From contig CAVPIW010000007.1 in assembly GCA_963705105.1 (NCBI GenBank), forward strand, positions 192,001 to 256,000: a stretch of DNA of 64,000 bases. Reading direction: 5' to 3'. The stretch comes from an uncultured Nitrospiraceae bacterium. GTDB taxonomy: Bacteria > Nitrospirota > Thermodesulfovibrionia > Thermodesulfovibrionales > Dissulfurispiraceae. A model generated the notes under the pieces. The model had not been told where the DNA came from and made no database searches. It worked only from the letters and a program-made list of their open reading frames with translations. Both the position numbers and the translations under genes were made by a program. Positions 1 through 64,000 of the stretch are shown here, in pieces; within the stretch, counting starts at the first letter, position 1, and every line of letters begins with the position of its first letter.

Positions 1-1
1 T

Positions 2-76
2 GGCTAACGCTACGGTTAAGTTGTCGGCAAAGAAGAGAAGCGTATTTGTCGATCCATCTTCAACCGCTTGTCTCCG
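2..76 (-). other. attC site (degenerate R'' box) closing the TA cassette
   Basis: Minus strand reads ACAAGCGGTTGAAG...CTTAACCGTAGC-GTTAGCC: paired L boxes with an extrahelical G and an R' box matching GTTRRRY at 6 of 7 positions. It overlaps the toxin stop codon. Confidence 0.7.
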
Positions 77-371
77 GCTGTCGTTCTTCAGGTTCATCAG
101 GCAACTGGGCGCTGTGCCATACAGCGATGATCCAGACTGTTTTGTCCTTGACCCTATAGAAAAAACGGTATGGGTTCACAATCACTTCACGAAAGGGGAG
201 GTCCGGAAACTCAGGGAGAAGTCTTCCTGATTGCGGAAAGTCCTTGAGACGGGAAAGCGTTTTTCCTGATTTCTGGAGAAAGGTCGCAGCAACCGAGGGA
301 CTGTCCCGGTGCATGTAGGCAATCGCTTCAAAAAACTGACGCCGGCCCGTTGGCGTAAAGAGAATTTTCAA
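60..371 (-). CDS. Type II toxin, RelE/ParE family
   Basis: 103 aa with FPQSGR..PE...REVIV.PYRFFYRV motif; overlaps the upstream antitoxin. Confidence 0.85.
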   Translation of the reverse strand: MKILFTPTGRRQFFEAIAYMHRDSPSVAATFLQKSGKTLSRLKDFPQSGRLLPEFPDLPFREVIVNPYRFFYRVKDKTVWIIAVWHSAQLPDEPEERQPETSG

Positions 372-649
372 GGTTTTGCAGCCTGAAGAAAGCGGTCCGC
401 TTCTTTCAACACATCTGCAAGCTCATGACCTATTCCTGCATCTATTTCCTTCTCACCTCGCGCTATCAGCCGCAAAACGTCGATTTCGCGCTGCGAGTTC
501 TCATAGGCATCCATACTGATCAAGACTGCTGCCGCTCGCCCCCGTTGGGTAATGAAAACCGGTTCTCTGGACGAGGACACGCCTTTGACAACATCGCTGG
601 CGTTTTGCCTGAGATCAGAGATGGGAATTATTTTTGGAACTCTTGACAT
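368..649 (-). CDS. Type II antitoxin, Phd/YefM family
   Basis: IPISDLRQNASDVV...PVFITQRGRAAAVL motif; AGGAGG RBS. Confidence 0.9.
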   Translation of the reverse strand: MSRVPKIIPISDLRQNASDVVKGVSSSREPVFITQRGRAAAVLISMDAYENSQREIDVLRLIARGEKEIDAGIGHELADVLKEADRFLQAAKP

Positions 650-675
650 AGATTGTACCTCCTATTGTTACTTTA

Positions 676-704
676 AGTGTACTATCAAAGATACCTTACG
701 TCAA
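676..704 (-). promoter_or_regulatory. Sigma70-like promoter of the TA cassette
   Basis: Minus strand TTGACG-17 bp-TACACT upstream of the antitoxin RBS. Confidence 0.6.
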
Positions 705-722
705 GTTAGTGTTCTTTTTGAG

Positions 723-790
723 GGGCAACGCCCAAGTTCACGGGGAGGCCGTGCACTGGAGCACACAGAGTGAATACGGGAAACGAACCT
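723..790 (-). other. Degenerate attC site
   Basis: Minus-strand 3' end GTGAACTTGGGC-GTTGCCC; imperfect IR CCCAAGTTCAC/GTGAATACGGG; R'' box not recognisable. Confidence 0.5.
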
Positions 791-1012
791 AAATCTGAAA
801 TCGCGCGGATTTCACCCATAACGAAAAAAAATAACCCGCTCGCGCAACCGAACAAAATTGAAAACGTGCCCTGCTGCTAAAGACTGACGGGCAAAAAGAA
901 CAGCCTGCGACCGCCAGCATAGCTATGACGCACAGAACTAACGCTACTATGAAATATACTTTTTTGCGTGACCCAATTTTCATGATTCGGCTATTCTTAC
1001 CCAAGGCTAACA

Positions 1013-1603
1013 TTAGATGACATAACGAGCTGGGATGACACCGTGTTTGAACATTTCGTACAGTTCCTGAGTTTCTTCTCTGGTATAAATATTCAACACC
1101 CTGACAATCTCACAGGCGAACTCAACACTGCCCAGTCCACTAGCTGTTATGAGGTTCTTGTCAGTGATTGCCAACTTGTCCACGTACAAATCATCATCTC
1201 TATAATCCGGTAGCATCGCATTCAGGTAACCCTTGGAGTTGCTCGTGTGCCTGTGGCCATGCATCAGTCCAGCCCGTGCAACTTCTAATGTTGCTCCGCA
1301 TATTGCGGCTATAACCGTTCCTTTTGCATGGAACTTATGGAGAAGTTCAATCACATCTTGATGTGGTCCTTGTTCCCACGTTTTTCCACCCGGCATGATG
1401 AAAATAGAAGCTTCATCGAGATGAATAGCATCAAGCATGGTATGAGGGGTGATCTTGTAGCCACCCATTGTGGTTATCGGATTTTCGGCAAATCCAACTG
1501 TTACTACATCAAACTTCCCTGACTTGTTAATCTCGCACAGTGCAAGCGCAGGCTCCCAATCCGCAAGGCCATCGAAAACAAGTAGGTATGCTTTTAATCG
1601 CAT
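1013..1603 (-). CDS. DJ-1/PfpI family (type 1 glutamine amidotransferase-like) protein, integron cassette
   Basis: FDGLADWE, MPGG, AAICGA nucleophile elbow, ITASG motifs. Confidence 0.9.
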   Translation of the reverse strand: MRLKAYLLVFDGLADWEPALALCEINKSGKFDVVTVGFAENPITTMGGYKITPHTMLDAIHLDEASIFIMPGGKTWEQGPHQDVIELLHKFHAKGTVIAAICGATLEVARAGLMHGHRHTSNSKGYLNAMLPDYRDDDLYVDKLAITDKNLITASGLGSVEFACEIVRVLNIYTREETQELYEMFKHGVIPARYVI

Positions 1604-1627
1604 TAGAACTTTACTCCTTTACGAGTC

Positions 1628-1708
1628 ATCTTACGCTGCGCATAACCGGCCCACAACAGCGGCGCGAGGCGCTGCTGTTGTGGGTCCGTGTTCATGCGCT
1701 TATTAGCT
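1628..1708 (-). other. attC site (both R boxes carry one mismatch)
   Basis: Minus strand AGCTAAT-AAGCG-CATGAAC...long hairpin CCCACAACAGC/GCTGTTGTGGG...GTTATGC-GCAGC-GTAAGAT. R'' AGCTAA is complementary to the GTTAGCT at attI (4265-4271). Confidence 0.8.
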
Positions 1709-2478
1709 GGCGCCGGTTCTGTGTCAGTAAAGTCCTGCCCTCGCATCTACGTCGCTTCGGGCCGGGACACCTTCGCAGGCGGGGCATTTACCCCGCCTTT
1801 GACCAAAGGGTAGCTTAGCGCCCCTTTGGAATCCCAGCATAGGGTTCCCCGTGGCAAGCCACGGGGCATAGTTTTTTCGTCAACACAGTTACTCAACGGG
1901 TTCACTCCGTCATGTGTTTCGCCGGACAGCGCGTATCCAACCAACCAGCAAGAAAATCCCGAGGCAACTGCCCGCGACTATCCAGCGGACGTCCGGGACA
2001 ACAAGTTCGCCAGAGACAGGGGTCAGCACGACTTTGAGCGACGCCAGTTTATAGGGCATCACCTTGAGGTATTCAGGATTGGTGACCAGATCAAAAAACG
2101 TCCGCCGCCCCGGATAGCGAACGACAAGAACGCGGTCCCAATTATCCAACTCGGGCTCAAAAACGATCAAATTGGATTTCTTCTGCCCGCTCGAAATCCG
2201 CATCGAGTTACCGCCCACAATCGGATAACCGCCCGACCTAAGCAAAATGGGGACGACGACATCCTCATAGTGGACATTGGCCTCAATTGGCGTCATGGTT
2301 GTTGGCACGCCTGGGAATTGCTTGATCTGCTCGTAGAAACGCATGACATTCAGCATGAATACGGGCCGACCGTCATCGCTCTCGCCCCATGCGCGCAAGC
2401 GAGTAAGAAACTCGTTGCGCTCCTCCCATTCGACCGGCCGGAATATGTCAATGATTTTGAGACACCTGTCGTCCGCAT

Positions 2479-3495
2479 TTAGTGTACTACTTCCTCACTC
2501 TCAGCAGCCGTTTTCGACTTGTTGATCCATGCCGCCTCCGGCAACGCGGGCGGCACAGGGATTCTCTTAACAAAGCGCTCCGGATGTGCCTCAAAGGCAG
2601 CCCGCAGAACCTCAATCCTCGTGTTCCTGACATCTCCGGCACGACCATAGTGGACAACGTCGGGCGTGAGCAGTCCGATGCCGGAGTGACGATGGTCCTT
2701 GTTATACCAAGGGAAGAAGTCTTGGCAGAAGCTCCGGGAGTCCTCAAGGCTGCCGAAGCGTTCCGGGAAGTCCGGCCGATACTTGAGTGTCTTGAACTGG
2801 GCCTCGGAGTAAGGGTTATCGTCACTGGTATAGGGCCTGCTGTGGGTCTTCGTCACCCCCAGGTCAGCCAGAAGCAAGGCGACCGGCTTTGACTTCATGG
2901 AGGAGCCCCGATCTGCGTGAATCGTCAACTGTCCTTTGATGATCTGCTGCTTTGCACAAGTCTCTTTGATGAGCTTCTGGGCCAAGGCAGCCGATTCAGT
3001 TGCCGCCACCATCCAGCCCACAACATAGCGGCTGAAGATATCCAGGATGACATAGAGGTAGAAGTAGGTCCACTTTACGGGACCAAGGAGCTTGGTGATA
3101 TCCCAGGACCACACCTGATTGGGCGCCGTGGCAAGAAGTTCAGGTTTCTGATACACCGGGCGGCTCACCTGGTGTCTCCGTTCCCTGACCTCCTGGTTGT
3201 CTTCCAGAATGCGGTACATGGTCCGGATGGAGCAGTGATAGGCACCTTCATCCAAAAGAGTTGCATACACCTCAGGGGGTGCCTTGTCCACGAATCGTTC
3301 GCTGTGCAGGTGATCCAGGACTGCCTGCCGCTCCTGGACAGATAATGCACGAGGAGGGCTCGGTCGCTTCCGGGGTTCCGCCAAAGGCGCGCTCTTCCTT
3401 GTCAGCTCCCGATAGTACTGACAGCGGGCGATATCGAGCGACGCACAGGCCGCCTTGATACCGACATCAACGGACAGGGTGACGGCGGCCTCCAT
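2479..3495 (-). CDS. IS3-family transposase OrfB (DDE)
   Basis: WSWDIT, LDIFSRYVVGW, IHADRGS, DNPYSEAQFKTLK, YN..HRHSGI motifs. Confidence 0.95.
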   Translation of the reverse strand: MEAAVTLSVDVGIKAACASLDIARCQYYRELTRKSAPLAEPRKRPSPPRALSVQERQAVLDHLHSERFVDKAPPEVYATLLDEGAYHCSIRTMYRILEDNQEVRERRHQVSRPVYQKPELLATAPNQVWSWDITKLLGPVKWTYFYLYVILDIFSRYVVGWMVAATESAALAQKLIKETCAKQQIIKGQLTIHADRGSSMKSKPVALLLADLGVTKTHSRPYTSDDNPYSEAQFKTLKYRPDFPERFGSLEDSRSFCQDFFPWYNKDHRHSGIGLLTPDVVHYGRAGDVRNTRIEVLRAAFEAHPERFVKRIPVPPALPEAAWINKSKTAAESEEVVH

Positions 3496-4004
3496 CAGTC
3501 GTTGCCTCCCTCGTCGGTCCCCTCCAGGGGTGCCCCCAACATCTGGGATACTTTTTTTTGAACGTCAATGATGATCTCGGCTCGTCTCAGGCGATCCCTC
3601 AGCCGCTCATTGTCCCGGCGAAGTTTCTCATTTTCCTCAATGAGTGGATTGCGCACGGTCTCCTTGCGTCCACGTTTCTTGGGGGCAAGTGCAGAGAGCA
3701 CTCCCTGCGCCCTCTGGCGGCGCCAGGTCGTCAGGTTCGACGAATACAGTCCCTCACGACGAAGAAGCGCTCCCAGACTCCCCGGGTCGGTGCACGCATT
3801 GGCCTGCTTCAATATGCGAAGCTTGTACTCAGCAGGAAAGCGCCGCCGGGTGGCCTTGTCTGCTACCTCGGGGTCAGGAGTCGTGCTCGCCGGCACCAAC
3901 GGATATCCGGCTTGTTTCGCCCCCACAGCCTCTCTCTTCAAGTTCTCCGTCTCCATCAAAAGCATCTCCAGTCCCTCGGTTGCTCTCATCTCTTCAGCTA
4001 TCAT
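3495..4004 (-). CDS. IS3-family transposase OrfA (HTH)
   Basis: RRRFPAEYKLRIL...LLRREGLYSSNLTTWRRQ; A8G slippery run near 3550. Confidence 0.9.
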   Translation of the reverse strand: MIAEEMRATEGLEMLLMETENLKREAVGAKQAGYPLVPASTTPDPEVADKATRRRFPAEYKLRILKQANACTDPGSLGALLRREGLYSSNLTTWRRQRAQGVLSALAPKKRGRKETVRNPLIEENEKLRRDNERLRDRLRRAEIIIDVQKKVSQMLGAPLEGTDEGGND

Positions 4005-4264
4005 GTTGTCTATTCCTCCCCGCCCTCTACTCTAATTTACTATAGGGGAGGTGTCTCAGTTATATTGACACAGAGGGGGCACGCTTTTCTCCAGAATGCC
4101 GATATAGCGATCGACCTCCGACCTGGAAAGCGTGCTGGCAGACTGCCAGGCCGAGACACCAAAAAACACTGCAACCAACACAGCACCAAGAACAAACTCA
4201 ACAAGATATCTCTTCATTTCTGATTCTCCTATTTCAGGTTCGTTGCCAGTCATGGATTCGCGCC

Positions 4265-4350
4265 AGCTAACATTATTCTTTAGCTGCCGACTGTATTTTC
4301 TCACAGCATAGCGGAAAAAAGAGGTCGAGTCAATCAGAAAGACGTGTTTT
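4265..4350 (-). other. attI site and flank, copy 1
   Basis: Minus strand ...GAATAAT-GTTAGCT, between divergent intI and the first cassette. Confidence 0.7.
4305..4333 (-). promoter_or_regulatory. Cassette promoter Pc, copy 1
   Basis: TTGACT-17 bp-TATGCT pointing into the cassette array. Confidence 0.65.
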
Positions 4351-4403
4351 TGGCTACGTTTTGGGGCTAAAGCAGCCGTCTTATATTACCGAAACGGTAT
4401 ATT

Positions 4404-4850
4404 ATGCAGTCGCCGCATAATAACCAAGATTTGTTATTCGAGGACTTTCAGGACTTCCTCGCTCGAAAACACCATGGCCCTGAAAAGCGACTGCCCTACT
4501 ATCTCCGCTGGGTGAGTCGTTTTCACGAATTCTGTAATCGCAGCAAGATTGACGATAACGCCCCGGACAGCATCGCAGCGTATGTCCATGATCTGGAAAA
4601 ATACCTCGAAGACAGGCAGGTGCAGCAGGCCAAGGAAGCGGTCCGCCTTTTCCGCTACTTCACGGGAGTGCAGAAAACAGTAACAGCCATCCCGCAGGAT
4701 GGGGCTGGGCAAGACTTGTGACAAAATATCGAGGACGAATTCATCAGAGCGCTCCGTCTGCGGCACCGGTCGCACAGGACTGAGCAGAGCTACCTTCATT
4801 GGGTCAGACGGTTCAGCGCGTACCTTGCATTTAAAGAGCCTGAGTTGTCA
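4404..4850 (+). pseudogene. intI: Integron integrase remnant: two N-terminal SAM-like domains, in-frame TGA at 4719-4721, catalytic domain missing
   Basis: PYYLRWVSRF, then after the stop LRLRHRSHRTEQSYLHWVRRF, the typical IntI N-terminal motif; divergent from attI. Confidence 0.8.
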
Positions 4851-4944
4851 ATAAACAGGTGGGTGTCCCTTTTACCCATCCCCGCGCCGGCGATCAGAAC
4901 GTCAGCTTTGTGCTGCACGCTTTGCACAGGGCGGTCTGAGTGCT

Positions 4945-6480
4945 TCATAGGTATCGGCTCTCCAACCGAGCAAGAAGCTCTTCGGCTTGCTGGGTAATCT
5001 GCTGCCGTTGCTTCGCAGCCATGCGTGCCAGCGACCGGTAGGGCAGGCCCATTCGCGGGTTGGGCTTGAGTCGCGCCTCGTTCACAATCAAGAAGTGCCA
5101 ATACAGGTAATTGAATGGGCAGGCCTTGGGACCGAGCTTGATCTTCGGATCATAGACGCAGCCAGAACAATAGTCCGACATGCGATCAATGTAGGCGCCG
5201 GAAGCCGCATAGGGCTTCGAGCCCAACAAGCCTCCATCGGCGTGCAACGCCATGCCGTGTGTGTTCGGCATTTCGACCCACTCGAAGGCATCGGCATAGA
5301 CGCTGAGGTACCACTCCTCCACTTGAGCGGGCGACACTCCGGTCAGCAGGGCGAAATTGCCGGTGATCATCAGCCGCTGGATGTGGTGCGCGTATGCGTT
5401 GCGGCGGGTGGCCTCGATGACCTCCCGCAGGCACTTCATGTCGGTCTCCCCTGTCCAATAGAAGTCCGGGAGCGGGCGCTCCGCGTTCAAGAAGTTGGTC
5501 TGTGCATAGTCGGGCATCTTCATCCAGTAGACGCCGCGCACATACTCGCGCCAGCCCAGAATCTGCCGAACAAACCCCTCGACTGCTGATAGTGGCGCCG
5601 AGCCCTGGTGGTAGGCAGCCAGTATGGCCTCGCATACCTCTCGGGGACTCAGCAGCCCGATGTTGATATATGGCGACAAGACCGAATGGAACAGGAAATC
5701 CTGCCCTGCTTTCATCGCATCCTGGTAATCCCCGAACTGAGGCAGGAAGTTCGTGATGAAGTGTTGCAGGGCTTTCAGCGCGTCTTCTCGCGTCACGGCC
5801 CAGTCGAAGGACTCCAAATCACCGAAATGATCGGCAAAGCGCTTCCGGACCAGCGTCATCACATCGCGTGTTGTGGCGTCCGGAACGAAGCGACGGCCGG
5901 GTGGCACCGGAAAGCTCCGGGGCAGTTTCTTGCGATTCTCTGCGTCATAGTTCCAACGACCGCCCTCGGGCTTGTCACCCGTCATGAGCCAACCGGTCTT
6001 GCGCCGCATGTGACGGTAAAAGTACTCCAGCCGAAAGCTCCTGCCTCCCTTTGCCCAGTCTGCGAATTCAGCCCGCGAGCAAAGAAACCGATCATCGTCA
6101 CGACACTCAACCGGCGTATCGAATACCTCGCGCCAGGTCTGCATCATTTCCCACACGCGCCACTCCCCCGGGTGCGTGACAACGATACGGTCTGCGTGAT
6201 GACGTGAGAGCGCCCGGCCCAGTTCCCCGGTGAACGAGCCCGAATTGCCTTTGTCGTCAAGTTGGACGTAGTCCATGCACATGCCTTCGGCACGAAGGGA
6301 CTCGGCAAAGTGACGCATCGCCGAGAGCACCAGGACAAGCTTCTGCTTGTGATGCCGCACATACGTGGTTTCGTCGTGCACCTCGGCCATGAACACGACA
6401 TCGCGGGTGTGATCCATGTCGCGCAGTGCGCTGATTGCACGGCAAAGCTGATCGCCCAGAACCAGCCTGAGTGTCTTGAT
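4945..6480 (-). CDS. Cryptochrome/photolyase, FeS-BCP ((6-4) photolyase, PhrB-like) class
   Basis: HHKQKL, EGGRWNYDAENR, YQDAM, RQILGWREY, YAHHIQRLM, MSDYC..C.Y...ACPFN motifs. The conserved LVLGDQL lies upstream of the first ATG (6417); the in-frame codon at 6480 is ATC. Confidence 0.9.
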   Translation of the reverse strand: MKTLRLVLGDQLCRAISALRDMDHTRDVVFMAEVHDETTYVRHHKQKLVLVLSAMRHFAESLRAEGMCMDYVQLDDKGNSGSFTGELGRALSRHHADRIVVTHPGEWRVWEMMQTWREVFDTPVECRDDDRFLCSRAEFADWAKGGRSFRLEYFYRHMRRKTGWLMTGDKPEGGRWNYDAENRKKLPRSFPVPPGRRFVPDATTRDVMTLVRKRFADHFGDLESFDWAVTREDALKALQHFITNFLPQFGDYQDAMKAGQDFLFHSVLSPYINIGLLSPREVCEAILAAYHQGSAPLSAVEGFVRQILGWREYVRGVYWMKMPDYAQTNFLNAERPLPDFYWTGETDMKCLREVIEATRRNAYAHHIQRLMITGNFALLTGVSPAQVEEWYLSVYADAFEWVEMPNTHGMALHADGGLLGSKPYAASGAYIDRMSDYCSGCVYDPKIKLGPKACPFNYLYWHFLIVNEARLKPNPRMGLPYRSLARMAAKQRQQITQQAEELLARLESRYL

Positions 6481-6491
6481 AGGGAGCCCTC

Positions 6492-7220
6492 TCAGCCCTT
6501 GGTTCGCAGTGTTGAGCGACCGCCGTCGACACCGATGATCTGGCCCGTGATCCAGTCAGCTTCCGGAGAGAGCAGGAAGGCGGTGATCGCCGCAATATCT
6601 TCGGGGGTGCCCAGCCGCTGCAGCGCATGCAGTTCGGCGATGGACGCCGTCATCTTTACGTTCGACAGGATATCCTTGACTAGCTGCGTGCGCGTAAGTG
6701 AAGGGGCGATGGCATTGACGCGCACTCTTGGTGCGAGCTCACTTGCCAAGGATAGGGTCAGTCCGTTCACAGCCCCCTTTGCCATCCCTATCGACCCATG
6801 GAAGGCAAAGCCCTGCAGGGCCGCTACGCTGGAGAACAGTACTACGGAAGCGATCCCCGTACTCTTCTTGAGCGCCGGTACCGCCGCTTGAATGGCAAGC
6901 GCGGCGCCCATCGCATTGACCCGGAAATCGTTCAAGAAATCGGCTTCGGTGAGGCGTTGGAGACTACGCAGAGTGATGGTACCCACAGCATAGACAAGAC
7001 CATCCAATGGAACTCCGGCATCTTCCGCCACACGGGAAAAGAGGCGCCCATCACTTACGTCCCCCGTCGTGAAGGTGGCCTCAAGCTCAGCCGCAAGGGC
7101 GGACAACTTGTCCTCGCTCCGCCCGACCAGGTGAAGATCGTAGCCACGCGCTCGAAGGATACGGGCCGTGGCTGAACCAATGCCGCCAGAACCGCCATAG
7201 ATTAGGACTTTAGGTGCCAT
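6492..7220 (-). CDS. Short-chain dehydrogenase/reductase
   Basis: GGSGGIG, FSS, RVNAIAP, WITGQIIGVDGG motifs; atypical HxxxxxxK in place of YxxxK. Confidence 0.9.
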   Translation of the reverse strand: MAPKVLIYGGSGGIGSATARILRARGYDLHLVGRSEDKLSALAAELEATFTTGDVSDGRLFSRVAEDAGVPLDGLVYAVGTITLRSLQRLTEADFLNDFRVNAMGAALAIQAAVPALKKSTGIASVVLFSSVAALQGFAFHGSIGMAKGAVNGLTLSLASELAPRVRVNAIAPSLTRTQLVKDILSNVKMTASIAELHALQRLGTPEDIAAITAFLLSPEADWITGQIIGVDGGRSTLRTKG

Positions 7221-7293
7221 GACAACTTCTCCCTTCTTGAAATGAACTCCTGCTGAGTGGTCACGGTTGAACGCTATGAAGAATCAGCAGGCT

Positions 7294-7378
7294 GCCCAAC
7301 ATTATATTTCAGCTGCCGACTGTCTTTTCTTAAATCATAGCGGACAAGCAGGGGTGAGTCAAGCAGAAGGACAGGTTT
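7294..7378 (-). other. attI-like site and flank, copy 2, with Pc (TTGACT-17-TATGAT at 7334-7362)
   Basis: About 80 bp similar to 4269-4349; similarity ends exactly at the AAC; minus strand GTTGGGC matches GTTRRRY. Confidence 0.7.
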
Positions 7379-7453
7379 GCATGTCTTCTGAAGTCCGGGT
7401 CCCCAGCAGCGGCGGGTTTTTACCCGCCGCGACTTTCTATGGTATTGTAAGAC

Positions 7454-8506
7454 ATGAGGAAAAACATAAAGCTGCTCATCGCGGGCTTTGTATTTCTCGC
7501 ATCCGCATACGTGGTCGTTCAGCTCTTCGTTCCTCTCCACTTTGACGACCGCCCTGTCGAGGTCCTTATCCCCGAGGGGACCTCCTTCCGGCAGGCCCTC
7601 GACATCCTCATACAGACAGGGCTCATGAGGGACAAAAACGTATTCATCATCCTCGGAAGACTGACGGGAGCGGACAGGAAGATACGGGCCGGGTACTACT
7701 CCTTCCGTGAGAAGATGATGCCCATACAAGTTTACGATCTTCTGAAAAAGGGCAAGATCATCGAATATGACGTCACGATCGTCGAGGGGGACAGCCTGGC
7801 GGAAATCGGCGAAAAGCTCGCCTCCTTCGGCCTCGTTTCCGCCGAAGAATTCAACTCCCTGTCCCGGGACAGGGAATTTCTCCGGTCCCTCTTCGTGGAA
7901 GCGCCGAGCCTCGAGGGGTATCTCTTCCCCCAAACCTACCGCATCCCCAAGGGCGCATTACCTCAAACGATCATGAGGGTCATGGTCCAGAAGCTGAGAG
8001 AAGAGTATAACGAAAAGCTGAAGCAGAGGACGAAAACCATGGGTTGGACCGAACATGAGGCGCTCACCCTCGCCTCGATCATCGAGAAGGAAGCCGTCGT
8101 GGACACCGAGAGGACGATCATCTCCGCGGTCTACCATAACAGGATGAAGAAGGGGATGCCCCTGCAGGCCGATCCCACCGCCGTGTACGGCGTTAAGAGC
8201 TCGAAACAGAAGATCCTGAAGAAGGATCTCCTGAATAAGACGGACTACAACACCTACGTCATCGCGGGACTGCCGCCGGGCCCCATCGCCTCGCCCGGAT
8301 TGAAATCGATCGTGGCCGCCCTCTATCCTGCCAATGTCCCCTACTTCTATTTCGTCTCCAAAAGGGACGGCACCCATCACTTCTCGGAGACCCTGGAGGA
8401 GCATCTCGACGCGATCAGGAGAGTGAAGGCGCAAAAGGAACAGGCGCCGGAGCAGGACGACACCGTCAGCGAGTCGTCTGAGGAAGAACCGCAGAGAAAA
8501 TCATGA
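7454..8506 (+). CDS. mltG: Endolytic transglycosylase MltG
   Basis: LEGYLFP.TY, LASIIEKE, LQADPT, YNTY...GLPPGPI motifs. Confidence 0.95.
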   Translation: MRKNIKLLIAGFVFLASAYVVVQLFVPLHFDDRPVEVLIPEGTSFRQALDILIQTGLMRDKNVFIILGRLTGADRKIRAGYYSFREKMMPIQVYDLLKKGKIIEYDVTIVEGDSLAEIGEKLASFGLVSAEEFNSLSRDREFLRSLFVEAPSLEGYLFPQTYRIPKGALPQTIMRVMVQKLREEYNEKLKQRTKTMGWTEHEALTLASIIEKEAVVDTERTIISAVYHNRMKKGMPLQADPTAVYGVKSSKQKILKKDLLNKTDYNTYVIAGLPPGPIASPGLKSIVAALYPANVPYFYFVSKRDGTHHFSETLEEHLDAIRRVKAQKEQAPEQDDTVSESSEEEPQRKS

Positions 8507-9549
8507 GGCGGCAGACGCGGACGGTATATGTCGGACCGGTGGCCATCGGAGGCAAAAGCCCCATATCGGTCCAGTCGATGACGAAGACGGACACGCGCGA
8601 TGTGGACGCCACGGTCCGTCAGATCAACTCCCTCGCGTCATCGGGCTGCGAGATCGTCCGGCTGGCCGTGCCTGACCGCCAGGCAGCGGAAGCCCTCGGC
8701 GCAATCAGGAGGGCCGTCGCAATCCCCCTCATCGCCGACATCCACTTCGACTGGCAGTTGGCTCTCGAGGCGATCAGGCAGGGCGTCGACGGCCTGAGGA
8801 TCAACCCGGGAAATATCGGGGCGCTCCGGAAGGTGCGGGAGGTCGTCTCGTCCGCCCGGGAGCGGTCTGTCCCCATCCGTATCGGCGTCAACGCCGGCTC
8901 CCTCGAGAAGGACCTGCTCAGGAAATACGCCCATCCCACGGCGCAGGCCCTCGTCGAGAGCGCCGAAAGACACATCCGCATCCTGGAAGACATGAACTTT
9001 GCAGCCATCAAGGTCTCCCTGAAGGCCTCGGGCGTGATGAAGACCGTGGAGGCCTACCGGCTCTTCTCGGAGCGGTATGATTATCCCCTTCATGTGGGTA
9101 TTTCCGAGGCGGGGCCCCCTTTCACGGGGACGATCAAGAGCTCCGTCGGCCTCGGCATACTCCTCTCCGAGGGCATCGGCGACACCGTCCGGGTGTCCCT
9201 CACCGCCTCCCCCGAAGAGGAGGTGCGGGTCGCGTACGAAATACTCAAATCCCTCGGTCTGAGGCAGAGGGGCCCCGACATCATCTCCTGCCCCACCTGC
9301 GGGAGGTGTCAGATCGATCTGCGGCCCCTGGCCGAGCAGGTCGAGGAAGCGCTGAGGTCGATCACGAGGCCTGTCACCGTCGCGGTCATGGGATGCAGAG
9401 TCAACGGCCCCGGTGAAGCGCGGGAGGCCGATTACGGCGTCGCCGGAGGCAGTGGCAAGGCCGTTCTCTTCAAAAAGGGGAAGACCGTCCGCACCGTCAA
9501 AGAGTCGGACCTGCTCCCCGCCCTGCTCGACCTCATAAATGAGCCCTGA
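8503..9549 (+). CDS. ispG: HMBPP synthase
   Basis: SVQSMT, ADIHF, RINPGNIG, SCPTCGR, AVMGC.VNGPGE motifs. Confidence 0.97.
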   Translation: MRRQTRTVYVGPVAIGGKSPISVQSMTKTDTRDVDATVRQINSLASSGCEIVRLAVPDRQAAEALGAIRRAVAIPLIADIHFDWQLALEAIRQGVDGLRINPGNIGALRKVREVVSSARERSVPIRIGVNAGSLEKDLLRKYAHPTAQALVESAERHIRILEDMNFAAIKVSLKASGVMKTVEAYRLFSERYDYPLHVGISEAGPPFTGTIKSSVGLGILLSEGIGDTVRVSLTASPEEEVRVAYEILKSLGLRQRGPDIISCPTCGRCQIDLRPLAEQVEEALRSITRPVTVAVMGCRVNGPGEAREADYGVAGGSGKAVLFKKGKTVRTVKESDLLPALLDLINEP

Positions 9550-9654
9550 CGATACCACTGCCGGCACCCGGAACCGGACCAAAAAACACGCGAAAAACAA
9601 ATTCGCATTGGACTATTAGCATGGCAACCAGACAGATGAACCATCATACGCATT

Positions 9655-9803
9655 GTCATTCCGGCTTGTCCGGAATCCTTCTCATTTTCAGAAGGATTAC
9701 CGACGCCCCCGCATCAAGTGCGCGGTTGCGGCAATGACGGCGTTGCAAGCACTCAAATACCGGGTTAATAATAATACTGGATTCCCGCCTGCGCGGGAAT
9801 GAC
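9655..9803. repeat. REP-like palindromes of the GTCATTCC/GGAATGAC type
   Basis: GTCATTCCGGCTTGTCCGGAATC (9655), GCAATGAC (ending 9738), GATTCCCGCCTGCGCGGGAATGAC (9780). Confidence 0.7.
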
Positions 9804-9898
9804 GGACTATTGCTGTGCCGGGCTTTCTTCGAGGTTGTCAACGTGCAGAATAAAATCGTCGCGTCTCTTATTGAAGTTTCCCGGGCCGATACAACACA

Positions 9899-10633
9899 GT
9901 GAATGACGTAACACTCGACAGCATCCGCGACGTCAGGATCTATCAGAGAAAGGACGGCTACCGTTTTTCCGTCGACGCGCTTCTCCTCCACTCCTTTATC
10001 ACCCTGCCGAGGGCCCGCCGTATCGCCGATATCGGCGCAGGTTCGGGCATTATCGGCATCCTCCTGGCCCGCCGGTATCCTGCCGCATCGGTCGCCCTGA
10101 TCGAAATCCAGGATGGCCTTGCAGACCTTGCAGCGCGGAATGTGAGGCTCAACGCGCTGGAAGAGAGGGTATCCGTCGTCGTCATGGACGCGGGCACGCT
10201 CCTTCGCGATCAATCCCCATGCAGCGATTTGCAGCGGGGCGGCTTCGACGTCGTCGTCTGCAATCCTCCCTTCAGAAAACCGGACACGGGACTCCTCAGC
10301 AGGGGCGACGAAAGGGCGATCGCACGGCATGAGCTGAGACTCCCCCTGCCAAGCCTCTTCGGGGCTGCCGCCGCACTCCTGCGGCATCACGGGAGGTTCT
10401 TCATGATCCACCTGCCCGAGCGCCTTGCCGAGATCACGTCGGCCGTGAAAGCCCATAATCTCGAACCGAAAAGAATGCGCTTCGTCCACTCCCATCAGAA
10501 ATCAGAGGCAAAAATGGTCCTGATCGAACTGGTCAGGGGAGGCAGGAGCGGGCTGAAAGTCGAGCCTCCCCTGTTCATTTATGAAGAGGGGATCACGTAT
10601 AGCGACGAGATGCGGGAGATCTGCGGGGAATAA
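9899..10633 (+). CDS. tRNA1(Val) (adenine37-N6)-methyltransferase-like protein
   Basis: GYRFSVDALLL, DIGAGSG, NPPF, IARHE motifs. Confidence 0.85.
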   Translation: MNDVTLDSIRDVRIYQRKDGYRFSVDALLLHSFITLPRARRIADIGAGSGIIGILLARRYPAASVALIEIQDGLADLAARNVRLNALEERVSVVVMDAGTLLRDQSPCSDLQRGGFDVVVCNPPFRKPDTGLLSRGDERAIARHELRLPLPSLFGAAAALLRHHGRFFMIHLPERLAEITSAVKAHNLEPKRMRFVHSHQKSEAKMVLIELVRGGRSGLKVEPPLFIYEEGITYSDEMREICGE

Positions 10634-10829
10634 ACCTTATCGATCACCAGACCACCCTTTGCCGTGTCTATCGATGACAAAAGTCCGCCAGGGAACAGGC
10701 GCTGAACACCCGGAGAAGTCTCATCATCGCATTGGAAAGGCTTTGAGCCATATCTGCTTTCCCGGAGGCAGCGTCGCCTTCAGCAAGGCCTTGAGGCGCC
10801 TCGCCCCGCCTTTTCAGCAACTGAAAGGT
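10634..10829 (+). repeat. Dispersed modular element (5'-truncated core type)
   Basis: Partial core module plus right arm; highly similar to the copies at 11434 and 30536. Confidence 0.85.
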
Positions 10830-10912
10830 AAAGAGAAAAAGCAATGAGACTAAAAAGGGGAGGATGAATGACTCACCCTCCCCTTCGAACGGTCGGAAAG
10901 ATCTGTGTTGCC

Positions 10913-11293
10913 TTAGATCTTCTTCATCTCCACGCCGCAGGTGCATTTGCCGGGGTTCTGGCCGATGGTGTCGCACTTGCACTCGGGGGGACAGGCGCAG
11001 GCATACTTGCCGTTGGTCTTGAAGGCCCTTGCCTTCTCCCAGCCTTCGGCCTTCATGGTCGCCGTGCCTGCCTCGGCCTTGACGACCTTCGCCTTCACCA
11101 TTTCCTTGCCGCAGGTGCATTTGCCGGGGTTCTTTGAAAGACTGTCGCAGGGGCACTTCTCACCGCAATTGCAGGCATAAATCTCATCGCCCGCCTTCAG
11201 GTCCATCTTGCCCCTCGAACCGGCAAACGAGAACGCCACCATCGCCATCGTCAGCACAACGGCGATAACCACCAAAAAAGTCTTCTTCGCCAT
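10913..11293 (-). CDS. Exported Cys-rich putative metal-binding protein
   Basis: Signal peptide; two YACxC...CxC.....PGKCTCG.EM repeats; GGAGG RBS. Confidence 0.8.
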   Translation of the reverse strand: MAKKTFLVVIAVVLTMAMVAFSFAGSRGKMDLKAGDEIYACNCGEKCPCDSLSKNPGKCTCGKEMVKAKVVKAEAGTATMKAEGWEKARAFKTNGKYACACPPECKCDTIGQNPGKCTCGVEMKKI

Positions 11294-11433
11294 ACATTAC
11301 CTCCCTGATTTATTTACGACATGTTTATTATAATGAACAGGTTATTCCCCTGTCAAACGGGCCTTGCACAGGGGGAGAGGGAGTCAATAAGGGTGCTTGA
11401 CGGGTTGACTTTCGTCCATCCATCAAGTAAGTT

Positions 11434-11801
11434 ACCCTTATCGTGTGCAACACACGCCCGGGAAAGGCGGGGCGTATGCGCCACATAACACTAATTAGTA
11501 GACAGAATACAGTAGACAATAGACGGAAAGCGAAGACAGGAACCAGATGACAAATACATCGACGGGATGGCTGGTGTGGTGAAAAGCCTTTCCTCTAAGA
11601 TACCTTATTCATCCCCAGACCACCCTTTGCCGTGTCTGTCGATACCAAAAGCCCGTCAGGCAACAGGCGCTGAACACCTGGAGATGTCTCATCATCGCAT
11701 TGGAAAGGCTTTGAACCATATCTGCCTTCCCGGAGGAAGTATCGTCGCCTTCAGCAAGGCTTTGAGGCGCTTCGCCCCGCCTTTTCATGCAACGACAGGG
11801 G
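11434..11801 (+). repeat. Dispersed modular element (complete; 7-mer block + core)
   Basis: Left arm GAAAGGCGGGGCGTATGCGCC, AGTAGAC repeats, nested IR core 11563-11732, right arm GGCGCTTCGCCCCGCCTTTTCATGCAAC. Confidence 0.9.
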
Positions 11802-11810
11802 CACTTTAAT

Positions 11811-12797
11811 ATGTTGACCTATATTGCGAAACGCCTCCTCCTCATGATTCCCCTCATCTTCGGGATCACCCTGATCACCTTCGTCGTCATTCACCTCGCT
11901 CCGGGCGGGCCTGTCGAAGTCGAGACGGAGATGTCCCTCAAGGCGTCGGCCCAGGCGAGGGAAAACCTGAAGAAGCTCTACGGCCTCGACAAGCCTGTCC
12001 ACGAGCAGTACATCGACTGGATTTCCCGCTTCGTCCGCCTCGATTTCGGCGTCTCCTTCGTAGACGGGAAGGCCGTCGTCGCGAAGATCAGGGAACGGAT
12101 ACCCGTCACCCTGACGATCAACCTGCTGTCTCTCCTTCTCATCATGATCATCGCCATCCCCATCGGCGTCATCTCGTCGATCAGGCAATATTCCCTCTTC
12201 GACAAGATAACGACGGTCTTCGTCTTCGTCGGCTTTTCCACGCCCACGTTCTGGCTTGCCCTCCTGCTCATGATCGTCTTCGGCGTCACTCTCGGACTGC
12301 TTCCCATATCAGGCATCCAGAGCATCGACGTCTCGGGCATGACCTTCCCGCAGAGACTGGCCGACTGGGCGGCGCACCTCGTTTTGCCCCTCGGGCTGAG
12401 CGCCTTCGGGGGCATCGCCGGGCTCAGCAGGTACTGCCGGTCGAGCATGCTCGAGGTCATCCGCCAGGACTATATCAGGACGGCCCGTGCCAAGGGCCTT
12501 GCGGAAACGACGGTCGTCATCCGCCATGCCCTGAGAAATGCCCTGATGCCCGTCGTGACCATCCTCGGCCTTGCCGTGCCGGGACTCATCGGCGGCAGCG
12601 TCATCTTCGAAACCATTTTCGCCATTCCCGGCATGGGCCAGCTCTTCTACGCATCGGCCATGTCGAGGGACTACCCGACGATCATGGGCATACTCGTCAT
12701 CGGCGCTGTTCTTACCCTGATCGGCAACCTCATCGCCGATGTATCGTACGCACTGGTCGATCCGAGGATACGCCGCGAGGCCCCCGGAAAAGAGTAG
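11811..12797 (+). CDS. ABC peptide/nickel transporter permease (OppB/DppB family)
   Basis: [32 protein letters not shown] motifs. Confidence 0.93.
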
Positions 12798-12874
12798 ACA
12801 CCCGACCGATGGTATCAAAAATAATGTGCCACGAGGATAGGGTATGATTTTTTCAAGATCTCGCTGCAACGTCG

Positions 12875-13063
12875 ACCTTATCATTGCATACGCCCGACCT
12901 GAAGGCGGGGTGCATGCGCCGAAAACCTTCGGTACTGCGAAACCTCTGCCTTCCCGTACAGACCATTTCAGGCTGACGATCGAACAAATTAACCTTTTAC
13001 GGACACTCACACTGACACTACACTTTTTTTCAGAGCGCTTCGCTCCGCCTTTTCACACGCAAG
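12875..13063 (+). repeat. Dispersed modular element (6-mer type)
   Basis: Same arms; ACACTC/ACACTG block; interior matches the reverse complement of 52858-53050. Confidence 0.85.
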
Positions 13064-13083
13064 AATAACAACCAGGAGGTATC

Positions 13084-13338
13084 ATGAAAAATAACAGGTC
13101 GCTTGTGACAATGCTCGTCGGGGCTCTTCTTATCGCCCTGCTGCTCTGTGGCTGTTCGGGGAACAAGGCCGCCGAGCTCTTCGAGACGGCGAAATTCGAG
13201 GAGCTGCAGAACAACAGGCAGCACGCGATCGAGCTCTATGAGGAGATCGTCAAGAAGTATCCCGAGAGCGACCAGGCGAAAAAAGCCAAAGAGCGGCTCA
13301 CCCAGCTCAAGGGAGACAAGCAGGGCGCAACGCCTTAG
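13084..13338 (+). CDS. Small TPR-like lipoprotein
   Basis: Lipobox LCGC; A.ELYEEIVKKYPES..A motif; AGGAGG RBS. Confidence 0.8.
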   Translation: MKNNRSLVTMLVGALLIALLLCGCSGNKAAELFETAKFEELQNNRQHAIELYEEIVKKYPESDQAKKAKERLTQLKGDKQGATP

Positions 13339-13362
13339 GACTCGGGGGGAGGTCGGCGACAA

Positions 13363-14205
13363 ATGCTGCGCATCATCTGGACACGATTCAGGAGGAACCG
13401 CCTCTCCGTCACGGGGCTCGTCGTCATCGTCCTTCTCGCCTGCATCGCCGTGCTCGCTCCCCTCATCGCCCCCTTCACGCCCACGGAGATCGACGTCTAC
13501 AATGCCCTTTCACCGCCGAACTTCTCCCATCCCTTCGGGACGGACGAGCTGGGCAGGGACGTGCTCTCGCGCATGATCTGGGGAAGCAGGGTTTCCCTCA
13601 GGGTGGGGTTCTTCGCCGTGGGCATCGCCATTCTGACGGGAACATTCGTGGGGTCTCTCGCAGGTTTTTACGGCGGCAGGATCGACGCCCTTCTTATGAG
13701 GTTCGTCGACATCATGCTCGCCTTCCCCACGTTCTTCCTTATCCTTGCCGTCATCGCCATCCTCGAACCGAGCATATCGACGATCATGATCGTCATCGGC
13801 CTGACGGGATGGATGGATGTGGCGCGCCTTGTGAGGGCCGAGTTCCTGACCCTCAAGGAACGGGACTTCGTGGCGGCGGCCCGCGCCGTCGGCGCGACGG
13901 ACAGCCGGATCATCGTGCGGCACATCATGCCCAATGCCCTCTCGCCCGTCTTCGTCGCCGCCACCTTCGGCGTTGCAGGGGCCATCCTGACCGAGTCGGG
14001 CCTCTCCTTTCTCGGCCTCGGCGTCCAGCCGCCCGACCCGAGCTGGGGGAACATCCTGACCTCGGGCAAGGACAACATCATCGTCGCCTGGTGGCTCTCC
14101 CTCTTTCCGGGACTTGCGATCCTCGTGACGGTCCTGAGCTACAACCTCGTCGGCGAGGGGCTGCGGGACGCCCTCGACCCGAGGCTCTGGACGAGCGACT
14201 CCTGA
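13363..14205 (+). CDS. ABC peptide transporter permease (OppC/DppC family)
   Basis: HPFGTDELGRD, ESGLSFLGLG, GEGLRDALDP motifs. Confidence 0.93.
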   Translation: MLRIIWTRFRRNRLSVTGLVVIVLLACIAVLAPLIAPFTPTEIDVYNALSPPNFSHPFGTDELGRDVLSRMIWGSRVSLRVGFFAVGIAILTGTFVGSLAGFYGGRIDALLMRFVDIMLAFPTFFLILAVIAILEPSISTIMIVIGLTGWMDVARLVRAEFLTLKERDFVAAARAVGATDSRIIVRHIMPNALSPVFVAATFGVAGAILTESGLSFLGLGVQPPDPSWGNILTSGKDNIIVAWWLSLFPGLAILVTVLSYNLVGEGLRDALDPRLWTSDS

Positions 14206-14210
14206 CGGTC

Positions 14211-17141
14211 ATGACGGGACTGAACGGGAACGACCAGGGGCATTGCGATGTCTCGCCCTTCAGAGAGCATATCGAGCGCTGCCCCGACCCTGAGAGGGCT
14301 CTGAAAAATATCGAGACCTTCCTCATGACCCACCCGGGCCTGAGGGGACAGTTCGCGGCCCATGCAGGGCAGATCGCCCTGCTCTTCAGCGTGAGTCAGT
14401 TCCTTGCGACCTTCAGCACCAGGAATCCCGAGGTTCTCTTCACGGCCCTGCGAAACCTGAACAGGGTGCAGGGACGCGAGGACTTCCGGGACGAACTGAG
14501 GACATCCCTGGCTTTCTGCAACTCTCTCAGGGACGGCGTCAAGACCGTCCGTCTCTTCAAGAAAAAACACCTCCTCGTCATAACGCTGCGGGACATCCTG
14601 AAAAAGGGGGACCCCCAGGAAACGATGCTCGAACTGTCGGACCTCGCCGATGCCGTCATCGCCGAGTCCCTTCCCTTTGTCGAATCCTTCCTGAGGCAGC
14701 GGTTCGGCACGCCGGTGAACAACGGCGTCGTCATCATCGGTCTCGGAAAGCTGGGCGCGAGGGAGATCAACTACAGCTCGGACATCGACATCATCGTCGT
14801 TTACAGGGACGAGGGAGAAACATCGGGGGTCACGACACCCCAGGGCGCGTCGATGAACAGGATTTCGGCTTTTGAGTATTACGTCAAGGTAACGGAGGAG
14901 CTGAACCGTTTCCTCTCGTCGAATACGGAGGATGGTTTCGCGTACCGCGTGGACCTCCGTCTCAGGCCGCAGGGCCAGAGGGGAAGCCTCGCCATATCCC
15001 TGAGGGGATGCGAGGAGTATTACGAATCGTGGGGGCAGCTCTGGGAGCGGGCGGCGCTGATCAGAAGCCGGCCCGTCGCGGGCGATATACCGCTGGGACG
15101 GGAGTTTCTCGAATCGGTGAGGCCCTTCGTCTACCGAAAGTACCTCGACTTCGACGCCATCGAGGAGATCCGCAGAATGAAAGGTCAGGTCGAAAACCTG
15201 AAACCCGGCACCGTCAGCCTTGACATCAAGAGGGGCTACGGCGGCATCCGCGAGATCGAATTCTTCATCCAGGTGTTTCAGCTGATCTATGGCGGGCGGG
15301 TGCCGCTCCTCAGGGAACGGAGCACCCTCATGGCGCTCCACCGGCTCATGGAAAAGCGGCTGATCGGGCATGACGACTTTCAGCAGATCTTGGTCAATTA
15401 TGTCTACCTCCGCACTCTGGAGCATCGCCTCCAGCAGTTGAACGACGTGCAGACCCATACCCTCCCCACGCAGGCGGCGGACCTGGACATCCTTGGCCGC
15501 AAGATGGGGTTTCCGGGCAGGGAGGAATTTCTGTCAGACCTCGACCGGAGGAGAGGAAAGGTACGGGAGATCTACGACTCGCTGCTCGAGGTCGGCCAGG
15601 GGAAAAAGGCTGCCGGAGAGGGCAAACCCGATGCGGGGACCATCCTGAGCAGTGTCTTCTGGGACATGGAAATGCCGATCGAGCATCTCCTGAAGGAGGA
15701 GCTCTCCAAAGCCGGCGCCAGGGACATCGCCCGGTCGACGCGCTGCCTCATGAAAATCAAGGCGAACATGACGTCCTTTCAGACCATCAGGGGAAGGAGG
15801 CTCCTCGAAAACATCGTCCCGAGATTCGTCGACGATGCGCTGCGCGGGGCCGATCCCGACCTCGCTCTCCTGCAGCTCGTCGACTTCACGTCGATCCTCT
15901 CTTCGAAGGAAGCCTATCTGGAAGCCATCTTCGACAGGGACCAGCTGATTCCCATCCTGAACTTCGTCTTTTCCAACAGCGAGTACCTGTCGAAGATGCT
16001 CATGAGCAGTCCCGAGTACATCGAATCTCTCGTCGAGGGGATCGTCAGGAAGAAGACGGCCCGGGCGATGGCAGGAGAAGCGCAGGTCCTTATCGACCGC
16101 TACGGGGACTCGAAGGCGATCCGCTTTTACCGGAGGATGGAAGAGATGCGGCTGGGCATGCTCTTTCTGGACAGGAAAATCTCCGTCCGGGAGCTTCTCA
16201 GGGCGCTGAGCATGCTCGCCGAGGTGATCCTCGGCGCCCTGCTGTCCGGAGAGGGCCTGCTGAAGTCACCGTCCCCTCCTGCCGCCCTGACAGTCATCGG
16301 CTTCGGGAAACTGGGCGGCCGTGAGATCACCTTCAATTCCGACCTCGACATCACCTTTGTCACCGCCGGCTCTCCGGCGGCATCGGACGTGAAGACAGCG
16401 GAGACCCTCCTCAAGATGCTCATGTCCTATACGAAAGACGGCATCGCCTACCAGGTCGACACCCGGTTGAGACCCGAGGGCAGCAAGGGGCCGCTCGTCA
16501 ATTCCCTTGCCGGAGTTTCGGAGTATTACCTGAAATCGGCCAAGGGCTGGGAAATCCAGGCTCTGCTGAAGGCCCGGACCGTTTTCGGCTCCATGAGCAT
16601 GAGGCGGCTCTTCTCGGAGATGCGGACCGATGTCCTCCTCAGCCGCTCCGCGGAGATCACCTTTGCCGAAATGCAGCACATGCGCGAACGGATCCAGCGG
16701 GAGCTTTCGCGGGAGAGACCGGGACAACAGGGATCGGGGAGTCCGGCAGGAATGCAGGAATCACAGCAGGGAGGCAGTTACGACATCAAGCTCGGTCCCG
16801 GAGGGCTCGGAGAGCTCGAATTCTCGGTCCAGTTCCTGCAGCTGAAGCACTGCCGCGAGCACGCGGACGTGCTCGCCCAGGGCACAATCGACGCTGTCCG
16901 CCGTCTGCACAGGGCGGGCGTTCTCGACGACGGGACGATGCGTGAAATTTCAGAGGTCTATGCATTTTACAGGACGATCGAAACCATCCTGAGACTGCGC
17001 AACGAGACACATCTTAAAGTGGAGAGCAGCGCTTTTCAGAGTCTCCTTCACATCACCGGAATGGATGCCGATCATTTCCTCCGGTACCTCAACGAAAAGA
17101 GACGGTGGACCGGCGACTTCTGGAATTCCCTGTCAGGCTGA
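14211..17141 (+). CDS. glnE: Glutamine synthetase adenylyltransferase/adenylyl-removing enzyme
   Basis: Two GKLGxxE..xxSDxD and DxRLRP.G domains; DIKxGxGG.xEIEF. Confidence 0.93.
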   Translation: MTGLNGNDQGHCDVSPFREHIERCPDPERALKNIETFLMTHPGLRGQFAAHAGQIALLFSVSQFLATFSTRNPEVLFTALRNLNRVQGREDFRDELRTSLAFCNSLRDGVKTVRLFKKKHLLVITLRDILKKGDPQETMLELSDLADAVIAESLPFVESFLRQRFGTPVNNGVVIIGLGKLGAREINYSSDIDIIVVYRDEGETSGVTTPQGASMNRISAFEYYVKVTEELNRFLSSNTEDGFAYRVDLRLRPQGQRGSLAISLRGCEEYYESWGQLWERAALIRSRPVAGDIPLGREFLESVRPFVYRKYLDFDAIEEIRRMKGQVENLKPGTVSLDIKRGYGGIREIEFFIQVFQLIYGGRVPLLRERSTLMALHRLMEKRLIGHDDFQQILVNYVYLRTLEHRLQQLNDVQTHTLPTQAADLDILGRKMGFPGREEFLSDLDRRRGKVREIYDSLLEVGQGKKAAGEGKPDAGTILSSVFWDMEMPIEHLLKEELSKAGARDIARSTRCLMKIKANMTSFQTIRGRRLLENIVPRFVDDALRGADPDLALLQLVDFTSILSSKEAYLEAIFDRDQLIPILNFVFSNSEYLSKMLMSSPEYIESLVEGIVRKKTARAMAGEAQVLIDRYGDSKAIRFYRRMEEMRLGMLFLDRKISVRELLRALSMLAEVILGALLSGEGLLKSPSPPAALTVIGFGKLGGREITFNSDLDITFVTAGSPAASDVKTAETLLKMLMSYTKDGIAYQVDTRLRPEGSKGPLVNSLAGVSEYYLKSAKGWEIQALLKARTVFGSMSMRRLFSEMRTDVLLSRSAEITFAEMQHMRERIQRELSRERPGQQGSGSPAGMQESQQGGSYDIKLGPGGLGELEFSVQFLQLKHCREHADVLAQGTIDAVRRLHRAGVLDDGTMREISEVYAFYRTIETILRLRNETHLKVESSAFQSLLHITGMDADHFLRYLNEKRRWTGDFWNSLSG

Positions 17142-17162
17142 CCTATTTTGATAACCAGTGCG

Positions 17163-17435
17163 TGCACCTTCCGGAAGGCGGGCCGACGCGTCTCAAATCC
17201 TTGCTGATATCGACGCTGTCTTCGGGAAGGCAGATATGGTTCAAAGCCTTTCCAATGCGATGATGAGACATCTCCAGGTGTTCAGCGCCAGTTGCCTGAC
17301 GGGCACTTGGCATTGATAGACACGGCAAAGTGTGGTCTGGTGATAAACAAGGTATCTTAGAGGAAAGGCTTTTCACCACATCAGCCTTCCCGGTCGGCTG
17401 TTCGGGGCCTTCTTCCGACTACTGACGACTGTCTC
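17163..17435 (-). repeat. Dispersed modular element (core type, inverted, left arm lost)
   Basis: Reverse complement of core and right arm; abuts the next copy. Confidence 0.85.
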
Positions 17436-17436
17436 T

Positions 17437-17649
17437 ACCTTATCGTTGCAATACACTCCCGGAAAGGCGGGGTGTATGTGCCGAAAACCTTGCTGCGGCG
17501 ACACCTGCATCAAGACGAAAGACAAACTATACGCAAATGGTCGATGACACAAAGAGTGGAATCCTGAAACACGAAGATGACAATGATCATCGTCGCCTTC
17601 AGCAAGGCTTTGAGGCTCTTCGCCCCGCCTTTTCATGCAACTGTAGGGT
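17437..17649 (+). repeat. Dispersed modular element (long-arm type)
   Basis: Arms extended by AAAACCTTGCTGCGGCGAC / GTCGCCTTCAGCAAGGCTTT; very similar to 59699-59912. Confidence 0.9.
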
Positions 17650-17771
17650 CTATACTTTGCGCTCCTTGCGGCTTTGCGTGCGTGAGTCAAAAATACTGCC
17701 GGGCTCACATCAATGCTAAAATGAAGATATAAGCCGCATGCCCCAAGTATCCGTGCCCGGGAGGTTGAACG

Positions 17772-19709
17772 ATGTCGAACAGACTGAAAGACGCAAGAAG
17801 CCCTTACCTGAGAAAGGCCGCCGATCAGCCCGTTGACTGGCATGAGTGGGGAGACGAGGCCTTCGAGAAGGCCCGCAGGGAGGACAGGCCCATATTCCTT
17901 TCCATCGGGGGCGTCTGGTGCCACTGGTGCCACGTCATGGCCCATGAGAGCTTTGACAACGAGGAGATCGCCGGTATTCTGAATAGTCATTTCGTTCCCG
18001 TCAAGGTCGACCGCGACGAGAGGCCCGACATCGACCGCCGGTACCAGGATGTCGTCCTGAGCATTGCCGGAAGCGGGGGATGGCCCCTCACGGTCTTTCT
18101 CACTCCCGAGGGAAAGGCCTTCTTCGGCGGCACCTATTTCCCTCCTGATGACAAGTGGGGGAAGGCAGGCCTGAAGCAGCTCCTGGGGAAGATCATCGAC
18201 CTGTACAGCCAGAAAAGAGAGGAGATCTTCGGCCTCGCCGAAAACCTCTATCGCCAGAGCCTCTCCTTCTCCTCCCAGGACATGAAATCGGACGTCGACG
18301 AGGGACTCATCGAAAAGGCGGTGGGGAAATGCCTGTCCTCCGTCGATTACGACCACGGGGGTTTCGGGTCGGCGCCGAAGTTCCACCACGCCATGGCATA
18401 CGAATTCCTTCTCAATTACAATTATTTCGCGAAGGATGAGAGGATCGCACGTGCCGTCGGCGTTTCCCTCGACGGCATGGTCCGGGGAGGCATTTACGAC
18501 CACCTTGCCGGCGCCTTCTTCCGCTATTCGACGGACGAGAAGTGGATCGTCCCCCACTTCGAGAAGATGCTCGCCGACAATGCGGAACTGCTGAAGGTAT
18601 ACTCCATCGCCTATCAGGTCACGGGGAACGAGCTCTACCGGTACGCCGCCGAAGGCATCGTCGATTATTACAGGCAGTTCGGCATGGATGACAAGGGCGG
18701 TTTCGCTGCGTCACAGGATGCCGATATCGGCGTCCTTGACGAGGGAGGCTACTATACCTTCAGTCTCAACGAAGTGAAGCCGCTCCTGACGGGCGCGGAA
18801 CTGGAGGTGATGCGCCTCCACCTCGATATCGACGAACAGGGTGAAATGCATCACGATACCTCGAAAAACGTCCTGTACATGCGCCGCAGCGCCGAAGAAG
18901 TCTCCGCGAAGCTGCAGGTGCCCGTCAAAACCGTCGGGGACCTCATCTCTTCGGCGAAGGATAAGCTGAGAAAGTACAGGGAAGAGCGCGAGATGCCTTA
19001 CATCGACAGCACAATCTACACGAACTGGAACAGCCTCATGATCGAGGCTCTCTGCAGGGCCGGCATCGTCTTCGGCACGAGCGAATACCACGATATGGCC
19101 CGGAAAACGGCCGATCTGCTCCTGAGGGAATTCTACAAAGACGGCGCCGTCCTGCACTGTGAGGGCGTCGAGGGACTATCAGAGGATTACATCTTTTTCG
19201 CCAAAGGGCTCCTGGCACTCTTCGAGGTGACCCAGGACGCGACATATCTCGACGTTTCGGTGCGCCTGATCGACAGGGCCATCGAGCTTTTCTGGGATGG
19301 AGACAACTGGGGGTTCTTCGATACAACCAGGAGGGACAGGGGCTACCTGACGATCCCGATCAGGAATATCCAGGACACGCCGAACGAGTCCGTCAACGGC
19401 ATCGCCCCGCTCATTCTCCTCACCGTCGGGACACTGACGGGCGACATGACGTACATCGATTACGCGGGAAAGAACCTGCAGGCATTCTCGCAGCTCACGG
19501 CTGAATACCCCACCGCCACCCACTCCTATTTCGTCAGCCTCCTCGCATACCTCAGGGGCATGTACAAAGTCGAGACGTCGCGCTTCTTCGACGAGGCGCT
19601 CAGGGACTTCAGGCCCTACAAATTCGTCCTGCGGAAAGACGTCCCCGGCGTCGTTGTCTGCGAGAAAGACACCTGCAGGACCTTCGAATCCTATCCTGGC
19701 AAACCTTAG
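17772..19709 (+). CDS. Thioredoxin-domain protein, YyaL/SSP411 family
   Basis: SPYL, WCHWCHVMAHESF, KVDRDERPD, GGWPL, PHFEKML motifs. Confidence 0.93.
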   Translation: MSNRLKDARSPYLRKAADQPVDWHEWGDEAFEKARREDRPIFLSIGGVWCHWCHVMAHESFDNEEIAGILNSHFVPVKVDRDERPDIDRRYQDVVLSIAGSGGWPLTVFLTPEGKAFFGGTYFPPDDKWGKAGLKQLLGKIIDLYSQKREEIFGLAENLYRQSLSFSSQDMKSDVDEGLIEKAVGKCLSSVDYDHGGFGSAPKFHHAMAYEFLLNYNYFAKDERIARAVGVSLDGMVRGGIYDHLAGAFFRYSTDEKWIVPHFEKMLADNAELLKVYSIAYQVTGNELYRYAAEGIVDYYRQFGMDDKGGFAASQDADIGVLDEGGYYTFSLNEVKPLLTGAELEVMRLHLDIDEQGEMHHDTSKNVLYMRRSAEEVSAKLQVPVKTVGDLISSAKDKLRKYREEREMPYIDSTIYTNWNSLMIEALCRAGIVFGTSEYHDMARKTADLLLREFYKDGAVLHCEGVEGLSEDYIFFAKGLLALFEVTQDATYLDVSVRLIDRAIELFWDGDNWGFFDTTRRDRGYLTIPIRNIQDTPNESVNGIAPLILLTVGTLTGDMTYIDYAGKNLQAFSQLTAEYPTATHSYFVSLLAYLRGMYKVETSRFFDEALRDFRPYKFVLRKDVPGVVVCEKDTCRTFESYPGKP

Positions 19710-20110
19710 TGTTGCATGCTCCGGACATGAAGGCGGGGCGTATGCGCCACCGTGATAGTCAATAAGTCATTGAGTCACTAAGTCATTGAACGACAGTCGA
19801 CAATGGACACAAAACCGCGTGCGTCACGACGGTAAGGCTGATGTGGTGAAAATCCCTTCCGCTAAGATACCTTATCGATCACCAGACAACCCTTTGCCGT
19901 GTCGATCGATGACACAGGACCGTCAGGCAACCGGGGGCTTAACACCTGGAGAGGTCTCATCATCGCATTGGAAAGGCTTTGAATCATATCTGCCTTCCCG
20001 GAGGGCAGACGTTTGGGATGAAATCATGATAAACGAACTTGGAATGATCAATCTCGCAATCAGCGAGGCTTTAAGGCGTTTTGCCCCGCCTTTTCGCGCG
20101 ACTGCAAGGT
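19703..20110 (+). repeat. Dispersed modular element (8-mer block + core)
   Basis: Left end overlaps the upstream stop codon; AAGTCATT/GAGTCACT block; core 19830-20000; right arm. Confidence 0.88.
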
Positions 20111-20120
20111 TTACTGTGCC

Positions 20121-21623
20121 GTGAGACTGCTCCTCATCAACTCCAACATGTTCATGCAGCCCTGGCCCGTGATCCCCTACGGCCTGTGCTGCATTGCCGC
20201 CTCGGCGGAGGAGGCCGGCCACGACGTCAGGGTCCTCGACCTGTGCTTCTCCAGGCATCCCGGGAAAGACATCGCGGACGCCGTCGCCGCCTTCAGGCCG
20301 GACGTCATCGGCATCAGCATCCGGAACATCGACAACGCCGTAGGATACAAGACTCGATTCCTCCTCGATGATGTCCGGGAGCGCGTTATCATCCCCTGCA
20401 AAGAGTGCTTCAAGGGACCCATGCTTATCGGCGGCCCCGCCGTCGGCATCAGCGGCCGGGAGATGCTGAGCTTCTTCGACCTGGAATACGCGATACGCGG
20501 CGACGGGGAACAGGCTGTCCTCGAGTTCCTGAGACGAATGGAGAGCGGCGCTCCTCTTGAAGGCATGCCGGGACTGATCGTCCGAAGGGACGGACAGATC
20601 ATCGCCGACAGCGAGCCCCTGAGGGTCGAAAACCTCGATGTCCTGCCCCGTGTCAGCCCTTCCCGTTACGTGGATATCGCCGCATACAGCCGCGTCAACT
20701 CTCCCCTGCAGATCCAGACGAAAAGGGGCTGCGCCCTTCACTGCTCCTACTGCACCTATAACCGCATAGAAGGCGTCCGCTACCGGCTCAGGGACCCCTC
20801 GGCCGTAGCCGATGAAATCGAGCGTCTTGTGAAGGAAACAGGCATCAACAGGATCGAATTCGTGGACAGCACCTTCAACATCCCCCTGCCCCACGCCAAA
20901 GCCGTCCTGAGAGAACTCATCCGAAAAGACCTCCACCTCGATCTGCGCACCATGGGACTGAATCCCGGCGCCGTCGACGAGGAACTGGTGAACCTCATGA
21001 AGCAGGCGGGTTTCCGTGAAGTCGACCTCGGCGTCGACTCCGGGTGCGACGCCATGCTGAGAAACCTGGGCAAGAACTTTCTGAAGGAGGACGTGCTGAA
21101 GGCCGGAAAACTCCTCCGGGAGAAAAACATCCCCGTGAAATGGTTTCTGCTCCTCGGCGCTCCGGGGGAGAACAGGGAGACCATACGCGAGACCTTCGAC
21201 ACCGTCCTGCACGCCGCGTCCCCCTGGGACCTGATCGTCATCGCCGTCGGCATGCGCGTCTACAACGGATCACCCGTCGCCGACCTCGTCCGGCAGGAAG
21301 AGCCGTCGGCGGCGAAGGACGACTTTCTCTATCCCGTGTCTCTTCCCGAAGGGACGACCATCGATCCGGGGGAATTGAAACAAATCGTCAAGACCGAGTC
21401 TTTCAGGCGGGATAATTTCTTTCTTTACAGTGACGACGAAAAGACCCCGCTGCCGGTGCTCGTCGCCGGGACGGCGCTGATGAGGATCTTCACGCCCCGT
21501 CAGCCCCTGTGGCGCCTCTTCATCGTGAAAAGGAAGATCGAGTCATTCACCGGCCTGCGCCGAAGGAAGGAGAGGCAATATTTGAAGCAGATCGGACGGA
21601 GGATAAGGCCATCCCTGCCCTGA
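20121..21623 (+). CDS. B12-binding radical SAM protein
   Basis: N-terminal cobalamin-binding domain (ISIRNIDN); RGCALHCSYC CxxxCxxC motif. Confidence 0.9.
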   Translation: MRLLLINSNMFMQPWPVIPYGLCCIAASAEEAGHDVRVLDLCFSRHPGKDIADAVAAFRPDVIGISIRNIDNAVGYKTRFLLDDVRERVIIPCKECFKGPMLIGGPAVGISGREMLSFFDLEYAIRGDGEQAVLEFLRRMESGAPLEGMPGLIVRRDGQIIADSEPLRVENLDVLPRVSPSRYVDIAAYSRVNSPLQIQTKRGCALHCSYCTYNRIEGVRYRLRDPSAVADEIERLVKETGINRIEFVDSTFNIPLPHAKAVLRELIRKDLHLDLRTMGLNPGAVDEELVNLMKQAGFREVDLGVDSGCDAMLRNLGKNFLKEDVLKAGKLLREKNIPVKWFLLLGAPGENRETIRETFDTVLHAASPWDLIVIAVGMRVYNGSPVADLVRQEEPSAAKDDFLYPVSLPEGTTIDPGELKQIVKTESFRRDNFFLYSDDEKTPLPVLVAGTALMRIFTPRQPLWRLFIVKRKIESFTGLRRRKERQYLKQIGRRIRPSLP

Positions 21624-21762
21624 AATCATACCTTCCTCGGGGGAGCCGACCGCTTTCGTAATGCTTTGTTGGTGATTCGGGAAATAGGGGACAGATCCGA
21701 GCAGCCGGGTCTTTGATATAATAAGCGAACAATAGCTGATGTATTAGGCGGAGGAAAGTCAT

Positions 21763-21990
21763 ATGAAATTCACCCGGATAACCATCGAGCCCGATAAAAT
21801 GGGGGGGGTGCCCTGCATCAGGGGAATGAGGATACCGGTAGCATCGGTTGTAGGAATGGTCGCCGACGGGATGAGCGAGAAGGAGATACTCGGCGCCTAT
21901 CCTGATCTTGAACCTGATGACATTCGTGAAGCTTTGCTCTATGCTGCCGAGGCGGTGAAAGAACGGCAGATTCCTGTCGTTCATGCATGA
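21763..21990 (+). CDS. DUF433 family antitoxin
   Basis: RITI.P..MGGVPCIRGMRIPV...YPDL...DI.EAL.YAA. Confidence 0.9.
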   Translation: MKFTRITIEPDKMGGVPCIRGMRIPVASVVGMVADGMSEKEILGAYPDLEPDDIREALLYAAEAVKERQIPVVHA

Positions 21991-22352
21991 GGTTTCTGGT
22001 TGACAACGCGCTGTCTCCGCTGACAGCAAAAGGATTACGGGATGCCGGCTTCGAAGCCCTTCATGTGAGAGACATCGGCATGCATTCCGCGTCCGATCAG
22101 GTCATTTTCGAATATGCGAGAAAGGCGAATCTGACGATCGTCACGGCTGATACGGATTTCGGCACCTTGCTTGCTCTTTGGCAATACTCCGCACCATCGG
22201 TAATCATTTTCAGAACTTCCGAGAAGCATCCGGCGGACCAGCTCTCTTTGCTCCTGAATCATTCATCCGCAATAGCCGACCTCCTGTCGGCGGGGAGCGT
22301 CGTCGTATTCGAAGACACAAGGATCAGGGTAAGAGCTCTTCCGATTGCCTGA
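21987..22352 (+). CDS. DUF5615 PIN-like toxin
   Basis: MRFLVDNAL, HVRD.G, VTADTDFG, RIRVR.LPI motifs; ATGA overlap with the antitoxin. Confidence 0.88.
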   Translation: MRFLVDNALSPLTAKGLRDAGFEALHVRDIGMHSASDQVIFEYARKANLTIVTADTDFGTLLALWQYSAPSVIIFRTSEKHPADQLSLLLNHSSAIADLLSAGSVVVFEDTRIRVRALPIA

Positions 22353-22685
22353 TAACAGGGACCCGAGGGTGGCTCTGACGCCATCGAGAGCGGACTGGCC
22401 ATTCTTAAAAGAACCGTGAGAGGTGTCTTCTCCCCGGGGATATCCTTGATTTCTTCCACCAAGACGCTGAGACTACTTCTTTGCCACGAAGAAATATGCA
22501 GCCTTCTTCCTGTCTTTTTTTTGACATTTGAAGGTCCTGTGCCATAGGAGATGTTCTTCCGAGAGTCCGCAGCGAATGATGTTCTCTGAATAATGCGTGG
22601 TACTACCGGAAAGAGTCTGCTTACGGAGGATAGCTGACGTGAAGTCACTACCTTGGAAAGAACGAGCCTCATAATGTCGCCAGAC

Positions 22686-22732
22686 ATGTCAATATGACAT
22701 AGAAAAGTCAAAATGACATATCATATTGACAC
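22686..22732. promoter_or_regulatory. Three TGTCA-N3-TGACA-like palindromes, putative operator
   Basis: ATGTCAATATGACAT, AAGTCAAAATGACAT, ATATCATATTGACAC, about 100 bp upstream of the response regulator. Confidence 0.45.
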
Positions 22733-22835
22733 TCCCCCTTTTTCTCGCCAATCAGTCTATTTGTAACCCTTTGTATTTAGGTATTATCTTCAGCCCCTTC
22801 CAGCTGGCACGGACCTTGTACTTCTTTTTCCGCCC

Positions 22836-23253
22836 ATGAAGACAATTCTCATCGTCGAGGATGACCGGTTGACCTGCTTCCTGCTTCAGGAGGCCTTCGC
22901 CCTTTTCTCAAACGACAATAATGTCCTGATTGCCGGAGACGGCGGTGAGGCCCTCGGCATCATGGAAAAGGAGCAGATCGACGTCATACTCACAGACATC
23001 ATGATGCCCGTCATGGACGGCTTCGAGCTGATCGCAGCCGTCAGGGCACAAAACAAGGACATCCCGATCTACGTCATGACGAGCTATAGCCCCTCCCTTA
23101 TGGAGGAAAGGCTGGGGGGGGCAGGACATCACCGGCTTTTTCCCGAAACCCTACGACCCTCAAACGATGATCTCCCTGATCAGCCGGTCCCCTTTGCCGA
23201 AAGACGGCGCACAGAGCAATGGACGGACAACCGAAGAGACACAGGCGCACTAA
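22836..23253 (+). pseudogene. Single-domain response regulator, frameshifted in a G8 tract (23114-23121)
   Basis: ILIVEDD, TDIMMPVMDG, MTS motifs; removing one G restores GFFPKPYD (conserved KP) and a stop at 23253. Confidence 0.8.
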
Positions 23254-23581
23254 AGGGAACTCCGGTGGCAAGACGGCCGAGCAGCTCTGGCGGGAGGTGC
23301 TGGAGCAGCAGCAGAGCGTCATCGTGCGGCGGATCGTCACGGCCGTCGAAAGCTGCCTCATCGACCTCAATACGGTCCCATCTGAGGAGGAGAGAGAGAA
23401 GATCCGGCGTATCTGCCGCAGGCTCGTCGGATATGACCCGATCAGCCGGGGCGTCAGAGCCTCAGCCCTCGATGTGTGGAACCGTCTATACCGTGATGAA
23501 TACGGCGTAGTGCCGGAGGGTGACGGGCGGGAAAACGTGCAACCACAGACCCGTGGAGACCATGAAGTCATCCAGGAATGA
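23219..23581 (+). CDS. Hypothetical protein
   Basis: 120-aa helical-looking ORF filling the gap before the RHS gene. Confidence 0.45.
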   Translation: MDGQPKRHRRTKGNSGGKTAEQLWREVLEQQQSVIVRRIVTAVESCLIDLNTVPSEEEREKIRRICRRLVGYDPISRGVRASALDVWNRLYRDEYGVVPEGDGRENVQPQTRGDHEVIQE

Positions 23582-23675
23582 CGGCTGATAACCAACAGTG
23601 GCTTTATAGAGAGACTATGCAGATACGATGAACAGTAGAAAAACGTAACTCCACAAGAGAAGGATGAGGTGAACC

Positions 23676-26600
23676 GTGAAAGTGAATGAAAGACCCAGGC
23701 CAGGCGCCACAGGCAGTGGACGTTTTGTATCGATCGGATGTCTCATCGCTTTTTTTCTTCTGATAACATGCCTGCTATCCCCTGAGGTCCCGGCAGGGGT
23801 CAAGATCGTCCCCAGCGGCAACTCTTTGACGGTATTTGCAACCTTTACGGATTGTCGTGAATGCTGTGATGACTTCTGTAGCCCATCCTGTATCATCAGC
23901 TGGTACGGCGGACAAGCCTGGTATAGTGCGGTGAAGTTGGACGGTTCATCCAGCGGGGGCGGGTGCGACTCCGGTGACAGCTATACAGCTACCTGCGGTA
24001 CATTCGTCGCTTCCTGGGACGACATCGTGTACGTAAGGGGAAGGGCCCACGTCTGCAGTGAGTATGAATACGACACGCAATATATAGACTATTTCGACCG
24101 ATGCGAGAATAAACATCCCACCGACTCTGCCGTCAACGTCCTGACCGGCAACCTCTCCCACTCCCCGCAGGTCGGCCCTCTGGCGATCAATTACGACAGC
24201 CTGGGAACGATGAGCCCTCTGGGACGCGGATGGTCCCATGCCTACTCCAGGCGCATCAGGCAGGCACCGTATAACGGACCGACCGTCCTGCTGCAGACCA
24301 GCTGGCGCGACAGGATACGGTTCGAGCGGGGGAGCGACGGGCTCTTCCACTCGGCTTCACCCCGCGACAGATCGGTGCTCACAAAGAACCCCGACCTGAC
24401 CTGGACACGGAGTGAGCCCAACGGCACCGTCTCCACCTACGGCGCCGACGGCTACCTCCGGACGGTCACGGACAGTAACGGCAACGTCACCCGTCTGACC
24501 TACAGCGGCTTCAACCTCAGGACCATCACCGACCCCGTCGGCAGGACCATCCAGATCACCACCAACAGCAGCGGCAGGATTACCGCCGTCAAGGACTATG
24601 CGGGCAACAGCTATACGTTCACCTATACAACGGTCCCGACATACGGAGACCTCCTGACAAGGATCACCGACCCCCTGGGCAACGCATGGATGTTCACCTA
24701 CACGAGCGACGGCAAGATGAGGACCAAGACCGACCCGTCCGGCAGCGCCGTCACTTACACATATACAGCGGGCGGCACTGTTCAGAAGGTCGAAGACCCC
24801 GAGGGAGCATCCATGGAGTTCCGGTATGCCCCGTCTCCCATTTCCTGCGGACCCTCGGGCTCTCCCTGTAACATCGAACCGGAAAGCATCGCCGAAGTGA
24901 CGGCGAAAGACGGCGGCATCTGGAAATACCACTACCGAACGGGCGAACACGTCCCCTATAAGGTCACGGACCCTCAGGGCAATACCAAGACGTATCAATA
25001 CGACGGCAGCGGCAACCTCATCGGCAGCAACGACGACCCGTCAAGCGACGGGACGACCTATACGTACGACACCAACGGCAACATGCTGACCATGACAGAC
25101 GCCATGGGAGCGGTAACACGATACACCTACAACGCTCTGAACAAACCCTTAACCATGACCGATCCCCTCGGCAACGTGACGACGTATACCAATGACGCCA
25201 AGGGGAACATGCTGACCATGACGGACCCAACGGGGAACATAACAACCTATGAATACTACCCGTCAGGGAAAGTGAAAACCGTCCGGAACCCTCTGAATCA
25301 GGTGACGGCCTTTACCTACGACCAGTACAACAACCCGGCGACCGTCACCGACCCCGCCGGGGGGATAACGCGCTTCACCCACGACATCTTGGGCAACATG
25401 CTGACCAGGACGGACCCCATGGGAAACGTCTCGAGATACGAATACAACGCACTCAATCAGGTCGTCCGGATGACCGATGCCCAAGGTCATGTCACAACCT
25501 ACTCCTACGATCCCAAGGGCAACCTCACGACAGCGACGGACGCGAACGGTAACATAACCCGTTATGAATACAACTACCGGGGGCAGACGACGAAGGTCAT
25601 CGATCCCCTGGGAGGAACGACGAACTATACCTATGGAAGCATGGGTTGCACCACCGGTTGCGGGGGAGGAAGCGATAAGCTCACATCGATCACCGATCCC
25701 GCCGGTAATACGACAACATACACCTATGACACCGCCGGCAGACTGATCAAGGAGACCGATCCCGAAGGACATGAGACCCTCTTTACCTACGATCCTGCCG
25801 GGAATGTCGCATCCAAGACCGATGCAAACGGTGTTACAGTTACCTACGCCTATGACCCGGTGAAGCGCCTCACACAGGCGACGTATCCCGACCCGACGCA
25901 AAATGTGAGCTATACCTATAATGCGCCCGGCAAGGTGCTCTCCGTCACCGATCCGTCGGGAACGACGACTTACGCCTATGACAGCATCGGCAGTCCCCTG
26001 AGTGAAACGAAAGCGATCGATGGAGACAACTACACCACAAGTTATTCCTACAACGCCGCAGGAAGCCTGACATCCATAACCTATCCCGGCGGACGAACCA
26101 CGTCGTACAATTACGATCAGGTTGGAAGGATCGCCTCCGTCACGGAGAGCAAGAACGGCACGACCAGAAATGTCATCAGCGGGATCACCTACAATGCAAA
26201 CAGCCTGGTATCGCAGATGACCCATGGCAACGGGATCGTCACCTCCAAAACCTATGATCCCCTGAACGCCTTGAGCAGCCTGCAGATCGGGCCACACAAA
26301 CATCTCACTTATACCCGTGACGCCATCGGCAACATAACGGCAATCACCGATCAGCTTGATCCTGCAAAGACGAAATCCTTCGTCTACGATCCTCTGTATC
26401 GTTTAACACAGGCAATTGGGCCGTGGGAAACACTCCAATACGGCTACGATCCCGTCGGCAACAGGACGACGGAATCGATGAACACTTCAACGACGAGCTA
26501 TGCATACACCGCCAACAAGCTCACATCATCCACGGGATCGAAGACATTTGCCTTTGCGTACGATAACAATGGAAACACCGTCATGGAAAACCAGAGACAG

Positions 26601-27374
26601 TTCGTCTATAATCAGAATCAGAGACTGATCAGGGCGCTGGAAGGAACGACCGTTCTGGGTGAATACGTCTATAACGCAAAAGGTCAGAGGGTAAAGAAGA
26701 CCGCTGGTGGACAGACGACCCTGTATCACTATGACCTGCAGGGTAACCTCATAGCTGAATCAACGGCAGACGGAACGATCAGGACGGAATATGTCTACCT
26801 GAACGGACAGCCCATCGGAAAGATCGAAGGGAACAATCTGTCTTACTATCACACCGACCATCTCGGCACGCCGATGATCATGACCGATACCGCTGGCGCC
26901 AAGGTGTGGGAGGGTGAGTTCCTGCCCTTCGGAGAACCCCTGTCGATCACGGGCACCGAGACGAACAATCTCCGTTTTCCCGGGCAATATCATGATCAAG
27001 AGACAGGGCTTGACCAGAATTGGCACAGGGAGTATAAACCAGAGATAGGAAGGTACATGAGCGTCGACCCGATTCTAACACCTGGAAATCCTTATGTGCC
27101 TTTCATGATGCCTGCTCTTCTTAAGAAACCTGCAATGCTACATGCTTATAATTACGTGGAAAACAACCCTGTTAACAAAAGGGATCCCTTGGGTTTGATG
27201 TCATGCGGTGGGTGTAATTTGAATGATTGTCTAAATGCCTGCACTGCTGGAGGGGTAGCGTTGCGGAATTTCTGCCGCTCATTGCCTGACCCGCGATTGC
27301 GTGCTGGTTGCTGGGCTTTGGAGTTTGTTGGCGAAAATGTATGTAAGGGCTGGTGTTATTGGAACTGCAGGTGA
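23676..27374 (+). CDS. RHS/YD-repeat protein with N-terminal hydrophobic leader and Cys-rich C-terminal tip
   Basis: Many YD repeats; YYHTDHLGTP, LRFPGQY.D.ETGL, NNPVNKRDPLGL core. Confidence 0.95.
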   Translation: MKVNERPRPGATGSGRFVSIGCLIAFFLLITCLLSPEVPAGVKIVPSGNSLTVFATFTDCRECCDDFCSPSCIISWYGGQAWYSAVKLDGSSSGGGCDSGDSYTATCGTFVASWDDIVYVRGRAHVCSEYEYDTQYIDYFDRCENKHPTDSAVNVLTGNLSHSPQVGPLAINYDSLGTMSPLGRGWSHAYSRRIRQAPYNGPTVLLQTSWRDRIRFERGSDGLFHSASPRDRSVLTKNPDLTWTRSEPNGTVSTYGADGYLRTVTDSNGNVTRLTYSGFNLRTITDPVGRTIQITTNSSGRITAVKDYAGNSYTFTYTTVPTYGDLLTRITDPLGNAWMFTYTSDGKMRTKTDPSGSAVTYTYTAGGTVQKVEDPEGASMEFRYAPSPISCGPSGSPCNIEPESIAEVTAKDGGIWKYHYRTGEHVPYKVTDPQGNTKTYQYDGSGNLIGSNDDPSSDGTTYTYDTNGNMLTMTDAMGAVTRYTYNALNKPLTMTDPLGNVTTYTNDAKGNMLTMTDPTGNITTYEYYPSGKVKTVRNPLNQVTAFTYDQYNNPATVTDPAGGITRFTHDILGNMLTRTDPMGNVSRYEYNALNQVVRMTDAQGHVTTYSYDPKGNLTTATDANGNITRYEYNYRGQTTKVIDPLGGTTNYTYGSMGCTTGCGGGSDKLTSITDPAGNTTTYTYDTAGRLIKETDPEGHETLFTYDPAGNVASKTDANGVTVTYAYDPVKRLTQATYPDPTQNVSYTYNAPGKVLSVTDPSGTTTYAYDSIGSPLSETKAIDGDNYTTSYSYNAAGSLTSITYPGGRTTSYNYDQVGRIASVTESKNGTTRNVISGITYNANSLVSQMTHGNGIVTSKTYDPLNALSSLQIGPHKHLTYTRDAIGNITAITDQLDPAKTKSFVYDPLYRLTQAIGPWETLQYGYDPVGNRTTESMNTSTTSYAYTANKLTSSTGSKTFAFAYDNNGNTVMENQRQFVYNQNQRLIRALEGTTVLGEYVYNAKGQRVKKTAGGQTTLYHYDLQGNLIAESTADGTIRTEYVYLNGQPIGKIEGNNLSYYHTDHLGTPMIMTDTAGAKVWEGEFLPFGEPLSITGTETNNLRFPGQYHDQETGLDQNWHREYKPEIGRYMSVDPILTPGNPYVPFMMPALLKKPAMLHAYNYVENNPVNKRDPLGLMSCGGCNLNDCLNACTAGGVALRNFCRSLPDPRLRAGCWALEFVGENVCKGWCYWNCR

Positions 27375-27378
27375 ACCC

Positions 27379-27852
27379 ATGGAAAAAATGAACACGCTAA
27401 TTCGGAATATTATCGCCACGAGAAAACTACACGAGTCTGTTCTTGATGGGAAAACAGTGCTTGTGCGAATCGGAAAGCCGCGGAAAATTTCCGTCACTGA
27501 ATGGGAATGCGCCTTTCATATATCGAATATCGGTATGCATGAAATTCAGTTCGGTCATGGAATAGATGGCGTCCAAGCGCTAATCCAGGCAATTGAAGGC
27601 GCTCGCGTATTTTTGGAAAAAAGTGGGAAAAAATTCATCTGGGAAGGGGCAGAAGAAGGTGAGACCGGCATCCCTCGATACGTACCGATGTTTTATGGCA
27701 AGGACTTTACCGAGCATCTTCATAAAATGATAGATTCTGAAATGGCACGATTTGCGAAAGCGGCCGGAAGGCGATTCGCAGTGAAGGCTCAAAGTGAAAC
27801 ACGTACTGGCAAGGGAGCCCAGAGCAAAAGAAATAGAAAGGGAAAATACTGA
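27379..27852 (+). CDS. Putative immunity protein (DUF6968-like)
   Basis: Directly after RHS, AT-richer; IATR.L...V.VRIGKP...WEC.F.I...GIDG.QAL pattern. Confidence 0.65.
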   Translation: MEKMNTLIRNIIATRKLHESVLDGKTVLVRIGKPRKISVTEWECAFHISNIGMHEIQFGHGIDGVQALIQAIEGARVFLEKSGKKFIWEGAEEGETGIPRYVPMFYGKDFTEHLHKMIDSEMARFAKAAGRRFAVKAQSETRTGKGAQSKRNRKGKY

Positions 27853-28321
27853 TTACAGAGCTTTTCGCTGTTAAACATTGTCATAGTTGTCATAATGTCA
27901 GGCCTACACGGGCTGTTGCCCAAACGGGTTTTGACGGACCGAGCTAGAATAACTCCTATCCATCACTTTTCCATTAGAATGTCCGGAACGGCAACGATGT
28001 CTGGAATATACAGCGATTACTTCCACAGTCAGAGACCATAGCGCCTTCATAAGGTGCAGTTTCCGCTGCCAATGGGTCGAGGAGAATCGCGACAGTAATA
28101 GCCAGTATACTCGCCTCGATAGTCGACACTATTCACGACAAAAGTTTCAGGAGTAGCAATGAAAATTTTCATTCCAGCCGGACAGACCAAGGTGCGACTT
28201 CGTGGCTGAAGTCGGCGCGCACGGACTGATCGAAAAGCCTTTCAGTTGAGATGAGTGTTTAGCAATGCTGCCGATGCAATACGTGACTACTCCACGCTTT
28301 CTTCTGACCGGCGGCAAGAGA

Positions 28322-28930
28322 TTACGAATCAGGCCGTTCCGTGCTGGGTCTATCCCCTGGTCCGGGCAGGGACTTTTTTGAGCCGCCCCTCGCTTCTCCT
28401 TCAATCAGCGAATCTATGTCATCATAGGCATAAATCGTCAGGGCCCTGTTGTCCGGCAAACCTCCCGTATCCACGGAAGGCCCGTACACACTGTGAACCT
28501 GCCTGCCCAGCAGTCTCAGCAGCATCGTCATCTCCGCCCGGTGATGAGCCGTGTGGGCGATCCTCCTGACCATTATCCAAGCCCTTGTATGCCTGACATC
28601 GAAAAAGGGGACCTCCTGTTCCCACCAGATTTTATCCTTTCCCCTGAGAACAAGCAGCCGCTTTCCGGAATCCTCGGCGTATCGTTTTATGAACTCGAAA
28701 CGCAGCTCCCTTTCGGGCAACGGAGGTGCACCGACATCAATGCCGAACATATTGCAGAACCACTTGTTTTCACTCAAACACTGATGAACCATGTGCTCAA
28801 GAGGGTTCCTGTCTCTCCCAAGGAGCGGATGGGGTCGGATCGGGAGGTCCTCATCACTGAACAGGCTCCAGACGTTCAGGGTCTTGAGCCGCTCGGAGTC
28901 ATAGGTATCAACAAGAAAATCATATTCCAC
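28322..28930 (-). CDS. DinB family protein
   Basis: MVHQCLSE..WF and RRIAHTAHHR motifs. Confidence 0.85.
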   Translation of the reverse strand: MEYDFLVDTYDSERLKTLNVWSLFSDEDLPIRPHPLLGRDRNPLEHMVHQCLSENKWFCNMFGIDVGAPPLPERELRFEFIKRYAEDSGKRLLVLRGKDKIWWEQEVPFFDVRHTRAWIMVRRIAHTAHHRAEMTMLLRLLGRQVHSVYGPSVDTGGLPDNRALTIYAYDDIDSLIEGEARGGSKKSLPGPGDRPSTERPDS

Positions 28931-29054
28931 ACGAATTCTCCTTCCCTTTCCACATGCGCACAGGCAGTTTATTTTGCGAAGAAATCATGCCCTCTCCTCG
29001 TATCCGATTATTTTGGACCGCAATGATTCCCTGATAAAGAGGTCTCTCTCCCCC

Positions 29055-29213
29055 CTAATCGCGGCGGTCTTTCCCGGAATTGCCGAAGAGATACTTGCTC
29101 CGCGATATGAGGATGACGACGAGGGCGAAGATGAGGGCTATACCGATAAACTTTGTGAGTTTGAGGACGATGAGAAGGACCAGGATGGCGGCGATGATTA
29201 GGTAGGTCGTCAC
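29055..29213 (-). CDS. Small membrane protein (52 aa)
   Basis: GTG start immediately after the atpI stop; MTTYLIIAAILVLLIVLKLTKFIGIALIFALVVILISRSK...; not in the ORF track. Confidence 0.55.
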   Translation of the reverse strand: MTTYLIIAAILVLLIVLKLTKFIGIALIFALVVILISRSKYLFGNSGKDRRD

Positions 29214-29573
29214 TCACCCCTCTTGCTTTTTCGAGTAGAGCAGGCCCTCTTTCACAATGATGAAGAAGACGACCGTCAGGCCGATGAGCAGGCCGTAGAC
29301 CTTGATCAGCTTGAGGACGAAGAGGACGACGAGGGCCGCAAAAACAATGAACATCTTGAAGATGCTGATGAAGACCATCTTCCCCTGCGCTCCCTCGGCT
29401 CCCAGCAGGTTCGTGGCGCTCCAGACGATCCCTCTCAGGTTGAGGACAGCGACCAGTCCACCGACGACGATGCTCAGCGCAAACCGCCATTCCTCGACAA
29501 AGAGGGAAACACCGGAGGCTGCTATGATGACGACGGCGGCCTGGACGTTAATGCGGCGGACCATTTCATCCAT
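29214..29573 (-). CDS. atpI: ATP synthase subunit I-like membrane protein
   Basis: Four hydrophobic segments; follows the AtpZ-like gene. Confidence 0.7.
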   Translation of the reverse strand: MDEMVRRINVQAAVVIIAASGVSLFVEEWRFALSIVVGGLVAVLNLRGIVWSATNLLGAEGAQGKMVFISIFKMFIVFAALVVLFVLKLIKVYGLLIGLTVVFFIIVKEGLLYSKKQEG

Positions 29574-29576
29574 CTG

Positions 29577-29861
29577 TCACCGGTCCTCCTTTCCCTGTTT
29601 CTTCGCAACCCTGAAGAGTTCCCTGAAGCCCGCAATGATCCCGAAGATCAGGAAAATGAACGACAGCCAGGGTTTCGTCCCGAAGAGACTGTCAAGGCCG
29701 TAGCCCATGGCGAGACCGGCAAAGGTGCAGAGGACGAGGTGGATGCCGACGGAAAAGGCGTAATAGACATCTTTGTCGAAAATGTTTCCCGAGAGTTGCC
29801 GGAAAAAGGATTTCTTCTCTTCCTTTTCGTCTTTTTTTCTTTCAGTTTTTTCGTCGGTCAA
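29577..29861 (-). CDS. AtpZ/AtpI family protein
   Basis: GYGLDSLFGTKPW...F...GIIAGFREL motif. Confidence 0.85.
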   Translation of the reverse strand: MTDEKTERKKDEKEEKKSFFRQLSGNIFDKDVYYAFSVGIHLVLCTFAGLAMGYGLDSLFGTKPWLSFIFLIFGIIAGFRELFRVAKKQGKEDR

Positions 29862-29935
29862 TGGGCACCTCCCCTCTCCTGCCGCCGCATCAAACGGCAG
29901 ACCTTTTGTGATGCGACCCGGTCAAACGACCATGC

Positions 29936-30469
29936 TCACGCCGGGGATTCATTCTCAGATAGTATATATTCCCTGAGCAGCTTTGCAACTTCCCTGTAGA
30001 AAACCGTTCCGGCCGTAGCCTCCAGCCTGTCGCAGAAATCAGGCACCCAGAGGAGGAGGTGTTCATCGAGAAACCTCCTCTGGGGTTCTTCCATGTCATG
30101 CCAGACAAGATAGCTCATAAAGATCAGTTCCGCTGAAATATGGTCGGGTATCAGGTCGAACTCCTCATGAATGACCAGACCGACGGACCTGTAAAACGTC
30201 GCCGCCTCTTCTGCCGCTCTGCCCCTGAATCCCGGTCTGTCTCCGATCGAGTACCGGTAAAACGATTCATAGGGAGGGACGGCAGGATGAGGAAGGCCAA
30301 AGAGAAAGCGAAAGTCGCCGCCGACCTCCTCAACGGTCTCTTCGAACGTGAGCGGCAACATCTCCTTCATCTCGATCAACTCTTCGGCGGTCGGCTCCTT
30401 CATAAAGAGGCCGGCGAAAAGATTGTACAGCTCGTAACGCTCTATATCATCGTTCTCAAAAAGTGCCAC
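29936..30469 (-). CDS. TorD/DmsD family molybdoenzyme chaperone
   Basis: PPYES.Y, PDHISAEL.FM, FL..HL..WVP.F motifs. Confidence 0.9.
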   Translation of the reverse strand: MALFENDDIERYELYNLFAGLFMKEPTAEELIEMKEMLPLTFEETVEEVGGDFRFLFGLPHPAVPPYESFYRYSIGDRPGFRGRAAEEAATFYRSVGLVIHEEFDLIPDHISAELIFMSYLVWHDMEEPQRRFLDEHLLLWVPDFCDRLEATAGTVFYREVAKLLREYILSENESPA

Positions 30470-30535
30470 AATAAACCCAAACGTCGATACCCCCTCGGGA
30501 AAGGCGGGCTGTGTGCACCACGAACAGTGGATAAT

Positions 30536-30883
30536 ACCTCATCGTTGCAACACACTCCCCGGGAAGGCGGTGCGTATGCGCCGCTTAACAATAAACAGTA
30601 GACAATAGACAGCAGGCAAAGACAGGAACGAGACGACAAACACACCGACGGGAAGGCTGATGTGGTGAAAAACCTTTCCGCTAAGATACCTTATCGATCA
30701 CCAGACCACCCTTTGCCGTGTCTATCGATGACAAAAGTCCGCCAGGCAACAGAGACTGAACACCTGATATGTCTCACCATCGCATTGGAAAGGCTTTGAA
30801 CCATATCTGCCTTCCCGGAGGCATCATCGCCTTCAGCAAGGCTTTGAGGCGCTACGCCCCGCCTTTCCATGCAAGGACAAGGT
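30536..30883 (+). repeat. Dispersed modular element (7-mer block + core), preceded by an extra degenerate left arm at 30475-30520
   Basis: Colinear with 11434-11801; core at 30649-30817. Confidence 0.9.
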
Positions 30884-30892
30884 TCAGAGACG

Positions 30893-32182
30893 TCAGTCCT
30901 TCAGCGACCGCATGCTCAGATACGCCGCAGCGATCGTCTTCTCTATGTCCTTCGCCGAATGGGCGAGCGAGATGAATCCGGCTTCGAATTGGGAGGGAGC
31001 GAGATTGACACCGCTGTCGAGCATGTTCAGGAAGAACCGGCCGAACTTTGCCGTGTCCGCTTTCTTTGCCGTCTCATAGTCGACAACGTCACCGCCCGTG
31101 AAATATGTGCAGAACATTGTCCCCGCCCGGTAGAACCTCGTCCTGACACCGGCTTTCTTCGCAACATCCCTGAGCCCTTCCTCAAGATGGACCATGCTCC
31201 GTTCGAGCTTCTCGTACACGCCTTTCCCGGAGAGGATCTTCAGCGTCTCGATGCCTGCCGTCATGGCGAGGGGATTGCCTGAAAGGGTGCCGGCCTGATA
31301 CACGGGACCCTCGGGAGCGACAACGGACATGATGTCATTCCTTCCACCGAAGGCGCCGACGGGAAGACCGCCCCCGATCACCTTGCCGAGGCAGGTGAGG
31401 TCCGGCTTTATGCCATAGGCCGCCTGTGCCCCGCCGTGAGAGACCCTGAAGCCTGTCATGACCTCGTCGAAGATGAGGACAATGCCGTATTTCTCCGTCT
31501 CCTTCCTCAGCATTTCGAGGTACCCGGGCCGTGGCAGGACACATCCGATGTTGCCGACGACGGGCTCGACGATGACTGCCGCGATCTCCCCGCCTGACTT
31601 GGCGAGAAGAACCTTGAAGGCCTTTGCATCGTTGAACGGCAGCGTCAGGGTGTTGCGCGCATACGATTTCGGCACGCCCGGGCTGTCGGGAACTCCGAAT
31701 GTCATTGCACCCGACCCCGCCTTCACGAGGAGGCCGTCGGCATGGCCGTGGTAGCAGCCCTCGAACTTGACGATCTTGTCGCGGCCCGTAAAGCCCCGGG
31801 CCACCCTCAGGGCGCTCATCGTCGCCTCCGTCCCCGAGTTGACCATCCGGACCTTTTCGATGGACGGGTAGACCTTCATGATCATTCGGGCAAGCTCGAT
31901 CTCGAGCGGCGTCGGGGCGCCGTAACTCGTCCCCTTCTCGGCGGCCCGCTGCAGGGCTTTGACGACGGAGGGATGAGCATGGCCGAGAATCATGGGCCCC
32001 CAGGAAAGGACATAGTCGATGTACTCGTTTCCGTCAACGTCAAATATCTTCGATCCCTTTGCGCTTTCAATATAGAGTGGCGAACCGCCCACGGCCCTGA
32101 AGGCCCGCACGGGGCTGTTCACACCCCCCGGCATGAGCTCAAGTGCCTGCCGGTAAAGTCTCCTCGATTTGTCCCGTTTCAT
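30893..32182 (-). CDS. hemL: Glutamate-1-semialdehyde 2,1-aminomutase
   Basis: [35 protein letters not shown] motifs. Confidence 0.97.
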
Positions 32183-32254
32183 GGCGTCATACCTCTCCGC
32201 TGATGTTTTTTTCCGACCCGCCCTTTTCCCGTGGCGCAAAGTCCTCTGTCTGCA

Positions 32255-32447
32255 ACCCTGTCATCGCATACACACCCTCTGGAAAGGCGGGGTGCATGCG
32301 CCGAAAACCTTGCTGCGGCGACACCTATAACGTCTCAGAAGAAGTCGTTTCAAGCCGATGGCCTGAAAAAGCCGGCCTTTTTCTGATACTCACACTGACA
32401 CTGCTTTTCAGGGCGCTTCGCCCCGCCTTTTCACATGACTGCGCAGT
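32255..32447 (+). repeat. Dispersed modular element (6-mer type)
   Basis: Left arm + GAAAACCTTGCTGCGGCGACACC + ACTCACACTGACACTG + right arm. Confidence 0.88.
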
Positions 32448-32559
32448 CAAGTCAATGTATCACAGACATTTTCAGGATGTCAAAGCAAAGACCGTCAGGT
32501 TTCTCCGGCCCGTCCTCTTCCCTGTGACCCCGACCAAGGTTTCCCAAGGTTACGATCGC

Positions 32560-32892
32560 CTAATCAGGAGTTGCGCGTCACGCGTTATCCTGTGGCTCCC
32601 GCACAGCCATCGACATCGGCACGGAAAAAATACAAGACGGACGACAGACGATGGTCTTCCTATCCATAGCTTTCAGAGCCTTCTGGCCGAACTGGCAACC
32701 CGATGCCGTAACCGATGTCGAGTACAATCGCAACCCGATACACTGACATTCGTTCAGCATACAGAATACAGTCCGTTACAGGAGAGAGCCATGCAACTAC
32801 TGGACGTGTTGCCAGTATAAAAAACCTGACATGATGATTTCTATTTGCATATCATCAGGTTAGTTTGTCCCTCTGCTGGAACTTCGACCTAA
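32560..32892 (+). mobile_element. IS1634-family remnant (transposase C-terminus and probable right end)
   Basis: TDDGLPIHSFQSLLAELAT.CRN...SPLQ.RA..LL, stop at 32820; GGAACTTCGACCTAA terminus. Confidence 0.7.
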
Positions 32893-33193
32893 AAGTAGCG
32901 GATAGTAGTCGCATTTAATTTTGGAACTGTGGAAAGATATTCCACATTATATGAGCATGTCGCGACGTAACCGACATGTTAACGCTCTTGTTATACCACC
33001 CAATAGGTCTAAAATGTTAATTTTGTCGTATAATTTGGGAACATGTTGCGACGTGTGCGTGCCAGGATCATGAATCATTGTTAAGATCGACCGGTCAGAA
33101 CGACACGAATACGCAGTCGGCGTTATGCCATAAGGGCAGCTCAGATTCGGGCATTATTATGATAAGCTTCTTCATGAATGCGCACCCAATTAT

Positions 33194-33755
33194 ATGCCGC
33201 TCTCTCTGAACGAGATGAAAGACCGCGCCCTTTCCTTTTCTCGCGAGTGGGAAGGAGAACGTACAGAACGCAGTGTGTCATGGATGAAGAGGGGTCAGCC
33301 CGCCGTCGCAACCTTGGTGCCCCCAGCCAAGCTTATTTGTTTTCGGCATGATATCGAGTAAAATGCACATGGCTTGGGTAAAATATGTCTGTGGTCGGAT
33401 CAAGAGTGACTATCGATATACAGGGCAAATCGTTTACAACAACTTCCCCTGGCCAGACAACCCAACGGACAGACAGCGCAAAGCTATAGAGCAGGCCGCA
33501 CAGGACGTGCTCGATGCCCGCTTTGCCCATCCGGATTCATCGCTTGCAGACCTGTACGATCCGATATCCATGCCGCCGGATTTACGGAAGGCTCATCAGG
33601 CCCTTGACAAGACTGTCGATGCCGCATATGGAAAGAAGTTCTTTGATTCGGATGCTGATCGGGTTGCATTCCTGTTCGAGCTATACAACCATTACACAAA
33701 TATGATGCCAGCTTCGGCAGAGAAAATAAAAAGAGGCAGAAGAAAGGAGACATGA
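33194..33755 (+). pseudogene. MmeI-like type IIL restriction-modification gene with most of the interior deleted
   Basis: N-terminus MPLSLNEMKDRALSFSREW; C-terminus SSKMHMAW..YVCGRIKSDYRY..VYNNFPWP, SLADLYDP..MP..L.KAH..LD. Confidence 0.8.
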
Positions 33756-33899
33756 TTACGGACAAGGAATAATCAGCGAATAGATGTACGGACTTCAATG
33801 GGGCGACTCTTAAGGTTTATGGCTTTATAATCCTAGGCGGCCCGTAGGGCATTCTTTTTAGACGGGTGGCAGACAAGTTATTATATAGAAGCGCAAGCC

Positions 33900-34256
33900 A
33901 TGAAACAGACGAACAAAGCGAAGAATAAAAACAAATATCTTTCTGCCGAGACGATTCTCGCTATGCTGAAGGAACACGCAGGCGACTTGAGGAAATGCTC
34001 TGTCATAAAGATAGGCCTTTTCGGGTCTTATGTTCGCGGTAGTCAGAAAGGGCGGAGTGATATAGACCTACTTGTGGAGTTTGACACATCGTCCTTCGGA
34101 GAGAATTTTGGAGGATATTTCGACACATACATGAGGCTTACTTTGCTGCTGGAAACTATACTCCACAAAAAGGTGGACCTCTTGACCAGCGAGATGATCA
34201 GCCCGCATATCAAGCCGTACGTCCTCAAAGAGGTGAAATATCTTGAAGGCATCTAA
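33900..34256 (+). CDS. Minimal nucleotidyltransferase (MntA-like antitoxin)
   Basis: LFGSYVRG....SDIDLLVEF and KVDL motifs. Confidence 0.9.
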   Translation: MKQTNKAKNKNKYLSAETILAMLKEHAGDLRKCSVIKIGLFGSYVRGSQKGRSDIDLLVEFDTSSFGENFGGYFDTYMRLTLLLETILHKKVDLLTSEMISPHIKPYVLKEVKYLEGI

Positions 34257-34596
34257 ACCCTTTCTGATCCATATCGCCGAGGAGATACGTTATCTCGAGA
34301 AGAACTCCGCAAATCTCACCTATGACGATTTCATGCAAAACGAGACTTATAGGAGAAGTTTTGTTCGTGCTCTGGAAGTGATCGGAGAGGCTGCAAAAAA
34401 TCTTCCGCAGGGCTTCAGAAAGCGTTATCAGCAAGTCCCCTGGAAAGAAATTGCCGGCCTCAGAGATGTATTGATTCACCAATACTTCGGCATCAACTAC
34501 ATTTCATTATGGGACATTGTTAAGAACAAGATCCCGGTTCTCAGGGACCAAATAGCGGCTATCCTGAATGAATTGAATTCCGTTACAGAGAATTAA
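34243..34596 (+). CDS. HEPN/DUF86 ribonuclease toxin (HepT-like)
   Basis: LEVIGEA and PW..IAGLRDVLIHQY (RX4H) motifs. Confidence 0.9.
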   Translation: MKASKPFLIHIAEEIRYLEKNSANLTYDDFMQNETYRRSFVRALEVIGEAAKNLPQGFRKRYQQVPWKEIAGLRDVLIHQYFGINYISLWDIVKNKIPVLRDQIAAILNELNSVTEN

Positions 34597-34786
34597 TGCC
34601 TTCGGCGGGCGAGCCGCCATACAACAGCACATAGAGTAGCCCCATTAGATTCCCCTATACTTTGGAACAAGTTGCCCGCTTCCGCGGAAAAAAGATAAAA
34701 TATATAATTAACTGGCGGGGGGACAGTGTCGTTCCCGACGGCCACGATGCCCGCCGTGCGATAAAAAAAGCCTTGAAGGAGGATCT

Positions 34787-35257
34787 ATGAAAAGAATCAT
34801 TATCGTCGTCCTGATGCTGATATCCTTTGCCGCTGCAGCTTACGGCCAGGAGGCGCAGGAAAAGAAGGCACAGCCCGCTGCGCCGCAGGCGGGTCAGCAG
34901 CAGATGCAGATGTGCCCAAAGATGGGCGCAATGGGAGGACAGGGCATGCAGGGAGGTATGATGGGCATGCAGGGCATGAAAGGCATGAAGTGCCGGTGCA
35001 TGATGATGCAAGACATCGTCCCCATGATGAAGGAAGTCATGGGCATCCAGCAGAAGCTGATTGCGGGGGCGTCCGACACCGAGAAGAAGAAAATGTCCGA
35101 TGACCTTGCCCGGATGATCAGCCAGATCGACTCCATGAGCACCGGCATGGGCGGCATGGGGATGTGCGGCATGATGAACATGCAGCACGGCTCCCCGGCC
35201 GGCCAGGACGATCCTGCAAAGGCCGGCGAAAAAAAGATGCAAGAGCACAAACACTGA
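34787..35257 (+). CDS. Exported Met-rich protein
   Basis: Signal peptide; about 28 Met in 156 aa; CRC and C-terminal HKH; AGGAGG RBS. Confidence 0.8.
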   Translation: MKRIIIVVLMLISFAAAAYGQEAQEKKAQPAAPQAGQQQMQMCPKMGAMGGQGMQGGMMGMQGMKGMKCRCMMMQDIVPMMKEVMGIQQKLIAGASDTEKKKMSDDLARMISQIDSMSTGMGGMGMCGMMNMQHGSPAGQDDPAKAGEKKMQEHKH

Positions 35258-35380
35258 GAATATCAGGCGAAGAGGGGGAAGGGGACATCTCCCCTTCCCC
35301 CTCAACATCATACAGCAACACCCTGCCGTTTTGCGCAACGCTGCGGAGCGTCACGTCGCCGCACGCCGGAGGGCATCCCC

Positions 35381-37627
35381 GTGGAATCTTATGAATCCCT
35401 GATCCATGAACTGGCCGAATTAAAGGGCCTCGTGCCGGACTATTGGGACGTCTTCGGCACCAGGCACTTCACGACGATCGAGACGAAAAAGGCCGTCCTG
35501 AAGGCCATGGGGAAACGGATCGATTCGGAGGATGCGCTCCGGCAGGAGATAGAGGCGGAGCGGCGCAGGCCCTGGGACACCTTCATCGAGCCTGTGCTGG
35601 TCTTTACCTTTTCCGGTCAGCCCGTCACACTGTCGGTCTATGTCCCTGTCGCTGAGGGTCGCGAGCGGGAACTCGTCATCGCCTTCACTTTCCGGGACGA
35701 GCAGGACGGCCGTGACGATTTCAGCCTTTCGGGCGGCGACATCGTCGTGTCGGATCATCGATGGTTCAACGGTGTCAGGTATGCGAAGATCGGTGTGACG
35801 GACCGGAAAGTGAGGCCTCCGGGATATTACACGGCGGAGGTGTCCTGCAAGTCCCCTGCACTCGATCTTTCGGGGACGACGGCGCTGATCATCGCCCCTG
35901 AGCATTGTTACATCCCGCCTGAGCTCGAACAGGGCCGGTGTTGGGGGGTCTCTCTTAACCTGTACTCCCTGAAGTCCCGTCGCAACTGGGGCATCGGAGA
36001 TTTCTCGGACCTGATGGATGTCATTGGGGAATCCTCTGCGCAGGGATGCTCGTTCGTCGGGATCAATCCTCTCCACGCTATACCCAACAAGAGACCCTAC
36101 GGCGTGAGCCCCTATTCCCCCGTGAGCAGGCTCTACCGGAATTTCATCTACCTCGATGTGGAGAGGATCCCTGAAGTGCGCAAATCGAGACAGACCCAGG
36201 CGATCCTCCGGTCAAAGACGTTCAGAAAAAAAATCGAAGAGACGAGAGAATCGGACCTGATCGATTACAAGGGAATCGCCTCGCTCAAGCGGACCATCCT
36301 GAGACACGCCTTTGACGAGTTTTTCGCAGAAGAGCTCGGCGAAGGAGCGGTGAAAAGCCCCCGGGCTGCGCAGTTCCGCGATTATGTCGAGCGGGAGGGA
36401 GAGGTCCTCCAGTCCTATGCTCTCTTCATCACCCTCTGGGAATACATGAACAGCATCTGCAAAGTCTATGCATGGCAGGACTGGCACGAGGAGTACCGGG
36501 ACCCGTCCAGTGCCGCCGTCAGGGCCTTTGCATCGGAACAGCAGAAGGAAATCACCTTCCTCAAGTATCTGCAATGGCTGATTCATGAGCAATTGGAGCA
36601 GACGTGCGCTCATGGGCGGGACGCCGGCATGTCCGTCGGTCTCTATCAGGACCTCGCCGTCGGCTCCATCGGCGGGGGGAGCGATGCCTGGACATTCCAG
36701 ACCTGCATCGCCCGGGGCATCGAGATCGGCGCACCGCCGGACGAATTCAATCCCACGGGCCAGTGCTGGGGGTTCCCGCCGTCAGTGCCGGACAAACTGA
36801 AGGAGACGGGATACCGTCTTTTCATCGATACGATTGGCAAGAGCATGCAGCACAGCGGGGCCGTCAGGATCGACCATGCTCTCGGGCTCTTCAGGCTCTT
36901 CTGGGTCCCCGAGGGGATGACGGCGGCAGACGGCGCCTATGTGCGTCAGCCTGCCGACGACCTGCTGAAGATCATCGCCCTCGAAAGTGTCAGGAACAAA
37001 ACGATCGTCATCGCCGAAGACCTCGGAACGGTGGGGGAAGATGTCCGGGATATCCTGTCGCGGCACCGTATGCTCTCCTACCGTCTGCTGTACTTCGAAC
37101 GGAACTACCCTGATCCGTCCTTCACGCCGCCCGATCGATACCCAGATCTGGCCATTTGCGCCGTGACGACTCACGACCTGCCCACACTGCCGGGATACTG
37201 GACATGCCGCGATATCGTGGTGAAAAGACACCTCGGCATTTTGAGCGACAAGAGCACACAGCACTCCCTGGCCGAGCGGGAAAGGGACAAGGGACTGCTG
37301 CTCGTCACTCTCAGGGCACGGGGCCTCCTTCCCGGGGATTTCCCGGAAGATCACCGTCTCATCCCGGAAATGACGGACGAGCTCTGCCTCGGTGTTTACG
37401 AATACCTGGCGCAGACGCCCTGCAAGCTCACGGGCGTCAGCCTCGACGATATCGCAGGCGCCGTCGATCAGCAGAACATGCCGGGCACCGTGGTGACCTA
37501 TCCGAACTGGCTCCAGAAAATGCCCGTCCCTTTCGGCGAGCTCCTGGGAAGCCCGGTCTTCACTCAACTTGCGGACCGCTTTCGCCGGTCCGGGAGGTGC
37601 GTGAGCGCGGGAGAAGAGACGCGGTGA
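35381..37627 (+). CDS. malQ: 4-alpha-glucanotransferase (GH77)
   Basis: WGIGDF.DL, SPYSP, DLAVG, RIDH, AEDLG, THD, NMPG motifs. Confidence 0.95.
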   Translation: MESYESLIHELAELKGLVPDYWDVFGTRHFTTIETKKAVLKAMGKRIDSEDALRQEIEAERRRPWDTFIEPVLVFTFSGQPVTLSVYVPVAEGRERELVIAFTFRDEQDGRDDFSLSGGDIVVSDHRWFNGVRYAKIGVTDRKVRPPGYYTAEVSCKSPALDLSGTTALIIAPEHCYIPPELEQGRCWGVSLNLYSLKSRRNWGIGDFSDLMDVIGESSAQGCSFVGINPLHAIPNKRPYGVSPYSPVSRLYRNFIYLDVERIPEVRKSRQTQAILRSKTFRKKIEETRESDLIDYKGIASLKRTILRHAFDEFFAEELGEGAVKSPRAAQFRDYVEREGEVLQSYALFITLWEYMNSICKVYAWQDWHEEYRDPSSAAVRAFASEQQKEITFLKYLQWLIHEQLEQTCAHGRDAGMSVGLYQDLAVGSIGGGSDAWTFQTCIARGIEIGAPPDEFNPTGQCWGFPPSVPDKLKETGYRLFIDTIGKSMQHSGAVRIDHALGLFRLFWVPEGMTAADGAYVRQPADDLLKIIALESVRNKTIVIAEDLGTVGEDVRDILSRHRMLSYRLLYFERNYPDPSFTPPDRYPDLAICAVTTHDLPTLPGYWTCRDIVVKRHLGILSDKSTQHSLAERERDKGLLLVTLRARGLLPGDFPEDHRLIPEMTDELCLGVYEYLAQTPCKLTGVSLDDIAGAVDQQNMPGTVVTYPNWLQKMPVPFGELLGSPVFTQLADRFRRSGRCVSAGEETR

Positions 37628-38772
37628 CCTTCAGCGATGTGAGGAACATCCTCGTCATCAAGCTGCGCCACATCGGCGATGTCCTGCTGACCGTGCCGGT
37701 CTTCAGAGCCCTGAAAGAATCCTTTCCGCAGGCGCGTCTCACGGCCCTTGTCAACGCCGGCACCGAGGATGTCCTCCGGGGCAACACACTCATCGACAGG
37801 GTCATCGCCCTCGACCGGTCCGTGAAGGACCTCTCTCTCCCGGTCCGTCTCGTCCGTGAGACGGCTTTCATCGCCGGCATCAGGAAGGCCCGTTTCGACA
37901 TGACCGTCGATCTTACGGGAGGCGACAGGGCTGCCCTCCTTTCCCTGCTTTCCGGGGCGGTCTACAGGATCGGCTGGATGCCGAAGAAGGGATTCCCGGG
38001 AAAGCGTCGTTGTTACACCCATCTCTGCAAGCCTGACAGCACCCGGCACATGGTCCTCCAGAATCTCGACGTCGTCGCCCGATGGGGGATCGACACGGAC
38101 GATCTCTCCGTCGAAATGCCTGTCACCCCTGAAGACCGGGCTGCCGTCGATGCCCTGCTCGGACGGCACGGCTTCAGCAAAGACGGCAAGGCCGTCCACA
38201 TCCATCCCACATCGCGCTGGCTCTTCAAATGCTGGAACGACCGTTTCATGGCCGGCATAATCCGCCGTCTCCTGAAGGAGGGCGCGACAGTCATCGTCAC
38301 CAGCTCCCCCGACCGGCGGGAGATCAGAAAAGCGAAAGCGATCCTGTCCGCCGCCGGGCCGGACGACCACCTTATCGATCTCTGCGGCAGGACGACGCTC
38401 AGGCAGCTTGCCGCCGTCTCCGGGAGGTCCCGGCTCTTTTTCGGCGTCGACTCGGCGCCCATGCACGTCGCCGCCGCCACGGGCATACCGGTCGTCGCCC
38501 TCTTCGGTCCCAGCGGCGCCTTCAACTGGGGACCGTGGTACAACGGGGGATCGAGGAGAGAACTGGAAGCGGCGGAAGGGACTCCCTATCCGCGGAGAAA
38601 CGGAATTCAGACCTTCGGCACCCACACCGTCATACAGGAGGACTTCGAGTGCGTGCCCTGCGGCAGTGACGGCTGCCAGGGAAGCAAGATCAGCCGGTGC
38701 CTCGAGGAGCTCGGCGTCGACGTGGTGACGGATATCCTCCTGGAAAAACTACACGCCGGGGTTCGGCAGTGA
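37624..38772 (+). CDS. LPS heptosyltransferase (GT9, RfaQ-like)
   Basis: ILVIKLRHIGDVLL, HPTSRWLFKCW, GVDSAPMH motifs. Confidence 0.9.
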   Translation: MTFSDVRNILVIKLRHIGDVLLTVPVFRALKESFPQARLTALVNAGTEDVLRGNTLIDRVIALDRSVKDLSLPVRLVRETAFIAGIRKARFDMTVDLTGGDRAALLSLLSGAVYRIGWMPKKGFPGKRRCYTHLCKPDSTRHMVLQNLDVVARWGIDTDDLSVEMPVTPEDRAAVDALLGRHGFSKDGKAVHIHPTSRWLFKCWNDRFMAGIIRRLLKEGATVIVTSSPDRREIRKAKAILSAAGPDDHLIDLCGRTTLRQLAAVSGRSRLFFGVDSAPMHVAAATGIPVVALFGPSGAFNWGPWYNGGSRRELEAAEGTPYPRRNGIQTFGTHTVIQEDFECVPCGSDGCQGSKISRCLEELGVDVVTDILLEKLHAGVRQ

Positions 38773-39860
38773 TCACCGTCCTGCACACGGAATCATCGAC
38801 GGGCTGGGGAGGGCAGGAAAACAGGACCGTCAGGGAATGCCTGGGCATCAGGGACCTCGGGGCAAGACCGGTTATACTCTGTCAGCCCGGCAGCGTGATC
38901 GGCCAGAGGGCACGCGGCGAGGGGATCGATGTGAGGACGGTGCCGATGCGGAAGAGTTACGACATCGGCGCGGTCCGCTCCATCCTGCGTGTGATCGGGG
39001 ATGAGAAGGTCGACGTGGTCAGCACCCACAGCGGCAGGGACAGCCTCCTCGCGGGCGCTGCGGCAAAGCTCTCACGACACGGCCCCCGGGTCGTGAGGAC
39101 CCGGCATCTCGCCCTGCCCATCACCTCCCGTCTGTCCTATTCCCTCTTTCCGAACCGGATCGTTACGGTGAGCGAATCCGTGCGCCGTGATCTCATCGCC
39201 CGGGGGCTGCCGCCGGAAAAGATCGTCACCGTTCACACCGGCATCGACCCCGCAGTGTTCGATCCCGGCGCGACACGCGGCACTTTCCGTCAGGAGCTGG
39301 GTTGCCCTGAGAGTACACCTCTCGTCGTCACGAACGCCATCTTCCGCATTAAAAAGGGACATCATATCCTGCTCGAAGCGGTCCCCTTCGTCTTGAAAAA
39401 GATCCCCGAGGCCCTCTTCGTCTTCACGGGCAACGGCCCGCAGCGGGCGAACATCGAACAGAGAATCGGAACCATGGGACTGTCCGGAAAGGTCGTCCTC
39501 ACCGGCCTCCGTCAGGACATCCCGGACGTCCTCAGGTCCGCGGACCTCTTCGTCCTGCCGACGCTCCAGGAGGCCCTCGGGACGGCCATCATCGAGGCGA
39601 TGGCGATGGAGAAGCCCGTGATCGGGTCGAATGTGGGCGGTGTGGGGGAGCTCATCCGCGACGGCGTCAACGGGTTCCTCGTCGAGCCCCGGAACCCCCT
39701 GACTTTAGCGGAGGCGATCGTGAGGGTCCTTGGCGACAGGGACCTTGCCCTGTCAATGGGCAGGGAAGGGAGGAGGATCGTCCTTCAGCATTTCACTGTC
39801 CGGCACATGTGCGAAAAAATGTACGGGCTCTATGTGAGCCTCCTGGGAGGGAAAGCATGA
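38769..39860 (+). CDS. Glycosyltransferase family 4
   Basis: HTESSTGWGGQE and EALGTAIIEAMA motifs. Confidence 0.9.
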   Translation: MITVLHTESSTGWGGQENRTVRECLGIRDLGARPVILCQPGSVIGQRARGEGIDVRTVPMRKSYDIGAVRSILRVIGDEKVDVVSTHSGRDSLLAGAAAKLSRHGPRVVRTRHLALPITSRLSYSLFPNRIVTVSESVRRDLIARGLPPEKIVTVHTGIDPAVFDPGATRGTFRQELGCPESTPLVVTNAIFRIKKGHHILLEAVPFVLKKIPEALFVFTGNGPQRANIEQRIGTMGLSGKVVLTGLRQDIPDVLRSADLFVLPTLQEALGTAIIEAMAMEKPVIGSNVGGVGELIRDGVNGFLVEPRNPLTLAEAIVRVLGDRDLALSMGREGRRIVLQHFTVRHMCEKMYGLYVSLLGGKA

Positions 39861-40666
39861 ACAGACCAGTTCCGGTGCTCATGTATCACCACATCAGTCC
39901 TCACCGGGGCGACACGGTGACCGTTACTCCCTACGTGTTCGACGAACAGATGGCCCATCTGCGGAAAAAAGGTATCCGGACCCTCAGGCTCGAAGAACTC
40001 CTGGCCCTTATCCTCGGGGACCTGACGGTGCAGGAAAAGGCCGTCGCAGTGACGTTCGACGACGGCTGGCTCGACAATTACCACTATGCCTTTCCGGTCC
40101 TGAAAAAACACAATGTCAACGCGGCGGTCTTTGTCGTCACCGACCGGGTGGAACGGGCCACCCGCACGATCCCTGCCGACGGACAGTCACGGGTGCCGAC
40201 GCACAAGGAGGCCAAGGACTTTCTCAAAAAGGGGGAAGACTTCAGGGTCTCATTGAACTGGGCACATCTCTCCGACATGACCGGGAGCGGCGTCGTCGAT
40301 GTCTATTCCCACACGAAGAGCCACGCCCGCTGCGACGAACTGTCTGCAGACGACGTGCGGACGGAACTGGCGGGGTCAAAGGACCTCATCGAACGCAGGC
40401 TCGGGAGGGATTGCCCCTTCCTCTGCTGGCCCTACGGCGCCTATAACAAGGAGACCGTCGCCATGGCGATGGAGACGGGCTATGAGGCGCTCTTCACTTC
40501 CCGCCACGGTGTTGCGGGAAAAGGTTCCGATCCCTTCGCTATCAACAGGATCGTCGTCAAGGACGGCGTGGCATGGTTCCGGAAGCGCCTGTCCGTCTAT
40601 ACACATCCGATCCTGTCGCGCTTCTACCTGGCCTTGAAAGGGAAGGGCAAAGCCGACACGTGCTGA
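39857..40666 (+). CDS. Polysaccharide deacetylase
   Basis: VLMYHH, TFDDGW, SHT.SH, WPYG motifs. Confidence 0.9.
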   Translation: MNRPVPVLMYHHISPHRGDTVTVTPYVFDEQMAHLRKKGIRTLRLEELLALILGDLTVQEKAVAVTFDDGWLDNYHYAFPVLKKHNVNAAVFVVTDRVERATRTIPADGQSRVPTHKEAKDFLKKGEDFRVSLNWAHLSDMTGSGVVDVYSHTKSHARCDELSADDVRTELAGSKDLIERRLGRDCPFLCWPYGAYNKETVAMAMETGYEALFTSRHGVAGKGSDPFAINRIVVKDGVAWFRKRLSVYTHPILSRFYLALKGKGKADTC

Positions 40667-40670
40667 CCTC

Positions 40671-41798
40671 ATGAGACTGCACCCTTTCGACTCCCTCCTA
40701 TACCTGACGCTTCGCCTGCTGAAGACCCTCGACAGGAGGCAGACCACGCTGGAGCACTTCGATCCTGCAAAGGTCAGGCGGATACTCGTCGTCTCCTCGA
40801 CGGCCATCGGCGACACCCTTCTTTCGACCCCGGCCATCAGGGCGGTGCGGCAGGAGTACCCGCACGCTCGGATCATCGCCCACTTCAACGTGAAGAACAG
40901 GGAGCTCTTCGAGAACAATCCCCACATCGACGGGATCATTCCCTACCACGGAGGGTACAGGCGCTTTTTCAGGACCGTCCTCGAATTCCGGAGGCACCGC
41001 TTCGATCTCGCCCTGATCTTTCATGGAAACGAACCGCAGGCGACCCCCATGGCCTATCTCTCCGGAGCCCCCTTCATCATGAAGATACCCGTGCCGAAAC
41101 AGTACGGCTTCCTCCTGAGCAACAGGACGAACTGTTTCAGCGACCCCTGGAGCCACCACGCCATCGAGGTGAGGCTAAAGACGGCTGAGCTCGCCCGGTG
41201 CATGTCTCAGGACAGGCGCATGGTGCTCATCGTCGACGATGAAGACAGGAGATGGGCTTCGGCATTCCTCTCCGCTTCCGGCGTCAGGCCCGGCGATGTT
41301 GTCATCGGTTTTCAGACAGGTGCGGCAACGCCGCAGAAGACCTGGCCGGAGCGATCATTCATCGAGCTGGGGAAGCGGCTCCTGGCGATGGACGGGCATA
41401 TCCGGATCATCCTGACGGGTTCGGCAGGGGAGCGTCCTGCCTGCGAGAAGATGGCCCGTGAAATCGGGGAGGGTGCACTCTCCGTTGCCGGCATCCCCAC
41501 GCTGAAACAGCTCGGAGCCCTCGTGGAGGCCCTCACCCTGCTCGTGACGAACGACACGGGGACCATGCACATCGCCGTCGCCCTGCAGACGCCGACGGTA
41601 TCTCTCTTCTGCCCGACGAACCCCCTCGGTGTGGGACCGATCCAGGACCGGGATCTGCATACCGTCGTGCACCGTGATAAACCGTGTTCTCCCTGTCATT
41701 CGAAGAAATGCGACGATCCCTTCTGCATGGGGCTCATCCCCGTTGACGACGTCTTCCAGGCCGTTTCCGGGCGGTTACATGCGCATCGCCCTGTATAA
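40671..41798 (+). CDS. Glycosyltransferase family 9
   Basis: AIGDTLLSTP, K.WP, NDTGTMH motifs. Confidence 0.9.
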   Translation: MRLHPFDSLLYLTLRLLKTLDRRQTTLEHFDPAKVRRILVVSSTAIGDTLLSTPAIRAVRQEYPHARIIAHFNVKNRELFENNPHIDGIIPYHGGYRRFFRTVLEFRRHRFDLALIFHGNEPQATPMAYLSGAPFIMKIPVPKQYGFLLSNRTNCFSDPWSHHAIEVRLKTAELARCMSQDRRMVLIVDDEDRRWASAFLSASGVRPGDVVIGFQTGAATPQKTWPERSFIELGKRLLAMDGHIRIILTGSAGERPACEKMAREIGEGALSVAGIPTLKQLGALVEALTLLVTNDTGTMHIAVALQTPTVSLFCPTNPLGVGPIQDRDLHTVVHRDKPCSPCHSKKCDDPFCMGLIPVDDVFQAVSGRLHAHRPV

Positions 41799-42891
41799 CC
41801 TGACGACGACAACGAAATCGGGAGGCATCGAGACCTTCAACTGGGAACTGGGGAAAGCCCTTGCCGCGCGGGGTCACCGCGTCGACCTCTTCGGCGGCAT
41901 AGGCTCAAAAGCCCGCCCCGGTCAGGACGGCCTGTCAGTGCGCCTCTATCCGTTCCTGGCGAGGGAACTCATTCCCAACCTGGGCACGAGGTTCAGGAAA
42001 TTCGCCGAACGGCTCTCCTTTGCGCTCTTTGCCGTCCGGGACCTCGCCGGAGGTCGCTACGATTTCATCTATGTCTCGAAACCCTTCGACATTCCGGCGG
42101 CCCTCGTCGCATCGCGCATGTCCCATGCGCGGGTGATCTACGGCTCCGGCGGCACGGAGTTCTTCCCCCTTTATGGGTCCCTCGTGAAGAAGGTCGACCA
42201 GATCTTCGCCTGCAGCGCCTTCAACGCATCCCAGATCGAGGAGTATTGCGGTGTGAAGCCCCGTGTCCTATACAACGGCGTCAATACGGATCTGTTCCGC
42301 CCCCTCCCTCCCGATGAGACACTGAGGAGCAAGGTCGGACTCGGCCGGGATGATTTTGTCCTTATGAGCGCATGCAGGCTTGTGGGATGGAAAGGCATCC
42401 AGGTTGCCCTGAAGGCGTTGCAGAAGATCCTCCGGAAGGGCCTTGCCGTGCAGTATGTCATCATCGGCGACGGTGAGTATAGTCAGGACCTCAAAGCCCT
42501 CTCCGAAGGACTCGGCATCGCGGAGAGGGTCCACTTCACCGGTTCCGTAGAGAACGCCCTGTTGCCGAATTATTATTCCCTGGCCGGTGCCGCAGTTTTC
42601 CCGAGCATCGCCAACGAGACCTTCGGCATTGCGATCGCCGAGGCGATGGCCTGCGGCATCCCTGTCCTGTCGACAACCGTCGGGGGCATCCCCGAGGTGG
42701 TTGGAAACGCCGGCATACTCCTTCCCCCCTCTGATGAAGGAGTCCTCGTCGATGCGCTGGAGAGCCTCATCGCCGACCCTGATATGCGGAAAGAGACGGG
42801 AGCGAGGGGAAGAGAGCGTGTTGCTCAACGGTTCGGCTGGGATGTTATAGTAAATATTTTCGAAAACTATCTGGGTATAAAAGGATCATAA
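41779..42891 (+). CDS. Glycosyltransferase family 4
   Basis: RLVGWKG and ETFGIAIAEAMACG motifs. Confidence 0.9.
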   Translation: MRIALYNLTTTTKSGGIETFNWELGKALAARGHRVDLFGGIGSKARPGQDGLSVRLYPFLARELIPNLGTRFRKFAERLSFALFAVRDLAGGRYDFIYVSKPFDIPAALVASRMSHARVIYGSGGTEFFPLYGSLVKKVDQIFACSAFNASQIEEYCGVKPRVLYNGVNTDLFRPLPPDETLRSKVGLGRDDFVLMSACRLVGWKGIQVALKALQKILRKGLAVQYVIIGDGEYSQDLKALSEGLGIAERVHFTGSVENALLPNYYSLAGAAVFPSIANETFGIAIAEAMACGIPVLSTTVGGIPEVVGNAGILLPPSDEGVLVDALESLIADPDMRKETGARGRERVAQRFGWDVIVNIFENYLGIKGS

Positions 42892-42906
42892 ATACGTGGA
42901 GAAAGC

Positions 42907-44136
42907 ATGATAGCCGGGATGACGGGAAAAGACGGCACATTGCCGGACCGGACCCTCGTCACCGGCATGGAACTGGGCACGTACGTTTTCACCCTGCTCA
43001 TGTTCGCAGGCGCTTTCGGGACGATCAGGGAAGCCGGCCTCTATCTGCCGCCCGCGCTCTGGCTGATCCGGTGCGGCCTCAGACGGACGATCGACCTCAA
43101 CTGGCGTGAGCCTCTCTTTGTCTGCCTCATCGCACTCTCCGTCTCAGGGTTCCTCTCGTCATTCCTCGCTCATGGGCTGTCGCAGGCTTTGCTCCTTTTC
43201 AAGAGGGAATACCTCAAGATGATCCTCCTGTATTGCGTCATATCGACGGTGTTCACCCCTGTGAGAAGGCTGGAATCGCTGTGCCGGTTTCTCGCTTTCG
43301 CCGGTCTGCCCTACCTGCTCTACGCGGCATACACGCTCAGCGTCAATCTCGTGCAGACGGGCACGACGGTGTATCTGGAAACCCGTTACTTTGCGACGAT
43401 CATCATCTTCTTTCTCCCCTTCTTCCTGCTTCAGAGCGCTACGACACCGGCCGGACGATGGATGGTGTGGAAGGTCCCCGTTGTCGTCTCTTTCATAGAA
43501 CTCATCGTCATCGGCGTCAGAGGGAGCTGGCTCGCCGCGGCGACGATCCTCGCCATCTGGCGATTGTCCTGGAAAAGACCCCGGCATAGGTGGAACGTCA
43601 GGAGAGCCATGCTTGCCGTTGTCGTCGTCCTCCTCGGCGTGATCGTCGTCTTCCTCCTCTTTCCCTCCCAGTTTCAGCTTATCCGCGAGCATACCTTCGC
43701 CGTCATCCAGATGTCGCTCCGGCTGGAGGGATGGGAGGTCTTTGTCGCCATGGCTCTCGACCGGCCGCTATTCGGTCACGGTCTCGACGACACGAGCATG
43801 TCCGCCCGGTTCAAAGAGGTCTACAGGGAGATGAAGGGGACGGAAGTCCCGCCGCTGGTGCCGACGACGCCCCACAGCCAGTTTCTGAAGATCTTCTACC
43901 AGCAGGGGCTTCCCGGTCTCCTGCTGTACCTGTCGCTGCTTCTCCTCTTTGTCTGGCGTCTCATTTCAACAGCCGCCCGGAGACCGGGAGTATCGCTGGG
44001 GATCGTGGCTGCGCTGATCGCGGGATGCCTCGGCGAGTATGCCCTGCACTGCCTGATCGAAGACAGGAGTCTCATCCCCCTCGGCGTGCTCCTTGGAATG
44101 GCAGGGGCCTTCATCGGTCCGGGGAGGAAGCGGTGA
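42907..44136 (+). CDS. O-antigen ligase family protein
   Basis: Multi-TM; RGSWL, R...W, PLFGHG, PHS.FL....QQGL.G motifs. Confidence 0.8.
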   Translation: MIAGMTGKDGTLPDRTLVTGMELGTYVFTLLMFAGAFGTIREAGLYLPPALWLIRCGLRRTIDLNWREPLFVCLIALSVSGFLSSFLAHGLSQALLLFKREYLKMILLYCVISTVFTPVRRLESLCRFLAFAGLPYLLYAAYTLSVNLVQTGTTVYLETRYFATIIIFFLPFFLLQSATTPAGRWMVWKVPVVVSFIELIVIGVRGSWLAAATILAIWRLSWKRPRHRWNVRRAMLAVVVVLLGVIVVFLLFPSQFQLIREHTFAVIQMSLRLEGWEVFVAMALDRPLFGHGLDDTSMSARFKEVYREMKGTEVPPLVPTTPHSQFLKIFYQQGLPGLLLYLSLLLLFVWRLISTAARRPGVSLGIVAALIAGCLGEYALHCLIEDRSLIPLGVLLGMAGAFIGPGRKR

Positions 44137-45305
44137 AGCAGCCCGTCACGATCGTGTATCCCGTTCCGGAAGCCCTCCCAGACCCGAGGGCGCGCTTCAT
44201 ACAGATCGTCAATACCTGTTCCGCCCTTGCGCAGTCCGGTGTGAAGGTCGTCCTCATCTGCGGCGGGGGCAGGGGCGCTACCCGTGACGAGATCCTCTCA
44301 TTCTACGGCATTCCCGACCACGAGAACCTGGTCATTCAACCCCTCCCGATGCTGCGAAGGGCCGGCGTTGGTCATTTCAGCGTTTCCTGGCACGGAGTGT
44401 TCCAGATCAGCCTCTTTGCACACCTCATGAGGGAGAGATCGTACAGAAAGGCATGGACGGTGCTCTTCGTCAGGCACCTGAAGCTTGCGGCCTTCCTCCT
44501 GAAGTGGAAGCGGCTCATCCCCTTCCCGATGATCTTCGAAGTCCACGAGATCTTTCACCTGACGACGGTGAAGAAGAAAAAGAGGGATTTGCTCAAGGCC
44601 CTGGAAAAGCGAGTCTACCATCGTGCCGATGCCATCGTCGCGATCTCTCACGCCATCGAGGACTTTCTCGTTGCCATGAATATCCCCGGGTCGTCGATCC
44701 ACGTCATCCACAACGGGATCAAGAAAGAGTGGTTCGACCTCCACGGCCAGGCGAGTCCCTCCTACATCTGCTATACCGGGAGCCTCTACGCATGGAAAGG
44801 CGTGGACACGATCATATCAGCCATGAGATACCTGCCCGGCGAAAGACTGCTCATCGTCGGCGGCGGCAGCCGGCTTGACGAATTGAAGAGACTGGCCGAA
44901 AGCGAGGGCGTTTCCGACAGGGTCGTCTTTGCCGGACCGGTTCCCCACTCGGCCATACCGGAGTATCTTTCGCAGGCGAAGATCACCATTCTGCCCAATG
45001 TGCCCGACGGCCCGACGGAGTTCTCGTCACCGCTGAAGCTCTTCGAATACATGGCCAGCGGCATCCCGATCGTGGCAACGGACATTCCCGTTTTCCGGGA
45101 GATCCTCACGGACAGGGTGAATGCCATGATCTGCAAACCGAACAACCCCGAGACACTGGCGTCCTGCATAGACGGGATCGTCCACAACCGGGACATGGCG
45201 ACAGAGCTCGGCAGGAGAGCGAAGGAGCTCGCGATGAATTACACCTATGAAAAAAGGGCCGAGAAGATCCTCTCCGTCATCGCCGGCATCCTCCCGCAGG
45301 CATGA
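44133..45305 (+). CDS. Glycosyltransferase family 4
   Basis: YTGSLYAWKG and SPLKLFEYMASG motifs. Confidence 0.9.
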   Translation: MKQPVTIVYPVPEALPDPRARFIQIVNTCSALAQSGVKVVLICGGGRGATRDEILSFYGIPDHENLVIQPLPMLRRAGVGHFSVSWHGVFQISLFAHLMRERSYRKAWTVLFVRHLKLAAFLLKWKRLIPFPMIFEVHEIFHLTTVKKKKRDLLKALEKRVYHRADAIVAISHAIEDFLVAMNIPGSSIHVIHNGIKKEWFDLHGQASPSYICYTGSLYAWKGVDTIISAMRYLPGERLLIVGGGSRLDELKRLAESEGVSDRVVFAGPVPHSAIPEYLSQAKITILPNVPDGPTEFSSPLKLFEYMASGIPIVATDIPVFREILTDRVNAMICKPNNPETLASCIDGIVHNRDMATELGRRAKELAMNYTYEKRAEKILSVIAGILPQA

Positions 45306-46309
45306 AGATCCTCTTCATCAGGCGCGACAACATCGGCGACCTCCTCTGCACGACGCCGGCCGTGAGGGCCACTCGCCTGCATTTTCCCGACGCGACGATC
45401 GGCATGCTCGTCAACACATACAACGCAGAAGCCGTCATGAACAACCCCGACATCGACCGGCTCTACATGTATGAAAAAGCGAAGCACGCGGTGGGTAAAG
45501 GCAAACTGTCCGTCTGGAGGAGCAACCTGGACATACTCCGCCGCGTCCGTTCGGAATCCTATGACGTGGCCATCGGATGCGGCTCCTATTCGAAGAGACT
45601 CGCGCGGTACACCTTCTTCACGGGTGCACCAAAAAGAATCGGGTATGTGAAAGAACATGTGAAAGCGCCCTGGTACACCGTGCCGCTGCCCGACAGGCAG
45701 GAGCGTCTCCACGAGGTGGAGCGGACCTTCAGGCTCCTGGCACCCCTCGGGATCGGCGGTGAGCCCCCGCCTATGCGCGTCGTCCCCGGTGATGATGAGG
45801 TTCGCCGAGTTCAGGCGATTCTCAGGGAGGCTGGAAAGAAGCGCGGTCCCGTGATCGCCTTCCACATCAGCAGCAGGAGGCGGGAGAACCGGTGGGATGT
45901 GAAGAAATTCATTGAGCTCGGTGAGCGACTTTCCCGTGAAGCAGACGCCTCCATTCTGCTCCTCTGGGCGCCGGGCAGCCACGACAATGTCACCCACCCC
46001 GGCGATGATGAAATGGCGGCGACCATTGTCGACCGGATGGAACCGAAACCGGTGGCCTGCCCGACGGCCCGCCTCGCAGAACTGATTGCAGCACTCAGCG
46101 TGTGCAACCTCGTCGTCTGCTGCGACGGAGGAGCGATGCACATCGCCGCAGCCCTCGGAAAGCCTCTCGTCGTCCTCTGGGGCTCGACGGACCCGGCCCG
46201 CTGGAGTCCCTGGAAGACGGCGCACGTCCTCGTGAGTGACGGAACGGGGAGGGCTGAGCATGTGCCGGTGGAGGCTGTCCTGGAGGCGATAAAAAGCATC
46301 CTGCCGTGA
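45302..46309 (+). CDS. Glycosyltransferase family 9
   Basis: RRDNIGDLLCTTP, DGGAMHIAAA, W.PW motifs. Confidence 0.9.
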   Translation: MKILFIRRDNIGDLLCTTPAVRATRLHFPDATIGMLVNTYNAEAVMNNPDIDRLYMYEKAKHAVGKGKLSVWRSNLDILRRVRSESYDVAIGCGSYSKRLARYTFFTGAPKRIGYVKEHVKAPWYTVPLPDRQERLHEVERTFRLLAPLGIGGEPPPMRVVPGDDEVRRVQAILREAGKKRGPVIAFHISSRRRENRWDVKKFIELGERLSREADASILLLWAPGSHDNVTHPGDDEMAATIVDRMEPKPVACPTARLAELIAALSVCNLVVCCDGGAMHIAAALGKPLVVLWGSTDPARWSPWKTAHVLVSDGTGRAEHVPVEAVLEAIKSILP

Positions 46310-46322
46310 TCAGCGGTCATGG

Positions 46323-47555
46323 TCAGTTCATTTCGTAGAGAAGCCGTACCTCTTCGGCTGAAAGAGGCCTGTCATAAATGCGGGTCTCTCCTATGCCGCC
46401 CTTGAAGGTGAAGAACCGGCTGTTCGATCGCGCCGCCAGCGTCGTTCCCCTGCCTACCGAAAAGACATTTTTAAAGGGGACATCGGCGAAGAATTTCATT
46501 GTCCCGGCATTGCCGGCATTGTAATGACGCTGCGCCATCTCGACGCCGTTAAGGTATCCCGTGTTGCCGGCATCGCTCACAACAGCCGCGAAATGGTACC
46601 AGCGTCCCTGCGCAAGATTGACTCCGGAATCGAAGCAGAGGATGAGCTTGCCGTATGCGGCGACGGTGAAGTATAGTTTTTCGTTCGACAGGCTGTTCTG
46701 ACCGACTTCGATGACGAGGAAGTTGTTGAATCCGTTCTCGCCGAGATAGAGGACCGGCGACACGGCATTTCCCAGGGGAATCCCCTCGTAGTAAAACCAT
46801 ACCGAAATGGTGCCCTGCTTCAGCCTGCCGACGAGATCGGCGGCCCGTGACGGCAGGTCCGCCTCGCCTGTCAGCCCGTTGAAGGAGACGGCATAGCCCG
46901 ACGCCGGCCCGGACGCCCAGCGGCCGCCCAGGATCGTCCCGTGAAGATTATTGTCCGAATGATCGTGGAGAATCGTCCCCGTCCCCTCGGAGAAGGGATA
47001 ATACAAGGCGAGCCCTTTCCCGGGATCGGGAGGGCTCAGGGGTATGGAGAAGTCCGTCATCCAGAGCATGAAGCTGTCGAGGCTCCGGCGGGGCGTGACG
47101 AGGAGGGCGACGGTATAGCTCCCGGCAGGAATGGACGATGCGGGGAGACTGAAGAGGCTCTCGTCGACGGGATCAGGCGCCGTCGTCTTTCTCCACGGTT
47201 CCGCCTCACCGGAGAGGAGTGCCTGATAGACGTCTTTCACAGGAATGGACTGAACGGACCCGTCCGGTTTCATGTTAAAAACGACCGATGTATCGAGCGA
47301 TGAAAGGATGATGACGTACATGTCGACGGGACTGTTGAACTGCTGGATTTTCACGCTGATATCGAGGTTGCTTCCCCCGTTGACGGCAGGTCCTATGCCG
47401 ACCGGCCTGGCCTGAGCCGGGTCATCGTCGACGACGGGCAGGGCCACAGCATCGTAGGTGAACGTCCTCTGTCCGCTCAGGACCGCGGCGAATGCCGGAC
47501 CGGCGCTGAGAAAAAGCACCATCGCAAGCAGCATGATCGTCAGACTTCTTTTCAT
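46323..47555 (-). CDS. Exported protein: uncharacterised N-domain plus LamG-like domain
   Basis: Signal peptide; YYPFSEG.G....D.S.N..HG, TISVW, WYH.A.V, RIYDRPLS motifs. Confidence 0.85.
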   Translation of the reverse strand: MKRSLTIMLLAMVLFLSAGPAFAAVLSGQRTFTYDAVALPVVDDDPAQARPVGIGPAVNGGSNLDISVKIQQFNSPVDMYVIILSSLDTSVVFNMKPDGSVQSIPVKDVYQALLSGEAEPWRKTTAPDPVDESLFSLPASSIPAGSYTVALLVTPRRSLDSFMLWMTDFSIPLSPPDPGKGLALYYPFSEGTGTILHDHSDNNLHGTILGGRWASGPASGYAVSFNGLTGEADLPSRAADLVGRLKQGTISVWFYYEGIPLGNAVSPVLYLGENGFNNFLVIEVGQNSLSNEKLYFTVAAYGKLILCFDSGVNLAQGRWYHFAAVVSDAGNTGYLNGVEMAQRHYNAGNAGTMKFFADVPFKNVFSVGRGTTLAARSNSRFFTFKGGIGETRIYDRPLSAEEVRLLYEMN

Positions 47556-47648
47556 ATCGTTTTACCCCTGTCCGGATGATTGTGAATGCTGAAGATATAG
47601 TTCTGTTATCGTCCGTTGCGGCGCATCGATGCAGTGTCCCGCAGGTTT

Positions 47649-47836
47649 ACCGTATCGTTGCAATACACTCCCGGGAAAGGCAGGGCGTATGCGCCGAAAA
47701 CCTTGCTGCGGCGACACATTTCCGTTACGAAAGGGAATATTTTAAGCCGATGGTCGAAAAGTGAGCTTTTTAATGACACGCACACTGACACTGTTTTTCA
47801 GAGCGCTTCGCCCCGCCTTTCAATGCAACTGCAAGG
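47649..47836 (+). repeat. Dispersed modular element (6-mer type)
   Basis: Same arms and modules as the copies at 32255 and 53976. Confidence 0.88.
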
Positions 47837-47889
47837 AAAGGACGTTGAATTCCGATTGGATTTTATTTCCCTTTATGATATGGTTAGAT

Positions 47890-48306
47890 ATGATTCGCTT
47901 TAAAAAGATTCCTGAAGACATTCACGAAAGAATCGGTCTCCTGACCGATATTTTCTCAGAAGATTCCAACATCGTCTTTGCCTATCTCTTCGGAGGATTG
48001 CTAAGAGATAAAGCGAGTCCCTTGAGCGATGTCGATGTGGCAATATATGTGAATAATGTGAAAAGTCTGGATTATCTCGCCTTATTCGGCAAGATTTCGG
48101 AAACCCTTTCCACCGATGAGATCGACCTGGTGGTCCTGAATTCGGCGCCCGTCAGCCTTGCCGGAAGGATCGTGCAGAAGAGAAAAGTCCTGATCGACAA
48201 GGACCCTTTTTTGAGACACAAATACGAATCGCGGATGCTGAGGGAATTTTTCGACTTTTCAGTAAAAGAACGGGAGATTCTTCACCGGAGGTACGGCATT
48301 GGTTGA
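47890..48306 (+). CDS. Minimal nucleotidyltransferase (MntA-like)
   Basis: FAYLFGG......PLSDVDVAIY and IDLVVLN.AP motifs. Confidence 0.88.
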   Translation: MIRFKKIPEDIHERIGLLTDIFSEDSNIVFAYLFGGLLRDKASPLSDVDVAIYVNNVKSLDYLALFGKISETLSTDEIDLVVLNSAPVSLAGRIVQKRKVLIDKDPFLRHKYESRMLREFFDFSVKEREILHRRYGIG

Positions 48307-48463
48307 CAGTCTCCTGGTGGGAAGAAAGCTTGGGCAGATCGATACTTATCTGAAGCAGATCGGGGATTACTCGAAGATTTCGCTGACACAATACAAGGAC
48401 GACTGGAAACAGTACAAGAAAAGGATCATTAAATACTTATCCGCGCAGGAAAGCAGCAAATAA
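48299..48463 (+). pseudogene. HepT/DUF86 toxin with in-frame internal deletion
   Basis: TTG start; MVDSLLVGRKL..IDTYLKQI...Y..DWK joined directly to a terminal helix; no RX4-6H motif. Confidence 0.7.
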
Positions 48464-48486
48464 TCCTCTCCTGCCGCAGTCCGGGC

Positions 48487-49281
48487 TTACTTCGCCGCGA
48501 TCCACCCGGCAATCTTTGTGACAACTACCCTCTCATTTCCGTTAAACCCATGGAAAGCGAAAGCCTCGCAGGGGTCTCCGCGGTCTTCACCGCCTGTGAC
48601 GGTGATGAGTTCTTTTCGGGGCGCCCCTTCCAGTCTTTTCATGAGCTGCGGAATGTCCCTGTACAAGCAGTGCTTGCAGCCGTCCATTTCGTGGTGCACA
48701 ACGAGGATGGGAACGGCTATGGATCCCAGCGGCATTGCCGGCACGGGACGACTCTTGTCGTCAGTAAGTATCGTTGAGGTCAACACGAGCCCGTCGGGCC
48801 CGCCGTCTTTGACCCCGAGTTGTGTCGCTACGAAGGCGGCTGATTGGGTCCCCCGGCTCGTCCCGACAAGCCAGACCGGCACATTGTGCTGTTTCTTGAG
48901 CCACGCAATGACCGCCTTGACGTCCTCGACATGTTCGGCCTTTTGACGGAAACCGCCGAGGTATGGAGGATTCTGCCGGTCCGACGGCGCATCGATGACC
49001 AGAACAGACAAACCATTGTCGGCGAATTCCTGACGCGTCCGGACCAGGAAATTTTCCTTGCCCCATTTGAGGCTGCCGTTTTGAGATATCTGGAGACCGC
49101 CGTGTCCTCCGGGGAACAGTATGACCGCAGCCTTGGGATTCTCCGGTGACCGATAAAGAAACCTCTGCGTGACGCCGGGACGGGTCGGGACGTCGACGAC
49201 CTTTTCCGGGACCTGCGCGACGACACTTTGGCTGATAAAAATCATTGCGACAAAACACCAGAATGCAAGCAGCTGTTTCAC
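48487..49281 (-). CDS. Exported alpha/beta hydrolase
   Basis: Signal peptide; LFPGG.G, GTSRG, HH..D.C, HGF motifs. Confidence 0.85.
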   Translation of the reverse strand: MKQLLAFWCFVAMIFISQSVVAQVPEKVVDVPTRPGVTQRFLYRSPENPKAAVILFPGGHGGLQISQNGSLKWGKENFLVRTRQEFADNGLSVLVIDAPSDRQNPPYLGGFRQKAEHVEDVKAVIAWLKKQHNVPVWLVGTSRGTQSAAFVATQLGVKDGGPDGLVLTSTILTDDKSRPVPAMPLGSIAVPILVVHHEMDGCKHCLYRDIPQLMKRLEGAPRKELITVTGGEDRGDPCEAFAFHGFNGNERVVVTKIAGWIAAK

Positions 49282-49377
49282 AAGACCTCCTTCCCGGCCG
49301 TCTTATCATCGCGAAGACCCGGCGCTTTCCGCCCCGCCTTCACAGGTGGTTTAGCTTTGTCGGGGTTCTCTTCTTTA

Positions 49378-49591
49378 ACTTTATCGTTGCAATACAGTCC
49401 CGGGAAAGGCGGGGCGTATGCGTCGAAAACCTTGCTGCGGCGACACCATAACTCTCACAGAAGACAACCTTTCAAACCAATGGTCGACCACACAAAGAGT
49501 GGACTCCTGAAAGACAAACCTGACGAGGAGTATCGTCGCCTTCAGCAAGGCTTTGAGGCACTTCGCCCCGCCTTTCTATGCACCTCAAGGT
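49378..49591 (+). repeat. Dispersed modular element (long-arm type), with an orphan right arm at 49321-49347
   Basis: Colinear with the copies at 17437 and 59699. Confidence 0.9.
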
Positions 49592-49690
49592 AATTTAACT
49601 TGTATCACATAATTCTTTCACTATTCTTTCACTTGCCCATGAGCAATATTAATGAATTTCTATTAATAGCTTCAACGGACCGTCAGCGGC

Positions 49691-52426
49691 TCAGCGAGGC
49701 GTTATCGTCAGGCTGACATCGCGGGACGTGTTTCCATCTCCGTTGGACACGTTGACGAAGTCCACCGTGGCCGTATGCGAGCCTGCTGAAACATCGTCCG
49801 GCGACAGCGACACGGTCACGTTGACGCTGTCACCCGGCTCCAGCTTCCCCCGGGCGCTCGTCGCCCCGACAACGGGGCTTCCCACGATCGCAGACACCTG
49901 CTGAAAACCCGTCATTATGTCATTTTTTTCCACGTGGACCCACCACATCGACCCGGTCGCGGACCAGTTCAAAGGGGCATGGCCCGTGTTCTTCAACGTA
50001 TACACCTTCTTTGAGGGAGTGAAGGGTCCTCCTACAGGGCCTGAGGAGGGGAAGCCCCCTGCAGGCGCCACCTCCAGCGTTCCACCCGCGCCACCCTGCT
50101 TGAGCGGCCACTCATCGCCGATGGGACACCACTCGGGCGATCTGAGTTTCTTGCCCAGGACCTTGACCTCGGCGCCGACGCAGACCTCGTAACCCGCCGA
50201 GAGGGTCCAGGACAGGGGAGGGGCCCACGCCGCCATCTTCAGGTAGCCTTTCGCGTTCACAAAGGGCCCTCCCGCGCCGTAAAAGAGCATTGCCAACTCG
50301 GGGCTCACATAACCCCTGAGCGAGGCCGCCGTGGACACGGTCGGTTCCTGAAAATCGAGATTCCTCGTGGTCTCACCGACGGGACTCCATCCCTTCTTTC
50401 TCTTGTACCTGACGCCGGCCTTCAGTGACGTCTCCACTTTTACTCCCGCCGTCACCCCGGCATCCGCATGTCCATCCACACCCACGTATAAACTCACCTT
50501 CGGCACGACGACGAGACAACACCCTATGAGCATGGGCTTGAAGGCCTTCTCCGCTATTTTTACCCTCCCTTCTCCCTGAAAGTTTCCTGTCACGCTCGCC
50601 GTCAATTCATTGGTGTTGGTGATTTTCAAGATCGCCCTGAAGTCCTTGACATAGGGAAAAATGAGATTTGTGCAGCAGCCGATGTGCAGCCCGAAGTCAG
50701 GTTCAAAGCCGACCGTGATGCGACCCCTGAGCGTCACGCCGTGGACAGACCTGTTGAAATCTCCTCCCATATCGGCAGCGGGGTCTGAAACCGCGGGCGT
50801 GATGTCATTGATGACCTTGTCGATTTCAAGTTCGATCTCCGGCCTGCCGGCGACTCTTCGCACTGCGACAATCCTGACCCCGCTCTCGAGTCGTGTGGAC
50901 GCCAGATCGATCTCCAGGTCCTCAGCGGACGCAAGAAAGGTCCCTTCGATCACCGCATCCTCGAGGGTGGCGTCTTCCGTCTCAATCTTCAATTCCCCAT
51001 GGGATGTCGCCATGCCGACTATCCGCCGAATGAAGCCGGTGCGGGCATTGTTTACAGCATCATCGGTTTGCTCGACAACAGTGCTCACAATGATGTCCCC
51101 GGCCTGAAGGGGGACCAGATTCAGAATCCGGGGATCGAAGTAATAGGCGGTCCCCTCCTGCCGGAGGAGAAGGCTTACCGCCGCTGCATCGAGTATCCTG
51201 ACCGAGGGGTCGAGCTTCGTCTCTTTGAGAGCGAACGTGGGCTGAACGGTCCTGTTCCCGTTGACGGTGACGGTGCACGTCCTGTTGCTCGGGGTCCAGC
51301 CGGGCATCCCGTCGCACCCTTCCCAGGCATGAAACACCGAGTCGGCATCCGGGGTGGCCGTCAAAACGACGGTCGTGCCCGGCCGGTATGACGCAGAGCA
51401 CGTATCGCCGCAGTTGATTCCGCCTGCATCGCTTGTGACAAGGCCGTTGCCGAGCGTTTCCACCGTGAGGGTCGTTGAGGACACTTCTGCGCCCCAAAGG
51501 TAGAAATGATCGAGGGAGCCCGTCGGGGTTACGACGACATAGAACTTATACACCCCCGGGGGAAGAGTTGATAGGGATACGTCCGACATGACGGTTTCCA
51601 GGACAGGCCCGGTGTGATTCTCTTTCCATTTCACGATACCGGACGAAAAGGGCGAGAGTTCATTCAGACCGTTGAGGAGGTAGATGTTATCCGGATCCAC
51701 GGCGGGCCAAAACGTGGCAAGATAGACGTCCACGGGCGAGGAAAACTCAGGAAGGCCTATCCTGACCGTGAGGACATCTTCACCGGTTGCCGCAGATCCG
51801 AGGCCGATCGGGCTTGCCTTGCCGGCAATCGTATGAACGAGCGGCATGGCCGTTGCCTGCAGGGCGAAAGACTCCTGTCCCGCCGGAGGGGCCATCCGGC
51901 CGGGAGGCACGACAAACGATGTTTTGTAGAGAATGCATCTGCCGAGATCGTCATGGGGGGTGATCAGGAGGTACAGGTAGTATGTCCCCGGGGGGAGGCT
52001 CTGCACCGGCATGCTCCCGTAGAGAGACTCCTCGACGGGGGAGGAAACGTTGTCCTTCCATTTTGCAGGTCCCGAAGAAAGGGCAGCGACGGAAAGGTCA
52101 GGCCTGATGAGGAAAATTTCGGTATCCAGAAACGGAGCATGGATGGCGAAATATACGTCAACAGGGCCGGAGAACTGCGGCAGAGCCACCTGGAGGGTGA
52201 CGTTGCCGCCTGTCCCTGCGACACTGCCGACGCCGACGGGCTTCGCAGACGCGGCCTGCAGGCTCGGAGCCGGATGCTGCACAGGGTCGTACTCGATGAC
52301 CTCCTGTCCCGCCGGCAAAGGAGCAACTTGTGCTTCCGCCGCGACGACACAGAAAAATCCGAAGATTACAGAGAAAACCGTCATCCACACCACCGCAACC
52401 GATGCCATCTCCAGCAGCCGTTTCAT
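49691..52426 (-). CDS. Large exported surface protein: two uncharacterised N-domains, InlB-B-like repeat, beta-rich region, BACON-like C-domain
   Basis: Signal-like N-terminus; G.VTS...GINCG.TC...V.LTATP...F..W.GC; C-terminal YTLKNTG..PLNW...W. Confidence 0.8.
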   Translation of the reverse strand: MKRLLEMASVAVVWMTVFSVIFGFFCVVAAEAQVAPLPAGQEVIEYDPVQHPAPSLQAASAKPVGVGSVAGTGGNVTLQVALPQFSGPVDVYFAIHAPFLDTEIFLIRPDLSVAALSSGPAKWKDNVSSPVEESLYGSMPVQSLPPGTYYLYLLITPHDDLGRCILYKTSFVVPPGRMAPPAGQESFALQATAMPLVHTIAGKASPIGLGSAATGEDVLTVRIGLPEFSSPVDVYLATFWPAVDPDNIYLLNGLNELSPFSSGIVKWKENHTGPVLETVMSDVSLSTLPPGVYKFYVVVTPTGSLDHFYLWGAEVSSTTLTVETLGNGLVTSDAGGINCGDTCSASYRPGTTVVLTATPDADSVFHAWEGCDGMPGWTPSNRTCTVTVNGNRTVQPTFALKETKLDPSVRILDAAAVSLLLRQEGTAYYFDPRILNLVPLQAGDIIVSTVVEQTDDAVNNARTGFIRRIVGMATSHGELKIETEDATLEDAVIEGTFLASAEDLEIDLASTRLESGVRIVAVRRVAGRPEIELEIDKVINDITPAVSDPAADMGGDFNRSVHGVTLRGRITVGFEPDFGLHIGCCTNLIFPYVKDFRAILKITNTNELTASVTGNFQGEGRVKIAEKAFKPMLIGCCLVVVPKVSLYVGVDGHADAGVTAGVKVETSLKAGVRYKRKKGWSPVGETTRNLDFQEPTVSTAASLRGYVSPELAMLFYGAGGPFVNAKGYLKMAAWAPPLSWTLSAGYEVCVGAEVKVLGKKLRSPEWCPIGDEWPLKQGGAGGTLEVAPAGGFPSSGPVGGPFTPSKKVYTLKNTGHAPLNWSATGSMWWVHVEKNDIMTGFQQVSAIVGSPVVGATSARGKLEPGDSVNVTVSLSPDDVSAGSHTATVDFVNVSNGDGNTSRDVSLTITPR

Positions 52427-52477
52427 AACACTCTCCTCATAATAACCTTATGCGCCCCTGTTTCCTTGAGGTTGTTC

Positions 52478-52884
52478 CACCCTTGTCCATAATATTTTGC
52501 AGCGAGACCTTGACAACGAGGACAGGGCGTGGTTTCTGAAGCATAATTCACGGTTGCCCTGCACGAAAAGACGGTGCAAAACAATCAAAAACCCTTTATT
52601 CAACGAATATCAGATTATCGGGGTCCTGTCCAATGATAATTTCTTATATGCTGATGATCCCTGCTAATAGCGACGACCCGCCCGAAAAGCATGGCGTTCC
52701 GCGGTATTGCGACGCTGGTGTCGTTGTGGGCGGGCATGACGGTTTTCTATTGATGCCGGGATGGCTTATAGTAAGAAGTCACCCTTGTCCGAAATATTTT
52801 GCAGCGGGACCTTGAAAACGAGGATAGGGTGTGTTTTCTGAAGCATAATTCACGGTTGCCTTGCGCGAAAAGACGGGGCAAAAC
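52478..52884 (+). repeat. 105-bp direct repeat pair (52478-52582 and 52780-52884)
   Basis: CACCCTTGTCC..AATATTTTGCAGCG.GACCTTGA.AACGAGGA...CTGAAGCATAATTCACGGTTGCC.TGC.CGAAAAGACGG.GCAAAAC occurs twice. Confidence 0.85.
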
Positions 52885-53050
52885 GCTCTGAAAAACAGTG
52901 TCAGTGTCAGTGTGAGTGTCCGCAAAAGGTTAATTTTGTTTGATCGTTGGTCTGCAATGGTCTGCACGGGAAGGCAGAGGTTTCGCAGCACCGATGCTTT
53001 TCGGCGCATTCGCCCCGTCTTTCCTGAGATCTCATTGCGGTGATAAGGGT
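52858..53050 (-). repeat. Dispersed modular element (6-mer type, inverted)
   Basis: Reverse complement of 12875-13063. Confidence 0.85.
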
Positions 53051-53137
53051 TTATTATGCGAAGAAATCATGCCCAATCCTCGTGTCACGTTATTTTGAAC
53101 AATAGTAAGAAGTACTATCTGCAAGGAGGTTTGTCCC

Positions 53138-53494
53138 ATGAAGAAAGGTTTGACAATAGTCGCCGCGGTGATGTCCGTCTGCCTGATCGGCCCGCTACAT
53201 ATGGCATCAGGCACTACGAAGCAAAAGACGGGGGAGTCGCTCTTCAACCAATTCTGCGCCGAGTGCCACGCCGATGGCGGCAACCTCATGAACCCACAGA
53301 AGACGCTGAGCAGGAAGGACCGTGAGGCGAACGGCATCAAGACGGCCGAGGACATCGTCAACAAGATGAGAAACCGGGGTCCCTTCGCGTCCCATCCGAG
53401 CAGCCGGACGACAATGAAGACATTCGACGAGGCCACCATTCCCGTCGATGACGCGTACAGAATCGCGAGGTATATCCTGGAAACCTTTCAGTAA
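53138..53494 (+). CDS. Monoheme class I cytochrome c (c6-like)
   Basis: Signal peptide; GESLF...CAECH.DGGN...P.KTL. Confidence 0.9.
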   Translation: MKKGLTIVAAVMSVCLIGPLHMASGTTKQKTGESLFNQFCAECHADGGNLMNPQKTLSRKDREANGIKTAEDIVNKMRNRGPFASHPSSRTTMKTFDEATIPVDDAYRIARYILETFQ

Positions 53495-53499
53495 TAAAG

Positions 53500-53927
53500 A
53501 CAGTGTCAGTGTGAGTGTGGGTGTCAGTGAAAGGAGCGTTTGTCAAAAACGAAATGTTGACGCCCTCGAATGACTCAGTGACTTAATGACCCAATGACTC
53601 AATGACTATAGAGGTGAGTGTGGGTGTCAGTGAAAGGCGTGTTTGTCAATAACGAAATGCTGACGCCCTCGAATGACTTAATGACTCAATGACTCAATGA
53701 CTGTAGAGGTGAGTGTCAGTGTCAGTGAAAGGCGTGTTTGTCAAAAACGAAATGTTGACGCCCTCGAATGACTCAGTGACTTAATGACCCAATGACTCAA
53801 TGACTATAGAGGTGAGTGTCAGTGGAAGGAGCGTTTGTCAAAAACGAAATGTTGACGCCCTCGAATGACTCAGTGACTTAATGACCCAATAACTCAATGA
53901 CTATAGAGGTGAGTGTCAGTGGAAGGA
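53500..53927 (+). repeat. Tandem array, four full units (103, 95, 103, 97 bp) plus a partial fifth
   Basis: Unit = GTGTCA-type 6-mers + GTTTGTCAA.AACGAAATG.TGACGCCCTCG + four or five AATGACTC-type 8-mers + TAGAG. Confidence 0.95.
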
Positions 53928-53975
53928 CGGATTCTCGCGCAAAGACGCCAAGTTCGCCAGGCACGGCCAGAATAT

Positions 53976-54172
53976 ACCTTATCGTTGCAATACACTCCCG
54001 GGAAAGGCGGGGTGTATGCGCCGAAAACCTTGCTGCGGCGACACCTTAACCGTAACAAAAAGTATCTTTCAAGCCAATGGTCGAAATATGATCCTCTTTA
54101 CTCACACTCACACTGTCACTGTCACTGTTTTTTTAGAGCGCTTCGCCCCGCCTTTCTATGCAACCACAGGGT
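53976..54172 (+). repeat. Dispersed modular element (6-mer type)
   Basis: Same arms; flanks extend the IR (GAATAT-ACC...GGT-ATATTC). Confidence 0.9.
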
Positions 54173-54237
54173 ATATTCCACACACAGACACTGTCACCGT
54201 GCGGACACTGCTCAAGCGGCCTGTGGTATAGTACTGT

Positions 54238-54618
54238 ATGCTCTACGGTAAGAAGGCTATAGAGGAGGCCGTGCTGGAGATATGGGACAACCCGTCTCCG
54301 GAGCGGGATTACGAGATCTCCATCTCCTTCCCCGAGTTCACCTGCCTGTGCCCCCGCTCCGGGTACCCCGACTTCGCAACGATCAAAGTGCTCTACGTGC
54401 CGGACGCGAAGATCGTGGAGCTCAAGTCCTTCAAGCTCTACCTGAATGCATTCCGGGACCGGCACATCTCCCACGAGGAGGTCACGAACAGGATATTCGC
54501 GGACCTGGAAAAGGCCCTGGCGCCGAGGTTCCTCGAGGTGACGGGCGACTTCAACCCCCGGGGCAACGTGAAGACCGTCGTGCGCGTTACGGCAGGGCGG
54601 ACCTCGCCTTCTCGATAA
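54238..54618 (+). CDS. queF: 7-cyano-7-deazaguanine reductase
   Basis: [27 protein letters not shown] motifs. Confidence 0.95.
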
Positions 54619-55198
54619 ACTGCCGCATCTTTCTCAGGTCCTTCTTGCCTTTCTCCGACTCGATCCCGCTGCTGACATCCACGCCGTAGGGTCTGACCCA
54701 CTGGATCGCCCGCCCGACGTTGTCGGGATTCAGGCCTCCCGCAAGGATAACACGGCCGAACCTGCGGGCCTCCTTTGCGATGTCCCAGTTGAAGATCTGC
54801 CCCGTGCCGCCGTAGGACACGGGTGAATAGGTGTCGAGAAGGAGGGCCGACACCCTGTATCTCTCCAGAGGCCTCAGGTCGGTGAAGTCCTTCACTCTGA
54901 GGGCCTTGACGACCCTGTTCCAGTGCCGGCAGACATCGGGAGGCTCGTCGCCGTGGAGCTGAACGACGGAGATCCCCGTCTGCCTCACAATCGCGGTGAT
55001 GCGCTCCGGTTTCTCGTTGACGAAGACCCCGACGGCAGCGACGAAGGGCGGCAGGAAGGAAATGATCTCTGCCGCCCTTTCGGGCTCTATCGACCGGGGG
55101 CTCCTGTCAAAAAAGACGAAGCCCAGCGCGTCGGCGCCGTAATCGGCAGCGGCAAGGGCATCCTCCGTGTTGGTGATGCCGCAGATCTTGATCCTCAT
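54587..55198 (-). CDS. trpF: Phosphoribosylanthranilate isomerase
   Basis: KICGIT, QLHGDE, GGTG..F.W, LAGGL, DVSSG motifs. Confidence 0.96.
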
Positions 55199-55211
55199 GA
55201 ATGCAAAACCA

Positions 55212-56564
55212 TCAGATCACTGCAAGCTTCGCGAGGGACTCCCGGATCTTCTCCTCGGGATAGGCGTAATCGATGAGCTTGCCGGCGAGGTAATCCGCAT
55301 AGGCGGCGAGGTCGAGATAGCCATGGCCGCTGAGGTTGAAGAGGATGCACTTCTCCTTTCCTTCCTCCTTGCAGAGCAGGGCCTCATCTATGGCCGCCCG
55401 TATGGCGTGGGCGCTCTCGGGGGCGGGAATGATGCCCTCGGTCTGCGCAAAGGTCAGGGCAGCTTCGAAGATCGCCGTCTGCCCGTAAGATTTCGCCTCG
55501 CAGAGTCCGTCATGATAGAGCTGTGACAGGAGCGGAGAATCGCCGTGATAACGGAGCCCGCCCGCATGAATGCCGGGAGGCATGAAGTCGTGGCCGAGGG
55601 TGTACATCATGAGGAACGGCGTCAGGCCGACGGTGTCACCGAAATCATAACGGAACTCTCCCTTCGTCAGGGTGGGACAGGAGCTGGGCTCGACGGCGAT
55701 GGCCCTCAGCTCCTTGCCGTTGATCTTGTCCAGGAGAAAGGGGAAGGCGATGCCTCCGAAATTGCTGCCGCCGCCGCAGCAGCCGATGATGATATCGGGA
55801 TAGTCGTTGACGAGGGCGAGCTGCTTCTTCGCCTCCAGACCGATGACGGACTGGTGAATGACGACGTGGTTCAGGACCGAGCCGAGGGCGTAGTTCGTGT
55901 CGCCGTGGGTCGCCGCATCCTCGACGGCCTCGGAGATGGCGATGCCGAGGCTGCCCGGCATGTCGGGATCGGCCTCGAGGAGTTTCCTCCCGGAATTGGT
56001 GACCGTCGAGGGGCTCGGGTGAACAGTGGCGCCCCAGGTCTCCATGGCGATCCTGCGATACGGTTTCTGGTCATAACTCACGCGAACCATATAGACGGTG
56101 ACCTCGATGCCGAAGAGCTTGCCCGCAAGGGCCATGGAGGATCCCCACTGCCCGGCGCCCGTCTCCGTGGCGATCCTCCTGATGCCCGCCAGCTTGTTGT
56201 AGTAAGCCTGGGGAACGGACGTGTTCGGCTTGTGGCTGCCTGCAGGGCTCACGCCCTCGTACTTGTAATAGATCCTGGCCGGGCTGCCGATCGCCTTTTC
56301 GAGCCTATGGGCCCTGTAAAGAGGGGAAGGCCTCCAGAGCGTAAAGATGTCGAGCACTTCCCCGGGGATGTCGATCCACCGCTGCGGGCTCATCTCCTGT
56401 TCGATAAGGCCCATCGGAAAGATGGCCAGCAGGTCGTCGGGTCCGACGGGCTGCTTCGTCCCCGGGTGGAGAGGCGGCTTCGGAAGATTCGGCATGTCGG
56501 CCATGATGTTGTACCATTGACGGGGTATTTCACTCTCAGGCAGGATGATTTTCGTCTCTTGCAT
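55212..56564 (-). CDS. trpB2: TrpB2-type tryptophan synthase beta
   Basis: [33 protein letters not shown] motifs. Confidence 0.93.
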
Positions 56565-56722
56565 GATCCCTCCAGGATGTTGTTTTTCTTATATACGTAA
56601 CGTCCCCCGGCGCCGTCAAGACGGGCATGATCGCTTCGGGCCATTACCAGTATATCATAAAGAGATATGTGATATAATAGCAGATTCATGAGGCTGAAAC
56701 GCATTACTGGAGGTGATCGCCC

Positions 56723-57925
56723 GTGAGTGCGCGCACGGAAAGACTTCCCGACGGAAAAGGGTATTTCGGCGCTTTCGGCGGACGGTTCGTGCCGGAGACG
56801 CTGATACCCGCCCTCGAGGAACTCACAAAGGCCTATGAGGACGCCTGCGAGGACCCTTCATTTCAGGCGACGATCGATCACCTCGGAAAGACATATGTCG
56901 GGCGGCCGACGCCGCTCTATTTCGCCCGCCGTCTCACGGAGCACCTGGGGGGAGCAAAGGTCTACCTGAAACGGGAGGACCTTGCCCACACGGGCGCTCA
57001 CAAGATCAACAACGCCCTCGGCCAGGCACACCTCGCCAGAAGGATGGGAAAGAAACGGCTCATCGCCGAAACGGGCGCCGGTCAGCACGGCGTTGCAACG
57101 GCAACGGGCGCTGCGCTGACGGGACTCGAATGCGCGGTCTACATGGGGTCCGACGACATTCAGCGTCAGATGCTCAACGTCTTCAGGATGAAACTCCTCG
57201 GCTCGGAGGTGATCGAGGTGCCTGTCGGTTCCCGCACCCTGAAGGACGCCATCAATGAGGCATTGCGCGACTGGACCACGAACGTGAGGACGACCCACTA
57301 TGTGCTGGGCACCGTCTTCGGACCTCATCCCTTTCCCCGGATCGTGCGGGACTTCCAGTCCGTCATCGGCAGGGAAACAAAACGGCAGATCGTCGAGGCA
57401 GAGGGAAGGCTGCCGGACCTGATCATCGCCTGCGTCGGCGGCGGCAGTAACGCCATGGGCATCTTCAACGATTTCCTCGCAGACGACGTCGCACTGACCG
57501 GCGTCGAGGCGGGGGGAAGGGGCATAGCCACGGGCGAGCATGCCGCGCGGTTTGCAGGCGGCTCCCTCGGCGTCTTCCAGGGATGCAAGAGCTACCTGCT
57601 CCAGGACGACGACGGCAACGTCCTCGGCACCCATTCCGTATCGGCCGGTCTCGATTATGCGTCGGTGGGACCGGAGCACTCGTACCTGCGGGAGCAGGGT
57701 CGGGTGACCTACCGGTATGCGACGGACGACGAGGCCCTTGCGGCATTCGAGCTTCTGAGCAGGACCGAGGGGATCATCCCGGCCCTCGAATCGGCCCACG
57801 CCGTGGCTGAGGCCGTCAAGCGCGCCCCGGAAATGCCGGCGGAGGCGATCATCGTCGTCAACCTGTCGGGCAGGGGCGACAAGGACGTTCAGCAGGTCGC
57901 CCGCCTTAAAGGCTTCGGGATGTGA
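56723..57925 (+). CDS. trpB: Tryptophan synthase beta chain
   Basis: [28 protein letters not shown] motifs. Confidence 0.97.
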
Positions 57926-57938
57926 GGGGCAGGGACCG

Positions 57939-58736
57939 GTGACGAGAATCGGCGAGACCTTCGGCCGCCTCAAATCGCAGGGACGCAAGGCATTCATTCC
58001 CTATATCATGTGCGGCGACCCCGACCTGCGCAGAACCCGGGAGCACCTCGCTGTTCTCATCGAGGGCGGCGCCGACATCGTCGAACTGGGGGTGCCTTTC
58101 TCCGACCCCCTCGCCGACGGCCCCACCATCCAGAGGGCCGCGGAGCGGGCCCTGGAGGCAGGCGTCACCCTGCGCACGATACTCCCCTTCGTCCGGGAGC
58201 TTCGCCGGGATTGGGACATCCCGATCGTGCTGATGACATATTACAATCCCGTCTTCAGGTACGGCGAAGAGAGGTTTCTGATCGATGCCGCCCAGGCGGG
58301 CGTCGACGGGCTCATCGTCCCCGACCTCCCTCCCGAGGAGGGAGATTCGCTCCGTCTGCTCGCCGCCCGCGCAGGGATAGACACGATTTTTCTCGTCGCC
58401 CCGACGTCCGGGAAGGACCGGATTCAGGCGGTCGTCACTGCGAGCAGCGGTTTCGTCTATTATGTATCGATGACGGGCATCACCGGTTCGCGGATCTCCG
58501 TCGACAGTGCGCTGATGAATCACCTGAAGGCGGTCAGGGAGCGGACCGACAAACCCGTCGCAGTCGGTTTCGGCGTGTCGACGCCTGAAGATGCCGCCGT
58601 CATCGGCTCTCTTGCCGACGGCGTCATCGTGGGCAGTGCAATCGTCAAGAAGTTCTATGAGCATCCCAAGGGGGCCCGTGACTTTATCGTCTCCCTCAGG
58701 AGAGCGATCGACAGCGGCCCCGGCGCGGGGGCATAG
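57939..58736 (+). CDS. trpA: Tryptophan synthase alpha chain
   Basis: ELGVPFSDPLADGPTIQ, MTYYNP, VGFG motifs. Confidence 0.97.
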   Translation: MTRIGETFGRLKSQGRKAFIPYIMCGDPDLRRTREHLAVLIEGGADIVELGVPFSDPLADGPTIQRAAERALEAGVTLRTILPFVRELRRDWDIPIVLMTYYNPVFRYGEERFLIDAAQAGVDGLIVPDLPPEEGDSLRLLAARAGIDTIFLVAPTSGKDRIQAVVTASSGFVYYVSMTGITGSRISVDSALMNHLKAVRERTDKPVAVGFGVSTPEDAAVIGSLADGVIVGSAIVKKFYEHPKGARDFIVSLRRAIDSGPGAGA

Positions 58737-58783
58737 AAAAAGCCGGTGAGAGCCCCGGCAATCGTCGGAATGACAGGGATCCT

Positions 58784-59647
58784 ATGGCCTGGTTCAAGAA
58801 GAAAAAAGAAAGCAAAACGGACCGCAAGGTGAAAATTCCCGAGGGACTCTGGGTGAAGTGCGACAGTTGCCGGGAGATCATCTACAAGAAGGAGATCGAA
58901 AAGAACCTCCAGATCTGCCCGAAGTGCAATTACCATTTCCGCATCAGTGCCACGGAGCGCATCCATTTTGTCGTCGACGAGGGCAGTTTCACGGAGCTCG
59001 ACGCCGGCCTCGCCTCGCCGGACCCTCTCGATTTCAGGGATACCATTTCCTATGGGGAACGGCTTGACGAAAACAGGAAGAAGAGCGGGCTGAAGGAGGC
59101 CCTCATATACGGTGAAGCGGCGATCAACGGCAGGCCCGTCATCATCGGCATTATGGACTTTTCCTTCATGGGCGGCAGCATGGGCTCCGTTGTCGGTGAG
59201 AAGATCGCCAGGGCCGCCGAACTGGCCCTGGAACGCCGCATTCCCCTGATCACCGTCTCCTCCTCGGGCGGCGCGCGCATGCACGAGGGCATGTTCTCGC
59301 TCATGCAGATGGCAAAGGTATCGGCGGCGATCGGGAAGCTCAGGCAGACGGACGTCCTTTACATATCCGTCCTCGCCGACCCCACCTTCGGGGGTGTGAC
59401 TGCCAGCTTTGCCATGCTCGGTGACATCATCATCGCCGAACCGAAGAGCCTGATCGGGTTTGCCGGGCCCCGCGTCATCGAGCAGACCATAAAGCAGCAG
59501 CTTCCGGAGAACTTCCAGCGCGCCGAGTTCGTCCTCGAACACGGGATGATCGATCTCGTCGCAGACCGTAAGGAGCTGAAGCAGACCATCTTCAGGCTCA
59601 TCGACCATTTCATGCCGGCCCCGCCTGGAACACCGGACAACACATGA
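58784..59647 (+). CDS. accD: Acetyl-CoA carboxylase carboxyltransferase beta
   Basis: LWVKC..C zinc finger, GGSMG, SGGARM.EG, FAGPRVI motifs. Confidence 0.97.
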   Translation: MAWFKKKKESKTDRKVKIPEGLWVKCDSCREIIYKKEIEKNLQICPKCNYHFRISATERIHFVVDEGSFTELDAGLASPDPLDFRDTISYGERLDENRKKSGLKEALIYGEAAINGRPVIIGIMDFSFMGGSMGSVVGEKIARAAELALERRIPLITVSSSGGARMHEGMFSLMQMAKVSAAIGKLRQTDVLYISVLADPTFGGVTASFAMLGDIIIAEPKSLIGFAGPRVIEQTIKQQLPENFQRAEFVLEHGMIDLVADRKELKQTIFRLIDHFMPAPPGTPDNT

Positions 59648-59698
59648 GATCATTGCTGTCCAGAAGCAGGACTTTGAGGCGCTTCGCCCTGCCTTTTC

Positions 59699-59912
59699 AC
59701 CTTATCGTTGCAATACACTCCCTGGAAAGGCGGGGTGTATGCGCCGAAAACCTTGCTGCGGCGACACCTGTATCGAAAGGGCAGACGAACTATACGCCAA
59801 TGGTCGATGACACAAAGAGTGGAATCCTGAAACACGAAACTGACGAGGCGTATCGTCGCCTTCAGCAAGGCTTTGAGGCGCTTCGCCCCGCCTTTTCATG
59901 CAACAGAAAGGT
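59699..59912 (+). repeat. Dispersed modular element (long-arm type), with an orphan right arm at 59665-59698
   Basis: Between accD and folC; very similar to 17437-17649. Confidence 0.92.
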
Positions 59913-59948
59913 TCATACATCTGCAATCAGAAACAGGACCGTTGTGTA

Positions 59949-61295
59949 ATGAGCTACGCTGAGGCGATCGATTACCTGTACGGTCTCCAGAAGTACGGCG
60001 TCAAGTTCGGCCTCGACAAGACGCGGTCGATCCTGGAAGCCGTCGGCAACCCCCACCAGTCATTCCGCTGCATTCATGTCGCCGGCACGAACGGCAAGGG
60101 GTCCATCTCCGCGATGACCGCCTCGATCCTCGCCACCACCGGCCGCACTGTGGGGCTTTTCACATCCCCCCACATGGTGAGCTTTACCGAGAGGATCAGG
60201 GTCGGCAACGTGCAGATCCCTGAAGCGGATGTCGTTCGCCTCACCGACGAGATACGGGACGCCATCGCGAGGGCGACACCCCGCATGCCCGACCCGACGT
60301 TTTTCGAGTTCGTAACGGCAATGGCCTTCCTCCACTTCAAGAGAAACGGCGTCGACCGGGCCGTCCTCGAAGTCGGCATGGGCGGCCGCCTCGATTCGAC
60401 GAATGTCATCATGCCCGCGGTCTCCGTCATCTCCCGCATCAGCTATGACCACAAGGACTTTCTCGGGTCTACCCTGACGGCCATCGCCGGAGAAAAGGCC
60501 GGGATCATCAAGGAGGGCATCCCCGTTGTCTGCGCTTCCCAGGACGACGAGGCCTTCAAAGTTATATCTGACAAGGCGCAGCAGACGTCATCCACCCTCT
60601 ACCTGTTCGGCAGGGATTTCGGGGGCACACTGACATCATCAGGCCCGGAGGGCATCGTCTTCGATTACAGCGATCAGGACCTTCATCTGCGCGATCTGAC
60701 CGTTCCTCTTGCCGGCGAACACCAGCTCTTCAATGCTTGCCTGGCTATCAAGGCGGTCCGCGTCGCCTTTGGCGATGCTCCTGAGCCCGGGGCCGGATAT
60801 GCCGATATCGTCAGGCTGGGGCTTTCCCGCGTCGTCTGGCCGGGCAGGCTCGAGTTCGTGAAGGGCGACCCGCCGATGCTCATCGACGGCGCCCACAACC
60901 CCGACGCCGCACAGTCTCTCGCCGCTTTCGTGAAAAAACACCTGGCAGACAGGAAGATCATCCTCATCCTCGGCATCATGGCCGACAAGGACATCGCGGG
61001 CATCATGACGCCCCTCCTCCCCCTCGGATCGGCGGTCATCCTGACAGCCCCCAATTACGGCAGGTCGGCCTCTCCTGCGCAGCTTGCGGAGCATGCGCGC
61101 ACCCTCGGTTTTCCCGGGTGCCTGACAGTGGAGACGATCAGGGAGTCGCTGTCAAGAGCGAAGAAACTGTCTTCCTCGATGGCGCCCGGCGGAGACGGCA
61201 TCATCCTGATCACCGGTTCCTTTTTCACTATCGGAGAGGCAAAGGAACTGCTCGGTGAGCGGCCCATACTCGGCGATCTGAGAGAAAAGCTTTGA
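59949..61295 (+). CDS. folC: Folylpolyglutamate synthase/dihydrofolate synthase
   Basis: HVAGTNGKGS, TSPH, EVGMGGRLDSTN, DGAHN motifs. Confidence 0.96.
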   Translation: MSYAEAIDYLYGLQKYGVKFGLDKTRSILEAVGNPHQSFRCIHVAGTNGKGSISAMTASILATTGRTVGLFTSPHMVSFTERIRVGNVQIPEADVVRLTDEIRDAIARATPRMPDPTFFEFVTAMAFLHFKRNGVDRAVLEVGMGGRLDSTNVIMPAVSVISRISYDHKDFLGSTLTAIAGEKAGIIKEGIPVVCASQDDEAFKVISDKAQQTSSTLYLFGRDFGGTLTSSGPEGIVFDYSDQDLHLRDLTVPLAGEHQLFNACLAIKAVRVAFGDAPEPGAGYADIVRLGLSRVVWPGRLEFVKGDPPMLIDGAHNPDAAQSLAAFVKKHLADRKIILILGIMADKDIAGIMTPLLPLGSAVILTAPNYGRSASPAQLAEHARTLGFPGCLTVETIRESLSRAKKLSSSMAPGGDGIILITGSFFTIGEAKELLGERPILGDLREKL

Positions 61296-63358
61296 TCGTC
61301 CGCCTTCTCGCCCCTGTTTATGCGATCCTCCTCTCAGCCCTGTCAGCTCTGCTCCTGCCCGCCCATGCCGCCACACTCAAGGCCGATTCTCTCGAATATG
61401 TCAAAAGTGAAGACAAGTTCGTCGCCTCCGGCAACGTGCTCATCGAGCAGGAGGGAGCGAAGGTCTACGCGGACAAGGCGGTCTATTACCAGTCCGTCGA
61501 CTATGCCGAGGCTTCCGGCCATGTGCTGTATGAGGATGCTGAGGCGATCATCCGGGCCGAGGAGGCGGAGCTCCGTCTCGACGCGAAAACGGGCAGGATA
61601 CGGAACGCCGTCATCCTCTTCAAGCGCGGCAACTACTGGCTGAGCGGCAACAGCCTGGAAAAGGTCGGCGAGGACCACTACAGGGCCACCGAGGCGACCT
61701 TCACGACCTGCGACTCCGCCCCCCTCCTGACGCCATCGCAGTTCAGGGACATCTCCGTCGACATCCCCCTCTCGGAAGGACAGCGCGCCTTCGTGGCCGA
61801 GCGGCCCGACTGGTGCTTCAGGGGAAAAGACGTGGACATCGTCCTCGGGGAAAGGATGATCGCCCGGAATGCGAGCTTCCGCGTCCGGGGTCTGCCCGTC
61901 TTTTATTCACCCGTCGCCTGGGCGCCCGTCATGGTCGAGCGCCAGACGGGGTTCCTCTTTCCCACCATCGGGAACAGCTCCAGGAAGGGTTTTCAGTTCA
62001 GCCCGTCCTTCTTCTGGGCCATCGACGACAACATGGATGCCACAGTGTACCTCGATTATTACAGCAAGCGGGGTCTCGGAACGGGGCTGGAGTACCGGTA
62101 TGTCGCGCCGGAATTTTCCGGCGGCTGGTTTGCCTATTACATCAGGGACCGTGAATTCAACGAAGATTTTTTCGAGATCAAGGGGATCCACACCCACAGG
62201 AAGGGCCCCCTCCAGGGCTTTCTCGACGTGAATTATTTAAACGACACGGACTTTTACCGGGAATACGGCTTCACCAGGGGGAAAGATCTCTACAGCGGAT
62301 ACGGGTACAAGGGGGACATCTGGATCGACCGGTTCCTCCAGTCCACGGGTGAAGTCGCCATGCCCCTGCGGAATTCCCGTCTCTATCTGATCGGCCAGTA
62401 CTGGGTGGACCTGAACTCCGAGGACACCCGCCCTCCACAGAAGCTCCCTGAATTCGGCTATGCCGTCTATCCGACGGATCTGGGCCCCTTCAAATTCTCG
62501 CTCACCGCCGGCGCATCGAACTTCGTCCGCGAGGTCGAACCGAGCGGACAGCGCATCGACATCATGCCGACCCTAACGCACTCCTTCGGCGACACGGTGC
62601 AGTTTTTCCAGTCGCTCTCCCTCAGGGAGACGGCCTACAGCCTCAGGAATGAGGGTTCCTTCGAATCGACGCAGCACCGTGAAACCCTCGGGTACGAAGC
62701 ACAGGCCCGGATGCGTCTCTCCCGGAAGTACCAGGACCTGCTGCACATCATCGAGCCCACCCTGGAATACAGCTTCATTCCCGATACGGTCGACCTGCCC
62801 CTCTTCGACTCGACGGAGCTGTTCAACAAGATATCCGAGATCAGGCTCTCCGTCGTCAATACCCTGATCTCCAAAGGCCTCTTCGTGACGACGCGGCTGA
62901 CCCAGCCTTACGATTTCTACGGGGGAAGGCCGACGGACCCCTTTCTTCCGACGCGCCTCGAGGTGGCCATGAAATCGCCCCTTCACCTGCGACTGGACAT
63001 GCGGTACGACTTCTCGAAAAACAGGACCGATGTCATCAACAGTGAGATCGCCGTGCCGATCGGCAATCTGGGGAGCGTCTCGGCGGGAGAACGGTATGAC
63101 AAGTCGAACGATCTCCTCTTTTTTACCCTCGGCTTCGATGCCGCCCTCACGAAGAAAATGGCTTTGAATGCGAGCATCTGGTACGACGGCAAGGGCGAGG
63201 GGCTGCGGGAGTCGTCCGTGCGGGCCGTCTACCGGGAACAATGCTGGGTTCTCAACCTCATGTTCACGCGGAAGCCGGGAGACGCGACGAGACCCGTCGA
63301 ATACAACGCCGCCTTCAATATCGAGCTGAGGGGTGTGGGGACCCTGAAATTCCTGTGA
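61292..63358 (+). CDS. lptD: LPS-assembly protein LptD
   Basis: Signal peptide, OstA-like N-domain, FTTC, RQTGFLFP, QCW near the C-terminus. Confidence 0.88.
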   Translation: MIVRLLAPVYAILLSALSALLLPAHAATLKADSLEYVKSEDKFVASGNVLIEQEGAKVYADKAVYYQSVDYAEASGHVLYEDAEAIIRAEEAELRLDAKTGRIRNAVILFKRGNYWLSGNSLEKVGEDHYRATEATFTTCDSAPLLTPSQFRDISVDIPLSEGQRAFVAERPDWCFRGKDVDIVLGERMIARNASFRVRGLPVFYSPVAWAPVMVERQTGFLFPTIGNSSRKGFQFSPSFFWAIDDNMDATVYLDYYSKRGLGTGLEYRYVAPEFSGGWFAYYIRDREFNEDFFEIKGIHTHRKGPLQGFLDVNYLNDTDFYREYGFTRGKDLYSGYGYKGDIWIDRFLQSTGEVAMPLRNSRLYLIGQYWVDLNSEDTRPPQKLPEFGYAVYPTDLGPFKFSLTAGASNFVREVEPSGQRIDIMPTLTHSFGDTVQFFQSLSLRETAYSLRNEGSFESTQHRETLGYEAQARMRLSRKYQDLLHIIEPTLEYSFIPDTVDLPLFDSTELFNKISEIRLSVVNTLISKGLFVTTRLTQPYDFYGGRPTDPFLPTRLEVAMKSPLHLRLDMRYDFSKNRTDVINSEIAVPIGNLGSVSAGERYDKSNDLLFFTLGFDAALTKKMALNASIWYDGKGEGLRESSVRAVYREQCWVLNLMFTRKPGDATRPVEYNAAFNIELRGVGTLKFL

Positions 63359-64000
63359 ACATCGTCGTCAACCTGAACAAGCCGCGGGGCATGACCTCCT
63401 TCGAAGCCGTGGCCGCAGTCAAGAGGCGATTCAAGGTGAGAAAGGCCGGCCATGCCGGCACGCTCGATCCCCTCGCCACGGGCGTGCTCGTCGTCTGCCT
63501 GAACGAGGCGACAAAGATCGCCGGGGTCCTGTCCCACTTCGAAAAGGAATACGTCTTCACTGCCCGGCTCGGCGAGGCAACCGATACCTATGACGCAGAA
63601 GGCTCCGTCATCAGGAGGGTGGAGGATGTGTCCGTCACGACGGACGAGATACGCGCTTGCTGGAACGGTTCACCGGCGAGATCGAGCAGGTCCCGCCGAT
63701 GTACTCGGCAATCAAGAGGGAGGGCCGGCCCCTCTACGAGCTGGCGCGCAAGGGGATAGAAGTCGAGAGGGCGCCCAGACGGGTCATGATTTCCTCTCTC
63801 GACCTCATCGCCCATAGCGGGACGTCACTGACCCTGCGGGCGGTCTGCTCTACCGGTACATACATTAGGTCGCTCTGTCACGACATCGGCGAGGCCCTCG
63901 GCGTCGGCGCCCACGTTGCGGAACTTGCAAGGACAAGGGTCGGGGCTTTCGGCATAGACCGGTCCGCCGTGCTCGACGAACTGCCTCTGAAACAGGAATC
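63355..64000 (+). CDS. truB: tRNA pseudouridine55 synthase, apparent frameshift near 63655, runs off the window
   Basis: KPRGMTS and GHAGTLDPLATGVL; QVPPMYSAIK..G.PLYELARKG and CSTGTYIRSL continue in another frame. Confidence 0.9.

Follow-up and report, generated by a model that had tools for sequence, protein, structure and literature searches.

The question raised by this locus is why a 64-kb stretch of bacterial DNA, hereafter the window, carries thirteen copies of an inverted-repeat-bounded element in the gaps between its genes, and what has moved them there. An initial annotation read the copies as a non-autonomous, MITE/REPIN-like system that is mobilised in trans and swaps modules among at least four interiors. 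All thirteen copies, both arms and the four interiors are present where it placed them (Table 1). The element is a MITE, not a REPIN. Most likely, with a probability of about 0.8, this gene-less MITE with CC...GG ends and 4-bp duplications has been copied in trans by a DDE transposase of an IS1380 subgroup that shares its ends and target.

Ends, target site and spread of the family

The true ends of the MITE are CC...GG, with 13-bp imperfect terminal repeats and a length of 195-213 bp in the main classes. The left arm was correctly recognised by the initial annotation, but its start was set one base too early: the element runs from CC to GG, and the A and T outside it are part of a duplicated 4-bp target. 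The ends were located by a hexamer anchor shared with the IS1380 subgroup, and duplication lengths of 2-6 and 8 were scanned, with a peak at 4. An exact 4-bp duplication surrounds 93 of the 194 full-length copies (those with both end anchors) in the host assembly (G000), as compared to 10.2 after shuffling, and 75 of these 93 have the target T-N-N-A. The element is short, is bounded by terminal inverted repeats, duplicates its target and holds no similarity to a transposase.

The duplication decays with age. It is exact in 25 of 29 copies that are at least 97% identical to a sibling and in 9 of 47 copies below 85%; in the window, it is exact in 4 of the 12 copies examined (10635, 17438, 53977 and 59700, with 17163 left out). 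Siblings that are 98-99.5% identical carry different target duplications at unrelated sites, which marks recent spread. Carry-over of donor flank, as in piggyBac-like elements, is not needed as the cause of mismatched duplications because nearly all young copies have an exact one. Automated duplication counts in genome G004 were 1/26 and 0/25, where the printed ends show mis-anchoring. Candidate alternative right ends were seen in 3 of 73 copies tested (0.7 expected), all three of which have ordinary ends. A single case, at 10635, may also be explained by deletion between 9-bp repeats. This copy had been called truncated, which holds in part: it starts at an internal look-alike of the left end, and its target duplication is intact. 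The MITE copies examined did not establish a general use of cryptic right ends, nor cargo capture between distant MITE ends.

The family extends genome-wide, with 591-682 loci that make up 3.2-3.5% of the assembly. The upper figure is that of merged BLAST loci (146,141 bp) and the lower one that of loci with at least two modules (136,156 bp). The density is 140-161 loci per Mb, or one copy per ~7 kb, and the family is well beyond what chance would give: a pattern search of the assembly gave 240 matches vs 0 for a backwards control pattern. The intergenic location is borne out by the full-length copies, 13 of 194 of which lie in ORFs of at least 200 aa vs 61% of random placements. Convergent gene pairs are not favoured (20/89). 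Rfam, proposed as a check of novelty, gave 0 matches at gathering score within the window. Among 400 other genomes from the phylum, one has a sister family.

Relatives differ in which copies they hold. Element-free alleles of three sites (10635, 11435 and 12876) were found in runs X3, X4 and X8, on contigs whose shorter side spans 124-255 letters. These alleles are not clean single-target sites and have 17, 53 and 5 other letters between. The accD-folC gap, once suggested as an empty orthologous site, is occupied in relative X4 too; the empty sites lie elsewhere. Copies 47650, 49379, 59700 and 19704 are common to relatives that are ~93-97% identical, and so many insertions are old. No joint across the RHS region was seen in X3, X4 and X8, where cover was low. 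The family is multicopy, intergenic and variable in presence between strains, as a MITE is. Target duplications, near-identical siblings at unrelated sites and element-free alleles all favour the earlier view of a non-autonomous, mobile element that is probably mobilised in trans.

Table 1. MITE copies and associated features in the window.
Feature	Position	Strand	Remarks
Copy, core-subfamily interior and standard right end	10635..10828	+	starts at internal left-end look-alike; TAAA on both sides, the left one overlapping the stop codon of ORF 9899-10633; element-free in X4, joint 10628-10853
Copy, type iv, 7-mer block and core nested between standard arms	11435..11800	+	duplication inexact; X3 and X4 lack the copy, with 53 letters inside joint 11362-11803
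Copy, type iii, left half Lb and 6-mer right half	12876..13070	+	right end decayed, end approximate; missing along with 12802-12875 in X3, X4 and X8, joint 12801-13074; second inverted-repeat family lies beside it
Truncated, decayed copy, core and degenerate right arm	17163..17412	-	
Full copy, type i, 211 bp	17438..17648	+	TCTA duplication; sibling on contig C5, 99% identical
Copy, type iv, 8-mer block, core and right extension	19704..20109	+	X3 contig runs into copy
Solitary left hairpin arm of older copy	30497..30520	+	directly upstream of 30537 copy
Copy, type iv, 7-mer block and core	30537..30882	+	
Copy, type ii, La and 6-mer right half	32256..32445	+	ends decayed, end approximate
Copy, type ii	47650..47836	+	X3 and X4 contigs run into copy
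Copy, type i	49379..49591	+	
Copy, type iii	52858..53048	-	lies within an inverted arm pair of the second repeat family
Full copy, type ii, 195 bp	53977..54171	+	TATA duplication
Right-arm remnant of older copy	59675..59699	+	last four bases are the target of the 59700 insertion (nesting)
Full copy, type i, 212 bp	59700..59911	+	TTCA duplication; shortly upstream of folC ORF, whose start it overlaps
13-bp terminal repeat	59700..59712	+	matches right end (IRR) of IS1380-subgroup element
13-bp terminal repeat	59899..59911	-	matches left end (IRL) of IS1380-subgroup element

Subfamilies, modules and nesting

The four interior architectures are subfamilies that remain colinear and derive from one ~212-bp ancestor, with reshuffling in mid-element and nested inserts. 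Type i, the 170-bp core and the element of G004 can be aligned over their whole length, and element length stays near 212 bp in all subfamilies and in G004. All four combinations of left and right halves occur, in 99, 57, 9 and 4 of the 180 copies of at most 300 bp, with 11 unclassified. Twenty pairs of copies agree in their left 100 bases within 4 mismatches and have different right modules; the converse, a near-identical right half with a different left half, was not found in any pair. The module swapping that had been proposed is real but ordinary, with diverged homologous halves of one ancestor, and nested inserts, recombined near the middle. Recombination within a central stretch common to the copies likely exchanged the halves.

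Inserts inside MITE copies are nested copies, short tandem blocks and REPs. The longer forms likely come from copies that inserted into, or took up, older copies, short tandem blocks and REPs, and the 170-bp core would be an older sister subfamily nested into them. The layout of a remnant followed by a copy, as at 59675 and 59700, has 4 occurrences genome-wide. A separate GTAG-type REP family resides as a passenger inside some MITE copies.

A probable transposase behind the family

Members of the IS1380 family have ends that start with CC and make duplications of 4-5 bp. Among 22 inspected loci with the transposase domain PF13701, L082 and L085, and also L083 and L084, have ends in the register of the MITE (CC, five bases, GTTGCA). 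The L082 and L085 proteins score 240.7 and 223.9 bits against an NCBIfam IS1380 cut-off of 180. A 1518-bp IS of this subgroup is present in one genome in 10 copies at 100% identity, with boundaries independent of the anchor and an exact T-N-N-A duplication in 7 of 9 fetched copies. At 80 metagenome IS loci, where the ends were also anchored on the shared hexamer, the left end was found at 58 and the right end at 60, with two distinct end profiles; an exact duplication is seen in just 7 of 44 single copies. The left end of the MITE scores as IRR in 189/194 copies and its right end as IRL in 160/194, a match in which the hexamer column is fixed by construction because the hexamer served as anchor. 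The MITE resembles the IS1380 type in end match, duplication length and target. The interior of the MITE aligns to the sub-terminal DNA of the IS with scores within the shuffled range, and the MITE is not an internal deletion of the IS. Since interior likeness is no better than in shuffles, the IS link consists of 13 bases per end and the target.

In the proposed explanation, the transposase would bind both 13-bp ends and place the copy, by a 4-bp stagger, into T-N-N-A targets; copies would survive chiefly in the gaps between genes. The subgroup is present in the host's own family (G449, 61% identity). No cognate transposase was found in the draft assembly of the host (99.4% complete, 19 contigs), which has no match to PF13701, nothing below E 8 in six frames with an 88-sequence transposase profile, and no cognate IS end visible at its contig ends. 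PF13366 has no match in the assembly either. Two weak tblastn matches (E 0.06-0.08) are unsupported by the profile search. An arm pair around a cognate transposase, of the kind sought by the initial annotation, did not emerge from the assembly: the 11 of 13 long arm pairs that were read enclose housekeeping genes, or an IS3 and an ISL3 inserted into copies. G004 likewise lacks the cognate transposase, no genome with both the MITE and the subgroup transposase was found, and a type i copy had no match in any of 5 genomes that bear the IS, in a search without positive control. The helper IS would have been recently present and then lost, or would lie in DNA missing from the assembly.

The same MITE could instead have been moved by another resident DDE transposase. 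The ends of the resident candidates (15 PF01609 and 2 PF13546 matches in the assembly) are unlike those of the MITE. The best of them is a single 511-aa element (C14:214905-215651), which we take to be IS1182-like; it lies in the host genome between duplicated TCAA targets, with GTTGC close to each end. MITEs mobilised by IS1182 are described in the available text of one study (PMC11578231). However, the ends of the C14 element are one base shorter in register, differ in their first six bases, are symmetric and belong to one copy, whereas IS1380-subgroup ends match the MITE base for base, including the left/right asymmetry. None of the other 14 DDE_Tnp_1 matches has related ends, and their duplications are mostly of 5 bp. 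We regard a resident mover as unlikely. A REPIN-type element, with a HUH (RAYT) enzyme acting on single strands as its mover, would fit the small GC-rich hairpin in each MITE arm and the four Y1_Tnp genes of the genome, and it was half of the original reading. That half is already largely refuted by the sequence-variable 4-bp target duplication, which HUH transposition is not known to produce. The four RAYT-like genes each lie between short inverted repeats of their own, unrelated to those of the MITE, no MITE copy is found next to them, and the GTAG-type REP is a separate passenger, which together leave a HUH mover with almost no credibility.

Transposition may also explain dispersal only, with the internal hairpin retained because its structure, in RNA or in single-stranded DNA, is of use to the host, for instance as a terminator or a processing or stability site. 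The type i copy at 59700 forms a single long hairpin when folded (-92.5 kcal/mol, z -7.4, 0/200 shuffles as stable), 8 of 17 consensus pairs are changed on both sides across three subfamilies, and the constant length points the same way, as do four RNA runs (X17-X20) that hold a small share of the query (0.05-0.08). Yet the covariation comes from only three related lineages with a weak consensus energy (-5.7), any inverted repeat folds well, and arm-to-arm gene conversion yields the same signal. With no Rfam match, no bias to convergent pairs and relatives that do without three copies, a host function is very unlikely. The IS1380-subgroup reading can be carried further, to a first IS1380 (piggyBac-related) MITE of record density whose hairpin interior, of a fixed length of ~170 bp, is under active maintenance through paired changes in different subfamilies and genera. 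Such a MITE would serve as a landing platform for REPs, other ISs and the 6-8-mer arrays found elsewhere at the flanks of four-helix-bundle genes, and would breed new chimeric subfamilies. This extension is doubtful as a whole; if true, the smallest unit able to move would be represented by a 70-bp copy whose duplication is intact.

Comparison with known systems

An unexplained, very dense repeat is here tied to a specific transposase subgroup, and hundreds of natural insertions give the end and target rules of that subgroup. Members of the IS1380 family are important in gene capture, but how they recognise their ends has been poorly mapped. The MITE family is also a natural data set for the recombination and nesting of MITE subfamilies and a marker for strain typing, and it might serve as a minimal delivery vector in a phylum where genetic tools are few.

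IS1380-family ISs include ISEcp1, ISPme1, IS1247 and the unnamed ~1.52-1.67-kb subgroup found here (L082-L085, L122-L215). The MITE is like them in its CC-starting ends, the 13-bp asymmetric match and the 4-bp T-N-N-A target. Unlike them, it has no transposase gene, an interior unrelated to the IS and hundreds of copies. For ISEcp1, the available part of PMC12589106 gives duplications of 5 bp and the use of alternative right ends. The passages available from papers that name both IS1380 and MITE describe no IS1380-type MITE, although supplements (PMC2700814, PMC2996986 and a MITE-census preprint) could list related sequences. The element is a very dense MITE of an apparently undescribed IS1380 type, and its mobility involves no new mechanism.

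Multicopy intergenic sequences of Geobacter (Aklujkar 2009, 2010; PMC2700814, PMC2996986) are alike in their paired inverted sites, 6-8-mer tandem blocks and several families clustered per gap. The motifs quoted in the main texts of those papers differ from the MITE, with partial overlap possible in the supplements. Correia, RUP, ERIC, Chunjie and MITEPye1 are, in the available portions of their reports, also short, intergenic, bounded by terminal inverted repeats, flanked by target duplications, foldable into stable hairpins and high in copy number (PMC3184786, PMC10969869, PMC11578231). Chunjie differs by its 21-bp ends and 9-bp duplications (13-bp ends and 4-bp duplications here), Correia by a duplication that is mostly TA, and MITEPye1 by its IS1182 ends and 1-3 copies. 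Published highs are 711 ERIC copies in Photorhabdus, 468 MITEs in Prochlorothrix, 123 per Mb in Wolbachia and "up to 2%" of a genome. The density found here is at or above the published highs seen, with the reservation that detection methods differ.

BOX elements are modular. Streptococcal BOX (67-637 bp) and Tn3-derived TIMEs are, in the accounts available, like the MITE in having variable mosaic interiors between conserved ends. They differ in their unrelated ends and enzymes, whereas the MITE modules here are homologous halves of one ancestor.

Copy number and insertion ends

The 13 copies described by the initial annotation, with both arms and four interiors, are all present as stated on inspection of the sequence, and whole-genome BLAST finds the family throughout the host assembly (G000), beyond the window. 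With five window copies as queries, 682 merged loci occupy 146,141 of its 4,226,846 bases; a stricter module scan yields 591 loci and 136,156 bases. Among the loci of this assembly are 295 properly paired arms less than 450 bp apart, and 194 copies of the gene-less element of about 195–215 bp (the MITE) carry both terminal anchors. Its intergenic placement holds genome-wide, with 13 of the 194 anchored copies within ORFs of at least 200 aa, compared to 61% of random placements.

Direct repeats of 2–6 and 8 bases were scanned at all boundary offsets of the 194 copies. There is a single peak, a four-base duplication with the element spanning CC to GG, exact in 93 of 194 copies compared to 10.2 in shuffled pairings. 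The duplicated words vary (TAAA 19, TTAA 15, TTTA 14, TATA 6, and others), 75 of the 93 reading T-N-N-A. The signal follows copy age: exact duplications flank 25/29 copies with a sibling of 97% identity or more, then 22/39, 15/31, and 21/46 in descending identity classes, and 9/47 below 85%. Sibling copies 99.5% identical occupy different targets, and a 70-bp internally deleted copy near position 1030686 of contig C6 still has its two termini, flanked by an exact duplication of TACA.

Variable target duplications are characteristic of DDE enzymes, which insert at staggered double-strand cuts, and not of RAYT/HUH enzymes; the pattern therefore argues for DDE insertion. The REPIN/HUH part of the initial “MITE/REPIN-like” reading is accordingly not supported, and also because the RAYT-like (Y1_Tnp) genes of the host assembly, four in number, are each tightly enclosed by short inverted repeats of their own. 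Partial duplicates adjoin the one on contig C7.

RAYT-like genes of the host assembly and joints of related-strain contigs across MITE sites
Feature	Coordinates	Sequencing runs of related strains	Remark
RAYT-like (Y1_Tnp) gene	C5:264358-265311		
RAYT-like (Y1_Tnp) gene	C5:339353-340258		
RAYT-like (Y1_Tnp) gene	C6:957389-958360		
RAYT-like (Y1_Tnp) gene	C7:292476-293141		
Joint	window 10628-10853	X4	17 other letters between
Joint	window 11362-11803	X3, X4	53 other letters between
Joint	window 12801-13074	X3, X4, X8	5 other letters between; 74 upstream bases also missing

A candidate transposase

CC ends with a 4-bp duplication point to IS1380, and this family was considered because the MITE has both. 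PF13701 has no match in the host assembly, where the 15 DDE_Tnp_1 matches all have ends unlike those of the MITE. In the host's order, 44/121 genomes match PF13701. Ends in the MITE register were seen at two of 22 such loci inspected, L082 and L085, whose proteins pass the NCBIfam IS1380 cut-off, and likewise at L083 and L084, 60–62% identical to L082. One genome holds 10 copies of a 1518-bp IS of this subgroup at 100% identity, with exact T-N-N-A duplications at 7/9 fetched copies.

Among the best 80 of 371 metagenome relatives, 58 loci yielded a left IS end and 60 a right one; positions 4–7 set the two apart, and T-N-N-A-like words flank both. Scored against these end profiles, which share the central hexamer as anchor with the MITE end scan, the MITE left arm corresponds to the IS right end in 189/194 copies and the right arm to the IS left end in 160/194. 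This likeness makes an IS1380-subgroup transposase the likely enzyme of the MITE. Exact duplications occur at just 7/44 single metagenome IS copies (loci L136–L215) despite T-N-N-A-like words on both sides, possibly through collapsed or chimeric assembly of repeats, or possibly as a real feature. The subgroup transposase was not found in the assemblies of the host or of G004, a genome of another genus in the same family; a type i copy matched 0/5 IS-bearing genomes, and the MITE interior has no likeness to the IS.

Interior modules and neighboring repeats

Interior types i, ii, and iii, two further types with left module Lb, the 170-bp core, and the G004 element are colinear in a consensus alignment. 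The 6-mer right half takes the place of part of the long right half, giving an element of 195 bp instead of about 212. Left (La, Lb) and right (long, 6-mer) modules occur in all four combinations, in 99, 57, 9, and 4 of 180 copies, with 11 unclassified. Each combination has moved as a unit, since each includes exact duplications (53, 27, 3, and 1 copies, in the same order). Twenty pairs are alike within four mismatches over the left 100 bases and differ on the right; the same comparison found no pair alike on the right and different on the left. Types ii and iii have homologous 6-mer halves, which calls for one recombination or more, a shared central stretch being the likely crossover zone. 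Of the module swapping first proposed, left/right recombination thus stands, while the four architectures become colinear forms.

Of the 120 cores, 36 intact ones are flanked by both outer arms, and a further 20 are complete but have no outer arm; two MITE copies are themselves inserted into cores. The 59700 copy landed in an older copy's right arm, an arrangement with 4 instances in the assembly, and IS3, ISL3, and IS1634-like elements lie inserted into or against MITE copies. Tandem 6-mer, 8-mer, and 7-mer blocks number 231, 39, and 19 within 250 bp of an arm, compared to 88, 22, and 9 elsewhere, and GTAG-type REPs 35 compared to 18. On contig C9, a four-helix-bundle (PF05635) gene (319934-320251) lies between inverted arrays of the MITE's own 6-mer, which therefore likely came from a separate repeat system.

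Another PF05635 gene (C6:828540-828851) has inverted hexamer arrays on its flanks and adjoins a MITE right half. Blocks of 9-mers adjoin copies at window 17652-17690 and 53930-53975 (genome-wide, 16 near arms and 37 elsewhere). Four tandem units of about 100 bp, built of 6-mer and 8-mer blocks, occupy window 53524-53920 and are unique in the assembly (4 matches); runs X3, X4, and X5 skip 53524-53974, the shorter side having 28 letters. Two solitary MITE arms enclose an ORF at C5:155861-157324, presumably nitrogenase NifD-like.

A type i copy folds into one long stem (z −7.4), and 8/17 consensus pairs have two-sided changes across three subfamilies. These paired changes in three related lineages hint at maintained symmetry, short of proof of RNA function. 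Elsewhere, a long hairpin at window 1640-1707 (one match), which we take to be attC-like, is followed by a small GC-rich palindrome at 1760-1805.

Related strains and known systems

Contigs of related strains, drawn from other studies and with flanks about 93–97% identical to the window, join across three MITE sites, in keeping with the mobility first proposed; a clean single target is restored at 0/3. Relatives' contigs run into the arms at 47650, 49379, 59700, and 19704, and these insertions are thus shared. Summed depth over MITEs, which is not copy number, is tens to hundreds of times flank depth and consistent with many copies in these strains too. A second inverted-repeat family lies at window 12802-12874 and 52500-53100 (two motifs, with 51 and 129 counts in the host assembly); two of its arms flank the 52858 copy, and its stretch at 12802-12874 is absent along with the MITE in X3, X4, and X8. 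The same three runs give little cover of an RHS/YD-repeat protein of 1232 aa (window 23676-27374).

The right-arm pattern occurs in 2/401 genomes of the phylum, the host (240) and G004 (21), and a separate DNA search found the family in 2/41 genomes. G004 carries at least 42 copies of a sister element of about 210 bp with the same ends.

The 10635 copy has TAAA on either side and takes an internal look-alike of the left end as its start, which resembles the alternative right ends described for ISEcp1 and ISPme1 (PMC12589106, PMC9330008). A deletion between two 9-bp repeats accounts for it equally well. Alternative ends show no general excess genome-wide (3/73 compared to 0.7); all three cases have ordinary ends too, one being a 70-bp mini-copy.

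The initial annotation recognized no described family, and this agrees with the literature passages covered, which contained neither a match nor an IS1380-type MITE, and with Rfam, which had no match anywhere in the window. The element has every MITE feature tested. Two features of IS1380 membership, a helper in the same genome and an IS-derived interior, were not found, and it is therefore classed here as a MITE whose ends are of IS1380 type and that, judged by sequence, would work like a non-autonomous partner of the IS1380 subgroup. It is at least as dense as the highest published cases found in the literature covered.
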